In this document: one piece after another, positions 1 to 64,000 of the stretch | Position numbering within the stretch: the first letter of the stretch is position 1 | Layout: each line of letters starts with the position of its first letter | From: Amphiscolops sp. MND2022 | Taxonomy: Eukaryota | NCBI GenBank assembly: GCA_964187785.1 | Contig: OZ076409.1 | Location: forward strand, 8,620,001-8,684,000 | Length of the DNA stretch: 64,000 bases | Direction: 5' to 3' | Program-made: the position numbers and the translations under genes | The notes under the pieces: model-generated | What the model was told of the DNA's origin: nothing | Databases searched by the model: none | What the model saw: the letters and a program-made list of their open reading frames with translations, nothing else

Positions 1-23
1 GTCGGGTAACCGTGATAATGTTT

Positions 24-568
24 AACAAGCCGAGAACGGCCAAAGTCGGCGCCATATCTAAGGCTCAAAATTGAAAAGGGGGGACCCTTCGGGCTTTGTG
101 AAACTCCAGCTGGTTGCAAAAAATGAAAAAAAATTGAAGGGGGACCCTTTGGGGACATGAAAAAATTTCCCAAAGAATTTTTTAAAATGAGATTTTTGAA
201 CAGTGTCACAGTGCCGAAAAATGTAAAAGGGGGGACCCTTTGCGATTTTTTGACATCCATTGTGTTGCAAAATATCGAAACAAATGAAGGGGGGACCCTC
301 TGGTGCAATCCAAAAAACTTCAAAAAAAGTGCCGAAAAAAAGTGGGGCTCAGGTGGGATCTTTAGTGTGTTTTCGAGGCTGTGGACGTCTGTTTTGTTTT
401 TTCTTTTCGTTTTGGACGCGCTTCTGAGGTTTGAGTTGTTGAGGTTTGAAGTTGTTGAGGTTTGAAGTTGTTGAACAAATGAACAAAAAAGTGGATCTTT
501 CGTGTCTAAAAAAAACTACCCACTGTAATAGTCGGGCACATTTTCTACTAAAATGCGCCGACTAAAAA
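24..568 (-). mobile_element. Helentron-associated non-autonomous element (HINE/DINE-1-like), full copy
   Basis: Element strand starts TTTTAGTCGGCGC with a local hairpin partner (GCCCGACTA). It ends GGCGCCGACT + GCCG-TTCT-CGGC hairpin + TTGTT. Internal AAAGGGTCCCCCCTTT repeats; no TSD; near-identical to 4264-4795. Confidence 0.75.
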
Positions 569-609
569 TAGGAGTTTTTTGGATATACTGGTGTTAGAAC
601 GTTTACAGG

Positions 610-900
610 GGAACGTTTACTTAGGCTCCAAAAACTGAAGCCCGATTATGAAATATTATCTAAGGCCCGAAAAATCTAAGGTTGGAGGCCCGAAAACTGA
701 ACAAACAAAGAAGACTGAATTATTTAATGATTAAACAAAATAGTAATAATAGAGGTATTGTTTCAATTCTTGACAAAAATATTAAAGCACCTTTGTGTTT
801 ACACATGAAAGAAACTCATCGGGCCTCAGTTTCAATTCTTTCTGGCCTTAAATTACACCAGCTTCGGGCCTCAATTTTTTGGGTCTCAAATATACTACCA
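610..900. mobile_element. Foldback MITE (GGGAACG...TACCC family), decayed copy
   Basis: Inverted arms made of GAGGCCCGA/TCGGGCCTC repeats; homologous to about 6990-7348 and 10009-10276. Confidence 0.6.
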
Positions 901-1314
901 TTAGAAAATTCTTCGGGCAATTCTAATTCCATTATTTCCGTAACATAACTACATTGATTTGGGCACATGGTGGTACAAGATGTTAGGAACACTCAGAATG
1001 AAATTATTTCAAGACAAAGAAAGTCTTCAGAAGCGTTTAATCCAATGAAGTTTATCTGAGTTCCACTCAAAAATGTTCAAAATTTAGGAATTGCGAGTAA
1101 TAAAAAAATGCATTGTTATGCTGCTTCTCGAAAATTAGTGTTGAGGAAAAGCCGTTTTTGAAAAAACCTTTTTTTGACGAGGAATACTGTTAACGAACCT
1201 GTTAAGCGCGTAATGAAACCACAAATTAGTTTTGTTGACTAGCGTGTATGAGCCCATAGTACAAAGGGGGCGTTTCGGTAAAGATAATTGAAAAAACATT
1301 TCGAAGGTAAAAGA

Positions 1315-1801
1315 TCAGGTGTCAAAACGCTGCAAGTTGAGAGTGCTCTTTTCAACGTTGATAATTCTCGACTCATATTTGATCTTCTGTGTTTCGTGGT
1401 ACTTGTATTCTTCGTTGATATCTTTCTGACATGATTTGGCTAGTGGGTTCAAAAATTCGTCGAAAACGTCGAAAAAGTTTCGGCAAAAACGTGAACCCCA
1501 GAATCCATTGGCTTTAATGTCTTGTCTCGCTTCGTCTTCAGTTGTCGTGGTTTCATAAATGAAGGACTCGGCTTCTAACGGCGGAAGCTTTGGCTCGATT
1601 GACATCAAAACAGACCTCTTCCATGATGGCGGCGACAATGTTTCGAACTTCATCATGACGCATTTGTGGATAACCGCCCTTGTTACCTTGAACGTAACGC
1701 GGCAGGCTGAAAGGGTCTCCGCACGGACATATTGTCGGTATTTTGAGTAGTTCCAATTCAGAGTGCAAAGCTAAATCGTCGCCTAATTCAGTTTTCGTCA
1801 A
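1315..1801 (-). pseudogene. Decayed CRE/R2-like non-LTR retrotransposon C-terminus (zinc knuckle + restriction-like endonuclease)
   Basis: Two frameshifted ORFs give CPCG..F, RHDEVRN, EPKLPPL, EARQDIKANGFWG...FFDV, the motif order of RLE-type non-LTR elements. Confidence 0.6.
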
Positions 1802-2742
1802 GCCAAAGTGATATCATTGAGGGGCAGCGTGTTTTTCAACAGATCTAAAGCGTAACGTTGGGTTCCGTGAAGTCTATCATGAATTCAACTTCTTGATTTT
1901 TTCAGTCGAAACTAAACTTATTGGACCTATTTTATGTGTCGCTTGATGGTATTGAAAATATTCTGAAAAGTATGTCGTTTCCGGAAAAATTATTCTTATG
2001 CAAAGTTTTCAACAGAGTTCGTCAATATTTTTCCCGGAAATTTTATCCTTCCTTCATGTTGAAGTATTCTTAAGTTTTCGCATACACGGTTGATGATAGG
2101 CTAAATGTGATTGGCGCTTCTGAAAATAGCACACGAGTACAAAGTGACTTTTCGTCGTGTTTTGTCTTCTTTTTCAATCCGGTGGAAGTGACATTTCATA
2201 CCAAATGCCAATCTTACAAAATTCTTCAAATTGGCAAATTGGACGGAAGGGTCTATACATCTGTATTATGACATACTTCTTCAGAACCTTGCAGCCTTAA
2301 AGGGTTCTCGCTTTGGTCATTTAATATTTTCAGTGAGAAGAAACTGTTTCATGCCTAAAAGCGAAAGATCATTTCGGCACTGTGAGACGAGTTTTTTCAA
2401 AAAGATTTCTTAAGCTGCGAAGTACTTTTGCTGTTTTGGTGCCTTAAGAGGGTCGCCGACTTCCCGGCTAGTTTCGTTGTCCCCAAGCTTGTTTTGATGT
2501 GCTTCGTTTTGTGTCAACTGTTTGCAATACTCTATAATCACACGAATGGGCACACACGGAAGCAGGGAAAAGCGCTCAAGGTGGTTTTGCTCACTTTGTT
2601 TGGTAAAGTTGACAATGTACAGATATCGATAGCCTTGCTCATGTACCGTAGCAACCGTCCATATTGGATTGAAAAAGTCACTGACTGAGCCACGTTTTTT
2701 CCTCGTTTTACCATGTTCCAATTTATACAGCTCTTGAGTCTA

Positions 2743-3209
2743 TTTTTAGTCGGCGCTTCATGAAGTGAAACGCGACTATTATAGTGACTTTTTTTCAATG
2801 CACACGAACTGACGAAAATAGTTCTTGAAAGTTCTTCGAAATTTTATAGTCCCAAATTGAATCAATTGGCCTAGCGAACTGAACCAAAAAGATTTATCCT
2901 CTTTTTTCCGCGTAACATACAATACCGAGAATGACTAAAGGGTCCCCCTTTCAGTTTTTTTGGCATTGTGAGACTTTTTTTCGAAAACAAATTCAACAAA
3001 GGGCGGCCCCCTTCAATTTTTGATGTTTTGCAACAATGGATGTTAAAAAATGCGAGAAAGGGTCCCCCTTTTAGCGCACCGGGGCCCCGGCGCGCCAATT
3101 CGGTTCAACGTTTTGGGTTTTTCAGGTACTGTAGAAGAGAATTTTTTGACGCTTTGAAGTCCTTTTGCTATTTTTGAGCCTTAGATGTTTGGGCCGGTCC
3201 CGGTTTGTT
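2743..3209 (+). mobile_element. HINE-like element copy
   Basis: TTTTTAGTCGGCGCTTCATGAAGTGAAACGCGACTA start; GGGCCGGTCCCGGTTTGTT end. Confidence 0.7.
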
Positions 3210-4263
3210 TCGCTCACATTAAACTGAGTTTATAAACTGACAAAAATATATGAACTGAATAGATCTTTATTTGAAACAACCGATGTTGATAGGAAGCTTG
3301 ATCAATTGACAGCCAACAAATTCACAACTAAAACAACAATTATGCCAACAAAGTTGTGGAAGATTCATGGTTTAAAGTTTTATTGATGATGCAATAATGG
3401 AAAGTTGGAATGTCAGTATCGCGACTATCCCCCGTTTGAAAAATTTCCCCGTGAGTTAAAACAAGACGGGAACGTCTAACGTCGGCACCACACTTAAGAC
3501 TCACGAAGCGCAAAGTTTTAAAAACATGCTCAGGACTTTTGCGAAAAACATGCGAGAACGCTTCAAAAGTTCGAATATAGCGTTGTGGGCTACATGAGAG
3601 CGCTTTTTATCGAACATCGGCTTCCTCTTTAGTAAAACTCAGTTTACTTCGGATGTAACGTCAAAAGTACGGACATAGCGTGCTGGGCCACATGGGAGCG
3701 TTTTTTAGAACCTCCGCCTCCTCAGTAAAACGCAATAAAGTTCGGATATTACGTCAAAATTTCTGATACTATTGAAAAAGATATATATTTGGTTTAGGAA
3801 TTTCTGTAAGAAGTGTCCACTACGCATACATTGTTATCTGACGAAAAAACCACCAAGTAACAGTGGCGATCATTTTCTGCGAAAATTCACTGACTGAAAC
3901 ACCCGATAAGTTTTGATTTTTGTTTCCTTCTCACTTGTTGCTTTGCCCAACCTTCTGTCGCTTTCCCAGGCCCGAGGTCTTTCAACAATGGCGGCATAAC
4001 TGGGGTTTCCAAAAAAGATGAAAGTTCCCTTTGAAGCGTTTCTTCGAATGGAATTTTTCACGTTATAACACAGATTATATCACTATATGAATACGTTATT
4101 TCCGAAAACGCTCTTTCAATATGAAAACAAAAGTAATGGAACCCGTGCAGGATTTGAACCCAAGTCCTCTTGCCTCCCTAATGCCCTTAAACATAAGCAA
4201 CTCTGCTTTTCATCTGAGACATTTTAGTATACGTTTTACAAAAGGTCTCTTACAGTGACAACT

Positions 4264-4795
4264 AACAAGCCGAGAACGGCCAAAGTCGGCGCCATATCTA
4301 AGGCTCAAAATTTAAAAAGGGGACCCTTCGGGCTTTGTGAAACTCCAGCTGGTTGCAAAAAATTTGAAAAAAATTGAAGGGGGGACCCTTTGGAGACATG
4401 AAAAAATTTCCCAAAAAAAATTTTTAATCAGATTTTTGAACAGTGTCACAGTGCCGAAAAATGTAAAAGGGGGGACCCTTTGCGATTTTTTGACATCCAT
4501 TGTGTTGCAAAATATCGAAACAAATGAAGGGGGACCCTCTGGTGCAATCCAAAAAACTTCAAAAAATTGCTGAAAAAAAGTGGGGCTAAGGTGTGTTTTC
4601 GAGGTTGTGGGCGTCTGTTTTGTTTTTTCTTTTCGTTTTGGACGCGCTTCTGAGGTTGGAGTTGTTGAGGTTTGAAGTTGTTGAAGTTTGAGGTTGTTGA
4701 ACAAATGAACAAAAAAGTGGACCTTTCGTGTCTAAAAAAAAACTACCCACTGTAATAGTCGGGCACATTTCCTACTAAAATGCGCCGACTAAAAA
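4264..4795 (-). mobile_element. HINE-like element copy
   Basis: Near-identical to 24-568, including both termini. Confidence 0.75.
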
Positions 4796-6849
4796 CATCG
4801 ATGAAATGAAAATTTTCGAGAAATGCAGCGCTGTGACAAAATCCCCAAAGAGGGGGGGTGCATTTAGGCTTGAAATTTAAAAAAAATCTGTTAAAAATGG
4901 AAGAATGGATTCATATTGAACAGAAGGGGACCCTTTGAGTAATTTTGGCGTTCGTCACTAATTGTTGCATTCCGCACTCTGGCCCAATTGAAAACAAGCC
5001 AAGAACGGCTCAAGTCGGCGCCCTGCTCAAGGTTCACAAGTTTTTTTAAATATAAGAAGACACTTGTTGTGAGGAAGTATCAAATTTACAGTGCTAGAAA
5101 ATACCCAAAAAACACCCCATGAAATGAAAAAAAAACGCTTCTTCCCATTTGCTAACATGAAAAATCGGAGTTTTTCAAAAATAATAATTATTTATCTTCC
5201 GAAAAAGTCTCATAGTGCTGAAAAGGGAGTTTTAAGCTCGCCAAACGCTTTTTTTCAGGCGCAAAAAGAAAGGTACATATTTATAAAAGTGAAAGGGGTA
5301 CCATTTGGCCAAATGAATAATTATCCGAAAAGTCGCACTGTGCTGAAAAAAACCGTAGGTCTTTCCACAATTATTTAGAAAACTCTCATGAGTCCAACTG
5401 GACCAAAAATGATCAAAGAGGTTACCCTTAGTACTCAGAAAAGAGTTTTCTTGAAAGAAAACCTAAAAAAGCAGAATTTGTATCAAAGAGTTCATTTTTA
5501 AAAAAAAACTTTTAAACGTTTTTATTCTTCGGTAAATCGCGTTGTGCCGAAAAACCCTACTATGGTCTTCTATGCTCCCAAAACGCTTTGTTTCCACTAA
5601 AAAAGTTTGAAGAAACTTCGGCAAAAAAGTCGCAGAGTGCAGAAAAAAGCCAAAGAGGACCATTGGTCTCCCCTCTACTTTTGCAAGCATTAAAAAATTT
5701 GGATTTAGTGCGAGACTCGAACTCATGAATTCTACCTATGTACTCCTACGTCCTTCCTTCCCTAAAATCCGAGTTAACATCTATGCCAAGTGGCAGTTAC
5801 AAGATACAAGTTACTATAAGCTTATAGAATTTTATAAATCTCAGTTCGTCGGTTTTACAGAAAACCTCAAAAAAATCTAAAAATGGGGAAAAATGCAATA
5901 CATCTAAAATCTTCGGTACATTGCATTTTGCCGAAAAAATCCAAGGTGGCCCTCCATGCTCACAAAAGCTGAAATTGTTTCTGCTGAAAATCCGTGAAGT
6001 TGTTTGGCTTTTAAAAATCAGAAACGTCACATAGTGCCGAAAAAGTCCCAAAGTATTTTTAGCATGCAAGCATTAAAAATCTCTAGTGCGGGACTCAAAA
6101 CGTCATGTTTCTGCCTCTCAGGTCTCGTCATGAGGCCTGAACGTTTGCGTTAACCGTTATTTCAAAATGTGGGACCTCTTTGATGTAAGATTTATGAAAC
6201 ATTATAAAAGTGGACGCGCAGAGTTAGTGACGAAAACAATTTGCCATTGTAAGAGTCGTGCACTTTTTACTAGCAAAAGTTCCGACAAAAAACACTACAA
6301 TAGTCGCGTTTTATAAGCCGATTTTATAAGCATGTTTCTTCAAATTTATATTTTTATGCCACTTGGCCAAGAGGTTAACTCGGATTTGAGGACTAAGATG
6401 TCTGAGAACCAGGAGGAGTACGTCGAGTTATCTCTCAGGATGTTTTTCGGCTCTGTATAGTCGATGAATATTTTCACAATGGTTTCCCTCGCATATTGAA
6501 AATACTTCGCTCCTTTTTGAAACTTGAGCGCGGCGCCCATTTTTGCCGTTACCGGTATGCTTTTTAAAGTGCGACTAAACATCGGATTTGCGCATTTTCC
6601 CGTTTTTTTTCTTCTTGTCAGACATATATTGGGGTTTAGGATCTAGATTAATGTCCAATTGTGCATCTTTTCAAATTGAATCAAACTAATTTTACTTACT
6701 ATTTTCAGATAATACGAATATATATTCAAGCAAGCCCTTTTAATTTAACACAATGATTGTCCTCGCATATTTAAAAGTGTGTTTTCTTGTGCCTCGAGCG
6801 GGGCGCCAACTTACGCAGTTCCCAGTTTGTTGTTTTTTTTTTGCTTTCT

Positions 6850-6933
6850 GGTGCTCACTTATTCGGTTCAAATGGGATCCTTGAAACTGTCTCAGAGTCC
6901 CTTGAAGTCTATCCTAAGTTTTCCCGCTGTCAG
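6850..6933 (+). CDS. Possible upstream exon of the large gene
   Basis: Open frame ...NGILETVSESLEVYPKFSRCQ ends CAG|GTCAAA in phase 0, matching the phase-0 acceptor TCTAAG| at 8293. No clear AG acceptor upstream, so the 5' boundary is approximate. Confidence 0.3.
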
Positions 6934-7478
6934 GTCAAAATAACACAAGTCGAAATACCAGAAGTCGAAAAATCATAGGTCATTAAACGAGAACGTTTAT
7001 TTAGGCCCGAAAAACTGAGGCCCGATAATGAAATGTTATCTGAGGCCCGGAAATTTGTTCATCGAAATTATTATTATAACGTAGTCAGCTATATTCACAT
7101 ACCACTAGTGCCCTAAATGCAGGAGCGAAGCGACGTGCCATATGGCCATGCCTCAATGTTGCTACTTGGCGAAGGGAGCGAAGCGATCGAGCCATACAAC
7201 AAATATGCTAACCTCTTCAAATAAATCAAGTTAAATACATATTGGCTGATATAATATTATCTGACGCTAATAGTCACCGAATTGATCGGGCCTCAAATTA
7301 CATCACTAGCTTCGGGCCTCAATTTTTTGGGCCTCAAATATGCTACCCCATAAAACCACAGTCAAATTACCAGACGGTCAACAAACCAGAGGATTAGGAA
7401 ACAAAGTAATGTACGACGTGAAGTTTGATTTTTATATCCTAATACAGTGATGAAAAAGTCTCATTTAGAGGTAGATTA

Positions 7479-7890
7479 TTTTTTAGTCGGCGCTTTTCTT
7501 AAGAAAAGAGCCCGACTATTACAGTCACTCGTTTTTTTATTTAAGACAGACTCGAAGCGACGAACGTTAACGTATTATCTTCAACTAAACGAATACCCCG
7601 GGAACGCATCTAAGTTATTCCAAATGTTTTTTTTTTACTTTTTATTTACTTTTTCAAGGAAACCCACAAAACCGGACGTGCCTAAAGGGTCCCCCCTTCG
7701 AGGTTTTTGATATTTTGCAACGTAATGTATGTTAATAAATCCAGAAGGGTCCCCCTTTTACATTTTTCGGCACTATGCGACTTTTTGAAAGAAATTTTTT
7801 TCAAAAATTTCAAGTTTTTCTCCAAAAAATTGTTTTGCGCTTTTTGAGCCTTAGATATGGCGCCGACTTTAGACGTTCTTGTCTGGTTTT
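7479..7890 (+). mobile_element. HINE-like element copy
   Basis: Same 5' subterminal repeat/hairpin and 3' GGCGCCGACTTTAGACGTTC end. Confidence 0.65.
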
Positions 7891-8293
7891 TAATTTTTAA
7901 TTACTGCAACTATTGCAGGGGTAAGGCAGAGTCATACGACGAATATTGTAAAACAATAATAAACGAAGTACTTTATAGTTAACTTTGCTCAATTGCCTAT
8001 TTGTCATGCGGATGAGTTACTTTCACGCGTCATTAATCAGATCTGGTATTTTGTCCTTGTAGTGTTTTGATAGGGGCGCGAATAACTTCTAAGGAGTAAC
8101 GTCTAAAAGTGTTCCGTCAATGACGTCTAAAATCCAAGGCATTAAGATTGGGAATAAGCATGACAGAGCATGACTTGGCTTTAGACGTTATTCCTGCTCC
8201 CCGTGTTTTGACTGTCTGGTATTTTCACTATATGGTATTTTGTCCCCTGGTGTTATGTCCGCTGGTATTTTGACCGTTTTCCCAAATTCTAAG

Positions 8294-11200
8294 CCCCTGC
8301 AAAGTGACATTTGTTCATTGACTGAGGAGACTTCTTTTAAGGGGAGCTATTCGTTTTCCTCTGAAGATGCTGAGAAGTCATCGATGGAAGATCGACTGCT
8401 GGAAAAGAGTTCTGTGTCAATCAATTACTGTGAGATTGGGCCCAGACTACATGGCTTGTCGTCAGCGTACAATTCCTCCACCGGAGAAAGATCCGTTGAA
8501 GTCACCACCACGTCTTCCAGTTACAGCGGGTACACAAAAATAATCGAGAGTTCGGAACCCCTATCTGTGGAAAGCGTATCGAGTAACTGGCACAAAAGTT
8601 CGGTGGCTATTGAGAAAAGGGAAAAAATTACCGATGAAGGCAGTGATACCCATCTGAATCATGAAGGGCGGCCGTTTTTGAACGATAGCTGAAAAAACTG
8701 AAAAAAAACATCTTTCTTGGTTTGTGAAAAACAGTTAGGTTTGGAGCGAAAACGGAGCAAAAATTTCGAACTCTTAAGCAGGGTTATGTTTGAAAACAGA
8801 GATTGTTTCAAAACAGATTCAGTTTTTAATCGGCGCTTTATGAAGTGAAACGCGACTATTATAGTGACTTTTTTTATCCACACGAACTGACCAAAATAGT
8901 TCTTAAAAGTTCTGCAAAATATGATTGCACCAAATTGCACCATTTGGCCTAGCGAACTGAACCAAAAAAGTTTTTCCTGTTTTTCCGCGTAACATACCAT
9001 ACCGGGCGAGACCAAAGGGTCCCCCCTTTCAATTTTTTTCGGCACTGCGAAACTTTTTTCCAGAAATTTTTTTTCCCCAAAGGGTCCCCCCTTCATTTTT
9101 TTTGCTGTTTTGCGTCAGAATGGATGTTGGAAAATCCCAAAGGGTCCCCTTTCAGTTTTTTTGGCACTGTGAGATTTTTTTCCGAAAATAAAATTTTTCC
9201 CCACTTCAATTTTTTGACGTTTTGCGACAGAATGGATGTTGAAAAACCCCAAAGGGTCCCCCTTTCAGTTTTTCGGCATTGTGAGACTTTTTTTCTATTT
9301 TTTTTTCTCTCCAAAGGGTCCATCTTCAATTTCTTTGATATTTTACAACAGATTGGGTGTTTAAAAATCCCAAAGAGTCCCCCCTTCCAGTTTTTCGGCA
9401 TTGTGAGACTTTTTTTCGAAAGTTTGTTTTTTCTCCAAAGGGTTCCCATTTCAACTGCGACAAAAATGTTGACAATTTCGGAAGTGTCCCCCTTTTAGCG
9501 CGCCAGGGGCTCGCGCTAGCGGGCCCCGGCGCGCCATTCGGTCCATTTTTTTTGTTTTTCGATTTTCGAGTACTGTAAATTGACACTTGGAAGTCCTTTT
9601 GCTATTTTTGAGCCTTGGATATGGCGCCGACTTGGGCCGGTCCCGGCTTGTTAAATAAAACAATGTGTTTTTCTTAGCCAGTGAGATTCGATCACATATA
9701 AAACCACAACATACGTAAATGTACAGTTATACATTCGGACCTCAGAAATCGCCTCAATCCACAGAAAATGTCAAAATATGCATTTTCCTATCGCTTCCTA
9801 TCCTTGAATAGTAGCGATGATGCTCTCAAAGATTCTTTGTAAAATTTCCGATATTTTTTGATATTGAATATATTTTTATTCAAAATTCAAGGAATTTAAA
9901 ACAAAGTGTTTTTAAAGTTTAAAACGTTTTCAACATTAAAAACGTTTTTTATTGCAAAGAACGTTTTTAATAACAACCCTGCTCTTAAGGGCTTTATATC
10001 GACAAGAAGGGAACGCTTATTTAGGCCCGAAAAACTGAGGCCCGATAATGAAATGCTATCTGAGGTCCGAAAAGTTTATGCTAGTAATTTGAGGAAACTA
10101 AACAAACAAAAGAATTGAATTGAGACAGTACATGTATTGCTGTTCCTATTCTTGACTTATTTCCAAGCACGTTTGTGTTTAAAGAACAAACTCATCGGGG
10201 CTCAGTTTTTATAATTTCTGGCCTCAAATTACATTCGCTTCGGGCCTCAATTTTTCGGGCCTCAAATATGCTACCCGACAAGAAATGACCATGCTTCATT
10301 CATCATTCTTTGGCACGGATCAGTGAATACTCTTAAGTTTTCGAAAACTGGTTTTTGCTACAAAACCAAACTTCGAATAGTTTGTTGAATTGGGGTATTA
10401 CTTCATGAAGGAAGCGAGAGTGATTCTAGTGGGTGCTACTTTGGAAGTGGAGCTCGGAAAAACTCGCTTCTTCTCGAATTTACGTCAAGGTCAGGGTCAA
10501 GTTTCGAGGACTTATCCAATGACCTCGTGTCAATCCCCGCCGTCCCTCAAAAGACATTGGGTCAGGTCACTGCGAGGTCAGCTCATGTAGAAACAGGCCG
10601 AGAAACCTCTGTGGACGACGGGATCTGTTATGAGAACCAAGTTTCTGCGAGGTCTTTAAATTCCAATGTCGCCGGAAAAGAGGGTTGGTAAAAAACGTTC
10701 TTAAATTAGTCTTTTGATCTAGAGAATGGATCAGTTGAAATTTTAGCCTAATCGATTGTTCGTTCAAAATAACCGGTTACCGGACATCACCAATCGTTCA
10801 GCGGAGAAAACGATTTTGAGCAAATAAATTGTTGCAATGAAATGTTGAGTTGAAATTCAATCGAATTTTCATTACAAAATTAGCTTCCGCGATTTTCAAT
10901 TCGACCGAAAGATATGAAGGAGAATTTCCAAGTCCCAAATAATGTCTTATTTCCGTAAAGTTGTCAGCTTTTCTTCCTTTCATTTTTAAATAGGGGATAA
11001 GTTTCTTTCAACTGGAATAAATTTGAGAAATTGAAAATTTTATTGAATGAAATGGAGAGGAAATGAAAATATTTTGGTTTTTCCCAGTCGGCCGTTTTAG
11101 CGATTTTTGTCAGGTCTATTTTGACCCGTTCTCTGTTGTTTACTCTAAAATAGAAATCCGGAAGTGTGTTTGTTCACGTTGATAACAGTGGATTGTACAC

Positions 11201-14200
11201 AAAATACGATTATACGAAAAATTATACGAAACCCCCAATTTGTTATACGAATTACATGTTATACGAAAATATCATTATTATACGAGTTATACGGAGAATC
11301 GCTTTTTAGCCATTTTGCGTCGATTTTCCCGTATCTGGGTAAAGAAGTGTTTTGAAATTATGAAATTTTTGTGATGAATTTCAAATGAACTGCATTCTGA
11401 AATGGTAATAGGCTATGCGTCATTCGGAAAGGGGGCTATTACGGTCCCCATTTTTTGAAACAATTAACACTTTCCGATAGAAAAATGATCCAAAAAATGT
11501 GCTCCATGCCTTTATACGATATAAGAGGCCAATTATACGAATACACGATATACGAAACGAAACCTTCGATTATACGATTACACGTTATAAGAGGAACTCA
11601 GTATACGACATTACATTGGTTGATAATACCAACTCTACCCACAAAAAGGAGCTGTTCCTTCGTCGAGTAATGTGGAAACCTGTCAGGAGAACAGCGACAG
11701 CAGCAGACCCAGTGCGGGGGGAGAGGGGGCCGTGTCCTTTAGGAGGGGGGTGACTGAAGCCGTGCAGAATCTGCCCAGGATCAGTGAGGTTGATGTGCTA
11801 GAGGTGGCTACTGGTGATAAACAGGGATGTGACTTTTATGCTTAAACCTAAAGACATATTTTGAAATATAGACATATTTCCTAGAAATTAAAAGTTATGG
11901 AAAAATAATCTAGAAATTTATCACAACAATAACAAGACGGGAATATCTAAAAATCACAAGAATAGCGTATATATACAAACCTATCATATCCTCATTAAAA
12001 CATTGGATATCACTTTACCACACTCGAGAGTTTTTTTCACAATTGACTTTGATACTTTCGCCTCAAAGGCAACGATTAACACCTGCTCATTCAAAGTGGC
12101 ATATGATTATTATGCGGAACAATCTTGTAAAAAACTGAATGAATGGTTTTTATTTGACATTTTCCCAAAATTTTTAGACAAATTGGGCCTTTTTTAGTCG
12201 GAGCTTTTCTAGAGAAAAGAGTCGACTATAGTCATGGCTTTTCGTCAGTGTTTTTTTTCTTCATTTTTTTCGATTCACCTGAAGTGACCAAAATAGTTCT
12301 ACAAAATTTTAAATTGCCCCTGTTGGTCCAGGGAACTGAACCAAAAAGGTTTCCCGCGTAATATACAATATCGGATGAGACCAAAAGGTCCCCCTTTTCA
12401 GTTTTTTTTTCGGCATTACGAGACTTTTTTTGGAAAAAATTCTTTAAAGTGTCCCCCTTCAATTTTTTTCGGCATTGTGAAACTTTCCAAAAAAATTTTC
12501 GGGTGCTGTAAAAAATACTTTGACACTTTGAAGTCCTTTTGCTATTTTTGAGCCTTAGATATTGTGCCGACTTGGGCCGGTCCCGGCTTGTTGAAGACAT
12601 TATTATGGACATATTTCGTCCGAACCGAAGTGAAGACATAAAAGTCGCATCCCTGGCGATGACAAGGTGCTCTGCGCTGCTGTCACTGGCACTGGGGGTT
12701 CCGACAGTGTCGTTGTATCCTGCTCCGATATCGACCAGGACTCTAACGACGAAATCGACGAACAGTCCTCCGAAGGTATGTGCAAAGTCTCGTTTTCCTG
12801 GAAAGAAAATGAAAAAAAATCTTTGAACTGTCCGAATTTTTTTCTAAATGATCTATGACAATATTTTTCAATCCTTTTGTACGAAAATGTTTTAGGGATT
12901 TTTTCAGCTTTTCTGGGACATGAAGAGAATAACCAACAAAAAAATTTGTATTTTTCTCTCAAAAAAGCCTCTTTGTTTTAGTGCAAAAAAGTTTAGGATC
13001 TGGTTCGAATCTCCATCAACTCACCATCGCTGTGCTTTGAGCAAGTCCTTCATTCCTAGCTTAGTGGTATAATCTTGACAAAAAAACTTCACCAAAATAA
13101 CATTGCTTCACCACTTGGATGTCATTATGGTCCCATAGCTTGCTATGGGGGGGGGGTTGTAGTATGCGAAAAAGGCACACTTAGAAAAGCAGAACTGCTT
13201 ATTTGGCGTCCACCCCGCTGTAATTGGGAAATTTAACTTACTCTTAAAAATTTTTGTCCAGTTATGTGTATTTTTATTTTTTATTTTCCGCACACATATA
13301 ATGGGGGTGGAAAATCATAATCTGTGTTGCGTATTTTTCCAAATTCTGTCAAATCTCCACGATCTCCATCCACTTCAGTTAGTACTTAAATTAGTTACTT
13401 GGCTCAATTGGTTGTGCGTCTGCTTGGCAGACGCGAGGTCGTAGGTTCGAACCCGTGGTAATGCGTTACATTTTTAGCGGAAATAATCCCGGTTCTTAGC
13501 AGGCGTCTTGTTTCTTATGCCTCGTTCTCGTTATCAGGTACCTCCAACACGACAACCCTGAGTGCTACAGCAGTGACAACCACCTCTTACGGCTCGTCCA
13601 GTATTCCCCTATCCTCGTCTGAGACGACGGAATCGTTTTCCAACATCACTTCCTTGGGGTACATCTCGGACTCCAGCTCAAACCAGCCTTTCACGACCGC
13701 ATCTTCCAAGTTCTTCGACTCACACAGCGCCATAGATGAAGACGAGAAGTCATTGGTGTCCTGCCGAAGTACAACCACCACGATATCCACTTCAAATGCA
13801 GGAATGAGCAAAAAATATTTGGAAAAAAGCAAAAAAAAAAGATTTTTGAAAAAAGTAGATGTCCGTTCTTGACGTGACACTCGTGTTTAGTCGGTGCTTC
13901 ATGAAGTGAAACCCTACTATACTAGTGACTCTTCTTGTTCAATCCACAGGAACTGACCAAAATAGTTCTTGAAAGTTCTACGAAATTTTATGGTCCCAGA
14001 TTGAATCATTTGGCCTAGTGAACTGGACCAAAAAGGTTTTCCCTTTTTCCGCGTAACATACAATACCGGGAGAGACTAAAGAGTCCTCCTTTCATTTTTT
14101 TCGGCATTGCGAGACTTTTTCGATACACATTTTTCGCCAAAGGATCCCCGCTTCATTTTTTGGAGTTTTGCGACAGAATGGATTTTGAAAAATCCCGAAG

Positions 14201-17200
14201 GGCCCCTTCTAGTTTTTCGGCATTGAGATATTTTTTCGAAAAAAAAATTCACCAAAGGGTCCCCTTCAATTTTTTGATGTTTTGCAACAATGGGTGTTAA
14301 AAAATGCGAAAGGGTCCTCCCGGCACGCCATTGCGGTCCAACATTTTGGGTTTTTCAAGTACTGTAGATGAGAATACTTTGACATTTTGAAGTCCTTTTG
14401 CTAATTTTGAGCCTTAGATATGGCGCCGACTTGGGCCGGTCCCGGCTTGTCGAAATACAGTTGTAGCCTGTGTTTCAAAATATCGAATAGGGTAAAGCTC
14501 CATGCGTAAAATTTAGAGATGTGACCCGCTATTCAAACCGCTATTTGACAGCGTTTGTAGTTTCAAAATCGCTATTTCCGCTTATTCATATCCATCGCTA
14601 TAGCGATCTCTACCGCTTTTCCATTCTTCTCTACGTTGCTTAATATAACGTTTTCAAAGTTCGGATGTAACGTTTCCAACGTTTGGATATAACGTTTTTT
14701 GATGTTTTCTCAACCCTGCTCGTACAGCTTCAAGTATGCGGTCCGAGCATGAATACAATTCGAGTACCACCGCTGACAGAACTGCTGACGGAATGTCTCC
14801 TATCGGACTCTCACAGGGCAACGTCAGTTTCAAAATCATGCATGGAGCAGCCACCGAGAGTTCATTTGAGGTGTTCCAAAACGAAAGACTCACTATCCCA
14901 ATGCAGCAGCTGTCAGTTGGTCACGCAAAGGCAGGGTTTTAACATCGCTAATTTTTTCGCTAATCGCTGAACCGCTTATTTCGAATTCGCTATTTCGCTG
15001 AAAAGTTTTTCTCCAAACTATTGAATGTTTGACTTCAAGTTTTTTTTCGAAAATTGAATGATAACTTAATTCAGTTTTTGCGAGAAAAAAGGGAAGCAGA
15101 TTTTCATACTGTGTGGGTTTTACAAAAGTTAAAGCTGGAATTTTTCGAAATTCATTTTGAATCTCTGTGTATACTCTCAAGAAATTTTGATTTTGGACAA
15201 TCTTTTAGTTGCTGCTAATGTAAACGTTAATGAAATCGCTGAAAAATTTTTGCGCGGCCGCTAAATCGCTAATTAGCGGTGTCAAAACTCTGCGCAAAGG
15301 AAAACCAACTATCGAGATCATCCAAACTTGACAACCCACTGATGTTCGAAAACGAGAGAATCCTATCAATAAGCACAGAGTTCCAGTCATCGGGAGCGGA
15401 AAAAATATCGTCAAAGTTGTTCATACAATCCGAAAATGATGACGTAGATAGTGATTCGACGTTAGATGAAGACGCAGAGGATAGCATAAGTTCGAGTTTC
15501 TTCCAGCCTTGTTACTCGGATGATGTGCTAGCAGACGACGAAGATCGGTGCAGGGAATCCAGTTTGGATCTCAAAGGCAGTGATGACCAATTAATTTTTT
15601 GGAAGAAATATCAAACATTTAACGGGTAGACTTTGAATTTAAGCGATCTATTAAATGGATTTTTCCTTGAAAATGGATCGGAAAAAATGAATTTATTCAT
15701 TTTCAGAACCAAGACAAGTCAATCGCAAACGTCAATTCTGCCTTGAGAGTCTATTTCTTCGTTTCTCAGTCAGAAACGTGCCCTCGAAAACATGCGCTTT
15801 GCGATGGCAGGCGAAGGCAAGATGCCGAGGACTGATCTAGCAACCCTCTCTGGATATAAGCTAGCCAATTCAACGGCGTAATGCATACGTTGGAATTGAC
15901 GTGAAATAAAAGGGATCCCAGTAATGGTTTTTAGTCGGCGCTTTTCTAGTGAAAAGTCCCCGACTATTGCAGTGGCTAGTTTTTAGTCGGCGCTTTTCTA
16001 GTGAAAAGTGCCCGACTCTTACAGTGGCTAGTTTTTTTTCGTCAGACTACAATCTCACTCTGATTGGGCCACTTTTCTTACAATCGAAACTACTACTATA
16101 AGGCCAAGTCCGGTCAGCGGAAATTAGTGCAAAAGGGTCCCCCTTTCATTTTTTACTATTTTAACGTAACCTACAATACTGGACGAGACTAAAGGGTCCC
16201 CCCTTTCGATTTTTTTTCGTCACTGTGCGATTTTTTTTTCGAAAATTTTTTAATGTCTCAAAAGAGTCCCCCTTTCGAGTTTTTTGATATTTTGCAACAG
16301 AATATATGTTAAAGCCCAAAGGGTCCCCCTTTTACATTTTTCGGCACTATGCGACTTTTTCTGAAAGAAAAAAATTCAAAAATTTAGTTTTTTTTCAAAA
16401 AAAGTCTTTTGCGCTTTTTGAGCCTTAGATATAGCGCCGACTTTAGACGTTCCCGTCTTGTTTTCTTTTTTTTTCGTCAGACCAAATAGCTCACCCTGTA
16501 TGTACCACTTTTTGTGCATTATGCAGTTTTACCAAAAGTACTCAGCACTTGATTTTGAACACATCCAAAAGCCTATAGCTTGAAATACAAAACCCAGAAG
16601 GGTCCCCCTTTTCCAATTTTTCGGCACTATGAGACTTTCCCCGCCCCTGTTTTCGGCTCTGTGAGCCTTTTTTCATTTTTTTTGGAAATTTTTATCGAAA
16701 TGTCTCCAAAGGGTCCTTCAATTTTTTTGATATTTTGCAACTGTATGGATGTTGAAAAAGTCCAAAGCGCCCCCTTTTACATTTTTTGGCACTATGAGAC
16801 TGTTCAAAATTCTCATTTTTCGTTTTTTTTCAATTTTTTTTAATTTCGGAATTTTTTCATGTCCCCAAAGGGTCCCTCCTTCAGTTTTTTTGATATTTTG
16901 CAAAGGGTCCCCTTTTACAATTTTAATTTAAAAACTTTGCGCTTTTTGAGCCTTGGATAGAGCGCCGAATTTGGCCGTTCGCGGCATGTTGTATATTCAA
17001 TTAATGGAATATTTAAGGGATCCGTTGACCGGATTTTAAATGGGTCCCTTATTTTGATCATCACTGCTGAAAGGTGACTCAGAGCTGGACCATCCGGAAT
17101 TGAAGGGTGACGTGAGTCGTTCAACTACTGATGGCAACCTGAGTAGGTTTGACAATGAACGAAAGCATTCTTCGATGTTGAGTTCTCCCGGTAGCGCAGA

Positions 17201-20200
17201 TGTCTCCATTCTGGGGGATGTCCAGAAGCAAGATAAAGGCGACAGTGAGTTATCTGTGACGTCACCGGCCAACATTGAGAGAAGCTTCAAGGGACCCTCA
17301 CAAAGTGCTACGTTTTTCGCGGCCATCACGCAAAGTTCGTCGAAACATTTGCTGGAGGGTATTAGTCATGATTCAGCCACAGCTGCAGGCACAAACATTC
17401 ATGAGTTGGCGGATATGAGTGACAATTTATCGCCCTTACAGGAGTCAGGTCACGTGATGATTGAGACACGACATCCTGCACAGGTTGCGATATTTTCCGT
17501 TATAAAGAATTTTCCATTTGAAAGAATTCCCGTGTCGAACAACACAGTTATCCAAATTGCGTTAGTTTTAATTTCACCCTATTTGTTTGCGAAGGCGGCT
17601 CTTTTTCCTTTTCCCCGGCACTTTCAAAGAAAAAATATCAACATAAAGGAATATATTTGGCTATATCGTTTAATATTTCGACAAATAAGTCTATTCCTTT
17701 GTTTTGTTGTCTCCACATAAACTCATACTGAGAAAATTTGGCAGCTTCATTTTCAGTCGGCGCTTCATGAAGTGAAACGCGACTATTATAGTGACTTTTT
17801 TTCAATCCACGCGAACTGACCAAAATAGTTCTTGAAAGTTCTACAAAATATTATTGCACCAAATTGCACTATTTGGTCTAGCGAACTGAACCAAAAAGGT
17901 TTGTCTTGTTTTCTCGCGTAACATACCATACCGGGCGAGCCTAAAAGGTCCCCCTTCCAGTTTTTTCGGCATTGTGGGACTTTTTTTGAGAATATTTTAA
18001 TGACTTCAAAGGTTCCCTCCTTCAATTTTGCGACAGAATTATTGAAAAATCCCAAAGTGTGGATTTTTAGCGCCCCAATTCGGTGCAAATTTTGGGTTTT
18101 TCGAGTTTTGTAAAAGAGAATACTTGACACTTTGAAGTCCTTTTGATATTTTTGAGCCTTAGATATGGCGCCGACTTAAGCCGTTCCCGGCTTGTTTTCG
18201 TTCACGCCAAAATACAATTTTGCGGCGAAGTTTATTTTTGCGAATTAGAATAAAGCCGGAAATGTTTTTAAAAAGACTTTTCAATATTAAAAAAGAGTAT
18301 TTTTTTGAAATTACGTGAAATGTTTCATTGGAAAGTCAATTGAGAGCAAATTAATTGCTAAAACAATATCATCTAGAAATGTGTGGGGAAAAAAGTTCCG
18401 CAAAGACATCCTCGGCTTTATTGGAACAGTCAATGAAACTTCGAAACAGTTTTGAGAAAAACATTTAATTTTCAGTGGATGTTTTATCTGTAGTAACTTA
18501 CACAAAAGAAACAAAGTTTCAAGTGTTCACTTGTTCACACTTTCTAATAATTGTTTCATAATTTAATGAAATGGAAAATAATGGCATATTGCGTGAAGGC
18601 AGCAAACTTAGAGCCAGAGGTCACCAACGAAGACTTGTGCAAAAATATCAAACTTGCTGTACTTCTGCAAAATGAATGCACGGCTATTCGTGAACAGAAC
18701 GAAGACTTCATTGTGGACATGAAAAACGTACCGGAAGGAAAATCTGCAAAACACTCCTTCAAAGAGCCCGATTGTGAGGTAGTCGCTCCCAATGCCTCGG
18801 AAATAGTTGAACACGACTTGTATGGGGAAGTAGCTAACCAGAATGAAGACTCATCCCAAACATGTGACATCAATGTCGTTAGACCCAGATGTTCGTCTTT
18901 GGTTACAGGGGGCTGCAACCCACTTGAAAATGCCGACGTAGATTCGTCACCTGCTAAAGTTGACCCTGTAAATTGCGCGTTGGCTTTTGCTGAAACATCT
19001 GAAACTTACTATTCAGCTGTAACTCAACCTTACATCGGCGTGGAAAGTGCCCAAATTCTTAGCGATGAGCTGTTTGAGGAGCAACTAGTCGGTGATAAAG
19101 TCGTCAACAAATCTTCGGTGGTTCAAGTTGATGAATTTTCGAATGATGAAAACCAGAGTTCCGAATCCGAAGAAGCAGAAACATCTCAAAATTTTATCAT
19201 AAAACCCGACAAAGTGTACCGAAGCTCTATGTGCTCAGGAAAATCGGCTGCTGAGACAATGGATATTACGGAAGAAGAGAAGGGATCTTGGGAAGAAATG
19301 CTCCTACAGGCCTCCAATTTCAGTGTGGATGGAAATCAAGTTACCAACGCTTCTTCCAACACAAATACCAGCAACTGCTCCAGCGGGAATAGTTTTTCCA
19401 ACATCATTTGCTCCTTCAACGTGTCAGTTGCCCCCTTCAACAAAGTGGGAGAGCTTTGCACTCTGGGTGTCATAAGTGAAACCAGGGACCGAGAGATTGT
19501 TGTGTGTCGAAACCGAGAAGTCAATGTATTGATGAAAGAAGTTGAAGAAAGTTCTGAACGAGCCGAGAGCGAAGTTGCATTTCATGCAATTGATGCTTCC
19601 TCCAACAAAAAAGTTGTTCCGCTCAAGGGCTCGTTGCCTTTATCAGAAGAAACTCAGAAACTCGAGACCACAGTGAATGCTGGCATTTCAAGATCCGAGG
19701 AACAGCAATCGCTGGAAGTTTTTGAGATGTTCAAAGCCATCGGGGAGACCCATGAAATTGTGGCCAATGATCGAAATGATTCATTCCGAGAGGAACTACC
19801 CTTGTTTTTGCCACTTCCTGAAGACAATGAAGATCAGGATCTGTCTTCCGGCACAGGGCGAGGACTCGATCGGAGTGCGGCAATAACAGTTAGAATAAGC
19901 CCTGTTGAATGTCCTGTTTCTTTGAGCTGCGAAGTGATGAGTTTCCATTTGGGTCAAACTTACGAAGACGATGGAACTACCATTGACCATTCCTGTGAAT
20001 TTTTTTCATGCGATGTTCGGGAATTTGAGATTTCAAAGCAACACAGTACGTCGAACGAACTTCAAGAAATGAAATCCTGTCGGAAAGAAGTTTCCGATGT
20101 TTTCTATGTCGAGGCTTCGGATTTTCGTGACAACAGTTTCGAAAGTGCAGCCTGTGATATGTTGGATTCAGTGGTTCTCGATGGTTTGCCTTGCAATTCT

Positions 20201-23200
20201 CGGAAAACTTCAGAGTTGCTTGCAAATGAAGTGAGTGTCCATGCAAATGGGGGCGAATTCGAAAACGTGTCACAAGCTGAGATTGAATTGGTGAATTCGC
20301 TGAAAGCCGAAATGAACACAATTGAGCATGATGAGTTTCATCCTTCGAAAGCAAAACTTTTCGGCAAAAATCTAGTTCATACCTGCAACATTAAGCCTTC
20401 AGTACTGAAACTGACAGAAGCGCACACTCTTGAATCGTCTCTTTGTGATGTCATAGTAATTTCATCGAGTGAAATCTCAGATGCAGAAATGATCAGAGCG
20501 TGTGAATTTGCCCAGACGCATCAAAACTCCGTGCTAAACTTATCTAGTATTGGTTTGGAAAAAATGGCGAGTGAATTGGAATGGGTTCAGATTCAAGAGG
20601 ATAGTAACTTGAAGATGATTGAACCTTTCATTCAGTTTTCCACACTTACCTGGGTTTATGATCCTGATATTGATCCAGGTACGGAAACAGAATCGCTGGA
20701 GAATTTTGAGCCCCAGCAACCAGTTGGGTCTCCGAGAAGAAGATTCAGATGCGCTTTCCCCAGAAATAATTTCGTGAGATTTAGCCATACAAAAAGCAGA
20801 GTTTTCTCTCAAGTCAATGAGGTTGAAGAAATCAAATGCTTCCGTTTAAGAGCTCCGAGACGAGGAACTTATGGATACTTTGTGCCAGTCATGCCCGATG
20901 ATTTCGACGAGCTAACAATCCGAATGTTTGCATTGTTTGCAAATCCTTCGGTTACTGACGAAGTGACGCCTACTGTACTGAGTGCGTTGGAAGAACCACG
21001 AATTGAACGAACTGATGGATCTATACAGACCCATATAAGTTGCATGGGAAGCATGTATTTCTTTCAAAGTTTATGCCCCACATTTTACGCCCATGATCAC
21101 CGCACAGGCGTTCTTGAGGACATAAGTGAGGAGCATTCATCCGATTTGAGCGGCAGCTCCGAGGCGTCTGTTTCGGTTAGCTTGCATCCAGTTGTAGATG
21201 AGTCATTGAGCACTTTTGATGGCGTCGAAAGCAGCGTGCCTTCGATTTCTTTTTCCGGGACTCTAACTTCGATTAGTGATCGGTTACAAGGAACTGTCAT
21301 GACTCTTGATCAAGGTTCACTTTCAAGTGTGGAAACACCAGTCACCGACATCATTGATGTACTCGATTCTGAATTTACTCTGACTTTTTCGACTCAGGAT
21401 TTAATGCAGTTTGACATCTGTCCTCAAACGATAGAAGAAGCTGCAAGTCTTTCGAAACCCAATGTCAATAACCAGTTTTCTGAAGCTTTGGCGTTATCCT
21501 TAGATGCCAATACCGATCCTGTTGAAGCCAATGAGTCGTTTCATGAAACCAAACCTGTCGTTTTTCGTCGCAAAAACTCAAGTCCTTTCATGGAGTCAAA
21601 AAATGTTTCCGACCTGTTTGAAAATGCGGCTATCAATCCTTGTCGTCAATTGGGGACATCGCCTCGATCTGCATTGAAAATTACTTTAGCTGCCATGGAG
21701 TTGGAATCCAGTTGCGAAATGAAAGATGAGTCATTTGTTTGTAATATGTACGATTATGGGTGTGAAAAACTGGGCGGAATAGACGTGAGTCCTGGATGCA
21801 GTAACACGGACATTGACGAAATCTATCTGAGCTGCAATGGACTTGAGCAAGTGGAACTTTCTCCGCAAGCAGAAAGTGTTGTGTCTTCTTGCAATACTTC
21901 AATGGAGTCTTGCTGCACCGTAGTTCTCAAGTCTGACAACATTGACGACACCAATTTCAACCAATCACAAACTAGTCTGGATCCTCATCCGCAATTCTGT
22001 GATGACAACGTGGAACTAGGAAGCTCTCCGCTTTCTGCTGATCGAACTATAGATTCAATTCCCACTCCAGTGTGTGGAGTTTCCATGGTTTCGTCTCCTT
22101 GCCAAAATTCCAGTCCCAAATTATGCGAGCGATCTTCCAGTATTGTCGAGTCTCGTTTGAAGTTTTCCGTTGTCCCCAACCTGCTCTTGAGCAATAAAGT
22201 TGAAAATGACGTAATTCCGACTGAGTGTGGACAAGTGACGGATGCAGCTTTTTACTCTGAAGAGCTTCAGGTCACTGATGATTCAAAGTTCACCAGATGC
22301 GACCAGTTTGACACCTGCAACCCAGACGTCGCGGGGGACCAAACGTTTTCCAACTTCACCAATTTGGTCTCGGGCGCGAAGCGGGAACTTGTCGAGGATA
22401 AGTTAAGTTCCAATGTCTTCGAAGGAGTGAACAGGCAATGTTCCTTGTACCCAGTGACTATGGAAAATAACTCGTGTCGGGATTCAGAACAAAGCTTCAT
22501 GATAGACAGTCCTTCGCGTTCCAAGGTAATCCCCACTTTCATTCCAAAACCTGAACCTTCCCATACAGAAGTCGAAGGATCTGAAGACTATTCTTCTTCA
22601 GTGGTCAAGTCCAACGGAGTGACATCTTTGGTTACCGAAAACTTTCTATCTAAACAATTCACTCCCAGAAGCCCGCACCTCGAAAACTTTTCTGAGTTTG
22701 ACATGAAAGTGGATTTGAGTTTGATGCCCATCGAAGAATCTCACATTAGTCGTGATTTCTGTTTGGCTAAGAGCAGGTACACAATGAATCGAACAGTTTC
22801 GGACAAACAGTACGACTCTTTTGATCCCGACATGGAGGATCTCCTAATTCGCAGATTCAGTTTTAATACAGGAAAAGGTTAGTTTCCTAGCCACGTATTT
22901 AAATGATTGTACTTATTCGCACTAAATTATTTCTGGTAATAAGGTAATAAAATGGGCGGGAGTTGTTTTTTGGAACAATGCAACAAAAACAATGTGGGAT
23001 ACAGTTTGCGAAATACCGTAAAGCGACAATTCGTCCCAAATTCCAAAAAGCGACAATTGGTCCCAAGCGGCAATTCGTCCCATTTTGAAAAGGCAACAAT
23101 TCGTCCCAATTATTAAAAGCTGCAATTTGTCCCCAATTTAATTGCCAATAAAGACCTTTGTAATAATGGATCCGGAAATATTAAACTTAGAGACAGGTGC

Positions 23201-26200
23201 CAACAATTAATTTTAACATTCCACGTCTAGTGCGTTAAAATGCAACATTTTCTAATTATTGTCACGTGGTTGAATGAATTCATTTGTAGTTGGTTTGATT
23301 ATTTCTTTCGTTTCAACCTTCAAAATGTTGGTAATTAGCTGATCAATTAAACAATTTGGGACGAATTGTCGCTTTTTACAAATGGGACGAATTGTCGCCT
23401 TTACAAAATGGGACGAATTGACGCTTGGGACGAATTGACGCTTGGGACGAATTGTCGCTTTTTGGAATTTGGGACGAATTGTCGCTTGGGACGAATTGTC
23501 GCCCAACCGCGAAATACAGGTTTGCCCTTCGATCAATATCAAAATTATCATCAATACTTCGTCTTTCAAAATTTTTCACAGGGTTTTGACTAGCTATTTT
23601 TTCGCTAAACCGCTTATTTCAAATTCTCTTTTTCACTGGAATAGTTTCTCTCCGAACTACCGAATGTTTGACTTCGAGTATATTTCAAAATGAAATGGTA
23701 ACTTTATTCAATTTTTGAGAGAAAAAAAGTAAAATTTTCCATACTGTGTGCGTTTTACTAGGGTAAGAAATGGAATTTTTCAAAATTCGTTTCGAAACTC
23801 CGTGTATGCTCAAAGCAAATTTTGAATTTCGACAATCTATTATTTGTCGCTAATTTGAATAGCTAATAAAATCGCTGAAAAACTCTTTAATGTTTAACGA
23901 TTACGTAACAAATAACATAAGAGCAAATAACATAAAAACGAGATTAGTCCCATTTAACATAAAAATGAAAATAGTTTCACATAACATAAAAATAAAACCG
24001 AATACCCGGTTAAACAATCGAACTCACGGAATTTTATATGTAATTTTCATACTTTTTTCGGTGAATCTTTTGAATTGTGAATGCCTTTTTTTAGTCGGCG
24101 CGTTTTCCTTTTAAGGAAAAATGCCCGACTATAGCAGTGACCTTTTTTAGTCGGCGCGTTTTCTTTTTAAGGAAAAATGCCCGACTATAGCAGTGACCTT
24201 TTTTTTTCTTCAGACTACAATCCTCACACTGATCGGTCCACTTTTCTTACAATTCTTACAAATCTTAAAATCTTACAATTCTGACTTAGTAAAATTAAAA
24301 TACTTGCGAAGTAGTATTTTTACATCATCTTAGAAACTCAAAGGACCAAAGGGTACGCCCTCCTTAGAGTATTTTCGGCTCTGTGAGACTTTTTTTTCGA
24401 AAAAATTTTTAATGTCTCAAAAGGGTCCCCTTTCTCATATTTTGAGGGTTTTCTCATATTTTGCAACTAAATGTATGTTAATCAATCCCAAAGGGTCCCC
24501 CCTTCTTTATTTTTCGGCACTATGCGACTTTTTTTGAATTTTTTTTTTCAAAAATTACAAGTTTTTTTCCAAAAAAAATGTTTTGCGCTTTTTGAGCCTT
24601 AGATATGGCGCCGACTTTAGACGGTCTCGTCTTGTTTGCTCTTACGTTATTTGGGAATCCACCATTTTCAATTGATTGATTGCGGGATCGTGTCAAAATA
24701 AGCAAACTATCATAATTGCCGCAGTGTTATTCATTTTAGACTTCGCCACACAGGAAATAGAAGGCGGTGCGACCCATCTTGTTGAAGTTGATCATGAAAT
24801 GGGTGCACCGAATGACGAAAGCATCGGATTTGTCGACACCCCTCGCTTCTCTGCAGGTGGCGTTGATGAGCAATTTGATACGTTGTTTGTGAACGACATC
24901 GGTGGCTGTTTGTTTTTGGACCGAAGCTTCGATGTTAGCGACATGGAGGTTGTTACTGAACTAGACGCTTCTCTGCTCAAAACGACAGTCTTGCCATCCT
25001 TGGGGTCTTTCCCAACCAGCCAGGACAGTTGCTCTTTCGTCGATGCGCTTTTGGACGAACACGGAGTGAAGGAGAATGACGTCATGTTTCTCTCTCCCAT
25101 GCCTTCCACAACCTGTTTCCCAAGCCACGATATGTCACCCTGGATTCCCCGCACCTACACCCCTGGAATTTACTCCTCCTATGGCACTGGGTCTGAATGG
25201 ACGGGGACGGAGTATACCAGCAATACTGGCAGTACATATGGTACTACTACTGTTCCCACTACCACCAAATCTAGTGGTCTGTGCGTAATAAGTGAAACAA
25301 CAACCAAACGCAGCAACCCGGTTTTTTATGCCTCAGAACACTTCGAATACAGCAGCAAATCTGACTACAGCAAGTCGAATGATCAAAAGTACGCAGAGGT
25401 TCCCCCACAAAAGGTGAGCAACCACAGTTTCGATAGACCTCTACAAAGCGACGGTGGCACGCCTTGGCCCGAAAGTTACTCCTCTGGAAACGAGATTTGC
25501 AGTTCAGTTTCAACCGAAATGGATATCGAAAAACATAGAACTCCTTTGATACAGGCTCCCAAGGTTATTGACAAAAACATCGCCCCAAGTTCAACTTTAG
25601 TTCACACGCTCTCATTCTCGGAAAAAGAAGATAATGCAAGTCTTTCCAGTAAAGACAAAGACAATTATTCCGGCAAAGGCAAATCATGGCATGGTTTCAA
25701 ATTGTTCCACGATCTCTTTGTTACGGATGATGATAAAAAAGAGAAAAAATTATCTGTCGAAGATCAGGGTTGGCATGCGATTTAAAATTGTTTTTACCTA
25801 ACCTATAAATAAGTTTTTTTTTCGTTTTGGGAACAGGTGTTTGTTACATATTTGGGGCTTTCACATTTTTCAATTGTTTACCTATATTAGAAGCATATCA
25901 GATGTTAAGTCAAGCACATCAGATGTTAAGTGAAGCATATCAGATGTTAAGTGGAGAATGTCAGATGTTAAGTGAATCGTCTCGTCTTTCGTTCCAAATT
26001 TTCAGCCAATCACTGACAACCAAACTGAAAGTGCTTTACAATCAGAAGTCAAGTGAACAATATCAGCATCCAAGTGAGTTAGCAAATAATAATCACCAAC
26101 GACGTTTCCAAATTTAACAAACGCTGACCAAAGAATGCTACATGTACACACAATCGTATGCGGTGTTCGTTCATTCAAGGTCCCATTTCGTTCACATTAG

Positions 26201-29200
26201 TTGAGATTTGCTGTAGCAAGCTAATCAAATTCTATTGGTTGTTGATTCAGTATCTGATGTGCTTCATTTAACGTGGAAACAGTGTATCTTTAAAAATAAA
26301 AACATACAAATTACCAACCCTGCCGAAGATAAACCACCCGTGTCTCCAAAGAATGGAGCGGAGGTAGACCCGAATCAGCGTCAAACCGACCATGGTGTCA
26401 AAATGGGTGTCATCTACGAAAAGGCGAAACTCTTGCCTAAAGTAGTTATTCAGTACCCCAGTAAGGAAAGAAGAAAGACTGGCTCTTTGACTGACAGCAG
26501 CACTGAACCCCCCGGGAACCCAGGGAATCATCCGGGAATCCCCAATTTGTTTGAACCTGGAAAGTTTGATTCGAGTGATTCCAAAAATCCCAATGAAAAT
26601 AATAATAACTTCTGTAGTTATTACACTGCAAGAGAGCACCAATTACCTCCGTCACCCGCTTGTAGATCCTTCACTGTTTTGGATAATCATTCTGGGAAAG
26701 CGTTCGGGGATTCGATTGGTGCTTACCACCAGCCAATCATCGTTGCCGCTGTTCTTCAACCGGATCAAGAATCGTCCATTTTTGACACCACCGGGCGGAC
26801 ATCGACTGTGGATAACAACATCAATCTGAATGCGGTGGGAAGTCCAAACGACGAAGACTTGTATCACTCAGCCGCCGATCATTTGCGCCCAAGTTCGCAA
26901 TCGGTCAGCGAAGGAGAAGGCGGTGGACGTAAAAGCAGAAGAAAAATTATCATCAAAAAACGCATCATCACTGAAGAAAGTTTCGATCTCAGTACTGGCA
27001 ATAGAAGCAGTACCGCAAACTTTGCCGCCAACCCTCGAGAAGAAGCAAATACGGGTGGGATGTCAAAGGAAGGGTCCACTAGCCAACTGGTGACTGCCAA
27101 TACCAACCTGGAAGAATACGAAGGGGAGACGGATCCGGTGTTTTCGCCCACTGTTACTTCCGAGGAGTCATCAAGTTTGAAACAGCCGGCGAATCAACAG
27201 TCCTCTTACAAAAGGACTGTCTCTATTGTGAGGAAAGAGACGAAGGATGAAACTAGTCAAGTCAGTAATCCGGATCAACGTGGAATCGTGTTTGATCTGA
27301 CTGGAGGGAACGTCGATAGTGAAAATGAGAATTTGACCGTTAATTCCGACGACGAAGAAGCGGATGCGGAGTTTCACAGCGTCGAAACTGAAATGCAAGT
27401 GCCGCCTCCTGCAAAGTACCAAACAGTGCCTGCTGCTGTAGACACCATTGAGGCACAAGCCTTGCCCGATTCAGTTCCAGAAGAGGAACCCTTTTCCTCT
27501 CCGATTGCGGATGACGCAATGAGTGCTGGAAATGCGGAAATCATCAGTGCCCGTAGCCAGCAAACCCACTATACCAATTCCTCGTATGAAAATAACTTCA
27601 TAGCCGACGTTCCGGATTCGATGGCGTCGGATTTCCGAGCTCCTGAAACTGGCGAGTCTGTTGCGACAGTTGACGGAGATTACGATGGTAATGGCGACGG
27701 AGGGTTTGACGATGACGTGTGTTCTTGCGAATGCCCGTTTTGTTACTGTCCTGATCAAGGTTGTTAAGCTGTTTTATCCATCAATAAAATACATGAAAAA
27801 AACTTGAATAAAATTATTTTTTAACAAGACGGGAACATCTAACGTCGACGCAATACCTAAAGCTCAAAAAGCGCAAAGTTTTTAAAGATGTAAAAGGGGA
27901 CCCTTTGTGTTTTTTGAAAGTCCAGTTTATTGCAAAATATCAAAAAAATTGAAAGGACCTTTTGGAGACTATAAAAAATTTTCGGAAAAAAAACGAAAAA
28001 TGAGAATTTTGAAAAAGTAGTTCTGTGAAAAAAGTGTCCACTACGCATACATTCTGTTGTCTGACGAAAAAAAATAGCCACTGTAATAGTCGGGCTTTTT
28101 ACCTTTTAACACTGTTTTTTGGACACTTTTCAGTTTTCATGGTCTGACTGTTCAATTTGTTTGCTACTTTTTGTTCACATGTCAGAACGCCTCGTGTGAA
28201 AGTGATATCTGGAAAAATCAATAAAGTGAATGACTTTTATGCTTTATATTCCTTTGTTAAATTTTTGTACAATGAAATAATATTTGGCAACAAATGAAAA
28301 ACTGGTGTGCATCACACATTGTTTTACACGATAGTATTCACAAGAGGAAAAAAACAATGAAATGCAAAAACAGTATATTTCGTTAAAAACATGTTTGAAA
28401 CATTTTCGTGAAAGAAAAACTGTATAATTAACAACGTTGGTGCTGATTCAGAGAGGGAAAACCTCTATGGTCCGCCTTCCCCGAGATACTCTGGCTCGTC
28501 TAGTTCTTCCTGCTCAGATCCCAACTGTTCCGGGCGGTATTCCAGGGGCTCAACCTCTAGTTACTGTTCGGACCCTGAATGCCAAGGTGACGTCAATCAA
28601 ATGCATTATCCCACAAACCAACATGGGTCCTACAGTTTTTCCCAAAGCTCCACTCCCGAGATGGCTTCGTTTTACGTCGAAGACGACAACACTTCTGACA
28701 ATCTGAACTCTTTCAGGCAGTGATGACCATTTTTTTGTTATTTAAAGCTAAATTAAAATGAAAATCATTTAAATATATTTTCATTAAATTTGAATGATTC
28801 ATTTAAATGATTTTTGTGCCATTTAAACGGTTTCTTAAATTTCTTTTTTTGAAGAAGTTTTTAAACTGAATGATTAAATTTATTTCAAAAATTCATTTGT
28901 AGTTTAAGCAACTAAAAGTAGTGTACGAATGTTTCTTGTATCGAGTCTGTTTCTACGGTTCGCCGTAAAAAAACGGAGCCTTTGAAAAAGCTCTCTGCGT
29001 GGGCACGTGACGCGGCAATATGCACAATATGATTAACAGCCAAAATTTTGTTGCTTTGCCAGGACGTTGTAGTTAATTACATGGCATAATCATTCAAATC
29101 TGAAAAATAAGTGGCTGTAATGAAAACACATGAACATTTAAAGAACGTTTAAATTTATATGATTCCTTTAAATGATTTGCCTTGAAAATCAGTTGAATTT

Positions 29201-29683
29201 GATTAATCAATTGAATAATCATTTGAATGATTTATTTAAATGGTCATCACTGCTTTCAGGGAATCGGTCGCTTCGGGACCATCTGCTGGTAATTCGGAAA
29301 ACTTTGTGGTCACGGTCGAAGATATGGATAGTCCTGATCGAGTTAAGCGCCACATACTTTCTGTGGTCCCTGAGATAATGGACCAATCTAGAGTTAGCAA
29401 AACGCGCAGGTTGCATATACATCAAACCAGACGAGTCACTGAAACCAACAGAATTTCCGAGAACGATGATCAATTCGAAGTTTCTCCTGAGGCCAATTAC
29501 TGGCCCCGAGAACAGCATGCCACTAGAGCAGTTAGATCGAGGAAAACCAAACGCTTCTCGGTTTCCGATCTCCCGTCTGAGGAATCAACTGTTACGAGCG
29601 TGCCAACTTCCAAGCAAAATCAACCCCCCGAAATACAACAGCACAAGTCTTCAAGATTCAACATCTTCAGGTGGCGCAAATAG
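8294..29683 (+). CDS. Large multi-exon gene, at least 3,161 aa, Ser/Glu/Asp-rich, probably disordered, function unknown (5' end not determined)
   Basis: Exons 8294-8639, 10411-10683, 11649-11824, 12667-12775, 13538-13801, 14728-14930, 15300-15576, 17074-17483, 18599-22877, 24740-25768, 26329-27759, 28452-28716 and 29260-29683 join in phase (9,486 nt, divisible by 3) and end at TAG. Donors at 11825 and 13802 are uncertain. Confidence 0.75.
8779..9981. mobile_element. Nested hAT-type MITE
   Basis: CAGGGTT...AACCCTG ends with perfect 8-bp TSD CTCTTAAG (8771-8778, 9982-9989). Confidence 0.8.
8823..9652 (+). mobile_element. HINE-like element copy (nested)
   Basis: Full termini; closely similar to 33667-34370. 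Confidence 0.75.
10009..10276. mobile_element. Foldback MITE with target duplication
   Basis: Imperfect TIR of about 37 bp, GGGAACGCTTATTTAGGCCCG / CGGGCCTCAAATATGCTACCC, flanked by GACAAGAA on both sides (8 bp, or 9 bp with the preceding C). Confidence 0.75.
10680..11637. mobile_element. Old MITE forming intron 10684-11648 (GT-AG)
   Basis: GAGGGTTGGTA / TACCAACTCTA inverted ends; TSD decayed; interior has TTATACGA repeats. Confidence 0.5.
11822..12655. mobile_element. hAT-type MITE forming the intron that ends at 12666
   Basis: 19-bp TIR CAGGGATGTGACTTTTATG / CATAAAAGTCGCATCCCTG (1 mismatch); decayed TSD GTGATAAA / GCGATGAC; contains a HINE copy at about 12190-12592. Confidence 0.75.
12995..13245 (+). 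mobile_element. tRNA-derived SINE fragment
   Basis: B-box GGTTCGAATC followed by AGCAAGTCCTTCATTCCTAGCTTAGTGG; homologous to 63160-63592 (minus). Confidence 0.55.
13396..13460 (+). pseudogene. tRNA-like relic / SINE head
   Basis: A-box TGGCTCAATTGG and B-box GGTTCGAACCC; no convincing acceptor stem. Confidence 0.4.
13799..14718. mobile_element. Old hAT-like MITE forming the intron that ends at 14727
   Basis: CAGGAATGAGCAAA / TTTTCTCAACCCTG imperfect inverted ends; TSD not recognisable; contains a HINE at about 13886-14450. Confidence 0.5.
14932..15292. mobile_element. hAT-type MITE forming intron 14931-15299 (GC-AG)
   Basis: 22-bp TIR CAGGGTTTTAACATCGCTAATT / AATTAGCGGTGTCAAAACTCTG; perfect TSD CGCAAAGG; removal gives HAK-ENQL. 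Confidence 0.9.
15578..17066. mobile_element. hAT-type MITE forming intron 15577-17073 (GC-AG)
   Basis: TIR CAGTGATGACCAA / TTGATCATCACTG; TSD CTCAAAGG / CTGAAAGG; removal gives LDLK-G-DSEL; contains tandem HINE copies at about 15927-16991. Confidence 0.85.
17749..18196 (+). mobile_element. HINE-like element copy
   Basis: Both characteristic termini present. Confidence 0.7.
23020..23506. repeat. Foldback element with tandem subterminal repeats
   Basis: Left arm GCGACAATTCGTCCCA repeats; right arm TGGGACGAATTGTCGC repeats (inverted). Confidence 0.7.
23579..23886 (+). mobile_element. Second copy of the 14932-15292 MITE family
   Basis: Starts CAGGGTTTTGAC and is collinear with 14932-15245 (ACCGCTTATTTC, GAATGTTTGACTTC, CATACTGTGTG, GACAATC). 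Confidence 0.75.
24086..24636 (+). mobile_element. HINE-like element copy with duplicated 5' hairpin
   Basis: The 5' unit TTTTAGTCGGCGCG...CCGACTATAGCAGTGACC (about 57 bp) occurs twice. Confidence 0.7.
25765..26322. mobile_element. hAT-type MITE forming intron 25769-26328 (GT-AG)
   Basis: TIR CAGGGTTGG / CCAACCCTG; TSD TCGAAGAT / CCGAAGAT; internal 21-bp tandem repeat (four units, about 25890-25975). Confidence 0.85.
27756..28439. mobile_element. hAT-type MITE forming intron 27760-28451 (GT-AG)
   Basis: TIR CAAGGTTGTTAA / TTAACAACGTTG; TSD GTCCTGAT / GTGCTGAT; intron length equals element + 8. Confidence 0.85.
28718..29252. mobile_element. hAT-type MITE forming intron 28717-29259 (GC-AG)
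   Basis: Perfect TIR CAGTGATGACCATTT / AAATGGTCATCACTG; perfect TSD CTTTCAGG; removal gives NSF-R-ESVAS. Confidence 0.9.
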
Positions 29684-29909
29684 AAAGAGTTCATACCTCG
29701 TTTTTTGTTTTACTCTTGAAGAAAACAAATTAAACGAAGCTTTGAATATATATCTTAAAAAATCCAATTTAGTTTCTTTCCTTGCCATTTTCAAGCTACT
29801 CTTTACAGGGCTAAATTTTTTCACTAGCTCCATCTAAGAATGTAACTGGTGCCTCACTGGTGCCAACAGAACATCAGAATTTTAAATTTTAATTTTGTCA
29901 GTTTAAAGG

Positions 29910-31380
29910 TTTTTAGTCGGCGCCTTTTCCCTTAAGGAAAAAAGCCCGACTATTACAGTGGGTAGTTTTTTTTAGTCGGCGCCTTTTCCCTTAAGGAAAA
30001 AAGCCCGACTCTTACAGTGAGTAGTTTTTTTTTGTTTTTTTCAGTTGACAATCTCACTCTGAGTGGTCCACTTTTCTTACAATTTTTGTTCATCTTTCAT
30101 ATTTGTTCATCTTCCATCTTCGACCCAGCCGGAGAGCGTGGGTTCGATTCTCGCATTAAACCATAAATTTTTTAATGCTTCCAAAAGTACAGGTGAGACC
30201 AAAGGGTCCCCCCTTTGGGTTTTTTTCGGCACTATGCGACTTTTTTCGAAAATTTTCGAAATTTATCAAAGGGTACCCCCTTGAATTTTTTGAAGTTTTC
30301 GGTTTGTAGAAAACGTTGAATGAGCCTGAATGGCCTCTTTTTGAGTTTTTCGGCATTGTGCGACCTAAAAAATACTTTTTTTTTCGAAAAAAAAATCAAA
30401 ATTTTTTTTTTGAAAAAAATTTTTTTCCAAATTTTTCCAATAGTTGTTCCTTGAATATTTTTGAGCCTAAGATATGGCGCCGACTTGGGACGTTCCCGTC
30501 TTGTTTTCTTTTTCAGCTTACAATCTCACTCTGAATGGTCCACTTTTTACAATTTGTTCATCTGTTCTGTTGTTCATCTTCGACTAAATTTCTGAAGCCG
30601 GAGAGCGTGGGTTCGATTCTCGCACTAAACCATAAATTTTTTAATGCTTCCAAAAGTACAGGTGAGACCAAAGGGTCCCCCCTTTGGGTTTTTTTTCGGC
30701 ACTATGCGACTTTTTTCGAAAATTTTCGAAATTTATCAAAGGGTACCCCTTTGCATTTTTTTGACGTTTTCGGTTTGTAGAAAACGTTGAATGAGCCTGA
30801 ATGGCCTCTTTTTGTGTTTTTCGGCATTGTGTGACTTAAAAAATACTTTTTTTTCGAAAAAAATTTCAAAAATAATTTTTTTGAAAAAAAAATAATTTTT
30901 TCCAAATTTTTCCAATAGTTGTTCCTTGAATATTTTTGAGCCTAAGATATGGCGCCGACTTGGGACGTTCCCGTCTTGTTTTCTTTTTCAGCTGACAATC
31001 TCACTCTGAATTGTCCACTTTTCTTACAATTCTTACAAGTTCTCAATTTCTTACAATTCTTAGCTTTACGAAATAGTATTTTTATATCATTTAAGAAACT
31101 CAACGAGGCCAAAGAGTATTTTCGGCTCTGTGAGACTTTTTTTTCGATTTTTTTCTCACCGAAGGGTCCCACCTTCAATTTGTTGATATTTTTGGACAGA
31201 ATGGATTTTGAAAAATCCCAAATGGTCCCCCATTTCAGTTTTTCTCGTCATTGTGAGACTTTTGTTCGAAAAAAAAATCATAAAAGGGTCCCCAATTCAC
31301 CAATACTTTGACATTTTGAAGTCTTTTTGGTATTTTTGAGCCCTAGATATGGCGCCGACTTGGGCCGATCCCGGCTTGTT
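29910..31380 (+). mobile_element. Head-to-tail tandem array of HINE-like units
   Basis: Duplicated 5' hairpin, then units ending at about 30502, 30980 and 31380. The first two units are near-identical. Confidence 0.75.
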
Positions 31381-32342
31381 GTTTTATGCTGACGTTTTCT
31401 TTGTAAAGTTTTCACCCGATGCGATTGGTTCAAGTGGAAACGACGACGTTCGACTCGTCTAGTTCTTCTTTCTAAACACTGTGTTCGTAAAACAGCTGAA
31501 ATTTTTGTTAAATACTATTTCAAAGAGTATATATAGGAGAGAGTCGCTCAGGTGATTTGTTTTTAGTCGGCGCTTCATGAAGTGAAACGCGACTATACTA
31601 GTGGCTTTTTTTGCAATCCACATGAACTGTGACCAAAATAGTTTTTTAGAAGTTCTACGATATTTTAAGGTGTCAGATTGGACCATTTGGCCCGAGGAAC
31701 TTAACCAAAAGGGTTGTTTCTTTTTTTTCAGCAAAACATACAATACCGGGCGAGACTAAAGGCCTCCCTCTAATTTGTTTTCGGCATTGTGAGACTTTTT
31801 CGAAAATTTTTCACAAAAGGGTCCCCCTTCATTTTTTTTGATGTTTAGCGACAGAAAAGTTGCAAAATCCCAAAGGGACCCCTTTCAGTTTTTTCGGCAT
31901 TGAGACGTTCGAAAAGTTTTAATGACCCCTTCAATTTTTTAAATGTTTTGCAACAGAAATGTTGAAAATTTCGAAAGGGTCCCCCATTTCAGCGTGCCAA
32001 ATCGGTCCAATTTTTGGGTTTTTCGGGTACTGTAAAATAGAATACTTGACACTTTGAAGTTCTTTTGCTGTTTGATTGGCTTATTGATTCATACGAACCG
32101 CTTTTTCTCATATAGAATATATATGGTAGTACCCGTTGGATTTATATCAGTTATATTTTGATATAGCGTATTTGGCTATAACGTTTTTTTTCGGTTGTGG
32201 CCAATGATGGCTATAAAAAGCATCTTTTAAAACGTGTTCAGTTCTCGTTTATTACACTTGCGATAAGCAAGTGTAATGGGAAAGTGCGGGTGCTTTTTTT
32301 CCGCGCGACAACTCTCGTTTCAGCCCGCAAGTCGCATAGTTC

Positions 32343-32418
32343 AGGCGTTCGTGGTCTAGTGGTAAGACGCTTGCTTTTCAACCCAGGGGTTTCGTGTTCG
32401 AACCCGTGCGTACACGCT
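32343..32418 (+). pseudogene. tRNA-like relic / SINE head
   Basis: TGGTCTAGTGG A-box and GTTCGAACCC B-box; imperfect cloverleaf. Confidence 0.4.
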
Positions 32419-32975
32419 AATTTTTTTTACAAGTATTCCGATGTAGAAGGTTCTCACTTTTTCGGCACTATGAGACTCCCCCTTTTTTCAGCGTTGTGAG
32501 ACTTCCGAAAATTTTCTAATGTCCCCAAACGCCCTCCCTTCAATTTTTGATATTTTGCAACAGAACGAATGTAAAAATGTTGTTTTTTTTTTAAATTTTT
32601 CAAAGTCTCCAAAGGCTGAAATTTTGCAACAGCATGGATTTCAAAAGGTCTCAACGGGCCCCTTTTACAGTTTTCGGCATCGTGAGATTTTTCAAAATGA
32701 ATAATTTTTGTCTTAAAATGAGGTTTTTTCAGGCCCAGCACGCTATATCCGTATTTGGGGAAAAATGGTTTTCGAGATTCATGCGTATCCCTTCGGGTAT
32801 TTTTGGCGCTGTAAAATTGTCGAAACTTTAACAATAATGTCCTTTTACCCTTTGTTGTCCGTATGATATTGCTTTTTTGGTTTTCTTCAAAAGTTCGCAA
32901 CTTTCTTCGCAAGTGTTTGCGAAGCACGGCTTCGCCTCTGTGTAACATTCTTGTTCAAAAAACGTTCTTGTTCCA

Positions 32976-33605
32976 AACAAGACGAGAACGTCTAAAGTCG
33001 GCGCCATATCTAAGGCTCAAAAAGCGTAAAACACTTTTTTTGGAAAAAAATTGAAATTTTTGAAAAAATTTTTTCTTTCAAAAGAAGTCGCATAGTGCCG
33101 AAAAATGTAAAAGGGGGGACCCTTCTGGATTTTTTAACAAACATTCTGTTGCAAAATATCAAAAAACTCAAAGGGGGGACCCTTTGGGGATATTAAAAAA
33201 TTTTCGAAAAAAAGTCGCACAGTGCCGAAAAAAATCCAAAGGGGGGACCCTTGAGGCACGTCCGGTTTTGTAGGTTACGTTAAAAAAGTAAAAAATGAAA
33301 GGGGGGACCCTTTGGAGACAAAAAAATTTCGGAAAAAAAGTCGCTTAGTGCGGAAAAAAATCCAAAGGGGGGACCCTTTGGGCACGTCCGGTTTTGTATG
33401 TTTCCTTGAAAAGGTAAAAAATGAAAGGGGGGACCCTTTGGAGTAAAGTTTGCCTTGGGCGGACTTGGCCTCAGGTGCTCTGCTCAGGATTGTAAAAAGT
33501 GGACCGATCAGTGTGAGGATTGTAGTCTGAAGAAAAAAAGAAAAAAAAGGTCACTGCTATAGTCGGGCATTTTTTGCTTAAAAGGAAAACGCGCCGACTA
33601 AAAAC
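32976..33605 (-). mobile_element. HINE-like element copy
   Basis: Both termini present; close to 62489-62992. Confidence 0.75.
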
Positions 33606-33666
33606 TGTCAACAACATCTCGTCTTACTCACATTCTGGTTGAATACAATCATTTCTATTGTGTTGT

Positions 33667-34370
33667 TTTTTAGTCGGCGCTTCAAGAAGTGAAACGCGAC
33701 TATTATAGTGGCTTTTTTTTCAATCCACACGAACTGACCAAAATAGTTCTTAAAAGTTCTACAAAATATTATTGCACCAAATTGCACTATTTGGTCTAGC
33801 GAACTGAACCAAAAAGGTTTGTCTTGTTTTCTCGCGTAACATACCATACCGGGCGAGACCAAAGGGTCCCCCTTTCATTTTTTTTCGGCACTGCGAGACT
33901 TTTTTTCGGAAAAAAATTTCCTCAAAGGGTCCCCCCTTCAATTTTTTTGCTGTTTTGCGACAGAATGGATGTTGAAAAACCCCAAAGGGTCCCCCCTTTC
34001 AGTTTTTTGGCATTGAGACTTTTTTTCGAAAATTTGTTTTTTTCTCCAAAGGGTCCCCCTTCAATTTCTTTGATATTTTACAACAGATTGGGTGTTTAAA
34101 AATCCCAAAGGGTCCCCCTTTCAGTTTTTCGGCATTGTGAGACTTTTTTCGAAAATTTGTTTTTTCTCCAAAGGGTCCCCCCTTCAACTGCGACAAAAAT
34201 GTTGACAATTTCGGAAGTGTCCCCCTTTTAGCGCGCCAGGGGCTCGCGCTAGCGGGCCCCGGCGCGCCACTCGGTTCATATTTTTTGCTTTTTCGATTTT
34301 CGAGTACTGTAAATTGACAATTGGAAGTCCTTTTGCTATTTTTGAGCCTTGGATATGGCGCCGACTTGTT
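33667..34370 (+). mobile_element. HINE-like element copy
   Basis: Close to 8823-9652; the 3' hairpin is deleted. Confidence 0.7.
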
Positions 34371-34954
34371 CTTGGCTATAATGAAATGCCTTCTCCTATA
34401 ATTTCTTGGCGCTTTAAGACCGATGAAACTTTGACCTGAAAGTTCAAATTCTCGAGTTACTCGTTTCCAGTAAAATACTGCCCGCATTTACATGTGACTA
34501 TTCTTTAGTTGGCGCATTTTATAAGAAGATGTAACCGACTATTCTGACTTTTTCTCCGGACCACAAAGCTTACATTGAATGGTCCACGTTTTGAACAGAT
34601 TTTGTTCACGCCACTTGTCACTTGGCTTTAAGCGTTTTGGTTTTCTCCCGACCATGGAGTGTATCTGAACGGTCCACTTCTTAACAGACTTTTACCCTCC
34701 TTGGCTCCTTTATTTTTTAGTCAGCACATTTTGGGAGAAATACGCCAGACTATCACAATTACTCGTTTTTGTTTCGTTGGACCACAGAATGTATGCATAG
34801 CGTCGTTTTTGAACAGAGCAGAGTTTGTTCTAGTTTGTTCTCGCTGGTTGTAGTTAGAATGCGCGCTTCCCAAGCAGAAGGCCGTTGGTTCGATGCCCGC
34901 CGGGGACTAATTATCTTTGTCTGGAAACCATGAGGTGTCAGGGTCCGCCTTTTG

Positions 34955-35466
34955 TTTTCAGTCGACGCGTTTTCCTTTTAAGTGACTTTTGTTTTCTTCA
35001 GACCACATACCTCACACTGATTGGTCCACTTATTAGAAACACTCCTGAAACCACCTAAGCCCAAGTCCGGCCAAGGCAAACTTAGTGTAAAGGGTCCCCC
35101 TTTCATTTTTTACTTTTTTAACGTAACCTGCAAAACCGGACGAGACTAAAGGGTACCCTCTTTCGATTTTTTCGGCACTGAGCGACTTTTTTTCGAAAAC
35201 TTTTCAATGTCGCCAAATGGTCCCCCTTCGAGTTTTCTGATATTTTGCATCAGAATGTATGTTATTAAATCCAAAAGGGTCCCCTGTTTTACAATTTTCG
35301 GCACTATGCGAGATTTTCCGAAAGAAAAAAATTTCAACCATTTTTTCCTAATTTTCAGTTTTTCCTAATTTCAGTTTTTTCCCAATTTCAAGTTTTTTTC
35401 CAAAAAATTGTTTTGCGCTTTTTGAGCCTTAGATTTAGCGCGGACTTTAGACGTTCTCGTCTTGTT
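34955..35466 (+). mobile_element. HINE-like element copy
   Basis: Degenerate 5' end; AGACGTTCTCGTCTTGTT 3' end. Confidence 0.65.
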
Positions 35467-36502
35467 AAATTTAAAATAAACTGAGATCAAAGGGTACCAC
35501 GCCAATTTTTTTCGGCAATGTAAAAAATTAAATATATTTATCTGAAAGTCCTTATGGTTTTTTTGATGTTTCAATCAAGAAACAGCGTTTTCTGTGCTCT
35601 ATCAAGAATTTTGTGCAAATTTTCAAGACGGCTCAAATCATCTGGCATTGATTAACTTTTTCAACCGACTTGGTTGGCACATATTTCCGGAATTCACATA
35701 ACCATTGGCGTGTCACGCTGTTTAGGGCTAGATAAGCTTGACAAGTAGTTAGTGGAAGAGGTGCGATGAGAACAAGTCGGGAACGGCCCAAGTCGGCGTC
35801 ATATCTAAGGCTCAAAAGTAGCAAAAGGACTTCAAAGTGTCAAGTATTCTCTTTTACAGAAACCCGAAAAAACCCAAAAGTTGGACCAAATTGGCGCGCT
35901 AAAAGGGGGAACCTTTCGGATTTTTTAACATCCATTCTGTCGCAAAATATCAATGTATCTGACTGGCCCTCTTTTTGTAAAGACTTTCAATCACGTCGCT
36001 TGTTTGGCAAGACAATTCGCCTAGTTAGCATGCGGGGTGGGGAAAACATGATTCATGGGTTCGAATCCCGCTCTGGTATAATGTTTTTAGGGTTTACGTT
36101 TTCAGCACTGTGCCAGTTTTTTTTTCGAGAACGTTCCTCTAATTTGGGTGTTTTGACGTTTAAACTTTGAAATAAAAGGTTTTTCGAGCTCGAAGGCTCC
36201 CTTCTAATAACTTTCGCACTGTGAGATTTTCCAGAGTTTTGCTGGAAGCCTTAATTCGATGCTATCAATGGTTGAAAACGATTATATTTTATAATTTTTA
36301 TAATTAAGCATCAAAAAGGGTTTCTTTTCAATATTTGACTGTAATTCCTAAATCGAAACGACTTTCGTAATGTAATCGCATGAGCATGAAACTCGGGTTG
36401 CATCAAAATAATTGCTTGTTTTTCAGAGCCCCAAAGGCCCCCCAATACCGAATTGTTTTTCCCAGTTTACGTTTCCTGTTTTTTCAGATAGAAGTGGTCC
36501 AA

Positions 36503-39500
36503 ATGTTCCATTACTCGGGCGATCTTTGGGAAAAGTGCTGTGAATGGATGGAGTTGATAGACTTTACGGCCCAGCAAAACTATCCAATTCCCTCCGTTTC
36601 CAAATCGAAGAACGAGAAAGAATTTCAAAGTGCTCTCAAAGATGGTTCAGCCCTTTGCTATTTACTGCACCACATCGACCCCGATTCCATTGACAAGAAA
36701 AATATTCGGCTCAACTGTTCAGCGTCGCGAGATCAATCCATCCACAATGCCCAAATGTTTTTGTCATCATGCGAGGACTATTACATGCAAGGGTGTTAAA
36801 ATAATAATTGTCGGGAAAATAATTAGCAATAAATAAATTGCAATTATTCATTTTTGACCAAAAGCAACACAACTTATTTAATTTTGAAGGCAATTATTGT
36901 AGCAAAATAGTTTTTGGTGTAGTTTACGCGTATGCGTAGAAATCCTAATGGGATTACCGATTTTGGAACAAAAATTGTTGCCAACCAATCTCTAAGCCGA
37001 GGTGTTCTTGCGCTCAAACAGGCCTTTTTGGGATGTACAAACTGCTTGTGAGATGAGAAACCAAGAGGCTGACAAAATCAATGATTTCGGGGGATGAAAG
37101 AATTCAATGAAAGAATTCTGGGGAAACAATTGCGCAATAATTAATTGTTTTCGGTTTGACAATAATTGAATCATGGGTTCAATAATTTATTGTTTCTCCT
37201 GAATTCAACACTCTTGATTGCATGACACTCACTTGTGACCTGTTCGAAGCATCGATTCTGTACGAGTGCCAACAACTGGACGCTGTGTTTTTGGCTCTGA
37301 GTTCTCTCAGCAAGACGATGCGATTCGCGGAAGTCATGCTCGAGAAATGCCACAATGTCCCTATTTTTGAAATACACGAGGAATTCAATGGTAAATGATT
37401 TGGCGGAAAAATGGTATTCTTGGAGTACTGTTTTCCATCTCGGAAAAGGATGAGAACCAATTTGCGTTGTTGATTTTTAGGATTCGAAAAAAATGCACTC
37501 GTACCTTTTCCCCTGACCTTTCAATGAAAATTACATGTTTCTGAAAAACTGTCCATAAGATTTCTATAAAATTTAGCACAGTCATTCTACACCCAAAGGA
37601 GGCTCCTACGTGCGCAATGGCATCAAAAGTTTATGACTAGGACTTGAGAAAGATTTAGTCCAAAAATGACCGAAAAACTGCCATTTTTTGGTCTTTTTTC
37701 GATTTTGTCAAAATCTGTCTATACGATTCGAACGAAATTCTCTTACAATCATTCTACGCCGCATTAGGGTCCTATGTGTGCAATGACATGAAAATCGTAT
37801 GACTTGGATCTGAGAAAGAATGCCAAAGATAGTCCAAAATAATGACCAAATGAAAATAAAGGACGTAATTTGTTTTCCAATATTTTAATCCGTTTCCGAC
37901 TCTTTTACCGCACATGCGGCTCCGGTTCCAAAAGCAAAAATCTACCTTTGTTGAAAGTTTGAAGACTAAATTACTGACTCTAATCTAAAATTCACTCAAA
38001 TTTCAATGGAGTTTTTGATTCACATTTTGCTTTTAAACACGTTTTTAGTCTGCGCATTTTTTATGTTCCCCTCTTCGGGATTTCCGTGTTTCAACTTTAA
38101 GATCGACAATTTTGAGCTTAGAGGGTCCTCAATCCCCGGCTTTTCGGCACTGTGCAATTTTTTAGCGATTTTTGATTTATTTTTTCAAAAATCACCATTT
38201 CAATTTTTGACGTTTCAAGTTTAAAAAGCGTTTTATGGATCCTTTGGATAATTTCCGCACCGAACTATTTCCAAAAAAATTGAGTCACCCTGAGCATAAT
38301 TTAAGGGCAGAGTTTTTGAGTCTTTAGTGGGGCGCCGACTTTAGAAGGTCTCGTCTTGTTAATCCTTCAAACAAGCAAACGCTTTCAAATATCTTTACCG
38401 CCAAACAAACAGATGAAGGAGAGGATCACATGTACCATCTAGCTGGATCCCACACCGAATCCACTTTCAATTCGGATTACATGGCATGCACACAGTTTGA
38501 GCTTTCGACGGATGACAGTGTCTACGACAGCATGATGAGTCAGTATCTCAGCACGACTCTTGCCAACACATCTGCCTCAGTCGACTCCTCGGCATCTTCT
38601 TCGATCTACGTCACCATGTCTCTATCTGACCATTCCAATGTCACGGGTTCGAACCCCATTCTCGCCGAATTATTAGAGAAGGAATCGGGTTTTATTCAGC
38701 TTCTATCGGAACTCCTTCAACTTTACAAAATAAAACTGATTAATATATCGAGTGAACATTTCGACCCAATTTTTTGCGGTGACTTGTTTGACAACATGAA
38801 GGATCTTCACGAAGAAATGAGGAGGCAAATGAATGTTGCGGGTTCGACTTCAAAGGATGAAATTGAAAATGTGTGCGATGTCTTTCAGAAAAACAAAATC
38901 AAGATAGCATCCGTGTATTCCAAATATTTCACACAGATCGATTCCAGTGTTTCAAAGTTGCAACAACTTCTGGACGAGAATCCCTTTCTCCGAGATATTT
39001 TTGAGCGCATTAAAAAAGAGGCATTTGAAGATTCTCAGTGTAAAGCATTCGATCTTTGTGTTGTGCTTCGGGTTCCGTTTCAACATGTTCTGAGGTACCA
39101 ATTGTTTTTTGATCGTTTATGTGAGAAGGTTATTCCTTCAGTAGCTCCTGGAAGCAATACTCGGCTGGTCAACACCTTGGAAAAGACAGCGGAAATGATG
39201 AAAGACTTGAATGAACATTTTAACGAGTGCAAACGCAACATGGAATCTTTACAGTATCTCTCCGTCAAGTTCAAAGATGTATTAGATTCCAGTGATCCCG
39301 AAGAAGAAGCGAAATCTTTTGGGAAATTTCTGAAAGAAGAAGAATTTCCGAAAGTAAAAGTGGGGAAATCATTTTGGAGTAAAACCGATGTACTTCTTTT
39401 CCAGAAAGCTGTCGTGTTTCACAATAAAACTAAACATCTAGTGCTTAAATTAGACACAAGTGTGGTAGATACGCACAGTAAACCAAATGTTATGACCTTT

Positions 39501-40505
39501 AGAGGAGATTCAGATTACAGAACAGTGGAATTGGTCATCAAAAATCAAGATTCATTCGATACGTGGAAAAATTTGGTTGACAAAGTTTTGGAAGTAAACT
39601 GGCTTAAAGAAAGCAATCACCACAAAGTAACTCTGGAATCTTTCGAAGACGTCGCTTTCTGTGTTGTTTCTGGGAAGATCTTGAAGGGTAGTTACAGTCA
39701 GGGTTACCAATGCTCAAAGTGTAAAGCGTGTTTCCTCGATTTGACAAGTCTCCGAAACTCCAAACCTTGTCAGAGTTCCCCGGCTACTTCTTGCAGCAAT
39801 CTTCCTGCTCTGAGAAGCTTTTTTGAGAACCACAGTTTCACAGAAAACAAAGCCCAAGTCCGCCCAACCTCACCGACTATATGCAAGGATCCTGAAAACA
39901 TAGATCTTACATCTATGACCAACCTTATTCTCGGGAGTCTCGATGAACTCTCAGAGTATCCCTGGTTCTGCCCAATCAAGAACCGAAAAACTTCCTACAA
40001 AGTTTGTTCACTGCTCCCTGAGAACACCTTTTTGGTTCGAAGAAGCGAAAACGATAGAAACTCGGCCGCTCTCATGATCAAACATAAAACGAAAGTTCAC
40101 AATATGAAGATCACTGTTTGGCCTCAAACTGGTTGTTGCGGGCTGACACAACATTTGACCTTCTCAAGTATCCCAAAACTGGTCGAGAACTTCCAAACCA
40201 ATTCTCTTTCAACCTGCATCCCAGAATTACAGACGACTCTCATTTTTCCATTCAAGGAAGGCTTGAAAAGGATGAAAAGCTCGTTGGATTCTTCAAAACA
40301 TCAGAGTTTAGCTTTTTTGAAGAGATCAGCCTCCGTTTGTATAGAGAACAATTGTTGTGAGTTGCAACCGGGTGACATTGTGATTGTTCAGTTGCAGCAA
40401 AATGATCCCAAATCTTCCAGAGTTGAAGGGTTTGTCGAAACAAAAGCAGGATCTTTCAAATCACATGAATTTTATCTTCCGGCTGACATTCTTGAACCAA
40501 TTTAG
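36503..40505 (+). CDS. vav: Vav-like Rho/Rac guanine nucleotide exchange factor (CH - acidic - DH - PH - C1 - SH2 - SH3-like), divergent
   Basis: Segments 36503-36787 (DLWEKCCEWM...ALKDGSALCYLL, CH), 37225-37390 (DLFEA...VFLALSSLS) and 38413-40505. The last has DH (VPFQHVLRYQLFF), C1 (GYQCSKC) and SH2 (YPWF...TFLVRRS...FSSIPKLVENFQ). Intron 37391-38412 is GT-AG, phase 1. Confidence 0.85.
36788..37216. mobile_element. hAT-type MITE inserted in the vav CH-domain coding sequence
   Basis: TIR CAAGGGTGTT / AACACTCTTG; TSD ATTACATG / ATTGCATG. Confidence 0.8.
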
Positions 40506-40549
40506 TTATAATTTATGCTGCTTAAATGTCGGGAGTAAGAAGTTGGATG

Positions 40550-40944
40550 CGGGACAAAACAGCCGATTTTAAAACGAGACAAAACAGCCGATTTTAAAAC
40601 GGGAAAAAACAGCCGATTTTCAAAACGGAACCAAATGAGTGCTGTTACAGCCAATATGCGTGGAACTTGATTTATTTTAAGAGGTTCATATTTGTTGTAT
40701 GGCTCGGTCGCCAAGTAGCAACACTGAGGCATGGCCATATGGCACGTCGCTTCGCTTCGCTCCTGCATTTAGGGCACTAGGGGTATGTGAACATAGCTGA
40801 CTACGTTATAATAATAGTTACTTTTACTAATCTTACTCATTGACAAAATCGGCTATTTTTATTTTACCAATCGGCTGTTTTGTCCTATTTTGAAAATCGG
40901 CTGTTTTGTCCTATTTTGAAAATCGGCTGTTTTGTCCCTCTCCC
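40550..40944. repeat. Foldback element with nested insertion
   Basis: GACAAAACAGCCGATTTT repeats versus inverted AAAATCGGCTGTTTTGTC. The interior (about 40645-40815) is an inverted homologue of about 7070-7250. Confidence 0.65.
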
Positions 40945-41434
40945 AAGAAGTTAAATGCAATGCCAGTGAACAAATTTTGATTGATCTCGTCGACGTTTGA
41001 TTGGTTAATCTGAATTAGTGCTTGTACGAACTATAGCAATTTTGGCTGACGCGTTTTGTAACCAAATACGTCTGGCTGTCACGCTGACAAGTTTTTCCCT
41101 TTTTTTCGCCAGATCACAGAGTAGACGATTAATTATCCACTTTTTACAGACTTAACACTTAAAATCTAAAACATACCCTTTTGTGATTTTCATATTTTTT
41201 TGATCTAAAAAACCAAATGATATCAACTGGTCCCTATTTGGGAGTTTTTTCGGCACTGTGCGACTTTTTTCGAACATTTTTAAACATGATAAAAACATGC
41301 ACAAACGAGCTATCAGCACGTGTCATCATCCAAAATTTTTGTTGCAAAAGAGTCAGTTTTAGTCTAAATTAGCAAAGTACTTGAATCGTCCAAAGGTGCT
41401 AGGAAAAAAGTTAACATGTCACTTTGATTGAACA

Positions 41435-42130
41435 TTTAACAATCGCTTTTTACTAGATTTCTATTCGTTTCAACTTTCGATGCGCAGGGCGATTGTTGGG
41501 GTAAATGGATATATTTTGTTTTTAAAAGTGACTAGTGGATATTTCTAAAAAAAGAACAAAAAAAAGTCTATAAGAAAATGAAAACTCAATTTTAAAGAAC
41601 GATATTTACTGACCAAAATTATTAAGTAACAAACAGCAACTTACATTTGGCTTGATGGATGATGTTATGGCTGTGATAGTTTTCGGTTTCTGAAGATACT
41701 TCTGCAGGTGCAAGAAACGAATAAATAATTAATCCTGCACTGGGTAAGAGTGGGGCTTTTGATGAATGTTAATAAAGGAGCAGCTGAATTGGGCGCATAA
41801 AATAATAAGAGCAGCTTTAAATAAGGGGCAGCTGAAATAAGGGGGCGGCTGAACAATTGGGAAGCTGAATCAGACTCAACAAAATATTTATTACTGCGAG
41901 GCAGCTGGATTTTTAGAAACGACCACAAGGCTTTTTAAAATGCACACTGCCTGGAACTGCCTGGATAATTGTTTGTAAAATATTTTAAAAAAGTAAAATG
42001 TGCACAACAATTGTTACAATGTATATTAAGCAACGCTGTTAATATTTTTCAATATATAGATGTGTATATGTAACGTGTATGAAGTCTCACATGTATTAAA
42101 AAATTCATTTCCTGTTTACTGTCCGCTATA
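41435..42130 (-). repeat. 3' LTR
   Basis: Direct repeat of 53482-54177; same length, no difference seen by eye. Confidence 0.95.
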
Positions 42131-42145
42131 CTACCCTCCCCCGTG
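42131..42145 (-). other. Polypurine tract
   Basis: Minus strand CACGGGGGAGGGTAG abuts the 3' LTR. Confidence 0.85.
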
Positions 42146-42170
42146 AAAGGCTGCGTCCCCGCCAGCCAAA

Positions 42171-43241
42171 TTACTCGAACCAGTCCGACATGTGTGAGTC
42201 ACAATCCTTGCAGGTCCGTAAGTTACGACGGGCCCGGCGAACACCTGTCATACCGCAACACTGGTATACTTTGTTGAGCCGGGGATCCGTGAGGACGTTT
42301 TTCGCTTCCTTAAGGCAGGGGACCAGTTGGGACACTTCGGCTGGGATGGAAGGGTTCTTGTCGGGGTGTACGAGTCTTAAAAGATGTCTAGCATGACGAT
42401 TGATCTTTTCGACATCGGCTGTAGGTGGCAGGCCAAGTATATGAAAGAATATGTTCTCATCTGCGAAATCGAGTTCAGGAGTATATGTGGAAAGTTGATA
42501 AATTAGCATGTCAGTGGTTAGATGGGCATCTGAAACCCTGTTGGCGGCTAGTTTAAGGTTAGAGAGTTCTTCGCTTTGCTGGAGACTGTGTTGCAGCAAA
42601 GAGCTGTTTTCGTCGCTGAGGGCACTGAGGCGCTTCTTCAGGGCGGCTATTTCACTGTCTTTTTCGGCGAGGGCGACGACTTGAGAAGCAATGTTGGTTT
42701 GTAAACCAGCGAGCTCGACTTTGCTTCATGAATTTCCTTTTCCTTTGCCTTCCGAAGAGTCATTTCCTCGCAAAGGAGGTCGAACGTATGCTCACACTCG
42801 ATGCGAGCCTTATTAGCTGCTGCACGGGCTTCTTCAAAACCCTTATTGAGTTCGCCAACCGAAGAAAACTCTGATACTAAGAGTTCCATGCTGTCGTCAG
42901 CGTCGAGGGACGCATCCACTGCTACATCGCAGGTGTCCACTATTAATTTAGGGGGTACTGGCGAGCAATCACAGATTGCTGGAGGGGGAGGGCAGTCCAC
43001 TTCCACGCTCAGGCTGTTACTGCTTGGAGGAGGAAGCCAGATTTCCGTAGCTGGTCGAGCAAAGCAACGATTACTTGAATTAATTTTTTGTAGCACAACA
43101 GTTTGTGTAGCGGGGTTTATTCTCTTGATACGATAATCGTCTTTGTCCAACAAGCGGACTACATATCCCTCTGCCAGGGGCTGCACGCGGCCGCTGCTGA
43201 GGAGGAAGGGCGCTGGAACTGGAGCTGCTGGAAACTGGAAC
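42171..43241 (-). CDS. Accessory coiled-coil + J-domain (DnaJ, HPD) protein, split by a 1-nt frameshift near 42720
   Basis: Upstream frame runs to ...EKEIHEAK. The -1 frame opens at 42725 as KVELAGLQ... (coiled coil), then FFHILGL...LVHPDKNP...EAKNVLTDP..Y and a CKDC tail. Acceptor TTTCAG|G at 43242/43241. Confidence 0.75.
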
Positions 43242-43362
43242 CTGAAACAACAAAAAAACTGATTGCACCGATTACACTTTGTACGGAAATCCTACTTAGG
43301 ATGCGGAAACGCATCTGCTAGACACTAATTGTTTAAACAATTAGGAAAAAACTTAATTGCGG

Positions 43363-43737
43363 ACACGGAAACGTGTGTTGTGAGGCACTAGTTGCGTAGC
43401 GAAGCAACTAGGAGAAAAAGACAGCTTAGCGAAAAGAGATTCACCACGGAAACGTGTATCAATACAGGCGCTAGTTGCGTAGTGAAGCAACTAGGAAGGA
43501 AAAGACAATCTAAGGGAAAGTAACGGAACACGGAAACGTGTAAAACAGGCACTAGCTGCGTAATAAAGCAACTAGGAAGGAAAGGCAACCTAGAGGAACG
43601 TAAGTAACACGGAAACGTGTAGAACAGGCACTAGCTGCGTAGTAAAGCAACTAGGAAGGAAAGGCAACCTAGAGGAACGTAAGTAACACGGAAACGTGTA
43701 GAACAGGCACTAGCTGCGTAGGAAAGCATCTAGGAAG
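43363..43737. repeat. Tandem array of about five 80-bp double-hairpin units
   Basis: Each unit has CACG-GAAA-CGTG and CTAG(T/C)TGC-N8-GCAACTAG. Confidence 0.85.
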
Positions 43738-46152
43738 GGAAATCCTAAGTAGTTGATAAAGAAGCTGAAATTGACAGTGAGACAGAAATGTGCTAAACAA
43801 TTAAATGATGTCGAAGTAGACTCATAAGTAGGCGCACTAATATTAGGATAAACACGTGGTGGAAGTGTAGGGGCGTTGGGTGCAGTGTAATTAGATGGTT
43901 TCGGTTCAGCTTGACGAATGGTTTCGCGAGCCAGCAAAATCAGTGCGCGGAATTCAGCGTCCGTCAAATACAAAAATGGAGAATTGGTCAAATCATACTC
44001 CGCGGTAATTGATTCGACTATATTAATGAATCTACCGGAAGTAGCCCGGAAAAAGCGTTGAGGATTGGTAAAAAGACGCTGCCAATGACGTCTAAACAAA
44101 GTAAAACTTATAGAAAATGTTAAAATAGACATTGTAATGGACAATGACGAAAGTAAAAAAGCAGTACGGGTGGGTAAATATGACTGTAAAGCTGCTGATG
44201 TGGCCGGCGAGATCGAAGAATAATACTTAGCGATTGGCTCTGTCAGTTGATCTAGAGTTTCCGGCGACATGTGTTGGACGTCAGGTAGTTCGGCTAGTTC
44301 CATTCGTAGACTGCCAAGAACTGACTGACGAGCTTCACTCGTAGAATATGCCTGAAATTCGGCGCTACCAATGGCGGGTACATGCGCGAAGACTTGATTC
44401 AAAGACGGTGTCAGCTCAATCGACGCAAGAAAAGGCTCCGGCCGGGTCTCGCAAAAATCCATGTCAGGATGAAGAACCAGTTCACCCTGGTTGAAAGACA
44501 GTGTACTCGAACAGCTAGGGCGTATGACACACGCCTGACAGGTGATAGTAGAGATAGAAAGGCCGTCAATTTGGCTATCGTTTTTGAATTTGAGGGTGGG
44601 AGACCGTGATATGACGTGGTACATCCCATCCGCCAAATAAAAAGCCTGAGGAGCGTCGGGTAAAAGTACTGCGCGGACTTCGCAATTGCGTAAGGCGGGA
44701 ACATCGTAGTTATAGAACAAGGATCCTAAGCAAAGAAGAGTTTCATCGGTTGTTGTTGAGAAGCCTTTTCTACATAATTTGATACGATTGTTGCCCGAAC
44801 ATTGCTGCAGCGTGTTAGCACCGAGCTCTGCAAATCTACTATTGTCAGTAGATACTGCCAAAAAAGGGTTCGCAAAATTGAAGAGCGACGCAGTTTTCTG
44901 GTCATTGTTGGGCTGATACAGAGGCGTGGCATGGTAAATGTCAAACGTCGACGACTTTGAATTCATTGGGATCCCAAGAATGACAGATATACCACGTGGT
45001 ATCAAAGTTACTTCGAGTACTAATTGTATCTCATAGTATATTGCCTCAAAACCAGGTCGAATAGCTGGGGACAGTTTGGTGCCTCGCTTTACTTCGTCAT
45101 CTGCTAAGTCTTTGACAATTTGCGCCACTTGTTGAGGCAGAAGAAACTGAGGTGTGATGTAGCCACTAGCTAACGAGGAAATGGTGGAGTAGAGCGAAAT
45201 GCGGTAAGCGTAAAACGCTGCACGGTACGACTTGAGATGAGTGTAAAGTGTCCCTAGCTGATAGACGTAATTTCGCAAGAATTGCTGAAGGCTAAGGTGA
45301 CGAATAATCACTCTATCACACTCAAGGCTAGTCGCAGCCAAGTAGCGAGTAGCATTAACTAGGTAAAACTCCATTTGTTGGAAGCGGAGACCGACACTTT
45401 CTTTTAGTTTCTGGACACTTTCCTGGGTCTGTTTAATCTCGTTTCCTAGAAGGAAGAAATTCTTGTCGTTTCGAGTTTGAACACGCTGCAGTGTATCAAC
45501 TATTTCTTGCTGTGTGCTCATTATGCGTTCCACGTCGCGACTCAGATCTTCATTGGTGTGACAGAGATTAAATATAGAAAGCGCACTACAAGCGGCGTCT
45601 TTGATTGGTTCACCCAAGACCATTCCGGCACCTGCTGCGATTGCAGCAATAGCGGCAATTGCTCGACGTGGTCGTGCGATGTCATCAGATTGTCTAACAG
45701 CTGGTGGAATGAAAGAATTCACAACTTCCAGAAGAGTGTCTTCCTCTTGTTGAGCTGCTGCCAACTCTGTTTGCAGGAAATTGACTCTTGTCACAAGTTG
45801 TTGCAGGAGGAGGTCATAGGTGTCATTAACGTCTGTAAACTTGCAGTTTGTATTGATGTACATACCTCCGATGCTTCGAGGGGCTGTCTGGAAGGCATTG
45901 ATCATGTTAATGGCATTGGTAATGTTGATTAGAGGCATCTTGGGGAAGGGAGAGAACACGCGGACTTTGCTTTCGCTCTCCGAGGTAACAGCTTGGTATT
46001 TGAACACAAACGCTGCACCTTTCTTGAATACGGGTTTTTCCAGGTCATCGTTGAGGTGTGTTGTGAACTGCACATCCGCAAAGATCAGGACCGACCAACG
46101 GACGAACAGAAAGAGAAACCAGAAATGTTGAGAGTTTGGAAAGTAGGAAATC
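43710..46152 (-). CDS. env: Envelope glycoprotein, class I F-type fusion protein
   Basis: In-frame hydrophobic signal FWFLFLFVRWSVLIFA upstream of the called ORF. Furin site RPRR is followed by fusion peptide AIAAIAAIAAGAGMVLG, a heptad region, a Cys-rich block and TM AFLLSSLSITMSILTFSISFTLF. Confidence 0.85.
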
Positions 46153-46396
46153 CTGAAAAACAGAGGAGCCTTGTTAGGCCATTGGTGATGGGAAATGACC
46201 TGGAGAGAGAAATAAAATGCAACTATTTGAAGTTATTTCTTTTTTGTATAGTTTTTGGAACGTTTGGTGGAATGTGGCATGCTGTGCAGTGGCGGCGAGT
46301 TGAAATCGGTTAGTTCAGAAGGTATTGAGGAATTACACAGGGGTTCCGCCAATCGCTGTGTGCGTGTACTTGCGCGGAGATTGTATGGTCTGTTTA

Positions 46397-47140
46397 TCAT
46401 ATCTCAAAACTGAACAGCAGCGTTTTCAACGATGTTTCGGGATTCGTTTGACAAAGGTGAATGGGATGCTGGTGCTTGACGATAGCTTGGGTTGTCGACT
46501 GAGAAGTTGCGGGAGTGGCCATCGTCTGAACTCCAGGAGATTGAAAAGATTGGGAATGCTGATTACCGGAGAGGAAAGCGGGAGTTCGGGTTTGGGTCGG
46601 TGACTGAGCATTGTGGCTAGTTAATTGTGGCGTTGGAGTAGTCTGGTGGTTCAGGTGAGCAGGGCTGTGGAGATTCACAGGCTGCAGTGGTGGCTGTTGA
46701 AAATGCATGCAGCATCGATGCGAGGTTTCAGGTGGTGTGGTGTTCAAGTCGTTATTCCGTGTTGGGACATTGGAGTGAACTGGTTTTGTGGGCTGGGTTA
46801 AGCTAGTATTTCGAGTAGGCACATTTGAAGTAGCTGGTTTTTCGCAAAAAGGTTTCAACCTATCGTAGTGAACGATCAGCTCTTTGGACGTAGACAATTC
46901 TCTTATCTTGTATGTGACCTCATTGAAACAGTCAAGTATCACATATGGACCACGCCATGGGTTGTGGAACTTGGTTGTTTGGCCAACTGGGACCACTGGT
47001 GTGTGGAGCAACACTTTCTGTCCCTGTTCGTAGGTAGGACCATGGATCTTCTCGTTGTAAATGGCGTTGCGACGTTTTTGGTTTTTATTAATGTTGGCTC
47101 GCACTAGTTCGAAAGCTCTTTGGAAGGCCAATTTTCGATT
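46397..47140 (-). CDS. Integrase C-terminal (GPY/F) segment, in frame with pol after an internal TAA
   Basis: KFHNPWRGPYVI...VHYDRLKPF; same frame as pol (...TDFV*NRKLAFQ). Confidence 0.85.
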   Translation of the reverse strand, partial: NRKLAFQRAFELVRANINKNQKRRNAIYNEKIHGPTYEQGQKVLLHTPVVPVGQTTKFHNPWRGPYVILDCFNEVTYKIRELSTSKELIVHYDRLKPFCEKPATSNVPTRNTSLTQPTKPVHSNVPTRNNDLNTTPPETSHRCCMHFQQPPLQPVNLHSPAHLNHQTTPTPQLTSHNAQSPTQTRTPAFLSGNQHSQSFQSPGVQTMATPATSQSTTQAIVKHQHPIHLCQTNPETSLKTLLFSFEI

Positions 47141-50100
47141 TTATACAAAATCCGTAGGCGACATTGGTTTTTCGGCTTCAGGTGCAGGGTGCATCAAATC
47201 GATTGGCAAGGAAATTTCTCGCCCATGAACAAGAAATTGAGGCGAATATCCGGTTGATTCATGTACAGATGACCGGTAGGCCATCATTACGGAGGGTAAC
47301 TGTTGGGACCAGTTACTTTGTTCAGCGTTCACGCATTTTGCTAGCATGTTCTGGATTGTTCGATTCATTCGCTCGATCACTGCATTAGACTGGGGCCTAA
47401 AAGCAGTTGTTCTTGTTTTGTCAATGTGAAGGCTTGTCATGAGCGTCTGGAACAACTTGGACTCAAAATTACGTCCTTGATCACTATGTATGCTGTAGGG
47501 GCAACCAAATCGACAGATCCAATGTTCGATAAGAGCGGTAGCCGTTGTTGTAGCTTGCTGATCTGGCAAGGGAATTGCTTCATACCATTTTGTGAAATGA
47601 TCCCCGATCAACAGAATTACTTTGTTTCCATTCGAGGCCGGCAATGGGCCCATGAAATCGATTCCAATGTGGTGAAAGGGATAACTAGCTTTCCACTCTA
47701 CAAGGGAATGACGATGTGTTTTGGGAGGATCCGAGCGTCGCTGACATTCGGAACAACGTTTTATGAAAAGCTTGATATCCTCTTTGAAACCAGGCCACCA
47801 AAAACGCTGTCGAACTTTCTCCATCACCTTGGCTAAACCTAGATGTCCACTGGTAGCGGAAGAGTGCAAGTTTGTTAGGATATGTTCTACCAAGGTACGG
47901 GGAACAATTTGCTGTAGGTACGGAAGTTCACTTCCAACTGGTTCATACCGTCGACAAAGAACGTCATTGGCCAGATATAAACTGTGGAATTGATTGTACA
48001 GCTTCCATGCTAACTCGGGACTTCCTTGTAGGTCGTTATTCCGCGGCACACGACCCCTGCGAACCCATTCTTTTACGATCTTCAGGGCCTCGTCCTCATC
48101 TTGAGCATTGCGGACATCAATGTCCGCATGCACTGGTTCATTATCTTTAGCGGTTTCTACGGGTGGGCCTTCGCTCTCAAGTGAAATTGATGGAGGCAAA
48201 TAAATAGTTATACATACATTGGATCCGTCAAAGACTTCTCGGATGAGTCTGCGAACCAAATCCCAGTCAAGTTTATCATTTCCACAGCCTATTTGAGGCA
48301 TACTAATCTTTAGGACGTCGTTCGTTTCAGCATGGCTACGCATGTGTTCCAGAGAAGCTCGAAGTGAAGTATATGTTGGCTTTTGGTAGTAACGTTCCTT
48401 AGTCAGCAAGTGATACAGGAAACGGCCGTCACCAGGTAATGGTTGTACCCAAAGTGGCACAGTTTGCTTTGATAAGTCCTCTGGATACTGTGCTGGGAAC
48501 TTCCTTTTGAATGATCGGGCTATTCCAGAACTCATTTTAAAATCAGCTGAGATACAGTGAGCTAGGGACTCCGAAGAACTGAACAAATCGCCCTTCACCT
48601 CGCGATACTTGACAATGCCTGTTTCTGTAATGACTAGTTCTTCTTGTAGAGGCTTTTCTTGTGGTTGCTCGTGTTCGAGAAGTTCGCCGGTTTTAACTTT
48701 GCTGTGATTATTAGCTTTTTCCTTGAGTTCAATGATAGCTTGGAGTGGTATTGATGCTGTATCTCTAGGCAATAGGTGAATACTGTAGTTAGATTGTGCG
48801 TTGGGCCATTCCTCGTCATTGTTGCAATTCTTCGTCTTTGTTGCACCTGGGACTCCTGTTCGGCATTCTTGCGTTAATTGGACGGATTCAGTTGGTATTC
48901 TGGACAGACTGTCGGCATGTCCGATGGATTTGCCTGGTCTATGTTGCACTTCGTAATCAAAAGCTGCTAGTTTTTCAATCCAACGTGCAATGAGACCGTC
49001 GGGGTCCTTGAAATTGTGTAACCAGCGAAGTGCACTGTGGTCTGTGACAATTTTGAATTTTCTACCGAGTAGGTAATGTCGGAAGTACCGAGTGAAATGG
49101 ACCATTGCGAGAAGTTCTCGTTTCGTCGCTGAGTACTTTGATTGGGATTTGGAGAATGCCTTTGATGCATAGCAAATAGCACGTTCCTGGCCATTTTGTA
49201 CTTGGGCTAGAACGGCTCCCATTGCTAGTTGGCTGGCATCCGTGTAGAGGATGAAAGGATCTTCCATTGTTGGAAAGGCTAAAATTGGTGTTGTGAGGAG
49301 TCGTGCTTTTAGATCTTCAAACGCTTGCTCTGCCTCAGTTGTCCACTTAAAAGGCGAGTTGGTTTCACTCGCTTTATGCAAGGGACGAGCGATTTCAGCG
49401 AAGTTTTTGATGTAACGTCTATAGTAGGAACAAAGGCCCAAGAATGACTTCACCTGGGTCTGGTTAATTGGGACCGGAAACTCTTTAACGGCTGCAATTT
49501 TTGTGGGATCAACTTGAAGGCCTTCTTTGCTGATGACATGGCCCAAGAAGTGGACTTTGGTGCGGAAAAACTCGCATTTTAGGGGGTTTATTTTCAAGTT
49601 GGCTTGTCTAAATCTGCCTAGAACTTCCCTGACTCGTTCTAAGTGTTCCTCCGGGGAAGCGGCAAAGATGATACAATCGTCAAGGTAGGGGACTGTTGTT
49701 TTCCAGATAAGTTTCGCCAAAACGATTTCCATTAAATTTTGGAACGTCGGTGGACTGTTTGTGAGTCCCATCGGCATTACAAGCCATTTGAAGGAACCAA
49801 AAGGTGTGCTGAAAGCAGTATAATCTTGACTTGATTCGTCTAAGGGCAGCTGATAAAATCCCCAACTCATGTCTATAGTGGAAAAGACTGAACTTCCATC
49901 TAGAGTGTCAAAAATTTCTTCAATCGAAGGGATTGGCCAACAAGACTTGATTGTTTGACTATTCAATTGTCTGTAGTCAATGACGAGGCGGAGTTTTCCG
50001 TTTTTCTTCGGGACTAGCATGGCGGGTGCACTGTAAGGGCTGTGACAAGGAGCTATTAACTTCTTGTCCAGGAACGCGTCTAATTTCTCTTGGAGATCCT

Positions 50101-51148
50101 GTTTATAGTGGAGGGGCATTCTGCGATTCGGAATTTTAATCGGCTTTGATCCGGGGTATACGTCTATTTTGTGTGTTGTAGCTTCGCAACGACCAATGTC
50201 CCATTGGTTTTGCGAAAACACATCTTCGAATTCGTAAACAAGTTCTGCGAATTTCTGTTTTATTTTGAATGGAATTTCCGGATCAACTCCATCCACTACA
50301 TTTTTCAAATCGTACGATTCGTCCTTTTCGTCTATTTTAGACTTCAAGCTTTTTGTTTCGGTTACAACGTTTTGTATGGGTAAATCAGGGATTGCTTCTG
50401 AAGTACCCAAAGTTGTTTTCTCATACAAGATCAGTGGCTCTTCTCCAGAATTTTCGATCGTCACCGGGATGTTTTCCTCAGCAAAGTTGAACAAAATACT
50501 TGGTGCCACTGCTTCTTTTGAGCCATCGAACCGTTCGTGCGGCTGGAAAATTGCTACACCCTCATTCAATGGGCGTTTCCAATCCTTGATGTGCGCTGGC
50601 ACAATCATTGTATGTCGTGGTGGTACCGAAACTGTCTCGGACACCACCACCCTGAACACAGTTGTCTTAGCATCTGTGAGCTGACGATGATACAGGGGGA
50701 CTGTCGTCTTTTCATCCAGACGCAGAATATCTTGGGAAAACAACGGGTCGCATTTATGAGTTTTGAGGAAGTCTAAGCCGAGTAGACAGTCAGCTTCTGC
50801 TTGCTCCAGAACGTGAAACGAATGTTCGTAATGTCTCGGACCGATTTGCAAAGGTAGTTGCACAATGCCGCATGTTACTATAGGTTGTTTGTTGGCTGCT
50901 ACTAGCTTCGTGTCTGACGGTTTTAGCTCTAATTTCTTCCCGTTCTTCAATTTCCCAAATGCATCAGAACTCAGGCAAGACACACTTGCTCCACTATCAC
51001 ACACAGCCTCAATCACCGTATTAAAAATGGATAATTGGACGAATACACTTCTGTGATCCACCACAGAGTTAAGAGTCTGAATTTGTGGGCCTCGGTTTGT
51101 GGTCTTGTCTGCGCTCTGACCCGCTAGCGTAGACATTTCTAGTTTAAA
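47141..51148 (-). CDS. pol: Pol polyprotein: protease - RT - RNase H - macrodomain - integrase
   Basis: DSGA protease; LRLVIDYR, MPMGL and YLDD (RT); YTDAS and TDHSAL (RNase H); GDLF...GCGND (macrodomain); HHCC zinc finger and D,D,E integrase core. Confidence 0.95.
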   Translation of the reverse strand, partial: FKLEMSTLAGQSADKTTNRGPQIQTLNSVVDHRSVFVQLSIFNTVIEAVCDSGASVSCLSSDAFGKLKNGKKLELKPSDTKLVAANKQPIVTCGIVQLPLQIGPRHYEHSFHVLEQAEADCLLGLDFLKTHKCDPLFSQDILRLDEKTTVPLYHRQLTDAKTTVFRVVVSETVSVPPRHTMIVPAHIKDWKRPLNEGVAIFQPHERFDGSKEAVAPSILFNFAEENIPVTIENSGEEPLILYEKTTLGTSEAIPDLPIQNVVTETKSLKSKIDEKDESYDLKNVVDGVDPEIPFKIKQKFAELVYEFEDVFSQNQWDIGRCEATTHKIDVYPGSKPIKIPNRRMPLHYKQDLQEKLDAFLDKKLIAPCHSPYSAPAMLVPKKNGKLRLVIDYRQLNSQTIKSCWPIPSIEEIFDTLDGSSVFSTIDMSWGFYQLPLDESSQDYTAFSTPFGSFKWLVMPMGLTNSPPTFQNLMEIVLAKLIWKTTVPYLDDCIIFAASPEEHLERVREVLGRFRQANLKINPLKCEFFRTKVHFLGHVISKEGLQVDPTKIAAVKEFPVPINQTQVKSFLGLCSYYRRYIKNFAEIARPLHKASETNSPFKWTTEAEQAFEDLKARLLTTPILAFPTMEDPFILYTDASQLAMGAVLAQVQNGQERAICYASKAFSKSQSKYSATKRELLAMVHFTRYFRHYLLGRKFKIVTDHSALRWLHNFKDPDGLIARWIEKLAAFDYEVQHRPGKSIGHADSLSRIPTESVQLTQECRTGVPGATKTKNCNNDEEWPNAQSNYSIHLLPRDTASIPLQAIIELKEKANNHSKVKTGELLEHEQPQEKPLQEELVITETGIVKYREVKGDLFSSSESLAHCISADFKMSSGIARSFKRKFPAQYPEDLSKQTVPLWVQPLPGDGRFLYHLLTKERYYQKPTYTSLRASLEHMRSHAETNDVLKISMPQIGCGNDKLDWDLVRRLIREVFDGSNVCITIYLPPSISLESEGPPVETAKDNEPVHADIDVRNAQDEDEALKIVKEWVRRGRVPRNNDLQGSPELAWKLYNQFHSLYLANDVLCRRYEPVGSELPYLQQIVPRTLVEHILTNLHSSATSGHLGLAKVMEKVRQRFWWPGFKEDIKLFIKRCSECQRRSDPPKTHRHSLVEWKASYPFHHIGIDFMGPLPASNGNKVILLIGDHFTKWYEAIPLPDQQATTTATALIEHWICRFGCPYSIHSDQGRNFESKLFQTLMTSLHIDKTRTTAFRPQSNAVIERMNRTIQNMLAKCVNAEQSNWSQQLPSVMMAYRSSVHESTGYSPQFLVHGREISLPIDLMHPAPEAEKPMSPTDFV
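51106..51148 (-). promoter_or_regulatory. -1 programmed ribosomal frameshift signal
   Basis: T TTA AAC in the gag frame directly before TAG, a 6-nt spacer, then stem TGTCTaCGCT/AGCGcAGACA. Confidence 0.8.
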
Positions 51149-52359
51149 TGTTCCCTTTTGGGAGCCTTGCATTCATTCTGGAAATGACCGACTCTCAAAC
51201 AATTGAAACAAGCTTTGCACTCCTTCGTTGTATGATTTTTGCGTGTGCAACGCTCGCACGGCTTCCGATTGTTTTGCGTGTTGTTATTGTTGCCTTGTTT
51301 CTTGGGATGGGGGGAATCTTGGCGATACTGTTGTTTTTGTGTTTTGTCAGATCTGCCTGCGTTATTTGGTCGTTCGCGTCCTTGTGACGACTGAAATCGT
51401 ACTGACTGGCCACTCCGATTGGAATCATTACTCTGCGATCTCGAGTGATCATTTCTGTTTGATGATTTTGTGTCTCGTCGTTGATGGAAATCATTATTGG
51501 ACCGATACGTTGACGACTGAAGTTCAGTTTGTAATGATCGAACAAAATCAGCCATAATTTTGGACGCTGATGGCTCCGCTTCAGAAGAAGTACTAACTCG
51601 GTTAACTGTTTGAGCGGCTTGGGGGTTTCCGTTCTCAATCTCCAGGAACGAATTCAGCTCCATAGCCAAGGACAAAGCATCATCCGCTGTGGCTAGCTTG
51701 GCTTTTCGGAGCTCCCATCGAAGCGTTTTGTCGCTTAACCCTTCAATGAAGCACGTCAGAACTACCGGATCAATCATAGCAGGATGATCCCGATATGCAC
51801 GACGCGCCAGCGTCCGAACGTCACATAGGAAAGATGAAATATCTTGGTTGGGTTGCTGCTTCGCGGCTTTCAATCTTGCTTTCAGAATATCGCCATTAGT
51901 TGTGTAATTCTGGCGGAACGCGTCAACGAGCATATCGAAGTTAGTTTGTTGTGATGGAGACAACGTAGTGTAGAAATGCAAAGCATTTTCTCTCAATCGC
52001 AACGCAAAATAATGTGGTCTGTTATCGTGTGCGTTCGAATACCAGCCTGAGAGAAGTGCTGCTGTGTTAAATTGTTGCAGGTAATCTTCGAAATCACCTT
52101 TTCCTGTGAAAGACTCTGGCATCAGACATGACGGAAGCGGGGCTATGTATGGAACACTTGTTGGGTTTTGTCTACCGCCAGGCAGAGTGAAAAAGGAAGC
52201 TGTTGGGGTTGTACTAGTGTTAGGAGTTGTAGAACCCACGGTAGGTGCTTGTGCTGGTGCTTGGGAGCTACTTGCACCACCACTAGTAACTGGGGTTGTA
52301 GTGGTATTGGTTACCGCTGTCGAGGTGGCCGTTGTGGGGGTGCTTGGTTGAGTGCTCAT
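51139..52359 (-). CDS. gag: Gag (406 aa from the first ATG)
   Basis: PESFTG...F..Y capsid-like region; two CX2CX4HX4C knuckles (CERCTRKNHTTKEC, CFNCLRVGHFQNEC). Confidence 0.9.
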   Translation of the reverse strand: MSTQPSTPTTATSTAVTNTTTTPVTSGGASSSQAPAQAPTVGSTTPNTSTTPTASFFTLPGGRQNPTSVPYIAPLPSCLMPESFTGKGDFEDYLQQFNTAALLSGWYSNAHDNRPHYFALRLRENALHFYTTLSPSQQTNFDMLVDAFRQNYTTNGDILKARLKAAKQQPNQDISSFLCDVRTLARRAYRDHPAMIDPVVLTCFIEGLSDKTLRWELRKAKLATADDALSLAMELNSFLEIENGNPQAAQTVNRVSTSSEAEPSASKIMADFVRSLQTELQSSTYRSNNDFHQRRDTKSSNRNDHSRSQSNDSNRSGQSVRFQSSQGRERPNNAGRSDKTQKQQYRQDSPHPKKQGNNNNTQNNRKPCERCTRKNHTTKECKACFNCLRVGHFQNECKAPKREHLN

Positions 52360-52400
52360 TGTATTTGAACGCTTAAAGTCTACGTTAGGTCTAGAACGTT

Positions 52401-52799
52401 TCACATGCGATCCATTCGCAGCGGACCAAAATTGAGACTAGGTGGTTTGCAGTCGGGATAGACCAAATAGAATGGATTCGTTACGTGTATTGCTAGAAAT
52501 TGAATATGAGAAGCCCAAATATTGGATAATTGAGGGAAAAAGGACGCACAGGAAGCTTTTACACTTGCATTGTTATCAACACGACCATACGGGAAAGTTG
52601 AACAAACGTTTCGATGTTGCCAATTGTGGATAGCCTCAAGACGCAAATGAATCGACAGTTCATGTGCCGTAAAACGACGTTCTGGTTGATGCGATAATGG
52701 AATTTTGAAAAGTTTCACTTGGCAGAAGTAGCAAGGAATAACGAAGTTTTGAGGCGGTGTGTTTGACAAAACGGAAACAGGTATGCTAAAAGTATACAT
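52401..52799 (-). CDS. Pre-gag accessory ORF 2 (132 aa, CYFC and His motifs)
   Basis: ATG-initiated; packed 10 nt after ORF 1 and ending 41 nt before the gag ATG. Confidence 0.5.
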   Translation of the reverse strand: MYTFSIPVSVLSNTPPQNFVIPCYFCQVKLFKIPLSHQPERRFTAHELSIHLRLEAIHNWQHRNVCSTFPYGRVDNNASVKASCASFFPQLSNIWASHIQFLAIHVTNPFYLVYPDCKPPSLNFGPLRMDRM

Positions 52800-52809
52800 T
52801 AGGCCGCTC

Positions 52810-53079
52810 CTACAGAGACGTATAGTCCACTCTTTGGGTTTGAAGTGCTTTACAAGTTATATTTATCTTGTTGATTTCGTACGACATCGCACAAAGGGCT
52901 AAAACGGTCAAGAGAAGCGCAAAACAGAGGATCAAGAGTAGAAAACTTAAAAAACAGGGCGTGAATATCGGTCTTTCACGTGTTTCGCTGTAAGAGGGCG
53001 GAGGACTTGATGGTCGAAGCGGTCGTTGGGGAAAAACGTACAACGGTAGGTGAGAATGCGTATTGTGAGCACAAGGCAT
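52810..53079 (-). CDS. Pre-gag accessory ORF 1 (89 aa, PPxY + single TM helix)
   Basis: ATG-initiated; PPPSY followed by a hydrophobic run of about 22 residues, FLSFLLLILCFALLLTVLALCA. Confidence 0.55.
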   Translation of the reverse strand: MPCAHNTHSHLPLYVFPQRPLRPSSPPPSYSETRERPIFTPCFLSFLLLILCFALLLTVLALCAMSYEINKINITCKALQTQRVDYTSL

Positions 53080-53462
53080 ATCAACAAAAAAATTCGCGGC
53101 GGTTATTAAAATTTAGGTTATCAAAAGAAAACGGAACTATTTTGATAGAAATGTTACAAAAAATTGGCTACTGTTTGTTTTATGACAAGCACTTACCGTG
53201 TAACTTCTTAAAACTTAAGGGCATTGGGTCAAATGTGCCATTTTAAAGCCTGAGACACGCCGAAGCGGAAAGACACAGCATTGAGCTGGAAAACTAGGCA
53301 CGGACCATGTCCGGATTGGGAATCTTATGGGCAACACTGGCGAACCAGGAAATGGCACATTTCAAAAAAATTTTTGGATCGGGTCTAGGACTAAGAATGT
53401 TTTGATGGGGGTTCTAAGTTACTTTAAATTTTTTTTTGTAAAAAAAACTTCTTTTCACAAAT

Positions 53463-53480
53463 ATCCCACTCCTGTCACCA
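53463..53480 (-). other. Primer binding site, probably tRNA-Leu
   Basis: TGGTGACAGGAGTGGGAT, 1 nt from the 5' LTR; resembles the complement of the metazoan tRNA-Leu 3' end (..ATCCCACTCCTGACACCA) with one difference. Confidence 0.8.
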
Positions 53481-53481
53481 T

Positions 53482-54177
53482 TTTAACAATCGCTTTTTAC
53501 TAGATTTCTATTCGTTTCAACTTTCGATGCGCAGGGCGATTGTTGGGGTAAATGGATATATTTTGTTTTTAAAAGTGACTAGTGGATATTTCTAAAAAAA
53601 GAACAAAAAAAAGTCTATAAGAAAATGAAAACTCAATTTTAAAGAACGATATTTACTGACCAAAATTATTAAGTAACAAACAGCAACTTACATTTGGCTT
53701 GATGGATGATGTTATGGCTGTGATAGTTTTCGGTTTCTGAAGATACTTCTGCAGGTGCAAGAAACGAATAAATAATTAATCCTGCACTGGGTAAGAGTGG
53801 GGCTTTTGATGAATGTTAATAAAGGAGCAGCTGAATTGGGCGCATAAAATAATAAGAGCAGCTTTAAATAAGGGGCAGCTGAAATAAGGGGGCGGCTGAA
53901 CAATTGGGAAGCTGAATCAGACTCAACAAAATATTTATTACTGCGAGGCAGCTGGATTTTTAGAAACGACCACAAGGCTTTTTAAAATGCACACTGCCTG
54001 GAACTGCCTGGATAATTGTTTGTAAAATATTTTAAAAAAGTAAAATGTGCACAACAATTGTTACAATGTATATTAAGCAACGCTGTTAATATTTTTCAAT
54101 ATATAGATGTGTATATGTAACGTGTATGAAGTCTCACATGTATTAAAAAATTCATTTCCTGTTTACTGTCCGCTATA
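53482..54177 (-). repeat. 5' LTR
   Basis: Direct repeat of 41435-42130; minus-strand AATAAA at 53934-53939; consensus donor AT|GTAAGT at 53686-53693. Confidence 0.95.
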
Positions 54178-54505
54178 AACATATCATTTGAAATTGGCAT
54201 CGTATTCAACTGAGGATGAAGGTAATGGCTTCACGGTTCAAATCACTCTGCGTGTAAGCGAAACTTTCAGATTTTAAATATGGTATTTTGGGAGAATAAG
54301 AACTTCTTGCTTTCCTTCATTCCAATGTCTTTCAAACTTCCCAACTTAAAATAATCCTTATAGTTCACATGCATTGCAAAATGTACCTTTGTCATCAAAT
54401 GTTTCTTTTATCCAGGTACCATTTCAGCTCTGTTTTGTTCATCATAGAGATAGCGAATATTGTTGTGAATTTAATTTTAGTGATTTATTACCAGGGGGTT
54501 ACGAT

Positions 54506-54927
54506 CAGTGAATTAGGTTTTCCCAAAAAATGCGCTTATCGCTTTTTGCGCTTATGACTGGCACGCTTACGCTTAAGCGGTGCTTTTTGGAAGAAAACGC
54601 TGGGTCAGCGAATTTTGGTTCTGAAAAGCTGCAGTTTTTTGAAAAACATTACGAACTTTTGAAAATTTCGATCGGTTACTTCCTTATCTCAACAAACTAC
54701 CACCACCAGAGACAAATTTTTTTATTGTACTAGTGTCGGGTGAAATTCTCAGTACAAAAAACTTGCCACTGTTAGAGTTGGGCATTTTTTGTAACCAAAA
54801 TAGCTATAATTTCTGACCAATTAGATAAGCGCAAATTTCAGTCGTCGCTTTCGCTGTCGGGGCTTATCCGGATATTACGTCGCTTTCGCTTTTTTTGCGC
54901 TTTGGCTACAAGCGACCTAATTCACTG
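54506..54927. mobile_element. MITE with CAGTGAATTAGGT TIR
   Basis: Perfect 13-bp TIR; TSD not directly adjacent on the left. Confidence 0.6.
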
Positions 54928-55102
54928 CCAGGGGGTCAAAATTAGAAAGGGTACCGTTAGTTTCCAGACAAATAACTGGGAGGTCTTGATTACAGAGAAC
55001 AGAGAGGGGGAGGGGTTAACTGCCAAAGTGTTTAGTTGCCAAACACTATCAAACTTGCTCTCAAGCTTTTAAAAATAATAATGATTGAGATTCAGTGATA
55101 TA

Positions 55103-55570
55103 CAGTACTGTGATTAAGAAATCGTCCCCATGTGACGTTCTCAGCCAATCAAAATTGTTCATTTGGTCTCTCTTTCAATTCTGATTGGCGCATGAAGAGA
55201 AATTCACGTAAATTTAGGAAATTTTACCTTTTGAGCCTGATATTTCGGAAACGGTTGATCATTTTTGAAATCAAAATATATCTATCGATTCAGTAGATTT
55301 TTGGGAGTTAAATGAGCTTAAAATTTGTCAAAAAATCTGTGGATAAAACGGTCAAAAATAAGAAAAACGGCAAAAATTCCCAATTTTGCTGAAAATCAGC
55401 TATTTGTAACTTTCTCAATTTTTGTCTCAGAAATTTTTTTAAAAATACTAATGTAAACTAGATGAAATTCTAAGAAACTTTTATTTCTGATGTTTTTCAA
55501 AATTTCCAACCGATTTTGAGAAAATCGAGCCTAAAAACGTCCGGGGGACATTTCCTTAATCACAGTACTT
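55103..55570. mobile_element. Tc1/mariner-type MITE
   Basis: TIR of about 27 bp, CAGTACTGTGATTAAG...GTCCCC, flanked by TA on both sides. Confidence 0.7.
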
Positions 55571-57499
55571 TATAAGGAGGTTTACTTTCTGGGAAGTCTA
55601 AATTTTTGGATTCTGGCAGTTCTAAAGAGTCCCCCATTTGTTCTTTTTTTTCATAATTGAAAAATTACCGGATAAGTTTGTGTCTTCTGAATCTATGGCA
55701 ATGGTTAGCAAAACGCTAAGTTTAAACATGGAGAAGTTAGTTTATAACTCGCGTCTCATTTTCGTATAAATAGGACAGTAATGCGTTTATATATAATGTA
55801 TCATATTTGTAATATATTTCACCAGCAGTGTGTATGTGTGTAAAAATTTCGAAATGTATATTTAAAAAATAGTTCTGAAATACTTTTGTAATGATTTGTA
55901 ACCATCTAATAGTTAATGTTCTTATGTTTTCTTTTCTACTGAGTTAACAGAGATTTTCTATGACGTGTTGACTTTGAATCAGTGAAATACAGATCAGCAT
56001 TTTTTTCCTTTTCTAAAAATACGTTTTTTTTCTGTGATGTACGTTGCTTTTTGTGGTGTAGTTCACAGCATTACCTCTAATATTTTAGTCGGCGCTCTAT
56101 GAAATAGAGACAATTTCATGCCTAATGCCAAAATTCTACTTTTCTGCAACTTGGCCAACTCATAGGAAGGGTCCTCTCTTTCATTTTTTGACAGAGTTCG
56201 TTGAATTAAAACGAGATTTATGGGTTATTTTCGGCTCTATGAGACTTTTTTGGAAAGTTTTTCAATTTCCCAAAAGGGTCCCCTTGTATTTTTGGATACT
56301 TTCAGTAATAGGCCTTCTTAAGCTCAAAGGGTCCCTCCCCATTATTGTTTTTCGGCACTGTGCGATTGATGTTTTTTCAAAAAAGATTCCTTGAAGTCGT
56401 GAAGTACTTTTGCGCTTTTCTCACTGTGAGGTTGGAAATTGTTCAAAAAGAATTACTTAACCCTAATTAACCTGGTGGTACTTTAAAGCAGCCATTTTTT
56501 CAGTTTCTGATTCCTTTTGCCAGCAGCCCATATTCTCTAGCACATTTTTGTTTCAACCGTTCATTAGTACCTAGACTGATTTGAATGGCACAAGCATAAG
56601 GAAGAGTAATATGTCTCCAAAACTGAGAAAAATGAGTTTTTCGCACAAAAAATTGTTACTTTTTTTTCTAAATTTCAGTTTTTTTTTGGCGAAACCAAAC
56701 CCCTACACTTGCAAAACAAGTTATTACACAACAAGTCTCAATTATATTCTGTTGTTACTATAAGCCCCCGCGCAGCGGCACTACCGGGAAAAGAAACTAA
56801 AATTCTGAAGGAGGGGGTGCGCGGCGACAGGGGCTCACCTGGCCTGAATGAAAGCCCAATACCAGACCTTTCAAACGCGCTATAGTTCATTTCTCTGGTA
56901 CGCGTAGTTGTGGAGATATTAATTATTTAAAATTTTCAATCCGAATTTTTGAATTTTTGCAAAAATGCCCAGGTCCATTAGGGTTAAAGAGTTGAAGTAC
57001 TTTGTGCATTTTGAGTGTTGAACAGAGCGCCGACTTACGAAGTTTCCTTCACGACTTTCCTTTATACACAATCTTTTTGAGTTCAAACGTTTCTTCCGTA
57101 TGCTCGTATTCAAAAGGTTCTATCAGTAAACTGTTGTCTCCAGTTGTCGAAATATCGCGTCGTCTCTCGCTTAGTTTGCATTTTGTTGAATATCGCAAAA
57201 GTTGGTCACATTTTGTTAAATCCTCTGTATTCTTTTAGAGATTCATTTGTCATAGTTCAATTGATTCTTGTTCCTGCATTTATACGGCCTTTTCCTTGCT
57301 ATTCTCAGATTTCAATGAAAATTGAAATCGTTTCAATCTCAAACCACGATTGTTCGAAAATTTTGGTGTAAATTCATCAAGTGTAGTGTAAAAACAATTC
57401 TGCCTTCCATATTTCGAGTTTCATTGGTATACCGTATTTCTTCGAATACAGACCGCGACTTGTAAGTTTTTTCCATAGTGATTTCTCGGCCTGTATTTG

Positions 57500-57966
57500 A
57501 ACAAGCCGGGACCGGCCCAAGTCGGCGCCATATCCAAGGCTCAAAAATAGCAAAAGGACATCAAAGTTTCAAAGTATTCTCTTCTACAGCACTAAAATTT
57601 TTTTTTAAAAAGTCTCACAACGCCAAAAAAAATTGAAAGGGGAGACCCTTTGGGATTTTTCTATACCCAGGCTGTCGCAAAACCCAAAAAAATTGAAGGG
57701 GGGACCCTTTGGGGAAAATTTTTTTCCGAAAAAAAGTCTCGCAATGCCGAAAAAACTGAAAGGGGGGACCCTTTGGTCTCGTCCGGCATTGTATGTTATG
57801 CGGGAAACTTTTTGGTTCTGTTCCCTGGACCAACAGGTGAAATTTGAAATTTTGTAGAACTTTTGGTAGAACTATTTTGGTCAGTTCAGGTGGTCTTAAA
57901 AAAAACACTGACGAAAAGCCATGTCTATAGTCGACTCTTTTCTCTAGAAAAGCGCCGACTAAAAAA
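57500..57966 (-). mobile_element. HINE-like element copy
   Basis: Both termini present; similar to 12190-12592. Confidence 0.75.
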
Positions 57967-60269
57967 TACGGTAAGGTATGCTTGATGCGGCTTCTAATCG
58001 GGGGTGGCCTATATTTGGGGGCGACTTTTTTGCGAAGAATTACGTTACTATTTGGTCTGCAAATGGCGAACTGGATTTGGCAAATCTGCAAAATGCTTGT
58101 TGTGCCAATTGTCGGCCAATAAATCCCTGCGCGCATGTTTTGTTTGCGTTTCTCAGGTGAACGTTTCATTGGATCTGGGAAGCGAAGATTTGTTTGTGTT
58201 GCATAGTTTGCTTTGCTCATGTATCTCTCTATCTGCGGTTGAACAACAGAAAGATTCCAAAAATGCACAAGCAAGCAAATGAATCCCTAATATTATTACT
58301 AACGCCGGTTGTTTATGACACAACTATGTAGTTATAACTTGTTTTCCCGCAAAATGTTCCACGGGTTGTCGCAACACAGGTAAGTTGATTACAGGTGGCG
58401 GATTAATCACAGCGAGAAAAGAGGAGACGTTACTTATGTGGCGTCGGTTCTCGGAATCTTGGGGGGGGGGGTAGATTAACAGGGTGACTTGTACTTCGGG
58501 TATTATTGCGCTTCAGTTTATTGGTCAGTCGATTAAATGAACAAATAATGAATAAATGGTAAGCATTATTACGAAACACCTTTCCTCCTATTATTACTTT
58601 TCTTAGCTGGAAATTGCCACTGAAACCTCAAACCTCTTCTTACCTGTGCGTTGTCTCGATTGGCGCCCGACTGAAACTAATTTGTTATCTACCTTTCAAT
58701 GTTTTAGCAGTTGTCTCTGAAACTTGTCATAGAGCCAGCTCAGTTATGTCGCAATGAAAATGTAAAAGTTGTTATACAAATGCTACCCGACCAGCAGATA
58801 GATTGCGCAAAAGCTGCCATGGTAAATGCTTGGCGCCCCTATGTTGGTGCAGCTATACCATAATTTTATAAATTCAAGGAAATGTTTGGTGACATTCTCC
58901 AGAGTACCTGGCTTAAGTAGGAAAGTATTATCCCGCTGGCTTCCGATTTCCCACAAACACTTACGGCCAACACTTGTGTCACCGGTGGCGCTAAGTCTTC
59001 ACATTTCCCCCAACAACCAACTGACAACCCAGCCGCCGCTTTTTTCGCTTTCTCCCCCGACGTGAAAAATTTATGTGCCAATCACCCAAAGTTGCCCAAC
59101 CACCCACGCCTTTTTTCAACCAAAAAATAAAACCCTCCTAGTCGGCTTGAACTTGTGCGTTGTTTCTGTTTTTGTTTATTTAGTTTTATCAGTTTATCTG
59201 TTGGCGTTCTGTTTTACTTCCTGTAAATGTCGTTTTTTAAACGCCTCGTCAAAAGGTGAGACTTTTTTATTCTTGTGTGATTTCTTGAATTTGTAGTTTA
59301 GTGCATGCTGCTTGTAAAATGGATAAATAACGTCTAATGAAATGACGTCCAAAAGTTTTCTCAGTGAATGATGTCGAAAGAAGGATCATCCAATCGTGAT
59401 CAGTCATGGTCACATACCTCCGAAGCAAAGCGACCGGTCATTACTGGCCTAGCGGCAGATTTTGAACAAGGTCAACCTGGAGGGGTGCGCCGGGAAAGGA
59501 ATGCCGAGTCATACAGCAAATTTTTACATCGGTTGTTTTTACTTTGGCGATTCTTTCCTTCAATTTTTTTGATACTTTGGAACAAATTGGATTTTCAAAA
59601 ATCCCAAAGGCCCCCCTTTTACAATTTTCGGCATTGTGAGATTTTTCAAAATGATTATTTTTCGTCTTAAAATATGTTTTCTCAGCACACTTCATCTGTA
59701 TTTTTTTCAAGACTGGCGTTTTTTCCATGTGTCTGTTTTCTAATTTCCTTTTATTAACGCCCCCTCAGTTTTTACTAGATATGAAACGTTTTCGAGCATA
59801 CAGGACTCTGTTTGGTTTTCGACATTATGCGACCGGAGACATTAATCAAGTAATGTTTTCGAAGAAATTTCGGGAAAATTATTTTCCCCAATTTTTCGTT
59901 TTTTTTGCAATTCTCCAGTTGGGGAAAAAGCGTTGTTCGAATCTTGTACGTATCCTTTCTGGTATTTTTCGGCACTGTAAAATTGATGAAGTTTGAACAA
60001 AAGTGGCTTTTTGCACATATAAAATACCTTACTTTCTTGAACCTTGAGTGGGGTGCCGAATTGGGCCGTTCCCGGTTTGATGACTAAAGATCTAAAATAT
60101 TATAGCTGTTTGTTTGCTTAATCCAGACGTGGGAAAAAACAGTTCTCAATGGGTTGTTTACCAAATAAGTTGTGAACTTGCTCCCAAGGCATGTGAGACG
60201 CTCAAACATGGAATGGGGTGAACAAGAAACATGGTTCAAATACCATTATGTCGAAAAAATGATCAATCG

Positions 60270-61260
60270 ATGTCTCAAAGAAGAGTATTTTCTTCAGAGT
60301 AGCTATAGTGATACCTTTTTATAAGGAAGGATCCAGTAATGAATTTGAAAACTATCGACCAATTGCTCTTCTGCCACCAATTGCTAAAGTCTTTGAACGC
60401 GTTTCGTATAAAAAAGATGATAAGTTACATACTGAAATACAATTTGATAATTGCCAAACAATTTGGATTTTTTCAGAAACGCAAGACAGTTGATGCGATT
60501 GCTTCGGTTATCGAAGAAATAAAATCCTGCTTAGATAGAAAAACACCTTCGTGTTGCCTAATTGATCTAAAGAAAGCATTTGATACAATAAATCATTCAA
60601 TATTACTTGAGAAATTGGATAATTACGGCTTCAGAGGACCTAATTAGCATATACGTAAGTCCTATCTCAGTATAGTACTCAATATGTACAAGTCGGTGCA
60701 CAAATGTCATCTTCACTTGATACTGAGTGTGGCGTTCCCTAAGGGTCTGTTTTAGGGCCATTGTGCTTTATTATATACGTAAACGATTTACCTTTGTGTG
60801 CGGATTCAAATTTCACCCTGTTCACTGATGACACAACTATATCAGAGAAAATTCCATCATTTGATCCCACGAAATTGAATGATCCATAGAGAAAATTGAT
60901 AGAAGGATGAAAGAGAAGAAACTTAAGTGCAATGTGAGTGAATCTACGGCCGTAGTATTTGATAATAACGTACCCTCTCAATTGAGTTTTGGACTTCATA
61001 ATATTTTGGTAAAACCGCAACTCAAGTACTTAGGCATTGTTATTCATGAAAAGTTGACATTCAGTGATCATTGTGCTTGAGTTAAAAACAAATTACACTG
61101 TTCTGAGAGCGGGAACGTTCTTACCAAGATCTCATTGCTGTCCTATTATAAAACGCTCGTAAACCCAATTGTTCAATTCGGCGTCCTAATATTTGGTTGT
61201 ACGCCATTCGAATCTTGATCCCGTTCTGAAAATCCGAAAAGGAATAGTCAGATCGATATG
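60270..61260 (+). pseudogene. Decayed LINE (CR1/L2/Jockey-like) reverse transcriptase
   Basis: YRPIALL..AKVFE, QFGF, DLKKAFDTINH.ILL.KL, GVP*GSVLGP, F(T)DDT and KYLG motifs, with stops and frameshifts. Confidence 0.85.
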
Positions 61261-62488
61261 TTTTCTTCCTATAAATATGTTCCTCAGATAACAATCATTC
61301 AATATGCAAACGTGTACCTGAACTTTGTTTATAACAAGTTCATAAAAGGTTTCATGTTACCAGACTCTACCTTGATAAGATCTATGAGTGATGAAGTGGT
61401 AAAACATTTTCGTCATGACTTTCTGAGAAGCTTTATCCTTGGTAATAGGGATCTTGATTTTTCGTTCGGTAAATAATTTACTTAAACGAAGCAATTCAAT
61501 GCTGTAGCCGAAAGTGGTCATCGCATTGGGTAAGACGGGCCTTACCCAGCCTGCACAATGCGGTATCTGCTGGGTTCTCCCTAGTTAGAAACCATACGCG
61601 AAGTAGGTACTGTACTCTTCACACTTGGGTTGCATGGTTTTCTGTGGAAGTTCCCAGTAGACACTAAGTTCACCACACAAGGCATTTGTGTCCTCTAAGT
61701 TGAAAATACAACTAAGTGCAAAGTATAAAACTGTTCCTTGCCTACTTTATTTATTATTAAAAAATAATTGGAAAAATTATAATTTTTTTGACCATCCTCA
61801 TATTTTCGCTTTGATATGTTTTGAATCACTTTTTATCAGGCTTCCGTTAAGCGGGCATATGCCTTTGGAAGTCTGTTCTGTTATTTGATGATTGTATACG
61901 GTTTGTATTAGCTTGCGAATCTTTCCTTTGAAAAGGAGATAAATTCAAATTCAATACATTGTTTGTGTCAGAATTTCGGTCCAATAAAATAATTGATGTC
62001 GACATAATCCCATCTTTTACATTTATTCACAGTCAAAGTGGCTCGATATATTTTATGGGGAAAGTTTGCGCTAAAATAAGGGACTTTCTATACGATTTTG
62101 GCGTGTAAATTCTTATACAAAAAACTAATTGAAATCCCAACTAGAGTTTTTGCTTCGAGTTTTGTTATTTTTGGTCTTAAATATCAAAAATTGTCTATAA
62201 ACGAATTTTTTTCTCGTCTCAAACTATTTAGCAAGGTATTTTATCCGAAAAGATTTTCTAGGACAATTTGCTGAAAATAAATGTCAGCTACGAGGCTTTC
62301 CATGCCATACTTGAAATTTGTAGTATCATTGTAAAATCGCTCTTCCGAAGTTTGTTGTTTCAAACATCAAAAAGTTTTCGAACTCGATTTTTTTGGCATT
62401 TTTCCCAAAAAACGAAAACTTTTCGTTCAGAGAAATTTGCAGATTTGTAGTAGCCCCTAGATCAGTCTAAATGACAGCCAGCAAGCCT

Positions 62489-62992
62489 CTTTTTTTTTAG
62501 TCGGCGCGTTTTCCTTTTAAGCAAAAAATGCCCGACTATAGCAGTGACCTTTTTTTTTCTTTTTTTCTTCAGACTACAATCCTCACACTGATCGGTCCAC
62601 TTTTTACAATTCTGCGCAGAGCCCGTGGCCAAGTCCGCCCAAGGCAAACTTTACTCCAAAGGGTCCCCCTTTCATTTTTTACTTTTTCAAGGAAACATAC
62701 AAAACCGGACGTGCCCAAAGGGTCCCCCCTTTGGATTTTTTTCGGAACTGTGCGACTTTTTTTCGAAAATTTTTTAATGTCCCCAAAGGGTCCCCCCTTT
62801 GAGTTTTTGATATTTTGCAACGGAATGTTTGTTAATAAATCCACAAGGGTCCCCCTTTTACATTTTTCGGCACTATGCGACTTCTTTTGAAAGAAAAATT
62901 TTTTTCAAAAATTTCAATTTTTTTTTCAAAAAAAGTGTTTTACGCTTTTTGAGCCTTAGATATGGCGCCGACTTTAGACGTTCTCGTCTTGT
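62489..62992 (+). mobile_element. HINE-like element copy
   Basis: Both termini present. Confidence 0.75.
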
Positions 62993-63159
62993 TCTAAACT
63001 GAATGAAATACCCTCGGATCCGTCACGAGAAGTCACGGGATCTTGATGTGTCTTGAAAAATATTCGAGAAAAGATTTATTCTACGATTCGGAAGCACTTT
63101 TTATTTGTTTCTCTCTGACTACCATCCGAAAATGGCGCCGACGTCGGAAAACAGGACTA

Positions 63160-63592
63160 CTTATTCAGCATCCACCCAGCGGAATTGGGGAGAGTAAAAG
63201 TTAATTTCTCCAATGCCGCGGGGTGCGCGTTGAATAAGCAGATCTGCTTTTCTAAGTCGGCGCCCTTTCGGATACTTTCTCCCCATGAGCAAGCTACGGT
63301 ACCATATTTGCAGCCAAGTGGTCAAGCAATGGTGGGCTTGAAGCTGTGGTTTCAACGTGACTTGCTCAAGGTCTCAAAGGTCTGACTGCTCACCGTTGCT
63401 CTTTTTATTTTGCATTTCTCCGGCCAATGCGGTATTTTTGTCATACCACCATAATGAAGGACTATAATGACCATACCACTAAGCTAGGGATGAAGGACTT
63501 GCTTAGGGTCCAACAATGATGAGCTGAGAGAGATTCGAACCTGATACAGCCCCAGTACAGTCCAAATGCTCTAACCACTACACCATGCTCCC
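63160..63592 (-). mobile_element. tRNA-derived SINE
   Basis: Minus strand: TGGTGTAGTGG A-box, GGTTCGAATC B-box, then a body shared with 12995-13245, including a CORE-like GACCTTGAGCAAGTCAC. Confidence 0.6.
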
Positions 63593-64000
63593 CGTGTGAA
63601 AAAAGTTGGGAAATAATCCCATAGAAGATCTTTTGTTCGAATCAACTTACAGTGTGCCACTGGCACATTGAAGCAATTGAAAACTGATGACGAAAAAGTA
63701 ATTTAATGATTCAAGAGCGTTTCTCACAGTGCCGAAAAACCCCAGAGTTAGGTAGTTGCCTTGGTGTCGTACGAACTAACATGGTTTGAAATTTTTGCAT
63801 CCATTCCAAGCTGCGAATACAGGAGAATAACTACATGTAGCTGAGAATAGAAAGGGAATATAATTGATGACAAATAATTTATAAAAAATAATTTATAATA
63901 ATTTTATAATAAGCTAAAACTATAACTTTTGACAAAACAAACTATGATAAAAAAGCATTCCGAAACACAGTTTCAACCCTCCCGTGGTAAGGATTTATCA

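Follow-up and report, generated by a model that had tools for sequence, protein, structure and literature searches.

Probable introns derived from hAT-type MITE insertions in a long gene of Amphiscolops sp. MND2022

In a 64,000-nt window of the Amphiscolops sp. MND2022 genome (contig OZ076409.1, positions 8,620,001 to 8,684,000), we modeled a long gene on the + strand (8174-29683) in which at least 7 of the 12 introns each correspond to a TIR element together with a single copy of the 8-bp target duplication (TSD) it produced. We think it likely that these are hAT-type MITE insertions in coding exons, which the ordinary spliceosome now removes as introns. Sequence comparison establishes the insertions, their family membership, their absence at a relative's orthologous sites as judged from alignments, and a 3198-codon reading frame. 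Splicing of the elements is predicted because this frame is intact after their removal. The locus is a new instance of a known phenomenon, the transposon-made intron, here seen at one locus.

The 13 exons join into a 9597-nt frame with no internal stops, intact from end to end. All coordinates below are those of the window, and a caret marks a splice position or junction.

8174..8640, + strand, exon 1 as modeled; the open frame begins at 8174
10412..10683, + strand, exon 2
11649..11821, + strand, exon 3
12664..12775, + strand, exon 4 of 13 ("exon 3b"), behind element E3a
13538..13798, + strand, exon 5 of 13
14728..14931, + strand, exon 6 of 13
15301..15577, + strand, exon 7 of 13
17075..17483, + strand, exon 8 of 13
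18599..22877, + strand, large exon of 1426 codons
24740..25764, + strand, exon 10 of 13
26331..27755, + strand, exon 11 of 13
28448..28717, + strand, exon 12 of 13
29261..29683, + strand, last exon, including the stop codon

The initial annotation had counted 12 introns, and our model arrived at the same number once exon 12664-12775 was added. An alternative model that joined 11829 to 13537 without this exon was replaced when the right TIR of E3a was located; a canonical skip of the exon across the same two positions is a possible isoform. The gene product is of low complexity and fast-evolving. A Pfam search with 12 exon translations returned nothing at threshold, a protein atlas search gave only scores below 0.8, and Rfam and tRNA scans of the whole window found no matches. 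The neighboring gene encodes a Vav-like CH-RhoGEF-C1-SH2 protein, and the genome looks animal.

The seven element introns are as follows.

8641-10403 (intron 8641-10411), + strand, element E1; TSD GATGAAGG/CATGAAGG at 8633-8640 and 10404-10411, 7/8; TIR CAGTGATACCC/AAGTAATACCC, 9/14; abundant repeat nested in the interior
11822-12655 (intron 11822-12663), + strand, element E3a; TSD GTGATAAA/GCGATGAC, 5/8; TIRs CAGGGATGTGACTTTTATG/CAGGGATGCGACTTTTATG, about 20 nt, the right one at 12644-12655, 11/12
14932-15292 (intron 14932-15300), + strand, element E5, a 361-bp MITE of a high-copy family; TSD CGCAAAGG twice, 8/8; TIR 11/14
15578-17066 (intron 15578-17074), + strand, element E6; TIR CAGTGATGACCA, 12/14; TSD CTCAAAGG/CTGAAAGG, 7/8; outer arms belong to a repeat family, with a large abundant repeat nested inside
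25765-26322 (intron 25765-26330), + strand, element E9; TIR CAGGGTTGG, 10/14; TSD TCGAAGAT/CCGAAGAT, 7/8; another repeat nested at about 25946-26287
27756-28439 (intron 27756-28447), + strand, element E10 of a high-copy family; TIR CAAGGTTGTTAA, 11/14; TSD GTCCTGAT/GTGCTGAT, 7/8
28718-29252 (intron 28718-29260), + strand, element E11; TIR CAGTGATGACCATT, 14/14; TSD CTTTCAGG twice, 8/8

Removing the element with 8 nt keeps the frame in all seven cases. The two TSD copies differ at 4 of 48 positions in E1, E5, E6, E9, E10, and E11, and at 7 of 56 when E3a is added. Each element comes from a different family or subfamily, and the TIR types represented are CAGTGATGACC, CAGGGTTTTGAC, CAGGGTTGG, CAAGGTTGTTAA, and CAGGGATGTGAC. 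A scan of the window for such structures (TIR at least 10/12, TSD at least 7/8) gave 7 matches, versus 0, 1, 1, 0, and 0 in five shuffles; five of the seven are elements of the long gene, and a sixth falls on an exon border of the neighboring gene. The occurrence of TIRs with 8-bp TSDs at exon borders is far above chance.

The remaining five introns are as follows.

10684..11648, + strand, intron 2; GT-AG, GAGG^GTTGGT ... AAAAAG^; nested 435-bp repeat
12776-13537, + strand, intron 4; GT-AG, GAAG^GTATGT ... TTATCAG^
13799..14727, + strand, intron 5 of 12; starts CAGGAATG, ends ACAG
17484..18598, + strand, intron; GT-AG, CACAG^GTTGCG ... GTGAAG^
22878..24739, + strand, intron; ordinary GT-AG with strong signals, AAAAG^GTTAGT ... 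TTCATTTTAG^

The ends of intron 10684-11648 resemble the E9 TIR type (TIR 9/12, TSD 5/8), and intron 13799-14727 has a TIR match of 9/12 with a TSD of 3/8. A TIR match of 9/12 is reached by 19% of random pairs, and none of the TIRs tested in introns 10684, 13799, 17484, and 22878 exceeded chance. Inside intron 22878-24739 there is a decayed E5-family copy. The initial annotation had placed elements with 7-8/8 TSDs at 8641, 14932, 15578, 25765, 27756, and 28718, from several distinct TIR families, and had stated that deleting each one with one TSD restores the frame; all of this was borne out. Of the three further cases it described as having decayed TSDs, the one at 11822 stands, being in frame with the right TIR and TSD listed for E3a. 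Those at 10680 (our intron 10684-11648) and 13799 are unconfirmed as elements because their TIR and TSD matches lie within chance and removal of the element with 8 nt is out of frame for both. Its tally of nine MITE-type introns among the 12 is thus reduced to seven.

Four of the elements (E5, E6, E9, and E10) belong to repeat families whose copies elsewhere in the genome end exactly at the TIRs. For E5 (3934 candidates; element at query positions 9-369), 39 of 41 nonself alignments start at positions 7-12 and 37 end at 368-371, and for E10 (4869 candidates; element end at 692), 29 of 39 long alignments end at 691-694. E6 and E9 were searched by their arms alone because nested repeats swamped the whole-element searches, as also happened for intron 10684-11648 and for the left arm of intron 17484-18598. 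The E6 left arm gave 129 candidates, with 29 of 41 alignments starting at positions 8-10; in all 20 copies that were fetched, the TIR starts at the base predicted, with its first 11 bases unchanged in 14. E9 gave 27 candidates, with 14 of 27 alignments starting at positions 7-11, and the left arm of E1 matched only itself in the genome, with no relatives detected. These repeat families are ordinary MITEs, present in hundreds to thousands of copies that fall mainly outside coding sequence.

hAT elements have short TIRs beginning CAG or TAG and a consensus target preference of nTnnnnAn. The TSDs of the E5 family fit this preference (T at position 2 in 17 of 23, A at position 7 in 13 of 23), and 26 of the 31 copies sampled from that family have TSDs matching at 7-8 of 8 positions. 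Together with the TSDs in the gene (8, 8, 7, 7, 7, 7, and 5 of 8) and the short CAG-type TIRs, these data agree with the hAT-like assignment made in the initial annotation. The genome also contains 2215 candidates for the hAT dimerization domain, and 150 of 150 scored were over the cut-off. Four of four sampled hAT loci were intact (2.2-2.3 kb, frames of 610-697 codons, TIR 11-12/12, TSD 8/8), and the autonomous elements start with TAGGGATGTGCC, TAGAGCTGCGCG, TAAGCCTGCGCG, and TAGACATGGACA; at a further domain match (L071), no TIR/TSD was found within 3.2 kb. The ends shared between the four sampled autonomous loci and the MITEs of this gene extend at most over the first 10-12 nt, the closest pair being L093 and E3a (10/12, no subterminal similarity).

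Among the 31 sampled E5-family copies, three had open frames across the junction above the 95th percentile of the control. One of the three is a satellite. Of the sampled copies with open frames across the junction, L029 is a satellite and L026 and L033 were unconvincing. On another chromosome, locus L010 carries an in-frame E5-family copy inside a B-box motif, with no canonical pair for its precise removal.

A related species provided a view of the gene in which some of these sites appear empty. Its open frames (P0009, P0004/P0002, and P0006, from genomic contigs of 95 and 229 kb) are 42-54% identical to the gene, which is the only match in this genome (P0004). In protein alignments they run uninterrupted through the sites of E6, E10, and E11, the three of the seven element sites that the retrieved frames cover, and through the site of intron 17484-18598. 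At the E11 site, the relative joins ..SFR^ESV.. exactly as expected if the element and one TSD were removed, and at the E6 site the alignment has a 5-residue gap at the junction. The empty sites are read from protein alignments because the relative is represented by predicted open frames. The initial annotation had suggested checking that orthologs lack introns at these positions, and the relative lacks them at each element site that could be checked. These uninterrupted sites therefore indicate lineage-specific intron gains, and on the alignment evidence, E6, E10, and E11 are recent introns made by transposons. When exon 17076-17483 was used as the query within the near length range, only the window's own frame was returned. 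Within the species, open frames on two further contigs (157 and 217 kb) extend into the ends of both E9 and E10; the elements are therefore part of the assembled DNA for two alleles. Between the two alleles of the gene there are 5 substitutions, one of which falls at the called start, and two indels of a single codon each.

The borders of the elements carry a bias that bears on how they might be spliced. TSDs ending in AGG occur in 4 of the 7 elements, versus 0 of 43 copies sampled elsewhere (23 E5-family copies and 20 E6-family copies, the latter with flanks read on one side only; Fisher P = 1.5e-4), and AGG makes up 1.2% of 3-mers in coding sequence. A TSD ending in AGG followed by the CAG of the TIR is predicted to give a precise GC-AG intron, and the borders of E5 offer this pair (AAG^GCAGGG ... 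CAAAG^G). E10 has an in-frame GT-AG option that leaves the message length unchanged (CAAG^GTTGTT ... TTCAG^), and E9 has one that adds 6 nt. Most element introns offer an in-frame GC-AG or GT-AG pair either right at the borders or a few bases away, and by sequence, exact noncanonical junctions at the element plus TSD are unnecessary for most introns. Strong canonical introns are present in the long gene and in its Vav-like neighbor (22878-24739, 12776-13537, and 37391 onward).

A nearby canonical pair is missing in three or four cases. None was found within 15 nt of the E3a borders, where the nearest in-frame pairs alter the message by 15-21 nt. No in-frame GT donor was found for intron 13799-14727, which would be spliced as CA-AG or, 3 nt further on, as GA-AG; the nearest in-frame GT/GC-AG pair alters the message by 9 nt. 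The Vav-like gene has a MITE in its CH domain, of a family other than E5, with no AG between 37112 and 37248 and a nearest in-frame pair that alters the message by 18 nt. Its protein structure cannot decide between the splice models because the C-terminal half of the CH domain, searched alone, has no match in Pfam or PDB. At the precise borders the introns begin and end with CA..GG, CA..AT, or CA..AC, and no AG..AC or AG..AT termini of the Fritillaria type were found at any slide position within the TSDs.

We propose that small nonautonomous hAT-type transposons, representing five or more TIR families, entered the coding exons of this gene at different times, each insertion producing an 8-bp target duplication. 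The surviving copies would be those that the pre-mRNA machinery could remove, each then serving as an intron, and the ordinary spliceosome would use signals formed where the target duplication meets the TIR. For a target ending in AGG, the left copy and the CAG of the TIR would create AG^GCAG, a GC donor, while the right copy would supply the ..AG^G acceptor, and the element with one TSD would be cut out exactly. In the other elements, a GT inside the TIR (CA^GTGATG, CAGG^GTTGG, CAAG^GTTGTT) may pair with an AG that lies within the TSD or immediately follows it, with an in-frame change of 0 to 6 nt to the message. Pairing of the TIRs in RNA could draw the two intron ends together.

A relaxed or specialized splicing mode might instead remove the elements exactly at the TIR/TSD borders without GT/GC...AG, as in Fritillaria borealis or the euglenids. 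We regard this as unlikely, even though precise removal would lack a canonical pair in E3a (CA..AC), intron 13799-14727, the CH-domain MITE, and L010, and even though the predicted RNA fold of the E11 intron shows strong TIR pairing (z = -5.3). Euglenid nonconventional introns also have CAG/CTG-paired ends and TSD-like repeats (PMC11282704). However, the AGG bias is what a conventional AG acceptor with an AG^G exon end predicts, strong canonical introns occur in the same genes as the difficult elements, and every difficult case has an in-frame canonical alternative altering few codons. The L010 copy may simply mark a broken gene, and the AG/AC and AG/AT termini with YAY triplets described for F. 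borealis (PMC13326754) are absent here.

The transposons could also be plain disruptions left in the message of a dead or dying gene, with the open frames as leftovers, a reading to which the absence of a Pfam domain on any exon and the fast-evolving, low-complexity product would lend themselves. We judge it very improbable, since 3198 stop-free codons are unexpected after insertions old enough to have gathered 4 mismatches in the 48 TSD positions of E1, E5, E6, E9, E10, and E11, or 7 in 56 with E3a. Neutral simulation leaves only 2% of runs stop-free at 1% substitution and none at 2%. Both indels between the alleles are whole codons, and the relative retains its long open frames. Still less probable is that the introns are old and that MITEs landed later beside their borders or the relative lost introns. 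Loss is possible at 17484-18598, which is absent in the relative yet shows no transposon ends, but in all seven elements the TIR ends border coding sequence at either side and the TSD is in frame, and the relative's E11 junction matches precise removal. We give least credence to excision from DNA in somatic cells by programmed elimination, for which only the geometry speaks, the frame being restored when the element leaves with one TSD. Eliminated sequences of ciliates show a similar geometry, being removed with one TSD copy. Against elimination, E9 and E10 are present in the assembled DNA of two alleles, and hAT excision usually leaves footprints.

Conventional splicing of MITE insertions thus remains our preferred reading, and under it the AGG-ending targets point to survivors being insertions on a proto-splice site. 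Intron origin in animals is poorly documented, and the locus shows intron birth unusually clearly, with several dated insertions, donor families, and live hATs in the same genome. It poses the question of whether an ordinary animal spliceosome is sufficient to turn exon insertions into introns or whether splice-site rules are relaxed. Should the animal, as we doubt, remove hAT-type MITEs exactly at their borders even without GT/GC...AG (E3a, 13799-14727, and the CH-domain MITE), this would be a relaxed or hairpin-guided splicing mode that neutralizes transposon insertions in exons. Together with Fritillaria, it would then make two independent animal cases, this one linked to a hAT population that is currently active.

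Maize Ac/Ds elements, which are hATs, are spliced out of the transcripts of mutant alleles, as reported in the 1980s literature. Their CAGGGATG-type ends likewise give donor sites, so that an exon insertion acts as an intron, but those are laboratory alleles with imperfect splicing, whereas the introns here are fixed and evolutionarily retained. Among the papers listed in our literature searches, none concerns hAT-type MITE introns in an animal. Euglenid nonconventional introns likewise show CAG...CTG pairing close to their ends and have TSD-like border repeats, but they are nonspliceosomal and belong to a protist, unlike this animal-looking genome (PMC11282704). In dinoflagellates, whose introner introns have prevalent GC-AG borders, insertion yields GC-AG introns, as predicted here by AG^GCAG...AG^G, although these are protists with other element families (PMC11282704). 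The tunicate F. borealis is an animal with species-specific introns that carry TIRs and TSDs and are thought to be MITE-derived; 95% of its introns lack GT/AG borders, and most of these have AG/AC or AG/AT termini with YAY triplets (PMC13326754; Henriet et al. 2019 as cited therein), whereas the present gene has strong GT-AG introns and most of its MITE introns permit GC-AG or GT-AG.

Another close parallel is with introners, intron-generating DNA transposons described in Micromonas, Aureococcus, dinoflagellates, and others (PMC9860276; Gozashti et al. 2025, PMC12130899; PMC11282704). A survey of 3,325 genomes reports them from just two groups of animals (Gozashti et al. 2022, PMC9860276), which its supplement gives as Oikopleura-like and copepod-like marine assemblies. 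In introners, as here, the entire intron is a nonautonomous TIR element with its TSD, and relatives lack the element at the orthologous sites; this geometry is found in all seven of our elements, and the absence in the relative for E6, E10, and E11. Some introner insertions also add or change a few codons, and GC donors are common in some families. The present elements differ in being hAT-type with 8-bp TSDs, from several unrelated families, within a single gene of an animal whose genome measures about 1.07 Gb, and their families resemble ordinary MITEs found mostly outside genes rather than specialized intron makers.

The gene was modelled by chaining open frames of the + strand across 8174-29683, within a repeat-rich window of ~40% G+C that forms part of contig 1 (assembly of 1.07 Gb in 1929 contigs). 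The final model comprises 13 exons and 12 introns, the intron count of the initial annotation, and its coding sequence of 9597 nt (3198 codons and a stop) contains no internal stops. No Pfam match was obtained for the exon translations; the encoded protein is rich in serine and acidic residues and is fast-evolving. The introns discussed below include those formed by elements with terminal inverted repeats (TIRs) and 8-bp target duplications (TSDs), here named E1 to E11:

8641-10403, + strand gene: E1, element forming an intron
10684 onward, +: plain GT-AG intron
11822-12655, + strand gene: E3a, element forming an intron
12776 onward, +: plain GT-AG intron
14932-15292, + strand gene: E5, element forming an intron
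15578-17066, + strand gene: E6, element forming an intron
17484 onward, +: plain GT-AG intron
22878 onward, +: plain GT-AG intron
25765-26322, + strand gene: E9, element forming an intron
27756-28439, + strand gene: E10, element forming an intron
28718-29252, + strand gene: E11, element forming an intron

An 11-intron model in which 11829 was joined to 13537 was replaced once the right TIR of the element at 11822 exposed an exon at 12664-12775, which is followed by a strong GT-AG intron. Within that intron (12776-13537), a stretch at 13400-13460 looks tRNA-like by eye, resembling a SINE head; ARAGORN calls no tRNA in the window.

The initial annotation had placed six elements (all of the above except E3a) exactly at intron borders, and this observation is confirmed. 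When the intervals between adjacent coding frames were searched blind for inverted ends bounded by an 8-bp direct repeat, each of the six ranked top in its own interval, and all were in frame; the weakest was E1 (TIR 9/11, TSD 7/8). The TSDs of E5 and E11 are perfect. A strict TIR/TSD scan of the whole window returned 7 structures, against 0-1 in five shuffles, with 5 located in the gene and 1 at an exon border of a Vav-like gene. Three further introns had been proposed to carry TIRs with decayed TSDs, and only the one at 11822 held up. This element, E3a, has TIRs of ~20 nt, a right end at 12655, and a TSD matching at 5/8, and removing it together with 8 nt keeps the frame. At 10680 and 13799, the inverted ends match at 9/12, a level that 19% of random pairs reach; TSD agreement is 5/8 and 3/8, respectively, and taking out the element with 8 nt breaks the frame. 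Outside the gene, another TIR/TSD element lies at 3034-4502 (TIR CAATGGATGT, TSD 7/8), with no evident exon border there.

Searching the elements or their arms against the genome identified families whose other copies end exactly at the TIR ends. The initial search gave 3934 candidates for the E5 family; of the 41 non-self rows, 39 have their start at q7-12 and 37 their end at q368-371 (q denotes position on the query; the element occupies q9-369). The E6 left arm had 129 candidates (29/41 rows start at q8-10), and in all 20 E6-family copies fetched the TIR starts at the base predicted, its first 11 bases being unchanged in 14. E10 had 4869 candidates (29/39 long rows end at q691-694) and E9 had 27 (14/27 rows start at q7-11). 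E11 is from a family with few copies; loci from three places in the genome carry its final 100 bp, matched through to the last base. The genome search with the E1 left arm found no further copy. TSDs of the E5 family match at 7-8/8 in 26 of 31 sampled copies, and their targets carry T at position 2 (17/23) and A at position 7 (13/23), which we take to be the hAT target pattern.

Domains of hAT transposase are abundant in this genome (2215 candidates; 150/150 scored above the cut-off), and several matches have identical frame lengths, which suggests recent hAT activity. All four hAT loci that were cut out are 2.2-2.3 kb long and carry a 610-697-codon open frame, perfect 8-bp TSDs, and TIRs that agree at 11-12/12:

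L092, 1354-3674: autonomous hAT element, intact-looking
L093, 1030-3270: autonomous hAT element, intact-looking
L094, 893-3120: autonomous hAT element, intact-looking
L095, 1004-3289: autonomous hAT element, intact-looking

Thus, hAT transposons are alive or were recently alive in the genome. No MITE of the gene derives directly from any of the four loci compared. One very abundant repeat with internal units of ~120 bp (at least 9211 candidates in the initial search) lies inside most of the gene's introns, also within several of the MITEs:

Copies in introns at ~8815-9655, 12264-12595, 13883-14454, 15928-16990, 17742-18202, 24088-24643, and 27817-28013

The repeated TSD means that the splice junctions cannot be fixed from sequence alone. 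The frame-preserving GT/GC...AG pairs were all listed for each intron. For E1, E5, E6, and E11, a GC-AG pair is available that removes exactly the element plus its TSD (AG|GCAG ... AG|G). An alternative GT lies two bases into the TIR of E1, E6, and E11, adding 3 nt, and E9 has a GT within its TIR that adds 6 nt. E10 combines a GT within its TIR with an AG four bases beyond the TSD, so that length is unchanged and one codon is altered. TSDs ending in AGG occur in 4/7 elements versus 0/23 E5-family TSDs and 0/20 E6-family left flanks elsewhere (Fisher p = 1.5e-4), with AGG accounting for 1.2% of coding-sequence 3-mers; it is therefore not an insertion preference. AGG acts as a filter on survival, which is what a requirement for a conventional AG acceptor and an AG|G exon end would predict. 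In the predicted RNA fold the TIRs are paired (z = -5.3 for intron 11), and such pairing would bring donor and acceptor together.

A purely conventional picture is opposed by four cases that lack a canonical pair at or close to their borders: E3a, the intron at 13799-14727 (CA-AG or GA-AG), and two MITEs in other genes. One of these splits the CH domain of the Vav-like gene (36371-40505, +), whose protein has CH, RhoGEF, C1, and SH2 domains, has Vav1 and Vav3 as best solved relatives, and fits an animal genome:

36788-37216, +, 429 bp: MITE splitting the Vav-like CH domain, TIR CAAGGGTGTTAA, TSD ATTACATG/ATTGCATG

The frame is kept after removing this element and 8 nt. The sequence from 37112 to 37248 contains no AG, so that only a non-canonical splice could take the element out precisely; using the closest GT-AG pair that is in frame would cost 18 nt. 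The following intron, which starts at 37391, has a canonical GT as its donor and an acceptor read by eye, and one 725-codon exon carries most of the protein. The other case is an E5-family copy in a B-box motif. Two adjacent copies of a B-box zinc-finger gene (L010 and L011; G000:C2, ~2.151-2.155 Mb) each carry such a MITE, in frame and with an 8/8 TSD; the arm 5' of the element matches positions 2-30 of the 42 in Pfam zf-B_box, and no AG occurs in the bases read past it. Judged by these features, the two MITEs would mark either broken gene copies or non-canonical introns. In each of the four cases, either an alternative pair keeps the frame at the cost of some altered codons, or the copy may be broken. 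A relaxed mode of splicing that is exact to the element borders is regarded as unlikely.

Further along the window, a Ty3/gypsy-type LTR retrotransposon occupies ~42100-52900 on the - strand:

51139-52437, -: gag, long open
47141-51172, -: pol, long open, with protease, RT, RNase H, and integrase
43710-46232, -: further 840-codon frame, no Pfam match

The TSD copies of the six elements differ at 4/48 positions (7/56 with E3a), and the insertions are therefore not brand new. When neutral change was simulated on the coding sequence, a substitution level of 1% left just 2% of runs stop-free, and a level of 2% left none. One exon is represented by two alleles, both of which continue into the ends of E9 and E10; they are separated by 5 substitutions, one of which falls on the called start, and by two indels of a single codon each. 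The preserved frame and this allele pattern argue that the elements are compatible with function, from which we infer that they are probably removed from the message.

For comparison, a relative's proteins were taken from open frames on its long genomic contigs, of 95 and 229 kb. Within the window's genome, P0004 of this set has no match other than this locus, which makes the relative's frames most likely the orthologue. The retrieved frames cover the sites of E6, intron 17484-18598, E10, and E11, but not E1, E3a, E5, or E9. Introns were expected to be missing from relatives at the element sites, and the frames are indeed unbroken at E6, E10, and E11, which speaks for intron gain and not for introns of old standing. 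P0009 (879 residues) is a single frame spanning the exons on either side of both E6 and intron 17484-18598, P0004 and P0002 read through the E10 site, and P0006 reads through the E11 site, where the join ..SFR|ESV.. corresponds to exactly the element and one TSD removed. The relative's gene is itself split into several frames and so is not a processed copy. At two places inside our unbroken exons 18599-22877 and 28448-28717, frames of the relative (P0009, P0004) come to an end; intron positions thus differ both ways, and the relative may have lineage-specific interruptions of its own.

For this gene, the evidence supports intron gain by hAT-type MITEs that was recent and happened repeatedly. 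The broader proposal of a dedicated genome-wide introner system is not shown, since only 3 of 31 sampled E5-family copies, one of them a satellite, exceed the control's 95th percentile for an open frame across the junction; the MITE families of the gene look like ordinary MITEs.

As set out in PMC9860276, PMC12130899, and PMC11282704, transposon-made introns (introners) are well documented in protists and fungi, with TIR DNA transposons as their main source, splice sites recruited from TSDs, occasional GC donors, and sometimes a few added codons. For animals, PMC9860276 gives two groups only, with Oikopleura-like and copepod-like assemblies listed in its supplement. In F. borealis, the non-canonical introns derived from MITEs have AG/AC and AG/AT as their ends (PMC13326754); those ends are not seen in our gene. 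Compared with known introners, this locus stands out in that several unrelated hAT-type families contribute to one gene, in the AGG filter, and in a genome whose hAT transposons are alive or recently so.

Follow-up and report, generated by a model that had tools for sequence, protein, structure and literature searches.

Ordinary hAT-type MITEs as a probable source of recent introns in one large animal gene

The window, by which we mean the whole stretch of DNA analysed here (64,000 nucleotides of contig OZ076409.1 from Amphiscolops sp. MND2022), holds a plus-strand gene broken up by four hAT-type MITEs, each flanked by an 8-bp target duplication that ends in AGG. In all four, the element plus 8 nt is taken out when the left cut falls just ahead of the duplication's final G and the right cut just behind the AG at positions 6-7 of the right copy. 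Most likely these sites work like a class-12 introner and represent real and recent intron gain, well above chance expectation, by ordinary hAT MITEs under purifying selection.

The explanation that we favour as a whole, with moderate confidence, is that hAT MITEs are filtered by in-frame splicing, with AGG targets offering a route via a GC donor. Non-autonomous elements mobilised in trans would insert with an 8-bp duplication and a sequence starting CAG, only a minority of copies lying in coding exons. Where the gene is needed, an insertion into an exon would persist only if the spliceosome removes it in frame. An AGG target would work best, the left copy's final G joining the first C of the TIR to form AG|GC and the right copy supplying AG|G; loss of the element plus 8 nt would then restore the old codons in any phase. 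Four insertions would have come through this filter in a single coding region that is very large and under weak constraint, and others would have passed via different in-frame routes.

The elements and their host gene

The elements are classed as hAT-type MITEs by their 8-bp duplications, short TIRs starting CAG, lack of coding capacity and many copies. hAT TIRs start (C/T)AG, and hAT target sites are expected to carry T at position 2 and A at position 7; among 23 distinct full family-A copies, T occupies position 2 in 28 of 46 ends and A position 7 in 26 of 46. TIR ends number 2119 for family A and 416 for family B in the 1.07-Gb genome. Fragments of hAT transposase are plentiful there: of 2215 candidates, 150 were scored as matching the hAT dimerisation domain, and an autonomous partner with the same TIRs may be among them. 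The four insertions come from at least two TIR families and probably three. The features of the gene are as follows.

8300..29683, + strand: host gene model of 13 exons, 12 introns and 3,141 codons, without a fixed 5' end
8640..10410, + strand: putative GC-AG intron from E1, 1771 nt, phase 1
8641-10403: E1 element, old; duplications GATGAAGG / CATGAAGG, 7/8 identical; right TIR decayed
8779..9981, no strand: MITE nested in E1, duplication CTCTTAAG; non-exonic control
11822..12655, no strand: E3, exonic MITE with Ac-like TIR CAGGGATG and decayed duplication
14924..14931, + strand: left target duplication of E4, CGCAAAGG; its last G would be the first base of the intron
14931..15299, + strand: putative GC-AG intron from E4, 369 nt, phase 0, donor AAG|GCAGGG
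14932..15292, no strand: E4, 361-nt hAT-type MITE of family A, ends CAGGGTTTTAAC.. / ..GTCAAAACTCTG (inverted ends CAG...CTG)
15293..15300, + strand: right target duplication of E4, CGCAAAGG; AG at positions 6-7 is the putative acceptor
15577..17073, + strand: putative GC-AG intron from E5, 1497 nt, phase 1; missing in ortholog
15578-17066: E5 element, family B; duplications CTCAAAGG / CTGAAAGG, 7/8 identical
17484..18598, + strand: GT-AG intron missing in ortholog, with decayed TIR-like ends and its acceptor in an AGG-ending 8-mer; MITE origin uncertain
25765..26322, no strand: E6, exonic MITE without AGG; duplications TCGAAGAT / CCGAAGAT; splice sites predicted
28717..29259, + strand: putative GC-AG intron from E7, 543 nt, phase 2; missing in ortholog
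28718-29252: E7 element, family B; perfect duplication CTTTCAGG twice; TIR 15/16

A preliminary description of this DNA had noted the pattern four times. All four elements are real, with duplications that are perfect at E4 and E7 and match at 7/8 positions at E1 and E5; E1, with its decayed right TIR, was spotted by eye and then checked. Its reading of frame-preserving removal in phases 0, 1 and 2 agrees with the phases at E1, E4, E5 and E7 (1, 0, 1 and 2) and with the open flanks; stop-free frames upstream and downstream of the emptied sites span 465/279, 228/327, 303/645 and 306/420 nt in the same order.

Two further exonic MITEs in the gene, E6 and E3, were absent from that description and lack AGG. 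E6 sits between two long frames, and its best near-junction pair runs from a TIR-internal GT at 25769 to the AG that occupies positions 5-6 of the duplication, at 26328, which would add 6 nt, or two codons. E3 has no scarless splice pair and stays in frame only via flanking GT and AG sites, with a loss of 18-36 nt. The rule proposed for exonic copies thus describes four of the six in this gene, while E3 and E6 need other sites; AGG is one route among several and not the rule. The companion statement that non-exonic duplications do not end in AGG is correct for the MITE nested in E1, that one element (8779-9981) making up the window comparison. In introns 10684-11648, 13769-14727 and 17484-18598, the ends or the sequence close to them resemble decayed TIRs of the CAGG type with no matching duplication, and these three were excluded from the exonic count of six; up to 9 of the 12 introns in the host gene may be MITE-derived. 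A GA donor considered near 13801 proved unneeded, as the GT donor at 13769 keeps the frame. An abundant interspersed repeat of ~120-nt units with a AAAGGGTCCCC core fills many introns in the window (e.g. 8870-9650 and 16130-16990) and is also nested in E1 and E5.

Once the 12 introns are removed in silico, the model reads as a single open frame. Its joins comprise four scarless GC-AG pairs, one pair via a TIR-internal GT and seven other GT-AG pairs picked by the analyst. The predicted protein is rich in Ser, Glu and Asp; six exon frames gave no match in a Pfam scan, and exon 26322-27764, used as query for a paralog with an empty site, matched itself only. A gene that is dead, or whose long form is not made through truncation or skipping, would let the elements stay in and would fit a protein without domain match, an exon without paralog and an exon set selected for openness. 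We consider this quite improbable. Blocks of 4.3, 1.4 and 1.0 kb are open without any choice of exons, the last exon and C-terminus are conserved in a relative, and selection for AGG is not expected in a dead gene. Downstream of E4, 8,112 coding nt contain no stop, against means from simulated neutral drift of 7 at 3% divergence (minimum 1 in 200 runs), 12 at 5% and 29 at 12.9%, the last value being the distance of E4 from its family majority (family median 3.4%). The host gene is most likely alive and under purifying selection. From the open frames, the 0 stops where 7-29 are expected and the conservation in the ortholog, we infer that the elements very probably leave its mRNA.

Orthologous ENA proteins, presumably single frames on genomic contigs of 95-229 kb, cover the sites of E5 and E7, not those of E1 and E4. 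Protein P0126 from a related species is 45% identical, has the same C-terminus and shows no interruption at E7. P0132, an 879-residue frame of this relative whose contig equals those of P0129 and P0124 in length, starts inside the exon after E4 and runs through E5 and the next intron, spanning the exons on both sides. Same-species proteins from two contigs read into E5 and E7; one of the two at E5 was read directly and the other is a member of its 90% cluster. Since the relative has no intron at either site, E5 and E7 are, on this alignment evidence, most likely recent intron gains in a conserved gene. The P0132 frame ends, by eye, apparently where the window exon (18599-22877) continues, and the giant exon may carry a separate break in the relative.

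Choice of splice sites

For a reference set, introns of axonemal dynein genes, whose best relatives are animal, were resolved via protein homology. From 58 derived junctions, 43 were chosen by overlap and position, 41 were fetched and 37 were counted, after one unresolved junction, one non-intron, one junction without a canonical in-frame donor and one doubtful case were dropped. All 37 donors are GT, and the acceptors are CAG (23), TAG (12) and AAG (2). One dynein intron (L121, G000:C7:65116575-65116647) shows CAG|CTACAT in place of GT at the expected donor, which may be a sequencing error, a broken allele or a non-canonical donor.

We regard it as very likely that the four elements are spliced out, and have good confidence that the AG of the right copy serves as acceptor. 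GC would probably be the main donor at most of the four sites, a claim that we make with some reserve, and the scarless join through a junction-spanning GC donor is likely. Under a matrix built from the 37 dynein introns, which carries no penalty for GC, the scarless pair ranks best among in-frame pairs at E4 (donor score 2.8) and E7, second at E1, where a GT 42 nt upstream wins, and third at E5.

A less probable explanation, though one to be taken seriously, is splicing from canonical GT donors, the duplication giving the acceptor only and the protein keeping a small in-frame scar. The GT could be the one inside the TIR of CAGTG elements (positions 3-4; +3 nt, needing only AG at positions 6-7; candidates at 8643, 15580 and 28720) or a cryptic site upstream in the exon (-15 or -42 nt). 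In-frame GT donors with a +5 G do lie upstream of E1 (42 nt, at 8598), E4 (15 nt, at 14916) and E5 (15 nt, at 15562). The uniform GT of the dynein donors, which include GTTGGT twice and GTGATG once, agrees with this explanation, as does the probable use of the TIR-internal GT at E6. At E5, the ortholog alignment favours the -15 join (score 262, against 247 for the scarless join). Acceptor +1 is G in 22 of the 37 dynein introns, and part of the final G of the duplication is therefore explained without a GC donor.

Several observations speak against GT donors. With scores of -3.8 to -4.3, the TIR-internal GT of CAGTG elements falls short of all real donors, and CA|GTGATG has neither -1 G nor +5 G, a state found in 1 of 37 real donors. 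In the CAGGGT TIR of E4, joining the inner GT to the AG at positions 6-7 shifts the frame, and the same holds at L050, an exon-like copy described below. Only 23% of exon positions have a usable in-frame GT in the 45 nt before them, and cryptic donors would leave the AG at positions 6-7 unfixed. At E7, the available GT sites score -4.3 (+3 nt), -3.7 (-90) and -2.2 (-180), and the last would lose residues conserved in the ortholog. The scarless join at E7 aligns to P0126 without a gap (SFR|ESV, score 300), while the +3 rival needs one (289).

Both kinds of predicted site are weak. Of 9 positions, the GC donors have 4-5 in agreement with U1, where 36 of the 37 real donors have 5-8, and in animals a GC donor usually depends on near-perfect surrounding sequence. 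Three of the four acceptors are AAG without a pyrimidine tract, scoring -1.8, -8.4 and -7.2 against -1.1 for the weakest dynein acceptor. This weakness would suit a requirement for extra help, either from TIR pairing in the pre-mRNA that joins weak sites or from a variant U1 pool that tolerates them, and 13 of 20 U1 copies do have altered 5' ends, six of them complementary to AAG|. We judge such help improbable: the right TIR of E1 has decayed, yet the frame is open, and a G opposite +2, the complement to GC, occurs in 0 of the 20 U1 5' ends read from 23 copies. A GC-specific U1 was accordingly dropped as a candidate for those 20 of 23 copies.

The U1 5' ends (L192-L211) form an observation of their own. 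Among the 13 non-standard ones, six pair with AAG|GT, three with a +3 U (GTTAGT), two with GTTTAA and one with a -1 A, and one is changed opposite +6. T occupies +3 in 13 of the 37 dynein donors; judged from these sequences, the U1 pool may be matched to the range of donors in use. Our literature search on a diversified U1 pool found no paper.

AGG targets across the genome

The preliminary description had proposed a selective filter and not a target preference, and had named an equal AGG bias in intergenic copies as evidence to the contrary. Across the genome, AGG precedes only 2.7-2.9% of TIR ends (58 of 2119 in family A, 2.7%; 12 of 416 in family B, 2.9%), close to the 2.3% predicted by the family-A target logo. 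At a third TIR it precedes 13 of 783 matches, about half of which are chance matches, giving about 3%. In the host gene, AGG in sense orientation is found at four of the six exonic MITEs with recognisable ends. The probability of at least four among six to eight is 8e-6 to 4e-5 at a 2.7% background, up to 4e-4 at 5%, and 2e-5 to 2e-4 when adjusted for exon composition (counts up to 9 were also computed), all of these values being weakened because the gene was chosen with the pattern already known. Target preference can thus be set aside as the cause, and the proposed filter gains support.

That transposases favour AGG-ending targets, or that the four cases arose by chance, is largely refuted by these counts, and we hold it to be very improbable. 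AGG accounts for 58 of 145 AG-N ends, and the AGG duplications of family A show a plus-strand excess (45 vs 13; mirror pattern 34 vs 20); both would suit a preference. Against it, position 7 of the target logo is A and not G (26 of 46 ends), and three families show AGG at frequencies of 2.7%, 2.9% and about 3%. As a small control, coding-sequence insertions in two dead-looking genes (three insertions) lack a sense AGG. One is a RING/B-box gene with an upstream in-frame stop and a family-A insertion (L002/L003; one insertion duplicated, 3.3 kb apart), and the other is a BTB_2 gene (L060) with two hAT-type insertions.

The strand excess itself has P = 1e-4 and its mirror pattern P = 0.03. Little or no such bias appears elsewhere, with counts of 38/34 for kinase motifs and 49/38 for AGH ends; strand counts in families B and C are 8/4, 12/12 and 7/6. 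Gene-strand bias was ruled out as the cause by the kinase motif (38 vs 34).

A strong excess of GC-AG introns had also been predicted, and the dynein introns run counter to it: GC donors occur in 0 of 37 (upper 95% bound 7.8%). A TIR with duplication is likewise found in 0 of 37. Putative GC-AG pairs at 4 of 12 introns in the host gene stand against this 0 of 37 at P = 0.002. Among the other AGG copies examined (39 of 57 in family A and 1 of 10 in family B), L050 alone is exon-like, under a crude test in which many copies had no clear second end and short exons could be missed. L050 shows the same anatomy in a GC-rich open frame (GC 0.53 and 0.55, frames of 150 and 213 nt), with the scarless pair best and an in-frame TAA in the right, putatively intronic, copy only; a Pfam scan of its two frames gave no match. 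A duplication ending in AGG next to an element starting with C is found at the four window sites and at L050.

One family making many introns genome-wide is not what we see: by the same crude test, family A has two exon-like AGG copies among 40 of 58 examined, and the term introner, taken to mean a mass producer of introns, does not fit these families. A strong general excess of GC-AG introns is not supported; a modest one may be confined to giant exons. A bolder and rather unlikely extension is that any hAT MITE landing on AGG is a ready-made intron, giant low-complexity exons being cut up by weak GC-AG introns, family after family, with the aid of TIR pairing or a diversified U1 pool. Were this true, hundreds of G-CAG(T/G)G introns would be confined to giant exons. 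They would form a stage before true introners that is overlooked by searches for sequence-similar intron families, and such weak GC-AG introns would lie beyond what a standard animal spliceosome is expected to accept.

Relation to known systems and other features of the window

The splice geometry is already in print and is not a new mechanism. In introner-like element class 12 of Polarella glacialis, a dinoflagellate with frequent GC and GA donors, the GC donor arises where the closing G of an NNAGG duplication meets the first C of the element; the 196 introns of this class have a 5-nt duplication, mostly GC donors and an acceptor from the duplication (bioRxiv 10.1101/2020.10.14.339549). The present elements share the duplication-derived acceptor and the AGG-plus-C donor geometry, their GC donor use being predicted from the sequence. 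They differ in their 8-nt duplications, in an animal host whose tested introns are all GT-AG, and in that about 97% of MITE ends lack AGG. Within supplementary file 8 of PMC12130899, P. glacialis fam9 is a hAT family with CA/TG termini, an 8-bp duplication and 980 introns (gc 629, 'co-opt both'), Trifolium repens fam4 is a hAT family with gc in 6 of 7, and fam1 of the tunicate Styela clava is a hAT-Charlie family (8-bp, 'co-opt both') with 6 copies, listed as gt 2, non-canonical 4 and gc none. Families there are defined by multiple introns, whereas here each family yields one to few introns beside hundreds of other copies. PMC9860276 describes introner splice sites as wholly or partly recruited from the duplication. 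Compared with the general introner model as outlined in PMC9860276, PMC11282704 and PMC3443670, the proto-splice site here is AGG only and the element gives the +2 base.

Our literature search found no animal case of AGG-plus-C hAT introns, within an incomplete coverage in which supplements may hold one. What is new is the setting: the host is an animal whose introns are of the ordinary GT-AG kind, and the MITEs that pass the filter are ordinary too. Documented recent intron gains are, to our knowledge, scarce in animals; this gene shows several, and for two of them a relative has the site without the insertion. The filter can be seen from both sides, the same MITE families standing at background AGG elsewhere and without AGG in genes that look dead. 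The gene thus offers a testable case in which ordinary hAT MITEs would need no special adaptation to turn into introns, with large tolerant exons as the venue. Maize Ds elements, also hAT with an 8-bp duplication, are reportedly spliced from exons. The start of E3, CAGGGATG, matches in 8 bases the Ac/Ds TIR C/TAGGGATGAAA as given in PMC3260210.

Elsewhere in the window, a Vav-like gene lies on the plus strand at 36371-40505 (CH/RhoGEF/C1/SH2), with RhoGEF, C1 and SH2 in a single 725-codon frame; it is 56% identical to the copy in the relative, with no other match at E 1e-10 among the 8000 candidates scored. The minus strand at 43710-53112 holds the frames of a Gypsy-type LTR retrotransposon (gag, protease, RT, RNase H and integrase). 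A Macro domain is weakly matched (E 0.003) in the part that separates RNase H from integrase, and a DnaJ frame is found nearby at 42171-42725.

Follow-up and report, generated by a model that had tools for sequence, protein, structure and literature searches.

The CH exon of a vav gene in the window (the whole 64-kb stretch of DNA analysed) is split by a 429-bp insert that, by its sequence features, is a hAT-type MITE. It is one of at least seven MITEs that lie within open frames in the window. The six neighbouring elements look like introner-type introns and are likely spliced, each having an in-frame AG in or beside the end of its TSD, whereas the vav copy lacks this feature and is not a clean introner on its sequence. 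The reading tentatively preferred here is that the vav MITE behaves like an introner-type intron, though an imperfect one, and is spliced to an AG further downstream, so that the CH domain would be damaged while Vav would stay in frame.

The vav gene and its exons

The predicted product shows the Vav-family domain order CH, DH, C1 and SH2. Pfam places a CH domain in 36503–36787 (E 8e-12) and RhoGEF, SH2 and a C1 match under the curated cut-off in the large exon; the PH and C-terminal SH3 regions give no Pfam match, and both align to the Symsagittifera roscoffensis protein. This vav-like protein of an acoel (XP_063715064) is the best named relative, with 35% identity end to end, which makes an acoel the likely host. 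The N-terminal half of the CH domain (36503–36787) matches VAV1/VAV3 PDB chains and is 32% identical to S. roscoffensis Vav. Upon exact removal of the element, vav would encode 847 aa and terminate at the stop codon 40503–5. As the preliminary description had stated, the rest of the gene is intact: outside the insert it is open, with a single predicted GT-AG intron and then a single exon running to the stop.

36479..36487, + strand: T-rich CAG acceptor, 16 nt 5′ of the start codon; putative acceptor of a cis intron or a spliced leader
36503..36787, + strand: vav codons 1–95, N-terminal part of CH (Pfam, PDB-chain matches, identity to S. roscoffensis Vav)
37225..37390, + strand: C-terminal part of CH and linker; 8/9 hydrophobic columns common to all homologues kept
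37391..38412, + strand: putative ordinary GT-AG intron, phase-compatible, joining the CH exon to the last exon
38413..40505, + strand: last vav exon, fully open, with the acidic region, DH, C1, SH2 and C-terminus

Judging from protein N-termini (P0003/P0006 versus P0005), S. roscoffensis vav appears to have an intron of its own that falls about 4 codons past the insertion site, in the codon that contains TG 37235 in the window. A further Vav-like ORF, P0002, is 56% identical and lies on a 229-kb ENA contig; it may be a paralogue or the orthologue of a sister species. Spliced-leader trans-splicing is reported for 30.2% of S. roscoffensis genes (PMC9911081).

A hAT-type MITE in the CH exon

The element occupies 36788–37216 and is bounded by TIRs that match at 12/15 positions and have CA..TG ends. 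Short TIRs with such ends are a hAT terminus motif. The flanking TSD copies, 36780–36787 and 37217–37224, match at 7/8 positions and differ at position 4, in line with the single-base divergence described earlier; an 8-bp duplication is also described for Ac (PMC2921059). The element is non-coding, with stops in both flanking frames and no ORF of 90 codons wholly inside it, and the final stop in the downstream frame lies at 37183.

36780..36787, + strand: TSD copy 1, exonic; GC donor 36787 consists of its last G and the first C of the element
36788..37216, unstranded: hAT-type MITE, 429 bp, defined by TIR, TSD and stops
36788..36802, + strand: left TIR, with candidate donors GG 36792, GT 36793 and GT 36795
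37202..37216, + strand: right TIR, 12/15 complementary to the left TIR
37217..37224, + strand: TSD copy 2, one mismatch; ends AT-G versus AG-G in four neighbouring elements and supplies the in-frame ATG 37222
37234..37237, + strand: TG dinucleotides ending 14 and 12 nt upstream of the first AG; candidate TG-AG tandem acceptors that would spare Leu-Phe
37248..37249, + strand: first AG past the element (GAAG); frame kept from GT 36795 (net −6 codons) or from GG 36792 (net −7)

Excision of 36788–37224 (437 nt, the element plus one TSD copy) yields an open frame, and the resulting junction is gap-free and in register with nine Vav CH domains, that of S. roscoffensis among them, which bears out the CH spacing noted in the preliminary description. 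By chance, the TIR+TSD pattern yields 1–2 matches per shuffled 64 kb under loose criteria (6 shuffles) and 7–10 per window under looser ones (3 shuffles); the insertion is judged real because the CH continuation is exactly in frame and in register, not from the TIR+TSD pattern alone. An old intron with slipped borders is ruled out by the coincidence of TSD, TIR and exact register.

No sister copy of the element is present in the 64-kb window, and its end has no match in the JGI metagenomes, where the vav protein likewise finds none. Rfam returns no match. Protein searches and a representative search produced neither an element-free allele nor a transcript-derived full-length protein of the host species, an absence that carries little weight.

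Neighbouring exon-embedded MITEs

Six further elements of like build (8-bp TSD plus TIR) interrupt long open frames of + strand neighbour genes, so that the vav element belongs to a dense local set, a setting that the preliminary description does not mention. Five come from the 14 matches of a TSD+TIR scan, and the element at 8641 was found by eye. The neighbour exons are predicted from the length of their open frames and by a codon model for which the same genes formed part of the training set; none of the 13 ORFs of these genes has a Pfam match.

8641..10403, + strand: exon-embedded MITE, exact GC-AG solution; found by eye
14932..15292, + strand: exon-embedded MITE, exact GC-AG solution
15578..17066, + strand: exon-embedded MITE, exact GC-AG solution
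25765..26322, + strand: exon-embedded MITE; GT in the TIR, AG in the TSD, net +2 codons
27756..28439, + strand: exon-embedded MITE; GT in the TIR, AG 4 nt past the TSD, net 0
28718..29252, + strand: exon-embedded MITE; TIR 15/15, TSD 8/8, exact GC-AG solution

An in-frame GC/GT-AG solution exists for each of the six, its AG lying −2 to +4 nt from the TSD end, and all thus show the introner features at the level of sequence. Specifically, in four of them the TSD ends AGG, its last G and the element's first C form a GC donor, the second TSD copy supplies the AG, and removal is exact. The other two would be spliced from a GT at position 5 of the element, in one case to an AG that precedes the TSD end by 2 nt (net +2 codons) and in the other to an AG that follows it by 4 nt (net 0). 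The predicted acceptors are AAG in 4/6, without a strong pyrimidine tract, and GAAG in 2/6. One left terminus is common to three neighbours and another to two. When insertion of the element ends is simulated at 8,399 coding sites, a solution arises at 12–28% per element, giving a joint value of 2e-5 for all six, within a search window (−2 to +4 nt) that was set after the data had been seen. Because every neighbour has its in-frame AG near the TSD end against so low a joint null, non-AG ends would appear to be rarely tolerated here.

Seven of the other scan rows (3034, 8779, 11186, 24570, 28288, 30428 and 58546) were dropped as lying in repeats or without long open frames on both flanks, and the row at 45276, inside a continuous retroelement ORF, was taken as chance.

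Three older candidates carry more decayed TSDs (5/8, 5/8 and 3/8) and an AG 1–3 nt past the TSD end. In the order listed below, the closest donor that keeps the frame is GT, GG and GA, with canonical alternatives further away.

10680–11637: decayed element; GT donor (position 5) and an AG that follows the TSD by 3 nt
11822–12655: TIR 14/15, flanked by two probable exons; length would be kept only by a splice from GG donor 11825 (7/9 consensus match) to AG 12666
13799–14718: older element between probable exons; best near donor GA 13802 (6/9) or a weak GC 13808

For 11822–12655 the nearest canonical donors lie 15–18 nt upstream of the element and would cost 6–7 codons. An AG end is found in all nine other candidate MITE introns (9/10 with the vav copy included) as well as in the three ordinary introns examined.

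Splice options at the vav element

The vav TSD ends ATG, one base off the AGG of the four exact neighbours, and for this reason an exact cut at vav would define a GC..AT intron (36787–37223). The site shares with introners a transposable element inside a coding exon and the presence of candidate donors (GC 36787, GT 36793 and GT 36795); it departs from them in having no AG in or beside the TSD for near-exact removal. An AG occurs at 37112–3 and the next at 37248–9, the stretch 37114–37247 being AG-free, which agrees with the earlier observation that no AG lies between the stop near 37183 and the GAAG. The first AG is thus 25 nt past the TSD, a gap that long occurring at only 9% of simulated sites.

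Donor strength was scored against the familiar U1 consensus. GC 36787 matches at 6/9 positions and is the best donor at the left end, GT 36795 at only 3/9, and both have T at −1, a position occupied by G in all 12 other predicted donors.

The preliminary description had concluded that no usable AG acceptor exists, which overstates the case. AG 37248–9 is in frame with GT 36795 and GG 36792, and GAAG acceptors are predicted in two of the six neighbours; on these grounds the GAAG is probably usable as an acceptor. GC 36787 and GT 36793 have in-frame partners further on, at AGs 37301 and 37310. Other routes were rejected: AGs inside the element are ruled out by in-frame stops down to 37183; slide positions that start AT, as a U12-type AT-AC intron would, end in TG or GC; and an ancestral AGG target mutated in both TSD copies would need two identical changes.

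Under the preferred reading, insertion into an 8-bp target ending in G would join that G to the CA.. terminus and create a GC donor, the TIR adding GT donors, and selection would retain insertions with an AG at the TSD end. Since the vav target would have ended in ATG, scanning would pass on to the first AG (37248–9). Joining of GT 36795 or GG 36792 to this AG would keep the frame at the cost of 6–7 codons, including L101 and F102. Less likely, GC 36787 or GT 36793 would join AG 37301 or 37310, with a loss of 24–29 codons.

Points counted in favour of the downstream-AG reading are the AGs beside the TSD ends of all six neighbours and of the three older candidates, the AAG/GAAG acceptors among the neighbours, the in-frame position of the first AG, the intact vav ORF, the TSD divergence across the seven elements and the likely presence of the insertion in a second contig. 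In human, moreover, a TG serves as acceptor only where an AG is close by, and mutation of AG to TG diverts splicing to adjacent AGs (PMC2374985). Counted against it are the weak GT 36795, the non-canonical GG 36792, and an in-frame status that is weak evidence, as the first AG would be in frame by chance in 60% of cases for this element. Further points against it are the loss of conserved residues from an ordered CH stretch, the lower CH profile score (90 versus 106 bits), and a CH domain that keeps its hydrophobic columns as if still selected.

Predicted effect on the CH domain and state of the gene

Splicing to 37249 would remove L101, invariant in 9/9 homologues, and F102, present in 8/9. 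In the AlphaFold model of the S. roscoffensis CH domain, the matching stretch is well ordered (block pLDDT 95–97) and joins two helices via a short helix. The CH profile assigns 106 bits to the product of exact removal, 102–103 to the TG-tandem products, 90 to the first-AG product and 80 to the N-terminal half alone. Of 27 all-hydrophobic CH columns, 24 are kept, and the three lost include the first codon past the TSD. In mammalian Vav1, a 66-aa CH deletion deregulates the protein (PMC4601183), which supports for that protein the earlier remark on CH-less Vav; by analogy, a CH-damaged product would have weakened autoinhibition.

Among large-exon products, P0004 is identical to the window and P0001 shows 12 differences in 691 residues. 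Two truncated CH ORFs end in three element-derived codons, one from a contig of P0001's size (157,631) and one from a contig of P0004's. These are likely two haplotypes that both carry the insertion, the ORFs being paired with their contigs only by equal size. The possibility, named in the preliminary description as a counter-case, that the insertion is a rare null allele is weakened to that extent, as the second contig, likely the other haplotype, encodes the same truncated CH ORF with its element-derived codons. The 691-aa product is stop-free in both contigs, both CH halves are open in the window, and over 80 residues the CH N-half does not differ between the contigs (chance P = 0.25).

Across the seven elements, 5/56 positions differ between paired TSD copies, pointing to divergence of a few percent since the elements inserted; for the vav copy (1/8) the error is wide. 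Under assumed neutral rates, a dead ORF would keep its whole reading frame with P = 0.05 if divergence is 1% and 1e-6 if it is 4.5%; for the CH halves alone the same rates give P = 0.59 and 0.09. Because of these survival odds and the retained CH hydrophobic columns, the catalytic part is probably under selection and the CH exon probably still translated.

Alternative readings

The preliminary description had raised three possibilities, a non-AG acceptor, loss of part of the CH domain, and a transcript starting downstream; all remain and together cover most of the probability.

Use of a non-AG acceptor, leaving CH intact, is doubtful. The intron would be either the exact GC..AT form, 36787–37223, or a TG-AG tandem in which GT 36793 or GT 36795 joins a TG 14 or 12 nt upstream of the AG (net −2 codons). 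The exact form has the geometry of the four GC-AG neighbours but for one base and would use the best-matching donor at the left end, GC 36787, although the T at −1 speaks against that donor. The products of both forms fit the CH profile best (102–106 versus 90 bits), and CH is conserved on both sides of the insert. A predicted RNA fold pairs the element ends (z −2.8), as expected of any TIR element, and the apparent S. roscoffensis intron at the codon of TG 37235 coincides with one of the candidate acceptors. Moreover, the simplest reading of two older neighbours gives them GG and GA donors, a hint of a lax spliceosome. Set against these points are the AG end of every other candidate MITE intron in the set and the rarity of human TG sites, which account for ~0.01% of candidate motifs and in no case act alone as acceptor (PMC2374985).

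A wider form of this reading, speculative and of low probability, holds that hAT MITE introns are dense in the acoel lineage (7–10 in ~30 kb of genes) and that the spliceosome has loosened in response, with vav spliced as an exact GC..AT intron and two neighbours through GG and GA donors.

It is distinctly unlikely that the insertion has inactivated, or is inactivating, this vav copy, with the null persisting and perhaps backed by a paralogue. A premature stop three codons into the element, likely to trigger nonsense-mediated decay, would be consistent with it, as would the lack of a clean splice solution, the amino-acid differences between the two contigs and P0002 as a potential paralogue. 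However, a 691-aa product free of stops in either contig, together with the open CH halves, argues against a dead copy, as does neutral survival at P ≤ 0.05 beyond 1% divergence under the assumed rates. The TSD divergence falls in the would-be intronic copy, while copy 1 keeps a conserved aromatic residue, and invertebrates usually have a single Vav (PMC4601183).

Least probable is a protein without the CH N-terminus, made by a start in or after the element, by CH-exon skipping or by SL trans-splicing to acceptor 38412: in-frame ATGs at 37222 (in TSD copy 2, past the last stop at 37183) and 38430 and the common SL trans-splicing of S. roscoffensis (PMC9911081) would allow it, but an out-of-frame ATG directly after acceptor 38412 opens a 9-codon ORF overlapping ATG 38430, and the CH N-half is open and unchanged between the contigs, the latter being weak evidence given its chance level.

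Comparison with known introns

The maize hAT element Ds is reportedly spliced imprecisely from exons, as in wx-m9, with a donor near the terminus, a host-exon acceptor and an in-frame lesion. That case is a recent mutant allele, whereas the vav insertion is likely old and common to two haplotypes.

Introners have been described as IE1 in Micromonas and as GC-AG introners in dinoflagellates (PMC11282704; PMC12130899). The elements of the window resemble them in a MITE lying in an exon, a GC/GT donor from the element end, an AG co-opted from the TSD or exon, and an aquatic host; they differ in that no AG lies within or close to the TSD of the vav copy and in being diverged and of several families rather than near-identical copies. 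The MITE introns of Fritillaria borealis are likewise TSD/TIR-bearing introns of an animal, and ..AT 3′ ends occur there (PMC13326754; PMC11282704). Most introns of that species, however, break GT-AG (AG-AC, AG-AT), and its U2AF is duplicated (PMC13326754; PMC11282704), whereas here all candidates except the vav copy have an AG end, the donors are GC/GT and perhaps GG/GA, and a majority of non-GT/AG introns is not seen.

Human U2 TG-AG tandems offer a parallel: the TG there lies no more than 28 nt from an AG (PMC2374985), and at vav the weak AG is preceded by TG 37235 at 14 nt and TG 37237 at 12 nt, with TG 37216 and TG 37220 falling outside that distance. The human tandems were demonstrated by ESTs and RT-PCR and are always an alternative form (PMC2374985), while the tandem considered here is a possibility read from sequence. 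CH-truncated oncogenic Vav1 is alike in lost CH integrity and relieved autoinhibition (PMC4601183), but the acoel-type protein is only 35% identical even to S. roscoffensis Vav, and the effect is argued by analogy.

A limited literature search turned up no acoel in which introners or non-canonical introns had been reported. The main text and the supplements searched of PMC12130899 contain no acoel name, the available part of the S. roscoffensis genome paper (PMC9911081) has no mention of MITE, and none of the queried dinucleotide pairs occurs in the available text of PMC6310983.

If the neighbours are spliced as predicted, the window would record a dense burst of introner-type intron gain in acoels and would display a selective filter directly, with only insertions that have an AG at the TSD end surviving. 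The vav copy would then be a test case for the outcome when that AG is missing. Among the outcomes, only a non-AG acceptor would surprise a splicing specialist, and if GC..AT splicing with GG/GA donors were true, an animal lineage besides larvacean tunicates would have transposon-made introns relaxing its splice code, at an early stage.

Other features of the window

The regions 8174–17717 and 18551–29683 (+ strand) appear to hold one large gene, or two, of low-complexity Ser/acidic sequence and lacking a Pfam match; most of the introns predicted there are MITE-derived. Further TIR elements with 8-bp TSDs occur in intronic or intergenic DNA (8779–9981, 11186–11618, 40545–40944 and 55111–55562); two of these are nested in MITE introns, and their TSDs do not end AGG. 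The region 43713–52437 (− strand) resembles an LTR retrotransposon, with a gag-like ORF, a pol comprising protease, RT, RNase H, a weak Macro match and integrase, and an 840-codon env-like ORF without Pfam match. The segment 41483–42136 is seemingly repeated at 53483–54175, as judged by eye, and the two copies may be the LTRs of this retroelement.

Follow-up and report, generated by a model that had tools for sequence, protein, structure and literature searches.

Env-carrying Ty3/gypsy elements of metazoans, comprising the 'ancient' and the 'insect' errantiviruses, are described in the main text of a recent survey as elements with three ORFs (Chary and Hayashi, eLife 2026, PMC13524379). As presented there, they possess gag, a pol encoding PR, RT, RH and IN, a downstream F-type env and a tRNA PBS, and multiple near-identical copies indicate recent activity. 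The 'bridge' between RNase H and integrase consists of RNase H-like and mini domains only, and in a term search 'macro', 'DnaJ', 'J domain' and 'accessory' were all absent from the main text. The element analysed here shares the gene set (with an env that is putatively of the F type), the PBS and the near-identical copies with these errantiviruses and, by its predicted fusion-glycoprotein ORF downstream of pol, would fall under the name in the wide sense of that survey. However, its bridge is a TARG1-type macrodomain and three further conserved genes are present. Conserved genes in addition to gag, pol and env, like those found here, have been published for LTR elements of bdelloid rotifers (PMC5408684), for Cer1 with its CERV protein (PMC10309623) and for plant elements with aORFs (PMC7264820); 'DnaJ' is absent from the text of these three papers covered by term counts. 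In addition, macro-domain ORFs of fish epsilon-like ERVs are mentioned in a review (PMC4977317, citing Basta et al. 2009). An earlier note on this DNA had stated that errantiviruses carry gag, pol and env only, which is roughly right for the main text of published surveys but leaves aside the extra ORFs of other LTR elements and the macro-domain ORFs of fish ERVs. The same note knew of no element with the present gene combination, and our literature search, which for PMC13524379 covered the main text, likewise found no description; a relative may be listed in the supplement of that survey.

In outline the element resembles the complex retroviruses (lenti-, delta- and spumaviruses), which also have accessory genes beside gag, pol and env, probably expressed via spliced RNAs (predicted in our case), and mosaic genomes made by recombination. 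The likeness is in organisation only; the accessory genes of our element have no relation to those of the retroviruses, and two are located upstream of gag. Membership in the Orthoretrovirinae or Spumaretrovirinae was rejected in view of the Ty3/gypsy-type Pfam domains of pol and the putatively F-type Env. Macrodomains of RNA viruses (coronavirus nsp3 Mac1, alphavirus nsP3, hepatitis E virus) counter PARP-dependent antiviral responses. Together with the fish ERV ORFs they are comparable to our element in that a mobile or viral genome encodes an ADP-ribose-binding or -removing domain. However, those domains belong to an RNA-virus replicase or to a separate vertebrate-retrovirus ORF, whereas here the domain is of the TARG1 type and fused inside a Ty3/gypsy Pol. 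The T antigens of polyomaviruses are viral J-domain proteins; in them, as in the 3' protein of our element, the J domain is encoded by the virus, contains HPD and could serve to recruit host Hsp70. In contrast to the T antigens, the 3' protein has its J domain at the C-terminus, preceded by a small beta domain and a ~140-residue helix, and outside the J domain there is no sequence relationship.

The window, i.e., the whole stretch of 64,000 nucleotides that was analysed, contains a Ty3/gypsy LTR element of 12,743 bp (41435-54177, minus strand), the features of which are collected in Table 1. Direct LTRs with a short TSD, a PBS and a PPT, a pol with the integrase last and a gag with knuckles identify it as Ty3/gypsy. 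Two small 5' ORFs are followed by gag, pol in the -1 frame, env, a hairpin array and the 3' J-domain gene, so that every part listed in the earlier note from LTR to LTR was found, on the minus strand. The LTR termini are real, because all six sister copies with both ends located (15 examined) are flanked by their own, differing 4-bp TSDs. The PBS is identical in two deeply diverged families of the same genome, F2 and F4, and the genome contains T-arm, acceptor and CCA sequences complementary to it, from what we take to be tRNA-Leu.

Table 1. Features of the element and their positions in the window.
Feature	Position	Strand	Description
TSD, upstream side of the element	54178..54181	.	AACA; identical 4 bases at 41431-41434
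5' LTR	53482..54177	-	696 bp; minus-strand reading TATAGCGG...GTTAAA; termini identical in sister copies
PBS	53463..53480	-	TGGTGACAGGAGTGGGAT; starts one base past the LTR
Predicted major splice donor	53191..53199	-	Leader; ACG/GTAAGT; approximate PWM
ORF A	52810..53079	-	Small membrane protein, 89 aa; N-terminal PPPSY, one TM segment, short NIT-bearing tail
ORF B	52401..52799	-	132 aa; conserved PCYFCQ ... H..QH and C-terminal helix; no known family or fold
gag	51139..52359	-	406 aa; Retrotrans_gag domain and two CCHC knuckles
-1 frameshift heptamer	51142..51148	-	U UUA AAC (TTTAAAC), immediately before gag stop TAG
pol, -1 frame	47141..51172	-	PR, RT, RNase H, macrodomain, IN zinc finger and core; private TAA at 47141-47143
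Macrodomain inside pol	48200..48610	-	TARG1/OARD1 type; E 1.6e-34 to PDB 2eee/4j5q
pol remainder	46397..47140	-	Integrase C-terminal domain and tail, beyond the TAA; private 1-nt deletion near 46502
env	43710..46232	-	Putative class I F-type fusion glycoprotein; signal-like segment, RPRR furin site, fusion-peptide-like segment, C-terminal TM
Tandem array	43363..43763	-	5 units of 14-nt hairpin motif ACACGUUUCCGUGU, 79-84 nt apart; z -3.7
3' accessory gene	42171..43291	-	Small beta domain, WLPPP and CDC motifs, long coiled coil, J domain, Cys-rich basic tail
J-domain ORF (3' part of split gene)	42171-42725	-	184 aa; Pfam DnaJ 40.5 bits (cutoff 27.8)
J domain with HPD	42264..42449	-	Within the 3' accessory gene
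PPT	42131..42142	-	GGGGGAGGGTAG; adjoins the 3' LTR
3' LTR	41435..42130	-	696 bp
TSD, downstream side of the element	41431..41434	.	AACA

The core genes are of the expected kind. Gag matches Pfam Retrotrans_gag with 32.6 bits (cutoff 24.1), and its translation shows two C-x2-C-x4-H-x4-C motifs, for which the Pfam zf-CCHC match stays below cutoff; its dN/dS within the family is 0.40. The slippery heptamer is identical, and in the identical place, in F2. In pol the Pfam domains Asp_protease (42-141), RVT_1 (387-547), RT_RNaseH (636-738), Integrase_H2C2 (1090-1147) and rve (1165-1260) were found, and an intact pol comprises 1645 aa (P0130).

A search of the genome with the LTR returned 42 matches. 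Fifteen full-length or near-full-length copies are colinear across the whole element, and one further copy is a 5.5-kb deletion derivative. Identity between the two LTRs of a copy is 99.0-99.7% for 13 copies and ~95% for two, whereas those of the window copy are 100% identical (0 mismatches in 696 bp), which bears out the recent insertion proposed before; of the insertions examined this is the youngest. F2 and F4 share the layout of the window family, including the place of the macrodomain. Identity amounts to 78-85% for their RT but only 33-60% for their accessory proteins, and synonymous sites are saturated. Selection was assessed by NG86 dN/dS within the family and by pN versus pS between families, comparing the window family with F2. 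By these measures purifying selection acts on all extra genes, as seen either within the family or in the comparison between families. The earlier note had made its reading depend on extra ORFs that recur in other copies and are constrained; both apply, with some 15 colinear sister copies and the two deeply diverged families sharing the layout. The explanation that we favour, and regard as probable as a whole with the mechanism set out below, is a multi-copy, recently active, env-carrying Ty3/gypsy ('errantivirus-like') family that, together with a wider clade of diverged families in this animal genome, has a fixed plan of nine parts: LTR, PBS, ORF A, ORF B, gag, pol (-1), env, 3' J-domain gene and PPT-LTR.

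The macrodomain, which had already been noticed in pol from the letters alone, is positioned between RNase H and integrase. It can be aligned over the full length to human TARG1/OARD1 (C6orf130; PDB 2eee, 4j5q), with residues 22-158 of the query against 10-147 of the chain and about half of the aligned residues identical, whereas the generic Pfam Macro model matches weakly (E 0.0034, below cutoff). The lysine of the LTK motif and the aspartate of GCGxD, presumably the catalytic residues K84 and D125 of TARG1, are retained in the window copy, F2 and F4. F2 (60% identity) and F4 carry the domain at the same position of pol, and between the window family and F2 pN is 0.25 and pS 0.70. By sequence membership the domain is of the TARG1/OARD1 type and a predicted ADP-ribosyl hydrolase. 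TARG1 itself is a stand-alone cellular protein of ~150 aa; the domain described here is embedded in a polyprotein of 1645 aa.

The 3' gene is a single ORF of 366-393 aa (roughly 373 aa) in 12 of 16 copies. In the window copy it is split into frames of 214 and 184 aa by a private 1-nt deletion near 42719; the coiled-coil/J-domain ORF of the earlier note is therefore present, but merely as the 3' half of a longer gene. The J domain contains the motif VHPDKNP, a profile search matches J-domain structures and Foldseek finds the J-domain fold, so that by sequence and predicted fold the product is a J-domain protein of the Hsp40 type. Within the family dN/dS is 0.17 with dS up to 0.8, and against F2 pN is 0.35 and pS 0.84. 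No in-frame ATG was found upstream of the conserved N-terminal part in the window family.

It seems improbable that the macrodomain and the J-domain gene were captured recently from the host by one family and are not an old feature of the clade. F2 and F4 have both of them in corresponding places despite the divergence of these families given above, and many more diverged families of the 3' gene exist in the same genome. Furthermore, two relatives of the 3' gene in the protein library reach only 45-47% in their best match to the genome and hence appear to come from other assemblies. A recent capture would fit the nearness of the macrodomain to cellular TARG1, the pol-macro fusions that a word-indexed search found solely in 'ena' records (6 matches) and the small number of library representatives, only 57, with a match to the N-terminal portion of the 3' gene.

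The two 5' ORFs gave no Pfam match, and for ORF B no relative was found by structure search or in the Atlas. Homologues of ORF A with PPxY and a TM segment occur in F2, F4, L041 and L042; the PPxY is absent from one diverged homologue and replaced by LPxY in another. Its dN/dS of 0.54 within the family indicates moderate constraint only, and against F2 pN is 0.36 and pS 0.79. ORF B has 69 matches across the genome, and at 41 of 57 ORF-B places a 3'-gene match lies 4-16 kb downstream on the same strand. Its few variable sites within the family are non-synonymous only, with 0 synonymous changes, and purifying selection on ORF B is backed by the between-family comparison only (pN 0.255, pS 0.71). 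Such a pattern, together with the lack of Pfam, structural and Atlas matches, could be expected if ORF A, ORF B and the 3' gene were chance or decaying frames, or pieces of host genes carried along as passengers, and had no function for the element. However, ORF A is open in 16 of 18 copies and ORF B in 14 of 17, similar to the 3' gene (12/16), the ORFs are kept in the same order in families with just 33-53% protein identity, pN lies far below pS for all of them between families, and ORF B is predicted to fold (pTM 0.69). We therefore consider this explanation largely refuted and give it hardly any probability.

The env gene of the window copy has no Pfam match of its own. It was assigned to the F type (Baculo_F/paramyxovirus F) putatively, by its relatives (3 of 16 aligned ones match Baculo_F, best 3.4e-08), by the nearest Atlas clusters (Baculo_F, Fusion_gly and Gypsy at 0.92-0.95) and by the furin, fusion and TM features; a comparison with the PDB gave a weak 'fusion protein' match (E 0.006). 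Altogether 115 homologues were found, and in sister copies env is an ORF of 808 aa. Since germ-cell retrotransposition requires no env, the family might be an ordinary intracellular germline retrotransposon in which env and the extra genes are non-contributing relics of an old viral ancestor. Consistent with this, env is broken in 6 of 16 copies and in this family has no in-frame ATG upstream of its conserved N-terminal part with the signal-like segment, whereas an ATG precedes the signal peptide in the env genes of relatives. Relics would be expected to approach a dN/dS of 1, but the values are 0.13 for env (dS up to 0.17) and, as given above, 0.17 for the 3' gene. In addition, the furin site, the fusion-peptide-like segment and the TM are intact and the plan is retained across the diverged families, which makes the relic explanation unlikely.

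The window copy itself is defective. A nonsense codon interrupts the integrase, two frameshifts occur and env has lost its stop; each of these changes is private. The TAA at 47141-47143 reads TAC in the two sister copies for which the bases were printed, 11 of 14 sister copies have the pol frame open across this position, and the window base is found in 0 of 13 compared copies. The env stop, located at 43806-43808 in sister copies, reads TCA and extends the protein by 32 aa; like the two 1-nt deletions near 46502 and 42719 it occurs in none of the 13. At first sight, the identical LTRs and the ORFs, which are all long, agree with an intact and potentially infectious provirus, as which it had been described before, and the apparent defects would then be errors of the assembly or sites of programmed recoding (read-through, frameshifting). 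Unusual recoding is conceivable in general, as the env ORF comes in frame after the pol stop in intact copies. However, besides being private, the indels of the window copy lie outside long homopolymers, and two private substitutions are present in both of its LTRs, from which it follows that this lineage diverged before integration. An intact provirus is thus very improbable, and with the integrase nonsense codon, the frameshifts in the pol tail and the J-domain gene and the lost env stop the claim of infectivity cannot be upheld for the window copy. Probably its template RNA was damaged already, or the defects arose in the course of reverse transcription, and the copy was mobilised by the proteins of intact relatives. 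The window copy is a very young insertion, probably dead on arrival, and illustrates that identical LTRs need not mean an active copy.

In the mechanism that belongs to the favoured explanation, -1 slippage at UUUAAAC would yield Gag-Pol, and env and the 3' gene would be expressed from spliced subgenomic RNAs, using the leader donor and a predicted acceptor before each gene. The leaders of F2 and F4 contain strong predicted splice donors, too. The Pol macrodomain may remove host (PARP-type) ADP-ribose marks from proteins or nucleic acids of the element, as viral macrodomains do, the J-domain protein may recruit host Hsp70, and ORF B could be a small regulator. ORF A would provide the PPxY late domain missing from Gag: a search of Gag for three late-domain motifs (PPxY, PTAP, YPxL) found none, and ORF A carries PPPSY. 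At the membranes in which the putatively F-type Env resides, NEDD4-type ligases and ESCRT would be engaged by ORF A, leading to particle release and transfer from cell to cell. The host-modulating role that the earlier note ascribed to the extra genes is one that we infer from domain identity only, while the sequences support its description of a 'complex' lineage that has accessory genes.

Ty3/gypsy elements with an env have by now been recorded throughout the animals, and three genes are ascribed to them, whereas this clade stably carries four more modules, i.e., the macrodomain, the J domain, the PPxY membrane protein and ORF B. Three of them parallel modules of unrelated viruses, directed against PARP defences (macrodomain), to Hsp70 (J domain) and to budding via NEDD4/ESCRT (PPxY); for ORF B no parallel is known. 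It is possible, but clearly less than probable, that an invertebrate-type Ty3/gypsy lineage independently evolved a 'complex retrovirus' gene set with an anti-defence Pol macrodomain, a chaperone-hijacking J protein, a PPxY adaptor and a regulator of new fold. The macrodomain would then erase host ADP-ribosylation of element proteins or cDNA, and the PPxY membrane adaptor would replace the Gag late domain and bud with the F-type Env. If true, ADP-ribosylation would be an old animal host defence against retroelements, and the elements would still move between cells as enveloped particles. Testable questions are raised by this, namely whether ADP-ribosylation restricts retroelements, how retrovirus-like complexity originated outside the Retroviridae and whether a membrane protein separate from Gag can take over the late-domain function.

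The hairpin motif of the tandem array was not found in F2 or F4. Its number varies between two and five units in the sister copies, and for the window copy we count five units, of which automated repeat finding returned only three.

The source assembly of the window (1.07 Gb, chromosome-scale) contains matches to the LTR of the element in at least 42 places. Sixteen copies were retrieved in pieces, every piece being analysed separately, and 15 of them, of full or nearly full length, match the window copy colinearly over the entire element including both LTRs. LTRs, PBS, PPT and the order of the ORFs are as an earlier note made from the sequence alone had described them, and all lie on the minus strand. 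The order is ORF A, ORF B, gag, pol in the -1 frame, env, a tandem array and the 3' gene with its J domain. The layout, which this note had proposed to search for in sister copies, also recurs in F2 and F4, two deeply diverged families of the same genome. The remaining copy (L013, G000 C7:5172160-5177667 in the source assembly) is a 5.5-kb internal-deletion derivative and possibly a non-autonomous form: pol beyond its start, env and most of the 3' gene are missing, and the LTRs, ORF A, ORF B and gag remain.

Features of the element and of its surroundings in window coordinates
Feature	Position	Strand	Description
Element	41435-54177	minus	12,743 bp
LTRs	41435-42130 and 53482-54177	minus	696 bp each, no base differs between the pair
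Target-site duplication	both flanks		4 bp, AACA
PBS	one base after the 5' LTR	minus-strand reading	TGGTGACAGGAGTGGGAT
PPT	directly before the 3' LTR	minus-strand reading	GGGGGAGGGTAG
ORF A	52810-53079	minus	89 aa
ORF B	52401-52799	minus	132 aa
Macrodomain segment of pol	48200-48610
3' gene	42171-43291	minus	J-domain accessory gene
Integrase nonsense	47141-47143		TAA; TAC in two sister copies read at this site
Deletion in pol tail	near 46502		1 nt, private to the window copy
Loss of env stop	43806-43808		stop to TCA, +32 residues
Deletion in 3' gene	near 42719		1 nt, splits the frame
Vav-like frame	38328-40505	plus	725 aa, uninterrupted; RhoGEF, C1 and SH2 domains
Open frame	18551-22882	plus	1443 aa, no Pfam match at E<=0.001
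Open frame	24676-25785	plus	369 aa, no Pfam match at E<=0.001
Open frame	26217-27767	plus	516 aa, no Pfam match at E<=0.001

The LTR termini are unusual (TATAGCGG...GTTAAA). Both ends could be located in six of 15 sister copies examined, and since all six share these termini, each with its own distinct 4-bp duplication, the termini are genuine. Gag carries a Retrotrans_gag domain and two CCHC knuckles. The classical heptamer U UUA AAC lies in the exact gag frame immediately 5' of the gag stop and is also found at the equivalent place in a diverged family; the intact pol protein of the family has 1645 aa (P0130).

The reading frames are kept open in most copies of the family (ORF A in 16/18, ORF B in 14/17, gag in 13/16 with a deletion in one further copy, env in 10/16 and the 3' gene in 12/16), and no single copy is put forward as wholly intact. 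For the two small 5' ORFs the variation within the family is weak evidence: dN/dS is 0.54 for ORF A, and ORF B has zero synonymous changes and non-synonymous ones only, at few variable sites. The decisive evidence for ORF A and ORF B is provided by F2 and F4. Both families were retrieved whole, with 3' proteins 48% (F2) and 33% (F4) identical to that of the window family, and upstream of gag both carry, in unchanged order, an ORF A homologue with PPPSY or PPPRY ahead of its TM segment and an ORF B homologue. The comparison with F2 gives 45% identity for ORF A (pN 0.36, pS 0.79) and 53% for ORF B (pN 0.255, pS 0.71). The accessory genes of the earlier note are therefore real, being kept in most copies and in F2 and F4 with pN below pS against F2. 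The note had left room for the extra ORFs being absent elsewhere or free of purifying selection, and neither was found.

Matches to ORF B occur at 69 places of the genome, mostly as open frames, with identities ranging between 100% and about 33%. When 57 of these 69 rows (the 12 omitted being mostly second fragments of listed places) were set against 78 of 141 rows for the 3' gene, a 3'-gene match lay 4-16 kb downstream on the same strand for 41 of the 57 ORF B places. Among 12 further short 5' pieces, four contain ORF A homologues with a TM segment, with PPxY in two, LPxY in one and neither motif in the last. In one diverged lineage (L046, L047, L048 and L050, at G000 C13:8.72 Mb, C3:35.83 Mb, C13:17.54 Mb and C1:86.96 Mb) two ORF B paralogues stand in tandem upstream of gag, the upstream one resembling the ORF B of F4.

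ORF A has PPPSY followed by one hydrophobic segment. Because none of the motifs PPxY, PTAP and YPxL is present in Gag, ORF A is proposed as the source of a late domain, which it would supply for particle release. ORF B has a predicted fold with pTM 0.69, and its conserved features are PCYFCQ, a pair of histidines and a helix at the C-terminus. It gave no Pfam match and no usable Atlas match, and the best values were E 6.3 in Foldseek and Z 3.6 in VIA-align; we do not claim a new fold, for which the absence of a Foldseek or VIA-align match is no evidence.

At the other end of the element, 12 of 16 copies have a single frame of 366-393 aa where the window copy has two, of 214 and 184 aa. The J domain of the "coiled-coil/J-domain ORF" in the earlier note was borne out; the ORF itself proved to be only part of a longer gene that is split in the window copy. 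In an alignment with relatives of 38-48% identity the N-terminal part is conserved (GRVxxLAxGxxVRLLDxxDYRVxRINPxTQxVxLQKINS); WLPPP and CDC motifs follow, then a coiled-coil region and the J domain with its HPD, and the C-terminus is a Cys-rich basic tail (CCGxxGVRRARRxLRTCMDCD). The Pfam DnaJ match exceeds its cutoff and a profile search retrieves J-domain structures. In the AlphaFold model (mean pLDDT 67.5) residues 44-80 form a small beta domain, which is followed by a disordered stretch, a single helix (131-268) and a J-domain fold. For the beta domain Foldseek returned only weak Spt5-KOW-like rows with E above 0.1, and this identity was dropped.

Within the family the 3' gene has a dN/dS of 0.17 with dS up to 0.8. 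A search of 1.84 billion cluster representatives with its N-terminal 249 residues found only 57 relatives at E<=0.001. The genome that contains the window holds many diverged 3'-gene families: when it was searched with a relative of 48% identity there were 141 matches, a large number of which are open frames 330-400 aa long and 25-38% identical. Two library relatives have best matches of only 45% and 47% in the present genome and so seem to derive from other assemblies.

The macrodomain that the earlier note had placed in pol is of the TARG1/OARD1 type: the generic Pfam Macro model matches weakly (E 0.0034), and the segment aligns to human TARG1/OARD1 along its full length (E 1.6e-34). Its place is after RNase H and ahead of the integrase zinc finger, and it retains the LTK lysine and the GCGxD aspartate, the putative catalytic pair. 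Both residues are also retained at the equivalent place in F2 (60% identity; pN 0.25, pS 0.70) and in F4 (47-70%, a frameshifted copy).

In the sections of PMC13524379 consulted, Ty3/gypsy elements that carry an env gene for an F-type or gB-type protein are described across metazoan phyla as three-ORF elements, with only RNase H-like and mini domains in the bridge between RNase H and integrase. The terms 'macro', 'DnaJ', 'J domain' and 'accessory' are absent from its main text. Whereas the elements in these sections have three ORFs, the window family has three further conserved genes and the Pol macrodomain. Fish epsilon-like ERVs with macro-domain ORFs are mentioned in the consulted part of a review (PMC4977317). 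Nothing closer was found in the article texts searched on a macrodomain, TARG1 or Appr-1-p in gypsy elements, other retrotransposons or together with integrase, or on a J domain in LTR retrotransposons. Within the same scope no described element with this combination was found, and the earlier note knew of none. The lineage is a clade-level 'complex' group of env-bearing Ty3/gypsy elements. The putative functions of its extra genes are well-motivated inferences from domain identity.

The env frame of the sister copies has 808 aa, with a hydrophobic segment in its N-terminal and a TM segment in its C-terminal part. It contains a single furin-type site, RPRR, immediately before AIAAIAAIAAGAGMVLGEP, and further cysteines are conserved; dN/dS within the family is 0.13. 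There are 115 homologues at 42-100% identity. The env sequence of the window family has no Pfam match of its own, three of 16 aligned relatives match Baculo_F (best 3.4e-08), and the nearest Atlas clusters are Baculo_F, Fusion_gly or Gypsy (scores 0.92-0.95). Of the "F-type env" in the earlier note, the env gene with RPRR and TM segment was found directly, and we accept the class as probable from these relatives and features.

Neither the env frame nor the 3'-gene frame of the window family has an ATG before the conserved N-terminal part; env relatives begin with ATG and a signal peptide. In intact sister copies env is open directly after the pol stop (TAA) in the same frame (window equivalent about 46233). 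A strong splice donor, ACG|GTAAGT, is predicted with an approximate weight matrix in the leader upstream of ORF A (about 53197), and strong donors are likewise predicted in the leaders of F2 and F4. Polypyrimidine-AG acceptors are predicted immediately upstream of the env frame (about 46199) and the 3' gene (about 43234-43241), the latter preceded by acceptor-like tracts in the window family, F2 and F4. We infer that env and the 3' gene may be expressed through splicing from the leader donor. This donor holds a short ORF, the phase of which is wrong for env. An ATG|GT overlapping the PBS, considered as a phase-0 donor that would give env and the 3' gene alike an in-frame start, is present in the window family and F2, absent from F4, and was set aside as unsupported.

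The tandem array between env and the 3' gene has five units at a spacing of 79-84 nt, each with the hairpin ACACGUUUCCGUGU. Its 237-nt core folds better than all 200 shuffles (z -3.7), and each of the 15 sister copies has the hairpin motif, in 2-5 units. Neither F2 nor F4 yielded the motif, and in F2, the one family on which TRF was run, no array was detected. The array is family-specific, and its reading as a conserved RNA element was dropped.

The primer complementary to the PBS may be tRNA-Leu. The 15-nt PBS complement occurs 1073 times in the genome and a 22-nt version with the T arm 1185 times, largely in tandem arrays (one mismatch allowed). More than 1000 copies resemble a tRNA 3' half, with T arm and acceptor complementary to the PBS, many in tandem arrays such as those at G000 C8:35.59-35.64 Mb and C11:5.99-6.02 Mb (L037, L039). 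CCA is encoded at both places whose bases were read. ARAGORN found no tRNA gene at four places examined and Rfam, run on two, found nothing.

The two LTRs are 99.0-99.7% identical in 13 copies, about 95% in two and 100% in the window copy, which is therefore the youngest examined; the recent insertion deduced in the earlier note from LTRs that "look identical" agrees with this. In one group of copies, identity to the window copy is 97.5-98.4% from gag through pol and env to the end of the first half of the 3' gene, and only 82-84% in the J-domain half of that gene and about 91% within the LTR. Such a pattern is expected from recombination between two lineages and points to a breakpoint within the 3' gene. 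The mosaics were seen in sister copies L016-L029 against window 41435-42725, where the LTR cannot be aligned over its first 61 nt.

The suggestion of a potentially infectious element does not apply to the window copy itself. Compared with 13 sister copies it has 31 private positions, 26 of them internal, and four of the private changes break or alter genes: a stop codon in integrase, where the frame is open in 11 of 14 sister copies, two frameshifts and the lost env stop. Assembly error is unlikely as the source of the indels, since they lie outside long homopolymers. Two private substitutions occur in both LTRs and are therefore older than integration. If all 26 internal private changes post-dated integration, the two LTRs would be expected to differ at about 3.2 positions, and zero were found (P about 0.04, own calculation). 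Most likely, therefore, the window copy was already defective when it integrated and was mobilised by the proteins of other copies. It is young but dead.

Outside the element, the window contains three long open frames (1443, 369 and 516 aa) that possibly belong to other mobile elements. The frame with Vav-like architecture ends about 930 bp from the element; being intronless it is unusual and could be a retrocopy.

Follow-up and report, generated by a model that had tools for sequence, protein, structure and literature searches.

A conserved J-domain gene of envelope-carrying Ty3/gypsy-type elements in Amphiscolops sp., a probable recruiter of host Hsp70

Introduction

A J-domain with an intact HPD motif docks on Hsp70 and triggers ATP hydrolysis, while the remainder of a class C J-protein sets the location of this event. 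Host Hsp70 and Hsp40 are needed by retroviruses and LTR retrotransposons at several stages. In a 64,000-nt stretch of contig OZ076409.1 of Amphiscolops sp. MND2022 (the whole stretch is called the window below), a frame encoding a J-domain was noticed inside an LTR element, which raises the questions of whether this frame is a genuine gene of the element and what its product could do for it. The preliminary description, drawn from the letters of the DNA, took the frame for an Hsp70 co-chaperone gene on the sense strand of the element, about 357 amino acids long if a frameshift is repaired, with a coiled coil ahead of the J-domain, and proposed that it recruits Hsp70 for capsid assembly or uncoating or for the remodelling of host factors. 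The element, its copies and the predicted protein were analysed here computationally.

Results

A four-gene LTR element in the window

The minus strand of the window carries a Ty3/gypsy-type element of 12,743 bp (41435-54177), the features of which are collected in Table 1. On its sense strand, the order is gag, pol, a large env-like frame and finally the frame with the J-domain (J-ORF). The LTRs, the target site duplication (TSD), the primer-binding-site-like sequence, the purine tract, gag and the pol order are those of envelope-carrying Ty3/gypsy elements. The Pfam matches in pol were Asp_protease, RVT_1, RT_RNaseH, Integrase_H2C2, and rve, and the window copy of this gene is interrupted by an in-frame stop at 47141-47143. 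The env-like frame gave no match in Pfam or among PDB sequences. It has a hydrophobic N-terminal stretch, an RPRR motif followed by an Ala/Gly/Ile-rich hydrophobic stretch, and, on the C-terminal side, a hydrophobic segment and a conserved tail motif; the combination of RPRR, the hydrophobic stretch after it and the hydrophobic ends suggests a resemblance to F-type proteins. Short palindromes occur in every unit of the tandem repeat that separates the env-like frame from the J-ORF, and an Rfam scan across the element returned nothing at E ≤ 0.1. Near the element, an intronless frame occupies 38328-40505, and its RhoGEF, C1, and SH2 domains in combination point to an animal as the host.

Table 1. 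Features of the LTR element and of its J-ORF in the window (all on the minus strand unless the strand is left out)
Feature	Position (strand)	Description
TSD TGTT	3′ side 41431..41434 (-); 5′ side 54178-54181	4-bp duplication, read directly
3′ LTR	41435..42130 (-)	696 bp; 100% identity to 5′ LTR
Polypurine tract GGGGGAGGGTAG	42131..42142 (-)	adjoins the 3′ LTR upstream; read directly
J-ORF	42174-43291 (-)	two overlapping frames; sense strand of the element
J-ORF, C-terminal frame	42174..42725 (-)	184 codons; end of the long helix, J-domain, Cys/His tail
Cys/His tail, Y-x-[C/H]-C-G-x2-G...C-x2-C	42192..42266 (-)	after the J-domain; possible zinc site
J-domain	42264..42449 (-)	Pfam DnaJ (PF00226), residues 93-154 of the 184-residue piece
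HPD	42360-42368 (-)	inside the J-domain
Long helix	42528..42892 (-)	predicted coiled-coil-like rod; crosses the frame break
J-ORF, upstream frame	42650-43291 (-)	N-terminal part and beginning of the long helix; overlaps the C-terminal frame
Frame break	42719..42727 (-)	one-base length difference at ~42723 versus all six 99%-identical siblings
N-terminal domain (GRVQPL...WLPPP)	43025..43192 (-)	conserved, beta-rich
Poly-T tract, then CAG/G (site written CAG|G)	43241..43259 (-)	acceptor-like, at the start of the conserved frame
Tandem repeat	43383..43738 (-)	79-bp unit, 4.4 copies, between env-like frame and J-ORF
env-like frame	43713..46232 (-)	840 codons
pol	46400..51172 (-)	protease, RT, RNase H, integrase
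gag	51145..52359 (-)	Pfam Retrotrans_gag and zf-CCHC (CCHC knuckle)
Primer-binding-site-like sequence TGGTGACAGGAGTGGGAT	53463..53480 (-)	TGG-initiated; one base past the 5′ LTR; read directly
5′ LTR	53482..54177 (-)	696 bp; matches the 3′ LTR at every base

The J-domain motifs with HPD that had been quoted in the preliminary description are present in the C-terminal frame of the J-ORF, which contains ...ENIFFHILGLPPTADVEKINRHARHLLRLVHPDKNPSIPAEVSQLVPCLKEAKNVLTDPRLNKVYQCCG..., and the proposed Pfam search matched this frame to DnaJ above the cut-off (E 3e-10, 40.5 bits against 27.8, profile positions 2-62 of 63). A phmmer search against PDB sequences returned 33 matches at E ≤ 0.01, bearing DnaJ/Hsp40-type names or representing J-domain fusion constructs throughout. 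The stop codon of the J-ORF (42171-42173) lies 28 nt ahead of the polypurine tract, thus the sense-strand frame indeed ends just before this element of the 3′ region. The supposed frameshift was found as well, as a single-base length difference from the sibling copies, and with the acceptor-like site at 43241 as the starting point, the length is approximately 357 codons, in agreement with the estimate of 357 residues. Having both the frame break in the J-ORF and the stop in pol, the window copy is defective. The full-length analyses described below were carried out on a natural open sibling (locus L002), and the two pieces of the window copy were never joined.

The J-ORF accompanies the element in its copies and families

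When the 1.07-Gb genome was searched with the 1,170-nt region, 37 matches were obtained, 25 of which were near-full-length with 73-100% identity. The J frame was clean, open (366-382 codons) and endowed with HPD in 11 of these 25 copies, open with QPD in one, and interrupted or altered at its end in the other 13, including the window copy. A protein search with the J-domain and tail yielded 135 matches in the genome, among them families at 59, 57, 52, 46, 42, 39, and 35% identity, the open frames of which have about 330-400 codons. The strong matches extended through the family-specific tail and are members of the family; no host donor gene was named among them, and the weak, partial matches could include host DnaJ genes.

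In all eight diverged loci, pol was followed by the env-like frame and then by the J-ORF, and the J frame was open, with HPD kept in seven. The env-like frames of these loci span approximately 790-840 codons, some of them broken, and wherever a 3′ LTR was found, the end of the J-ORF is separated from it by a few tens of bases. The LTR pairs were 98.1-100% identical in six of the seven extended loci, and two of the extended loci had all four frames (gag, pol, env-like, and J) open. The nearest family shares 69% identity with the window proteins in pol, 75% in env and 49% in the J-ORF, and the corresponding values of the other seven loci are 44-60%, 50-60% and 30-34%. By this comparison of identities, the rate of evolution of the J-ORF is about double that of pol and env; the identities of the three nevertheless drop in step, which fits a single old acquisition followed by co-divergence. 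In a hand tally, at least about 50 of some 60 env-like places had a J match on the same strand within 3 kb downstream, a figure that is a lower bound, with 86 of 773 env candidates scored and the list of J matches itself a lower bound. The other env-like places were truncated, had a J match 17-29 kb off or on the opposite strand, or had no listed match. The J-ORF is a genuine, clade-wide gene of the element and not a chance occurrence.

The word-indexed protein search returned 13 clusters at 38-100% identity, none of them with a protein name, and the same was true of all 37 members checked from 10 clusters. The HMMER profile search detected 461 proteins at E ≤ 1e-3, 81 at E ≤ 1e-10, and 27 at E ≤ 1e-30, and about 120 of the top 150 profile matches cover the N-terminal domain (N-domain) or the rod-like helix described below, besides or in place of the J-domain. 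The family is present in other genomes too, because one full-length relative matches nothing in this genome above 27% identity, and for another the highest value is 65%. A predicted protein that starts with an env-tail-like motif and continues into the N-domain shows the same gene order, either elsewhere or in an undetected copy in this genome. No relative was confirmed among metagenome and viral contigs, and the ESM Atlas search gave no lead (best score 0.78). As the family is nameless in the sources checked, genome annotation currently misses the J-ORF.

HPD is mostly retained and the J-ORF is under purifying selection

The preliminary description had assumed that HPD is conserved among the members of the family and had proposed dN/dS as a check, and both came out in its favour. 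HPD was found in 18 of the 20 open frames examined from this genome, the other two having QPD and HLN; the HLN frame belongs to an element with pol and env in pieces. The motif is covered by 58 of the 119 family representatives; HPD is intact in 37 of these 58, and in the remaining 21 at least one of the three residues is replaced, HLD occurring five times. These 21 representatives are probably decayed copies. The H, P, and D columns are the only invariant ones in alignment A2, which has 31 rows and a mean column identity of 25%; this proves nothing about the motif, since the rows were chosen for having HPD.

The Nei-Gojobori dN/dS of the whole ORF was 0.11-0.26 in 11 pairs of natural open copies. 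Between the J-domain and tail parts of two subfamilies, 46 synonymous and 20 non-synonymous differences were counted, corresponding to a dN/dS of 0.046. The N-terminal parts of the same two subfamilies are nearly identical, whereas one of the two has a J part similar to that of a third subfamily; these mismatched affinities indicate that the subfamilies have recombined. Because the differences between copies mix selection with the neutral decay that follows insertion, the real constraint is, if anything, stronger than these values. Purifying selection on the J-ORF is strong.

Predicted architecture of the J-ORF product

The AlphaFold model of the J-domain and tail (31 rows, pLDDT 85.1, pTM 0.74) has helices at residues 19-24, 32-46, 56-73, and 75-93, and HPD is located between helices two and three. 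Thus, the J-fold that the preliminary description called for is predicted, and Foldseek matched it to J-domains of the PDB with target TM-scores up to 0.87 and rmsd values of 1.2-2.5 Å over about 66 columns. DNAJC5, DNAJB8, Thermus DnaJ, Ydj1, and DnaJ bound to DnaK were among the matches, as was ERdj5, and three rows were axonemal or radial-spoke complexes, in the titles of which the matched chain is not named. The best E-value was only 5e-3, because the domain is small. In the alignment with PDB sequences, helix II is basic and helix IV has the usual L-x-D-P-x-x-x-x-x-Y pattern.

The J-domain is followed by four spaced Cys/His positions. The first is occupied by Cys in 28 and by His in 11 representatives, and the other three by Cys in 43 of 47, 40 of 42, and 32 of 41. 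The exchange of Cys for His at one position suggests a metal site, and judging from these residues the tail may bind zinc.

The entire protein comprises about 340-380 residues. Its full-length model, based on a 10-row alignment, is weak overall (pLDDT 59); in this model of the intact sibling, a single helix extends over residues 131-267 with pLDDT >90, preceded by a small, beta-rich N-domain (pLDDT approximately 67) with the motifs WLPPP and CxC-PxPP. The helix of approximately 135 residues, according to the model, is probably a coiled-coil rod, which corresponds to the coiled coil noticed earlier ahead of the J-domain. Conservation extends beyond the J-domain to the N-domain, the rod, and the tail, with the rod and N-domain much more variable than the J-domain. 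Pfam returned nothing meaningful for the N-terminal half of the J-ORF and no match for the N-domain, and a wide structural search gave only long-helix matches to the rod. Likewise, DnaJ C-terminal or CxxCxGxG (zinc-finger) domains were not matched in Pfam at E ≤ 0.01 or at E ≤ 1. The layout differs from that of class A and B DnaJ proteins, as the J-domain is C-terminal and a G/F region is absent. Since the class A/B features are missing and the J-domain stands at the C-terminus, the protein falls by exclusion into class C (type III).

Possible expression of the J-ORF

A T-rich tract followed by YAG|G marks the start of the conserved frame in six of seven families, and the Arg codon at this site is always AGG, though the surrounding protein is poorly conserved. 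The length of the T-run differs among sibling copies, and the presence of an upstream in-frame ATG depends on it. Of the 12 open copies of the window family, only 3 have such an ATG, and the examined copies of the two closest intact families have none; in most young copies, the first conserved domain lacks a preceding in-frame ATG. A similar acceptor-like site precedes the env-like frame. The YAG|G sites at the frame starts, together with the missing ATGs, point to spliced subgenomic RNAs. The splice models joined ATGs to downstream donor-like sites of the leader and the beginning of gag with scores of at least 7/9. The two good donor-like sites of the window element stand in phase 1 relative to the ATG of the leader or that of gag, whereas the acceptor-like sites of env and the J-ORF need phase 2, thus simple splice models fail to close. 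An ATG in another frame fits the splice phase, but it is not the first one, and no solution valid across three intact families was found among the donor/ATG pairings tried. On the basis of these sequence features, the chances that the J protein is made from a spliced subgenomic RNA appear about even.

Discussion

Considering these results, we think it probable that the J-ORF is a genuine conserved accessory gene of an envelope-carrying Ty3/gypsy-type clade and that it encodes a class C J-protein recruiting host Hsp70/Hsc70 for the element. What is known of HPD-bearing J-domains, combined with the fold, the HPD motif, and the selection found here, makes Hsp70 recruitment a reasonable inference, and by analogy it is the likely mechanism of the J-ORF product. 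The J-domain would dock on cytosolic Hsp70/Hsc70 of the host and trigger its ATPase, the N-domain and the rod would bring Hsp70 to a specific target, and the element would gain from this in its own cycle, for example, in the assembly, transport, or disassembly of the Gag/RNA particle, or in the handling of Env. In a complex prediction with Gag and the N-terminal part of the J-ORF, run without supplied alignments, the partner folded poorly.

Among cellular proteins, auxilin/GAK, also of class C, offers a close parallel in layout: the targeting part comes first, the HPD-bearing J-domain is C-terminal, and the G/F region, the DnaJ zinc finger, and the DnaJ C-terminal client-binding domains are absent from both. 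In contrast, no similarity in sequence or fold extends beyond the J-domain, and the J-ORF is encoded by a mobile element and has the Cys/His tail. By this analogy, the layout is that of an auxilin-type recruiter, not of a general DnaJ chaperone. The protein might even act as a private auxilin of an old lineage of elements present in several host genomes, with the N-domain and rod docked on the particle or envelope machinery, the J-domain firing Hsc70, and assembly, transport, or uncoating depending on it; we put this forward tentatively, as a possibility somewhat short of probable. If true, a J-protein would be recorded for the first time in any reverse-transcribing element, and there would be a direct handle on how such elements use host chaperones.

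Other explanations were weighed against the selection and conservation data. A fragment of a host DnaJ gene could have been captured by one element and carried without function, as LTR elements do capture host sequences, and the broken window copy, with 13 of the 25 close copies interrupted, might be taken as a sign of this. Such an origin is hardly credible, since open frames persist down to 30% identity at the same position of the element, dN/dS is 0.05-0.26, the N-domain, rod, and tail are conserved as well, and the strong genomic matches, which span the family-specific tail and frames of 330-400 codons, include no close host gene. Consequently, the selection and conservation data contradict a functionless passenger, and this candidate was rejected. 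A selected gene could also turn Hsp70 against a restriction system of the host, for instance, the loading of small-RNA silencing proteins, which depends on chaperones, rather than toward the particle of the element. The approximately twofold rate of the J-ORF relative to pol and env, as host-facing accessory genes often show, the far greater variability of the rod and N-domain than of the J-domain, and the domain mixing visible among subfamilies would suit such a counter-defence, but the overall dN/dS is low and the pairwise counts bear no sign of positive selection, thus we consider it unlikely.

The product might instead enter the ER by a signal peptide and recruit BiP in the lumen for folding the large envelope protein. 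Three of the 12 open copies of the window family have an upstream ATG that extends the protein by a hydrophobic N-terminus (MRFRILSRIFVQSVIGAISFFCCF...), comparable leaders occur in some other families, the protein has several conserved cysteines, and ERdj5 is among its structural matches. However, the leaders are translations of the pyrimidine tract, the composition of which alone accounts for their hydrophobicity, an ATG is missing there in the two closest intact families, and many of the "M" starts in databases may be non-ATG starts called by gene finders. In addition, the Cys/His exchange in the tail suits a metal site better than a disulfide, and a long single helix is not known to be typical of ER J-proteins. 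An ER-lumenal role is therefore quite improbable.

Compared with other retroelements, recruitment of Hsp70/Hsc70 by a gene of the element itself would be a novelty. Envelope-carrying Ty3/gypsy elements of invertebrates were described as "ancient errantiviruses" (Chary & Hayashi, eLife 2026, PMC13524379), and they share with the element of the window the LTRs, gag, the pol domains, a large env-like frame, and many highly similar copies, and their F-type Env has a basic cleavage-like site followed by a hydrophobic stretch, as in the env-like frame here. In the main text of that paper, the terms DnaJ, J domain, chaperone, Hsp70, and accessory are absent and no fourth gene after env is described. 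An additional gene at a similar position has parallels: clade-conserved extra genes on the sense strand, located between pol or env and the 3′ LTR as here, are reported for LTR elements of bdelloid rotifers (Rodriguez et al. 2017, PMC5408684) and of plants (PMC7264820). The extra genes reported for the rotifer elements are of other kinds, and DnaJ, J domain, chaperone, and Hsp70 do not occur in PMC5408684, nor in the Troyka paper. No J-domain gene in an LTR retroelement was found in the main texts searched, largely those of open-access journals. Both the domain and the type of element are thus known, yet the J-ORF represents a new class of retroelement accessory gene. Within the same literature, retroviruses and LTR retrotransposons are not known to encode a co-chaperone of their own; a selected J-domain gene at the position of an accessory gene would mean that one lineage took direct control of Hsp70, and the J-ORF extends the gag-pol-env plan of ancient invertebrate elements by a fourth gene. 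Moreover, the protein is small and testable, and HPD gives a clean loss-of-function control for an Hsp70-dependent step.

Virus-encoded J-domains with HPD are otherwise found in polyomavirus T antigens, in baculovirus BJDP, and in DnaJ proteins of giant viruses and phages, all presumed users of host Hsp70. In the T antigens, to which the preliminary description had pointed, the J-domain is N-terminal, in contrast to its C-terminal position in the J-ORF product, and the pestivirus parallel drawn there is loose: the fragment of a cellular J-protein that is used by these viruses is not known to be the J-domain itself. Foldseek against a library of viral structures returned J-domain matches of giant viruses, phages, and baculoviruses with probabilities of 0.87-1.00; among the 50 rows listed, none of the 43 named ones came from a reverse-transcribing virus, and seven were nameless. 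The J-proteins of DNA viruses have nothing in common with the J-ORF product outside the J-domain. The best Foldseek match in the PDB (2ctw, 90 columns), and also a top PDB sequence match, was DNAJC5, the cysteine-string protein, the J-domain of which likewise precedes a cysteine-bearing segment. The identity is only 28%, and neither the sequence nor the structure matches gave evidence that the J-ORF descends from DNAJC5. The tail of the J-ORF product consists of four spaced Cys/His positions and not of a long cysteine string, and the Cys/His exchange in it suggests metal binding rather than the lipid anchoring that the comparison with DNAJC5 might imply.

Sequences shared among families of the element

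The env-like protein ends in a stretch bearing the motif PPR[VI]YP...AP.[YF]SE[ST], which is encoded at 43713–43800 of the window and at three loci bearing copies or relatives of the element (L031, L032, and L034), and which was kept across all families seen. The motif is presumed to lie in the cytoplasmic tail, where it could direct sorting or budding.

The tandem repeat located downstream of the env-like frame, ahead of the J-ORF (the 3′ gene of the element, encoding the J-domain protein), contains short palindromes in every unit, one of which reads like ACACGTTTCCGTGT on the sense strand. Similar palindromes centred on CGTTTCCG were also found between env and the J-ORF at the loci L033, L034, L037, and L038, and the families sharing them show a pol identity of only 57–60%. 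This palindromic intergenic repeat may act in cis, either in transcription or in the handling of the RNA.

A donor-like GT is located inside gag, at approximately 52097 of the window, following ...MPESFTG, and the equivalent gag position of L039 also contains it, the Gag identity between these two families being 66%. This GT is a candidate splice donor that could serve the production of subgenomic RNAs; the phases did not fit simple splice models.

Defects, recombination, and arrays

Despite its 100% identical LTRs, the window copy has an in-frame stop within the integrase (47141–47143), and the reading frame of its J-ORF is broken at approximately 42723. This leaves two explanations for the lesions: the copying of a defective RNA, assisted by other copies, or errors in the assembly.

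The J-ORF region proved to be mosaic among the subfamilies represented by L002 (a natural open sibling copy), L008, L014, and L016: in one subfamily, the N-terminal third is nearly identical to that of a second subfamily, while the J-domain resembles that of a third, which points to recombination among element subfamilies. Protein searches of the genome also detected two places on contig C4, at approximately 57.60 and 57.61 Mb, where a J-domain protein match adjoins an env-like match on the opposite strand, and these pairs may represent a rearranged or nested copy.

The 3′ part of a J-ORF together with adjoining sequence forms the units of tandem arrays at two further loci, with a period of 1,060 bp (4.5 copies seen) at L046 (contig C1, approximately 21.58 Mb) and 1,287 bp (7.2 copies seen) at L047 (contig C12, approximately 54.71 Mb). 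Since the frame is broken in most units, these arrays look like element-derived satellite-like DNA.

Other frames and proteins

The database protein P0079 (679 residues, six near-identical tandem J-domain units) was retrieved through its J-domains only and has no relation to the element family. Three long open frames of the window gave no Pfam match at E ≤ 1, and they may be parts of another mobile element.

Repeat and additional open frames in the window
Feature	Position	Strand	Size
Tandem repeat between env and J-ORF	43383–43738		79-bp unit, 4.4 copies
Long open frame	18551–22882	+	1,443 codons
Long open frame	24676–25785	+	369 codons
Long open frame	26217–27767	+	516 codons
Vav-like intronless frame	38328–40505	+	725 codons

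The Vav-like frame, which encodes RhoGEF, C1, and SH2 domains, lies about 900 bp from the 3′ LTR of the element.

Follow-up and report, generated by a model that had tools for sequence, protein, structure and literature searches.

The window, the whole stretch of 64,000 nt analysed here (GCA_964187785.1, OZ076409.1), contains a Ty3/gypsy element on the minus strand with four genes: gag, pol, an F-type env and a J-domain gene. Its features are given below (a slash marks a splice junction).

53482..54177, minus strand: 5' LTR, 696 bp, equal to the 3' LTR, with a 4-bp target duplication (TGTT)
53934..53939, minus strand: AATAAA at LTR position 239, a putative poly(A) signal
53686..53693, minus strand: AT followed by the donor GTAAGT, LTR position 487, predicted to supply both start codons with their A and T
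53591..53630, minus strand: two acceptor-like sites in the LTR (53614 and 53591), neither of which makes an ATG with the LTR donor
53463..53480, minus strand: primer-binding site, beginning with TGG
53191..53196, minus strand: second donor, ACG/GTAAGT, in the leader, from which neither the env nor the J acceptor opens a long frame
51139..52359, minus strand: gag, with its own ATG, Retrotrans_gag and a zinc knuckle
51142..51148, minus strand: TTTAAAC heptamer immediately 5' of the gag stop, predicted to cause a -1 frameshift into pol
46233..51172, minus strand: pol, with protease, RT, RNase H, macro domain and integrase
46199..46220, minus strand: strong acceptor, phase 0 to env
46152..46170, minus strand: env acceptor, TTTCAG/G, phase 2
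43710..46152, minus strand: F-type env, with a predicted signal peptide, an RPRR site, a hydrophobic fusion segment and a C-terminal hydrophobic segment
43242..43760, minus strand: spacer between env and the J gene, with tandem repeats of about 79 nt that form repeated hairpins, six of them with a G-UUUC-C loop
43241..43260, minus strand: J-gene acceptor, TTTCAG/G, phase 2
42171..43241, minus strand: fourth gene, with a Tudor/KOW-like barrel, a coiled coil, an HPD J domain and a Cys-rich tail
42131..42142, minus strand: polypurine tract
41435..42130, minus strand: 3' LTR, with an identical donor at 41644

The element is young, its LTRs being identical over 696 bp. The hallmarks of Metaviridae were present (paired direct LTRs, primer site, polypurine tract and target duplication), as was the gene order of gag followed by pol with protease-RT-RNase H-integrase, the class being assigned from structure and domain order. 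We take TTTAAAC to belong to the -1 frameshift motif class. In the window copy, pol is interrupted: a stop codon lies at 47143-47141, and the frame changes near 46400. No tRNA gene was found within the 64-kb window. Searches by env, pol and LTR pattern found no relatives among the viral contigs scanned, and a first metagenome scan gave none. A second scan gave four related loci, none of them with a usable LTR.

Env was classified as F-type (class I) from its relatives: of 18 that were aligned, 3 carried Baculo_F (best E 5.4e-07), which was not detected in the window protein. By Atlas features, env scored 0.95 against a cluster in which 12% of the members have Baculo_F and 0.94 against Fusion glycoprotein F0, both of low recognition value. 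Such an env following pol agrees with the errantiviruses in the broad sense, the env-carrying Ty3/gypsy elements. A PDB sequence search gave a weak match to a fusion protein (E 0.015), and the structure model was of low confidence (pLDDT 48) and too poor for fold comparison. No env relatives were found among the genome contigs searched. The env of the window copy extends 32 codons beyond the end of its siblings.

The J domain of the fourth gene was recognized by Pfam DnaJ (E 3e-10, above the cut-off), a sibling model aligned to J domains (Z 9.1, rmsd 2.5, 74 residues), and most aligned relatives retained the HPD motif. The barrel model resembled the SMN Tudor domain (Z 7.9, rmsd 1.6, 51 aligned) and Spt5 and NusG (7.8), moderate scores that fit Tudor and KOW alike. 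With a sibling as query, the Atlas search reached 0.76 at best. Two genome contigs with weak coiled-coil matches (L005, L006) were rejected as relatives. The fourth gene is conserved across a broad clade; its copy at the related locus L001 has 24% identity and likewise comes directly after env. The window copy of the gene shifts frame near 42718; the siblings are continuous. Read from 43241, the window copy leaves the sequence of its siblings near 42718 and reaches a stop at 42647, ahead of the J domain, which lies in a different frame (42725-42171) from that of the spliced start.

The spacer hairpins covary in the window and in the related locus L002, with G-U pairs on the sense strand, and they are absent from the L001 spacer. 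An Rfam search of the spacer gave nothing of note, with one chance match (E 0.93).

The first-pass annotation had proposed that env and the J gene lack a 5' ATG and that one LTR donor supplies a split ATG to both. Both ORFs indeed lack it: the first in-frame Met lies 72 codons past the acceptor in env, and thus downstream of the signal peptide, which has to be translated, and 118 codons past the acceptor in the J gene. The TTTCAG/G acceptors at 46152 and 43241 were confirmed, with the G at codon position 3 and 813 and 197 open codons, respectively. The 332 YAG sites between 53600 and 42131 were surveyed. Forty of them had a G at +1, the usual acceptor consensus, and 6 of these 40 were open for at least 150 codons in phase 2. 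Only 46152 and 43241 among the six had at least 10 pyrimidines in 15 positions. AT/G from 53692 was the sole single-donor solution that fitted both start-less ORFs. The acceptor at 46199 is richer in pyrimidines than that at 46152. No matching donor was found for it, and with the LTR donor it would make a 38-codon product.

The coordinates of the perfect LTR donor, CCAAAT/GTAAGT, were verified (T at 53692, G at 53691). It had also been placed downstream of the poly(A) signal. The order holds, since the sole AATAAA/ATTAAA of the LTR starts at 53939, 248 nt upstream, but the poly(A) role of this motif is putative; if it is the working signal, the donor would lie in U5. The alternative donor at 53196 was rejected as the source of the env and J starts: a single upstream ATG reaches it open, in phase 1, giving only 7-26 codons at the three acceptors.

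Donor-like sequences are scarce elsewhere in the element. On the sense strand of the 11.35-kb internal region GTRAG occurs twice, where dinucleotide shuffles give 15.3 (none of 200 was as low); the antisense strand has 18. In the coding frames it occurs once, where shuffling of synonymous codons gives 9.7 (none of 300 was as low). None was found on the sense strand from 53196 to 42795. In flanking DNA, AT stood directly 5' of 4 of 55 GTAAG sites, so that a chance AT would be about 15% likely with two donors. AT before the LTR donor was observed in one family, that of the window element.

The predicted junction was also recognizable in other copies of the J gene. At least three different frames enter the acceptor in the 24 sibling proteins and converge at the junction. 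Their called starts lie downstream of it (12), in the frame of an upstream ATG (3) or at MQS (3); the other six have other starts or are fragments. For distant families, we examined the 35 of 150 matches listed that reach the N-terminal domain, 24 of them informative and 11 uninformative. Thirteen of the 24 had a Phe/Tyr-Arg pair at the junction, a pair found in 7.4% of 16-residue windows as background. Four had Met exactly there (P0170, P0187, P0213 and P0209, the last with its Phe/Tyr-Arg pair away from the junction), two had a start nearby and five had neither signature. In several relatives, the called start lies a few residues ahead of Phe-Arg, and several families have no called start nearby. 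The DNA of L002, whose env is 63% identical, has a T-rich AG/G in phase 2 before its J homologue (E 3e-11). The junction Arg codon was confirmed as AGG in the window and L002 only. In L001, the best acceptor ahead of the J ORF is in a non-productive phase.

In none of the 15 env siblings listed (of 33) does the called start precede the predicted mature N-terminus. Phe-Arg stood at the head of the signal peptide in 3 of 10 env clusters queried. A fixed called start lay about 17-22 residues before the mature end in 5 of 10, so a split env start is not universal. In the related locus L004, an acceptor lies immediately 5' of the env ATG.

The junction signature in diverged families and the L002 acceptor support the shared-donor proposal, and we consider it likely that env and the J gene obtain their start by alternative splicing, from one AT-ending LTR donor to two G acceptors. 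A single LTR promoter would drive three RNAs. The first, unspliced, would serve for Gag, for Gag-Pol by -1 frameshifting and for packaging; it would make neither Env nor the J protein, because the start codon would exist only after splicing. The second would join 53692 to 46152 (7,539-nt intron) and yield Env with its signal peptide, and the third would join 53692 to 43241 (10,450-nt intron) and yield the J protein. The hairpin array would be retained in the first two RNAs and spliced out of the third. The J product of the window copy, predicted earlier to begin M-FQFPAAPV, would stop short of the J domain; the continuous siblings would give the full protein.

Alternatively, the split ATG may serve env only, the J gene being transcribed from a promoter within the repeat spacer and translated from its own upstream ATG, in the 43313 frame, or from a start close by. 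This is unlikely, although the three siblings noted above carry the upstream ATG in frame, an in-frame ATG stands five codons before the junction in L002, within the pyrimidine tract, and the repeated GTTTCCG could serve as a DNA-binding motif. The ATG is out of frame in the window copy and most siblings, the upstream sequence is unconserved as protein, some families have no nearby called start, and the repeats covary as RNA hairpins with sense-strand G-U pairs.

A phase kept over many families despite fast-evolving LTRs would be accounted for by a common host leader. A spliced-leader RNA would then use the acceptors in trans and supply the start, through a leader whose last bases are AT, or ATG if the phase-0 acceptor 46199 is used, and the LTR donor would be incidental. 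In the acoel S. roscoffensis, 30.2% of genes are described as subject to leader trans-splicing, but the leader given there ends in AGA, neither AT nor ATG (PMC9911081). An ATG-ending leader would suit env but not the J gene, where the phase-0 frame entered at 43241 stays open for 53 codons, and the element carries its own perfect AT donor. We regard this origin of the start as quite improbable.

Very improbable is the production of Env from unspliced RNA, by readthrough of the pol stop codon or a non-AUG start. The pol tail is in the env frame in all three families examined (window, L004 and P0422, the last an uninterrupted integrase-env fusion), and in-frame CTG, ATT and ATA codons lie upstream of the hydrophobic core of env. 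Such expression would however bury the signal peptide, leave the acceptor signature of the env and J relatives unexplained and be inapplicable to the J gene. Coincidence, with ATGs lost through decay of a window copy that is broken in pol, the J gene and the env end, and with a G that acceptors commonly have at +1, is largely refuted by the lack of an ATG at the same place in siblings and distant families and by the identical LTRs.

HIV-1 Rev binds a structured region (RRE) of the genomic RNA. If splicing from the shared LTR donor holds, the position of the hairpin array would fit an RRE-type cis element. A bolder and rather doubtful reading is that an invertebrate Ty3/gypsy clade independently evolved a complex-retrovirus circuit, in which the LTR donor would switch on Env and a putative Tudor/KOW-coiled-coil-J regulator, and the regulator would bind the G-UUUC-C hairpins, present in the unspliced and env RNAs alone, and recruit host Hsp70 to export or remodel these RNAs.

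Parts of this arrangement have counterparts. In insect ERVs (errantiviruses) of the Drosophila springer subclade, also Ty3/gypsy with an F-type env, env is spliced to an AU dinucleotide that completes its start, with experimentally mapped junctions (bioRxiv 10.1101/2023.08.03.551782). For the window element such splicing is a prediction, and we note a likeness without claiming membership. Its donor, which lies within the LTR, is predicted to serve two genes, and the element differs from springer in having a fourth gene and a macro domain. Env-carrying Ty3/gypsy elements described across animals share gag-pol-env, a tRNA primer site and an F-type env that has both a signal peptide and a furin site; the main text of that source mentions no DnaJ, J-domain, macro, acoel or splicing (PMC13524379). 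The C. elegans element Cer1 also has an extra protein, CERV, made from a spliced RNA and encoded beside the 3' LTR, which is needed to export unspliced RNA. The Cer1 ORF is however described as unlike retroviral Env, and CERV has exons in common with gag (PMC10309623); the likeness to the J gene is one of arrangement. LTR donors of mammalian MaLR/ERVL elements can supply a whole AUG to downstream host exons (PMC5538554), whereas the window element is predicted to give two bases to its own genes. LTR elements of bdelloid rotifers likewise have captured ORFs downstream of pol, for which expression from spliced messages is described, but these are of exonuclease, esterase or env type instead of a J domain; neither DnaJ nor chaperone occurs in the main text (PMC5408684).

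The literature searched yielded no J-domain gene in an LTR element, no report of the clade of the window element, no LTR donor common to env and a J-domain gene and no covarying hairpin array placed like an RRE between env and an accessory gene, which does not establish their absence. A split AUG for env is already known from springer.

If the shared donor is used as predicted, the start codon of two genes would exist only after splicing, and one 8-base signal would keep genomic RNA strictly apart from Env and accessory output. This would account for the misplacing of env and J starts by gene callers, and the element would resemble a complex retrovirus. If the regulatory circuit were also true, it would be a Rev/RRE analogue made from a co-chaperone, and solo LTRs could donate a start codon to host exons that begin with G in phase 2. 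The clade would offer a testable case of accessory-gene regulation beyond vertebrate retroviruses.

The element encodes gag, pol, env and a fourth gene, the J gene, which has a predicted Tudor/KOW-like barrel, a coiled coil and a J domain. Its features are as follows.
54177-41435, minus strand: LTR element
53692/53691, minus strand: donor in the 5' LTR (CCAAAT/GTAAGT)
53196, minus strand: second donor (GTAAGT)
46152, minus strand: putative env acceptor (TTTCAG/G)
43241, minus strand: putative J gene acceptor (TTTCAG/G)

The LTRs, 696 bp each, have zero mismatches and TGTT on both flanks, so the insertion was recent. LTRs usually end in TG...CA; those here end in TA...AA (54177 and 53482; 42130 and 41435). 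gag has its own ATG and stops just past a TTTAAAC heptamer. The pol domains follow the Ty3/gypsy order: protease, RT, RNase H, a weak macro domain and integrase. The macro domain, inside pol between RNase H and integrase (about 48420-48240, minus strand), scored below the cut-off (Pfam Macro, E 0.0034). The env protein of the window had no Pfam match of its own; Baculo_F was matched by 3 of 18 aligned relatives, and Atlas features suggest F-type fusion proteins. After env comes a spacer of 470 nt, then the J gene (DnaJ domain, E 3e-10). This copy is damaged or mis-assembled: pol is interrupted by a stop (47143-47141) and changes frame near 46400, the J gene changes frame near 42718, and env extends 32 codons beyond where it ends in 7 of the 15 siblings listed.

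Elsewhere in the window, the plus strand carries a Vav-like ORF of 725 uninterrupted codons (38328-40505; RhoGEF, C1, SH2) with only three relatives (98%, 56% and 35%). About 20 copies of a dispersed repeat family, mainly on the plus strand, lie at 1-38400 and 56000-63000, several ending just 5' of plus-strand ORFs (16943, 24589, 38313). Long low-complexity plus-strand ORFs (17058-17720, 18551-22882, 24676-25785, 26217-27767) had no Pfam match and may be large exons from a single host gene. A pair of inverted repeats (31 bp, 87%, 414 nt apart, 55099-55574) is possibly a small DNA-transposon relic.

The first-pass annotation had described two genes without a 5' ATG, each opening at an acceptor, and the re-check against the sequence confirmed these observations and all coordinates. 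The first in-frame Met lies 72 codons past the acceptor in env, beyond the signal peptide, and 118 codons past it in the J gene. Among 332 YAG sites, only 46152 and 43241 follow a pyrimidine tract, have G at +1 and also open a long frame in phase 2. The donor-like motif GTRAG was scarce on the sense strand, with 2 occurrences vs 15.3 in shuffles (0/200 as low; antisense 18), and 1 against 9.7 expected in synonymous-codon shuffles (0/300 as low). A sense-strand scan found no GTRAG in the interval 53196-42795, which leaves only two strong donors available to either acceptor for cis-splicing. Donor 53196 yields a long frame at neither acceptor, and the LTR donor serves both. The AT before the LTR donor is, taken alone, modest evidence, because AT precedes GTAAG at 4 of 55 sites (about 7%) in flanking DNA. 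On sequence grounds, the LTR donor probably gives both env and the J gene a split ATG. A 100-nt intron-like segment lies entirely within the LTR (53691-53592, minus strand), its donor at 53691 and its acceptors at 53614 and 53591; taken with the second donor, it could reflect leader splicing for gag RNA.

None of the 15 env siblings listed (of 33) had a called start upstream of the predicted mature N-terminus. Ten other env clusters were queried, two being uninformative. Phe-Arg heads the signal peptide in three of the ten, and in five others some or most members share a called start at a fixed place about 17-22 residues upstream; in DNA of a related locus (L004) an acceptor is immediately followed by ATG. 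Since these coexist, the clade appears to use both a split start and an own start, with the acceptor as the constant part. Readthrough from pol into env may be a minor route, as the pol tail and env are in one frame in each of the three families inspected (window 46403-46233, minus strand; L004 990-1217; P0422), and the P0422 relative is a continuous integrase-env fusion protein.

For the J gene, close siblings are uninterrupted ORFs of 338-383 residues. Sequence 5' of the predicted splice junction occurs in at least three reading frames, all meeting at Phe-Arg, as expected if a variable-length T-run is intronic, and homopolymer errors in assemblies could contribute to this variety. Called starts in 24 sibling proteins lay past the junction in 12, in an upstream ATG frame in 3 and at MQS in 3 (other or fragments, 6). 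An exhaustive search for distant relatives gave 163 matches; among the 150 listed, 35 reaching the N-terminal domain were inspected, of which 11 start too late to inform. The 24 informative proteins showed Phe/Tyr-Arg at the junction after unconserved Phe/Cys-rich sequence (13; background rate 7.4%; a fourteenth automated case, P0209, was reassigned to the Met class), Met exactly there (4), a start nearby (2) or neither signature (5). A called start may be ATG, GTG or TTG, and the junction Arg codon was confirmed as AGG in the window and locus L002 only. In family P0170 (contigs up to 12.8 kb) the length class of all five members has the junction Met, so the N-terminus is fixed where splicing would place it. 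L002 has a T-rich AG/G in phase 2 upstream of its J homologue, and also an in-frame ATG five codons upstream of the junction, which argues against exclusive use of the spliced start. In locus L001 (env identity 46%) a J gene again follows env (24% identity, E 5e-15); at 2486-2560 its ORF has an acceptor not in productive phase, a second AG and then an in-frame TG, and an ATG within the ORF.

A sibling J protein model (mean pLDDT 81.5) predicted a beta-barrel at residues 1-53, similar to Tudor and KOW domains with a middling Z of 7.9, along with a helix of 108 residues and a J domain (Z 9.1). Spacer folding was more stable than in shuffles (z -4.07). Six G-UUUC-C tetraloop hairpins occur in it (43760-43242, minus strand), five with stems of at least 5 pairs, and four in L002 (1114-1431), three with at least 5 pairs; among 46 further motifs of this kind in the window, one forms such a hairpin. 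Across nine distinct copies, picked by motif and including five tandem duplicates from the window, 93% of cells pair (slid controls 16-64%), with compensatory change on both sides in 3 of 5 pairs (5 cells; 0/500 shuffles). These hairpins are absent from the L001 spacer, and the spacer hairpins had no Rfam match. A second repeated hairpin (four copies) also lies in the window spacer. Under the splicing model, the array would be present in genomic and env RNA and missing from J RNA, a layout like that of the Rev-response element. We hypothesise that the J protein acts on the array.

The split-start mechanism is already known for env: published work on the Drosophila springer subclade describes a split AUG (bioRxiv 10.1101/2023.08.03.551782), and gypsy env splicing is reported (PMC8096092). 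LTR-borne donors with an AUG are described in mammalian MaLRs (PMC5538554). Cer1 has an export regulator made from spliced RNA (PMC10309623), rotifer elements carry additional ORFs (PMC5408684), and trans-splicing occurs in acoels (PMC9911081; PMC2481426). The main text of a pan-animal env survey mentions neither J domains, macro domains nor splicing (PMC13524379). What would be new here is the proposed use of one LTR donor by env and a conserved J-domain gene alike, together with the candidate hairpin array.

Follow-up and report, generated by a model that had tools for sequence, protein, structure and literature searches.

The window, a 64,000-nucleotide stretch of DNA from Amphiscolops sp. 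MND2022, contained an LTR retroelement on the minus strand with the following features (positions are those of the window).

54177 to 41435, minus strand: whole LTR element, 12,743 bp
41431..41434, second copy 54178-54181: 4-bp target-site duplication
53482..54177, minus strand: 5' LTR, 696 bp, with termini TA..AA rather than TG..CA
53463..53480, minus strand: primer binding site, which we take to be of the tRNA-Leu type
51139..52437, minus strand: gag frame with Retrotrans_gag domain and CCHC knuckle; overlaps pol, which is read in a different frame
47141..51172, minus strand: pol frame, terminating at an in-frame stop in the window copy
about 51049-50750, minus strand: protease in pol (Pfam)
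50014-49532, minus strand: reverse transcriptase (RT) in pol (Pfam)
49267-48959, minus strand: RNase H in pol, Pol residues 636-738 (Pfam)
48197..48616, minus strand: TARG1/OARD1-class macrodomain in pol, Pol residues about 853-992
47905-47732, minus strand: integrase zinc finger in pol, Pol residues 1090-1147 (Pfam)
47680-47393, minus strand: integrase core in pol (Pfam)
46397..47140, minus strand: pol frame continued past the stop, with integrase C-terminal domain PF22938; pol is broken in the window copy
43710..46232, minus strand: env-like frame, with a basic RPRR site and then a hydrophobic stretch
42171..43291, minus strand: fourth ORF (DnaJ domain, HPD motif), split between two frames in the window copy
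42131..42142, minus strand: polypurine tract
41435..42130, minus strand: 3' LTR, identical to the 5' LTR at 696 of 696 bases

The LTR hallmarks of Metaviridae (Ty3/Gypsy) were present (LTRs, target-site duplication, primer binding site and polypurine tract), with atypical TA..AA termini, and Pfam placed the Pol domains in the Ty3/Gypsy order of protease, RT, RNase H and an H2C2 integrase. The identical LTRs, together with the 4-bp duplication, the primer binding site and the polypurine tract, indicated that the insertion is young. TA..AA termini with a 4-bp duplication, where TG..CA termini are usual, were similar in sister subfamilies. No match to the env-like frame was obtained in the Pfam and PDB comparison, and its likeness to a Baculo_F envelope was weak (E 2e-4 in an hmmsearch with a single target, and a probability of 0.6% in hhalign). 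In elements of the window's clade, hereafter clade A (L026+L027, L024+L025, L042, L044 and L048), env was followed by a fourth ORF whose DnaJ domain, with its HPD motif, is a second host-type domain taken up by these elements. Outside the element, a 725-residue intronless frame on the plus strand (38328-40505), RhoGEF-like with C1 and SH2 parts by eye, ended about 930 bases from the 3' LTR, and an AT-rich composite repeat was dispersed, in many copies and both orientations, through positions 1-41400 and 54200-64000.

The initial annotation had proposed a TARG1/OARD1-like macrodomain embedded between RNase H and integrase. All the motifs it quoted were found in one minus-strand frame (pol, 51172-47141), and the order of Pfam domains on Pol placed the macrodomain in frame at the proposed position. 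The motifs and the residues aligned to human TARG1 were located as follows.

48592-48581, minus strand: GDLF motif, pol frame
48568-48518, minus strand: SLAHCISADFKMSSGIA motif, pol frame
48526-48524, minus strand: Gly43 equivalent, by alignment to TARG1
48409-48371, minus strand: LLTKERYYQKPTY motif, pol frame
48400-48398, minus strand: Lys84 equivalent, by alignment to TARG1
48301-48263, minus strand: MPQIGCGNDKLDW motif, pol frame
48283-48281, minus strand: Gly123 equivalent, by alignment to TARG1
48277-48275, minus strand: Asp125 equivalent, by alignment to TARG1

The cut-out domain scored 24.8 bits against Pfam Macro (cut-off 22), and the whole Pol scored below the cut-off. When PDB sequences were searched, the best five matches were all human C6orf130/TARG1 (E 1-2e-34), followed by DarG at 2e-6. 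A single-sequence fold was poor (pLDDT 49), and AlphaFold2 was given an alignment of 80 rows instead. The resulting model had a pLDDT of 90; its top Foldseek match was TARG1 4j5r (E 1.2e-16, rmsd 2.0, 47% identity), followed again by DarG, and its fold likeness to human TARG1 gave a TM of 0.82-0.89. Assignment to the MacroD type, to which the macrodomains of most RNA viruses belong, was rejected, as alphavirus domains ranked below TARG1 and DarG in Foldseek at 12-18% identity. The sequence and structure comparisons agreed with the proposed class, and the window feature was confirmed as a TARG1/OARD1-class macrodomain by a match far beyond chance.

The catalytic lysine and aspartate, which had been described as apparently retained, aligned with TARG1 Lys84 and Asp125, and the pocket residues Gly43 and Gly123 were also kept. 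Lys84 and Asp125 are catalytic and required to remove thymidine- or uracil-linked ADP-ribose, and Gly123 is required for ADP-ribose binding, according to the available parts of four sources (PMC8501950, bioRxiv 10.64898/2026.03.31.715305, PMC5928194, PMC8120803). Changes next to the pocket relative to TARG1 were Gly41Ser, Ala42Ser, Arg119Gln and Leu124Asn; the residue beside Asp125 was Asn in the window's family and Leu in 149 of 163 aligned relatives. The window domain was basic, with a pI of 9.0.

A macrodomain search of the 1.07-Gb genome gave 989 candidates, 150 of which were scored. Among those scored, 17 were full-length matches at an identity of at least 92%, and seven of these 17 lay in 1646-residue open frames. 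Sister subfamilies, 70-87% identical in RT, had a common gag-pol-env layout with the macrodomain at the same place. Distribution on the RT tree had been named at the outset as a check on the domain. RT trees were built from fetched elements only, and seven further copies from the RT clade with no listed macrodomain match were fetched; six carried the macrodomain and the seventh ended after RT, placing the domain clade-wide. The 923 members of database family P0006 had the same layout as clade A. The domain of P0019 grouped with P0006 and matched the Amphiscolops genome at no more than 62%, so that a second host likely carries clade A.

Between subfamilies, dS/dN of the macrodomain was 0.59/0.091 and 0.26/0.046 in the two pairs with useful dS, with dN/dS at about 0.15-0.18 in pairs whose synonymous sites were unsaturated, and the domain was retained across subfamilies in which these sites were saturated. 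Within the window's own family the signal was thin: 17 copies held 15 synonymous and 29 non-synonymous variants, a dN/dS of 0.55. Seven of the synonymous and four of the non-synonymous variants were shared (p=0.004), but the adjacent linker was also non-neutral (p=0.013). One clade A subfamily carried Lys84Arg, Asp125Glu and Gly43Thr in all five copies examined, an argument against catalysis being needed everywhere.

The strict VNxV motif of the Gag and protease junctions recurred just after RNase H in five of nine clade members, and none of the nine had it between macrodomain and integrase. At the former site the window copy had a loose VNxV variant only, not the strict motif. A looser protease-site pattern also matched just before the integrase zinc finger, and the linkers flanking the macrodomain varied freely in length. 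The protease-site-like motif after RNase H suggests that the macrodomain stays on the integrase N-terminus.

Other TARG1-carrying families were present in the same genome. Family D had a 1853-residue Pol and a PF24664 envelope, with the macrodomain between protease and RT and its residues intact. Family M, with at least 150 matches at 91% or more, had a 1610-residue Pol in which the macrodomain again lay between RNase H and integrase, and both glycine loops were altered in 23 of 23 copies. The M domain, which was not basic (pI 6.5), was still conserved (shared-variant dN/dS 0.14, p=2e-9), less so than the enzymes (p=8e-5), indicating a function without ADP-ribose binding there; a relative of family M had lost the lysine as well. 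A clade of M and N macrodomains was tolerated (AU p=0.36), so the M domain could not be placed.

Family N was non-autonomous, with 1.94-kb LTRs, a 5-bp duplication and a single frame of about 835 residues encoding Gag-protease-macro; no trace of RT or integrase was found in it. From 115 listed matches, 44 copies picked for long open frames were analysed. Their pairwise dN/dS was 0.20 for the macrodomain, 0.24 for the protease and 0.49 for the linker (macrodomain versus linker, p=4e-5), and Lys84, Asp125 and Gly123 were kept in all 44. The N macrodomain nested within clade A (supports 99/97 and 98/95) at 49% to the window's Pol, while the LTR, primer site and Gag of N matched family P, in which Gag, an env-like frame and a Pol of 1420 residues are present and the macrodomain is absent. 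In a 1.2-kb comparison the LTRs of P and N were 85-86% identical, and identity was 98% across the LTR end and primer binding site; no insert was found at the RNase H-integrase junction of P in 25 spanning matches at 87% or more. Since its domain falls in clade A and its LTR, primer site and Gag are like those of P, family N probably depends on P and acquired its macrodomain from clade A. Family M was rejected as the helper of N: the two had a common primer binding site but little other DNA, and it was P that matched the LTR. Thirty of 611 primer-site loci were sampled, comprising 13 of M type, three P, two N, 11 others with N-like LTRs and one of another family, and no macrodomain was found within the 10 kb fetched around the 11 elements with N-like LTRs. 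Further non-autonomous elements with the N/P LTR and primer site carried Gag and a second ORF without a Pfam match (L335, L337, L338, L340, L341, L343, L344 and L352). The macrodomain was also absent from four more distant Gypsy loci. Some successful families thus have no domain or an altered one, indicating that it is not essential.

Beyond this genome, the macrodomain had retroelement domains next to it in two of 80 metagenome loci. In L256 the arrangement was RT-RNase H-macro-integrase together with a Baculo_F envelope, and L236 combined Gag with protease-macro. The TARG1 domain also occurs in insect-type errantiviruses of other hosts. A search of representative proteins gave nine of 143 new proteins with such neighbouring domains. 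In P0227 and P0300 the macrodomain was C-terminal to integrase; a snail element, in a cluster named Nucella lapillus, had an integrase-RT-RNase H-macro Pol. Separately from these nine, P0016, a macrodomain followed by a retroviral protease, nested among teleost OARD1. None of the 80 loci on viral contigs had retroelement domains beside the macrodomain. When a single clade of 19 element-borne domains was imposed on a 51-row tree (about 148 alignment columns, excluding five later-added proteins), it was rejected (AU p=1e-4), which means more than one capture, the exact number not being fixed on about 148 columns. Nine of ten tabulated element-borne domains, the window's included, kept Gly43, Lys84, Gly123 and Asp125.

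TARG1-like sequences were also observed outside LTR elements. A TARG1 gene on a 124-kb viral contig (L143, 3001-3414) nested among teleost OARD1, which suggests capture by a fish DNA virus. BFVD matches comprised a TARG1-like fold in Kadipiro virus VP8 (39% identity) and others in polyproteins of negev-, virga- and flavi-like viruses of insects. In other organisms TARG1 was fused to NADAR, DNA ligase III, PNKP, TatD or uracil-DNA glycosylase (P0233, P0239, P0263, P0268, P0270, P0273, P0321, L254), fusions that fit a role in nucleic-acid repair. A 1186-residue frame (L266, 4-3561) combined an endonuclease/exonuclease/phosphatase domain with a macrodomain and is possibly a non-LTR element.

Two TARG1-like units of the host lay within about 13 kb of each other (L035 4557-5501, and L113), one intronless and the other with an intron of ~6.7 kb. 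The intron-split gene grouped with the L236 metagenome macrodomain (98/94). Its grouping with the window's clade was weak, appearing in one quick tree (SH-aLRT 86) and absent from two others, so that the host's own TARG1 genes are at most a possible source of the window domain. The host genome also had 32 PARP matches. Five of eight long PARP-containing frames fetched were SF1 helicase-PARP fusions (L135-L138, L140), intronless and 1800-2100 residues long; three of them matched ZNFX1 and four contained two PARP stretches. Helicases of this kind sense foreign RNA, and these fusions are a candidate expanded RNA-sensing defence family; their link to the elements described here is a lead only.

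The reading we favour, with slightly more confidence than doubt, is that the window domain is an active eraser, packaged in the particle, by which the element's RNA, cDNA or proteins are freed of ADP-ribose. The in-frame fusion to Pol would carry the domain into the particle, and as the element is reverse transcribed and integrated, ADP-ribose added by the host would be stripped from its RNA, nascent cDNA or proteins. Protease would cut after RNase H, releasing a macro-integrase fusion. The main substrate would be base-linked ADP-ribose on single-stranded nucleic acid, the writers would be host PARPs such as the helicase-PARP fusions, and catalysis itself is predicted. Removal of base-linked ADP-ribose sets TARG1 apart from other erasers, and such marks would block RT. 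Both the purifying selection and the repeated captures are consistent with a function that protects against ADP-ribosylation. The host has TARG1 genes of its own, so it is hard to see why an element would need another, unless the host enzymes cannot reach the inside of the particle. The initial annotation had the domain packaged with Pol to protect cDNA or the integration complex; packaging agrees with the in-frame fusion, but the limit on targets was too narrow. Family N, without RT or integrase, keeps an intact domain under purifying selection, which argues against a role confined to cDNA or the integration complex and indicates action in the particle or on RNA too.

The same conservation in N without an integrase weighs against the proposal that the domain is a PAR reader or local eraser on integrase, steering it to PARylated chromatin in the manner of a chromodomain or clearing PARP1 signals at the integration gap for repair. 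The predicted fusion to the integrase N-terminus speaks for such tethering, as do P0227 and P0300, which carry the domain C-terminal to integrase at the usual chromodomain position; PMC5928194 also describes human TARG1 as a PAR binder that is drawn to sites of DNA damage. However, the domains of family D (protease-macro-RT) and of the snail element (C-terminal to RNase H, closing an integrase-RT-RNase H Pol) need not stay with integrase, and we consider this reading unlikely. We regard as quite unlikely a general RNA-binding or structural spacer role in the particle with catalysis incidental: the catalytic pair and pocket glycines were kept in most independent captures and in all 44 N copies, and the altered domain of M was not basic, even though human TARG1 binds RNA without its pocket (PMC5928194, same part), the window domain is basic and pocket-altered versions are under purifying selection in M and one clade A subfamily.

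An action outside the particle, by which mono-ADP-ribose on host proteins would be erased and the antiviral response damped, has a precedent in coronavirus and alphavirus macrodomains (PMC7729036, in the part available). TARG1-like folds in insect RNA viruses are in keeping with this, and N fuses the domain to Gag without a frameshift, so that it would be made in large amounts. However, Ty3/Gypsy Pol is produced in small amounts, after a frame change, and its processing takes place inside the particle, and Pol, where the window domain lies, is a poor place for a bulk antagonist; this explanation is distinctly improbable. That a host mRNA fragment was copied into Pol and tolerated as a neutral passenger in a flexible linker is scarcely credible. 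Many families are without the domain and the surrounding linkers are of free length, but the purifying selection, the retention across subfamilies saturated at synonymous sites and the several independent captures stand against it, and the selection tests largely refute it.

The favoured eraser reading can be extended to a wider and more tentative proposal, which we think rather unlikely. Animals would ADP-ribosylate bases of LTR-retrotransposon RNA and cDNA, here through the expanded RNA-helicase-PARP fusions, and Ty3/Gypsy elements would answer by repeated TARG1 capture at four or more polyprotein positions; N would have taken the clade A enzyme and would supply the particles of its macrodomain-less helper in a parasite-helper trade. 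On the sequence evidence, the TARG1-class macrodomain in the window Pol is real, conserved and repeatedly captured. It is a new accessory domain for Ty3/Gypsy Pol, mostly missed by Pfam scoring in full-length Pol, and in family N selection maintains a captured enzyme in a non-autonomous element. Repeated capture of an eraser would suggest retroelements as a natural target of base-linked ADP-ribosylation, which bears on its natural writers and purpose in animals. One genome supplies matched sets of intact, altered and absent domains together with candidate helicase-PARP writers.

Macrodomains in retroelements were known before from fish, and the position in Ty3/Gypsy Pol appears to be new. Macro domain ORFs can be present in epsilon-like endogenous retroviruses of teleost fish (Basta 2009, as cited in PMC4977317). 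These viruses resemble the window element as retroelements with a captured macrodomain; they differ in being Retroviridae of fish rather than Ty3/Gypsy and represent a separate capture. P0016 may be of this kind. Envelope-carrying Ty3/Gypsy elements (errantiviruses, Metaviridae; PMC13524379) share the gag-pol-env layout, the protease-RT-RNase H-integrase order, LTRs and primer binding site, whereas the window element adds the TARG1 domain and the DnaJ ORF. That paper sorts RNase H-integrase bridges into RNase H, mini and pseudo-RNase H domains and 'Other'; no macrodomain is named in what was available of its main text and seven supplementary files, where the 'Other' and outlier classes could hide one. 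TARG1-like homologues have been noted in viral genomes, with retrotransposons unmentioned in the available part of PMC4245714, and the corresponding parts of PMC4695847, PMC9040795 and PMC7729036 contain nothing on TARG1 in retroelement Pol. Our search of openly readable papers on retroelement macrodomains gave none that describes the TARG1 domain within a Ty3/Gypsy Pol; subscription papers, Repbase notes and bioRxiv supplements, which lay outside it, may contain a mention. Such fusions may also appear in domain surveys of NAD-using enzymes.

Compared with human TARG1/OARD1/C6orf130 (PDB 4j5r, 2eee, 2l8r), the window domain had the same fold, about 47% identity, and the same Lys84/Asp125, Gly43 and Gly123, but it is intronless, lies inside a retroelement Pol and is known here from sequence and a model. 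DarG strips DNA of base-linked ADP-ribose, and TARG1/DarG homologues occurred in 58 phage records. DarG and the phage TARG1-DarG-like proteins are of the same structural class (Foldseek E 3e-10); however, identity to DarG was about 22%, and DarG acts in a bacterial toxin-antitoxin context whereas the window element has no toxin partner. Coronavirus and alphavirus macrodomains are likewise embedded in a polyprotein and proposed to counter host PARPs, but they are MacroD-type, 12-16% identical and different in mechanism. The dUTPase of some retroviruses is an optional template-cleaning enzyme found at different Pol junctions, and the role of TARG1 in Pol would resemble it in being optional and inserted at different Pol junctions.
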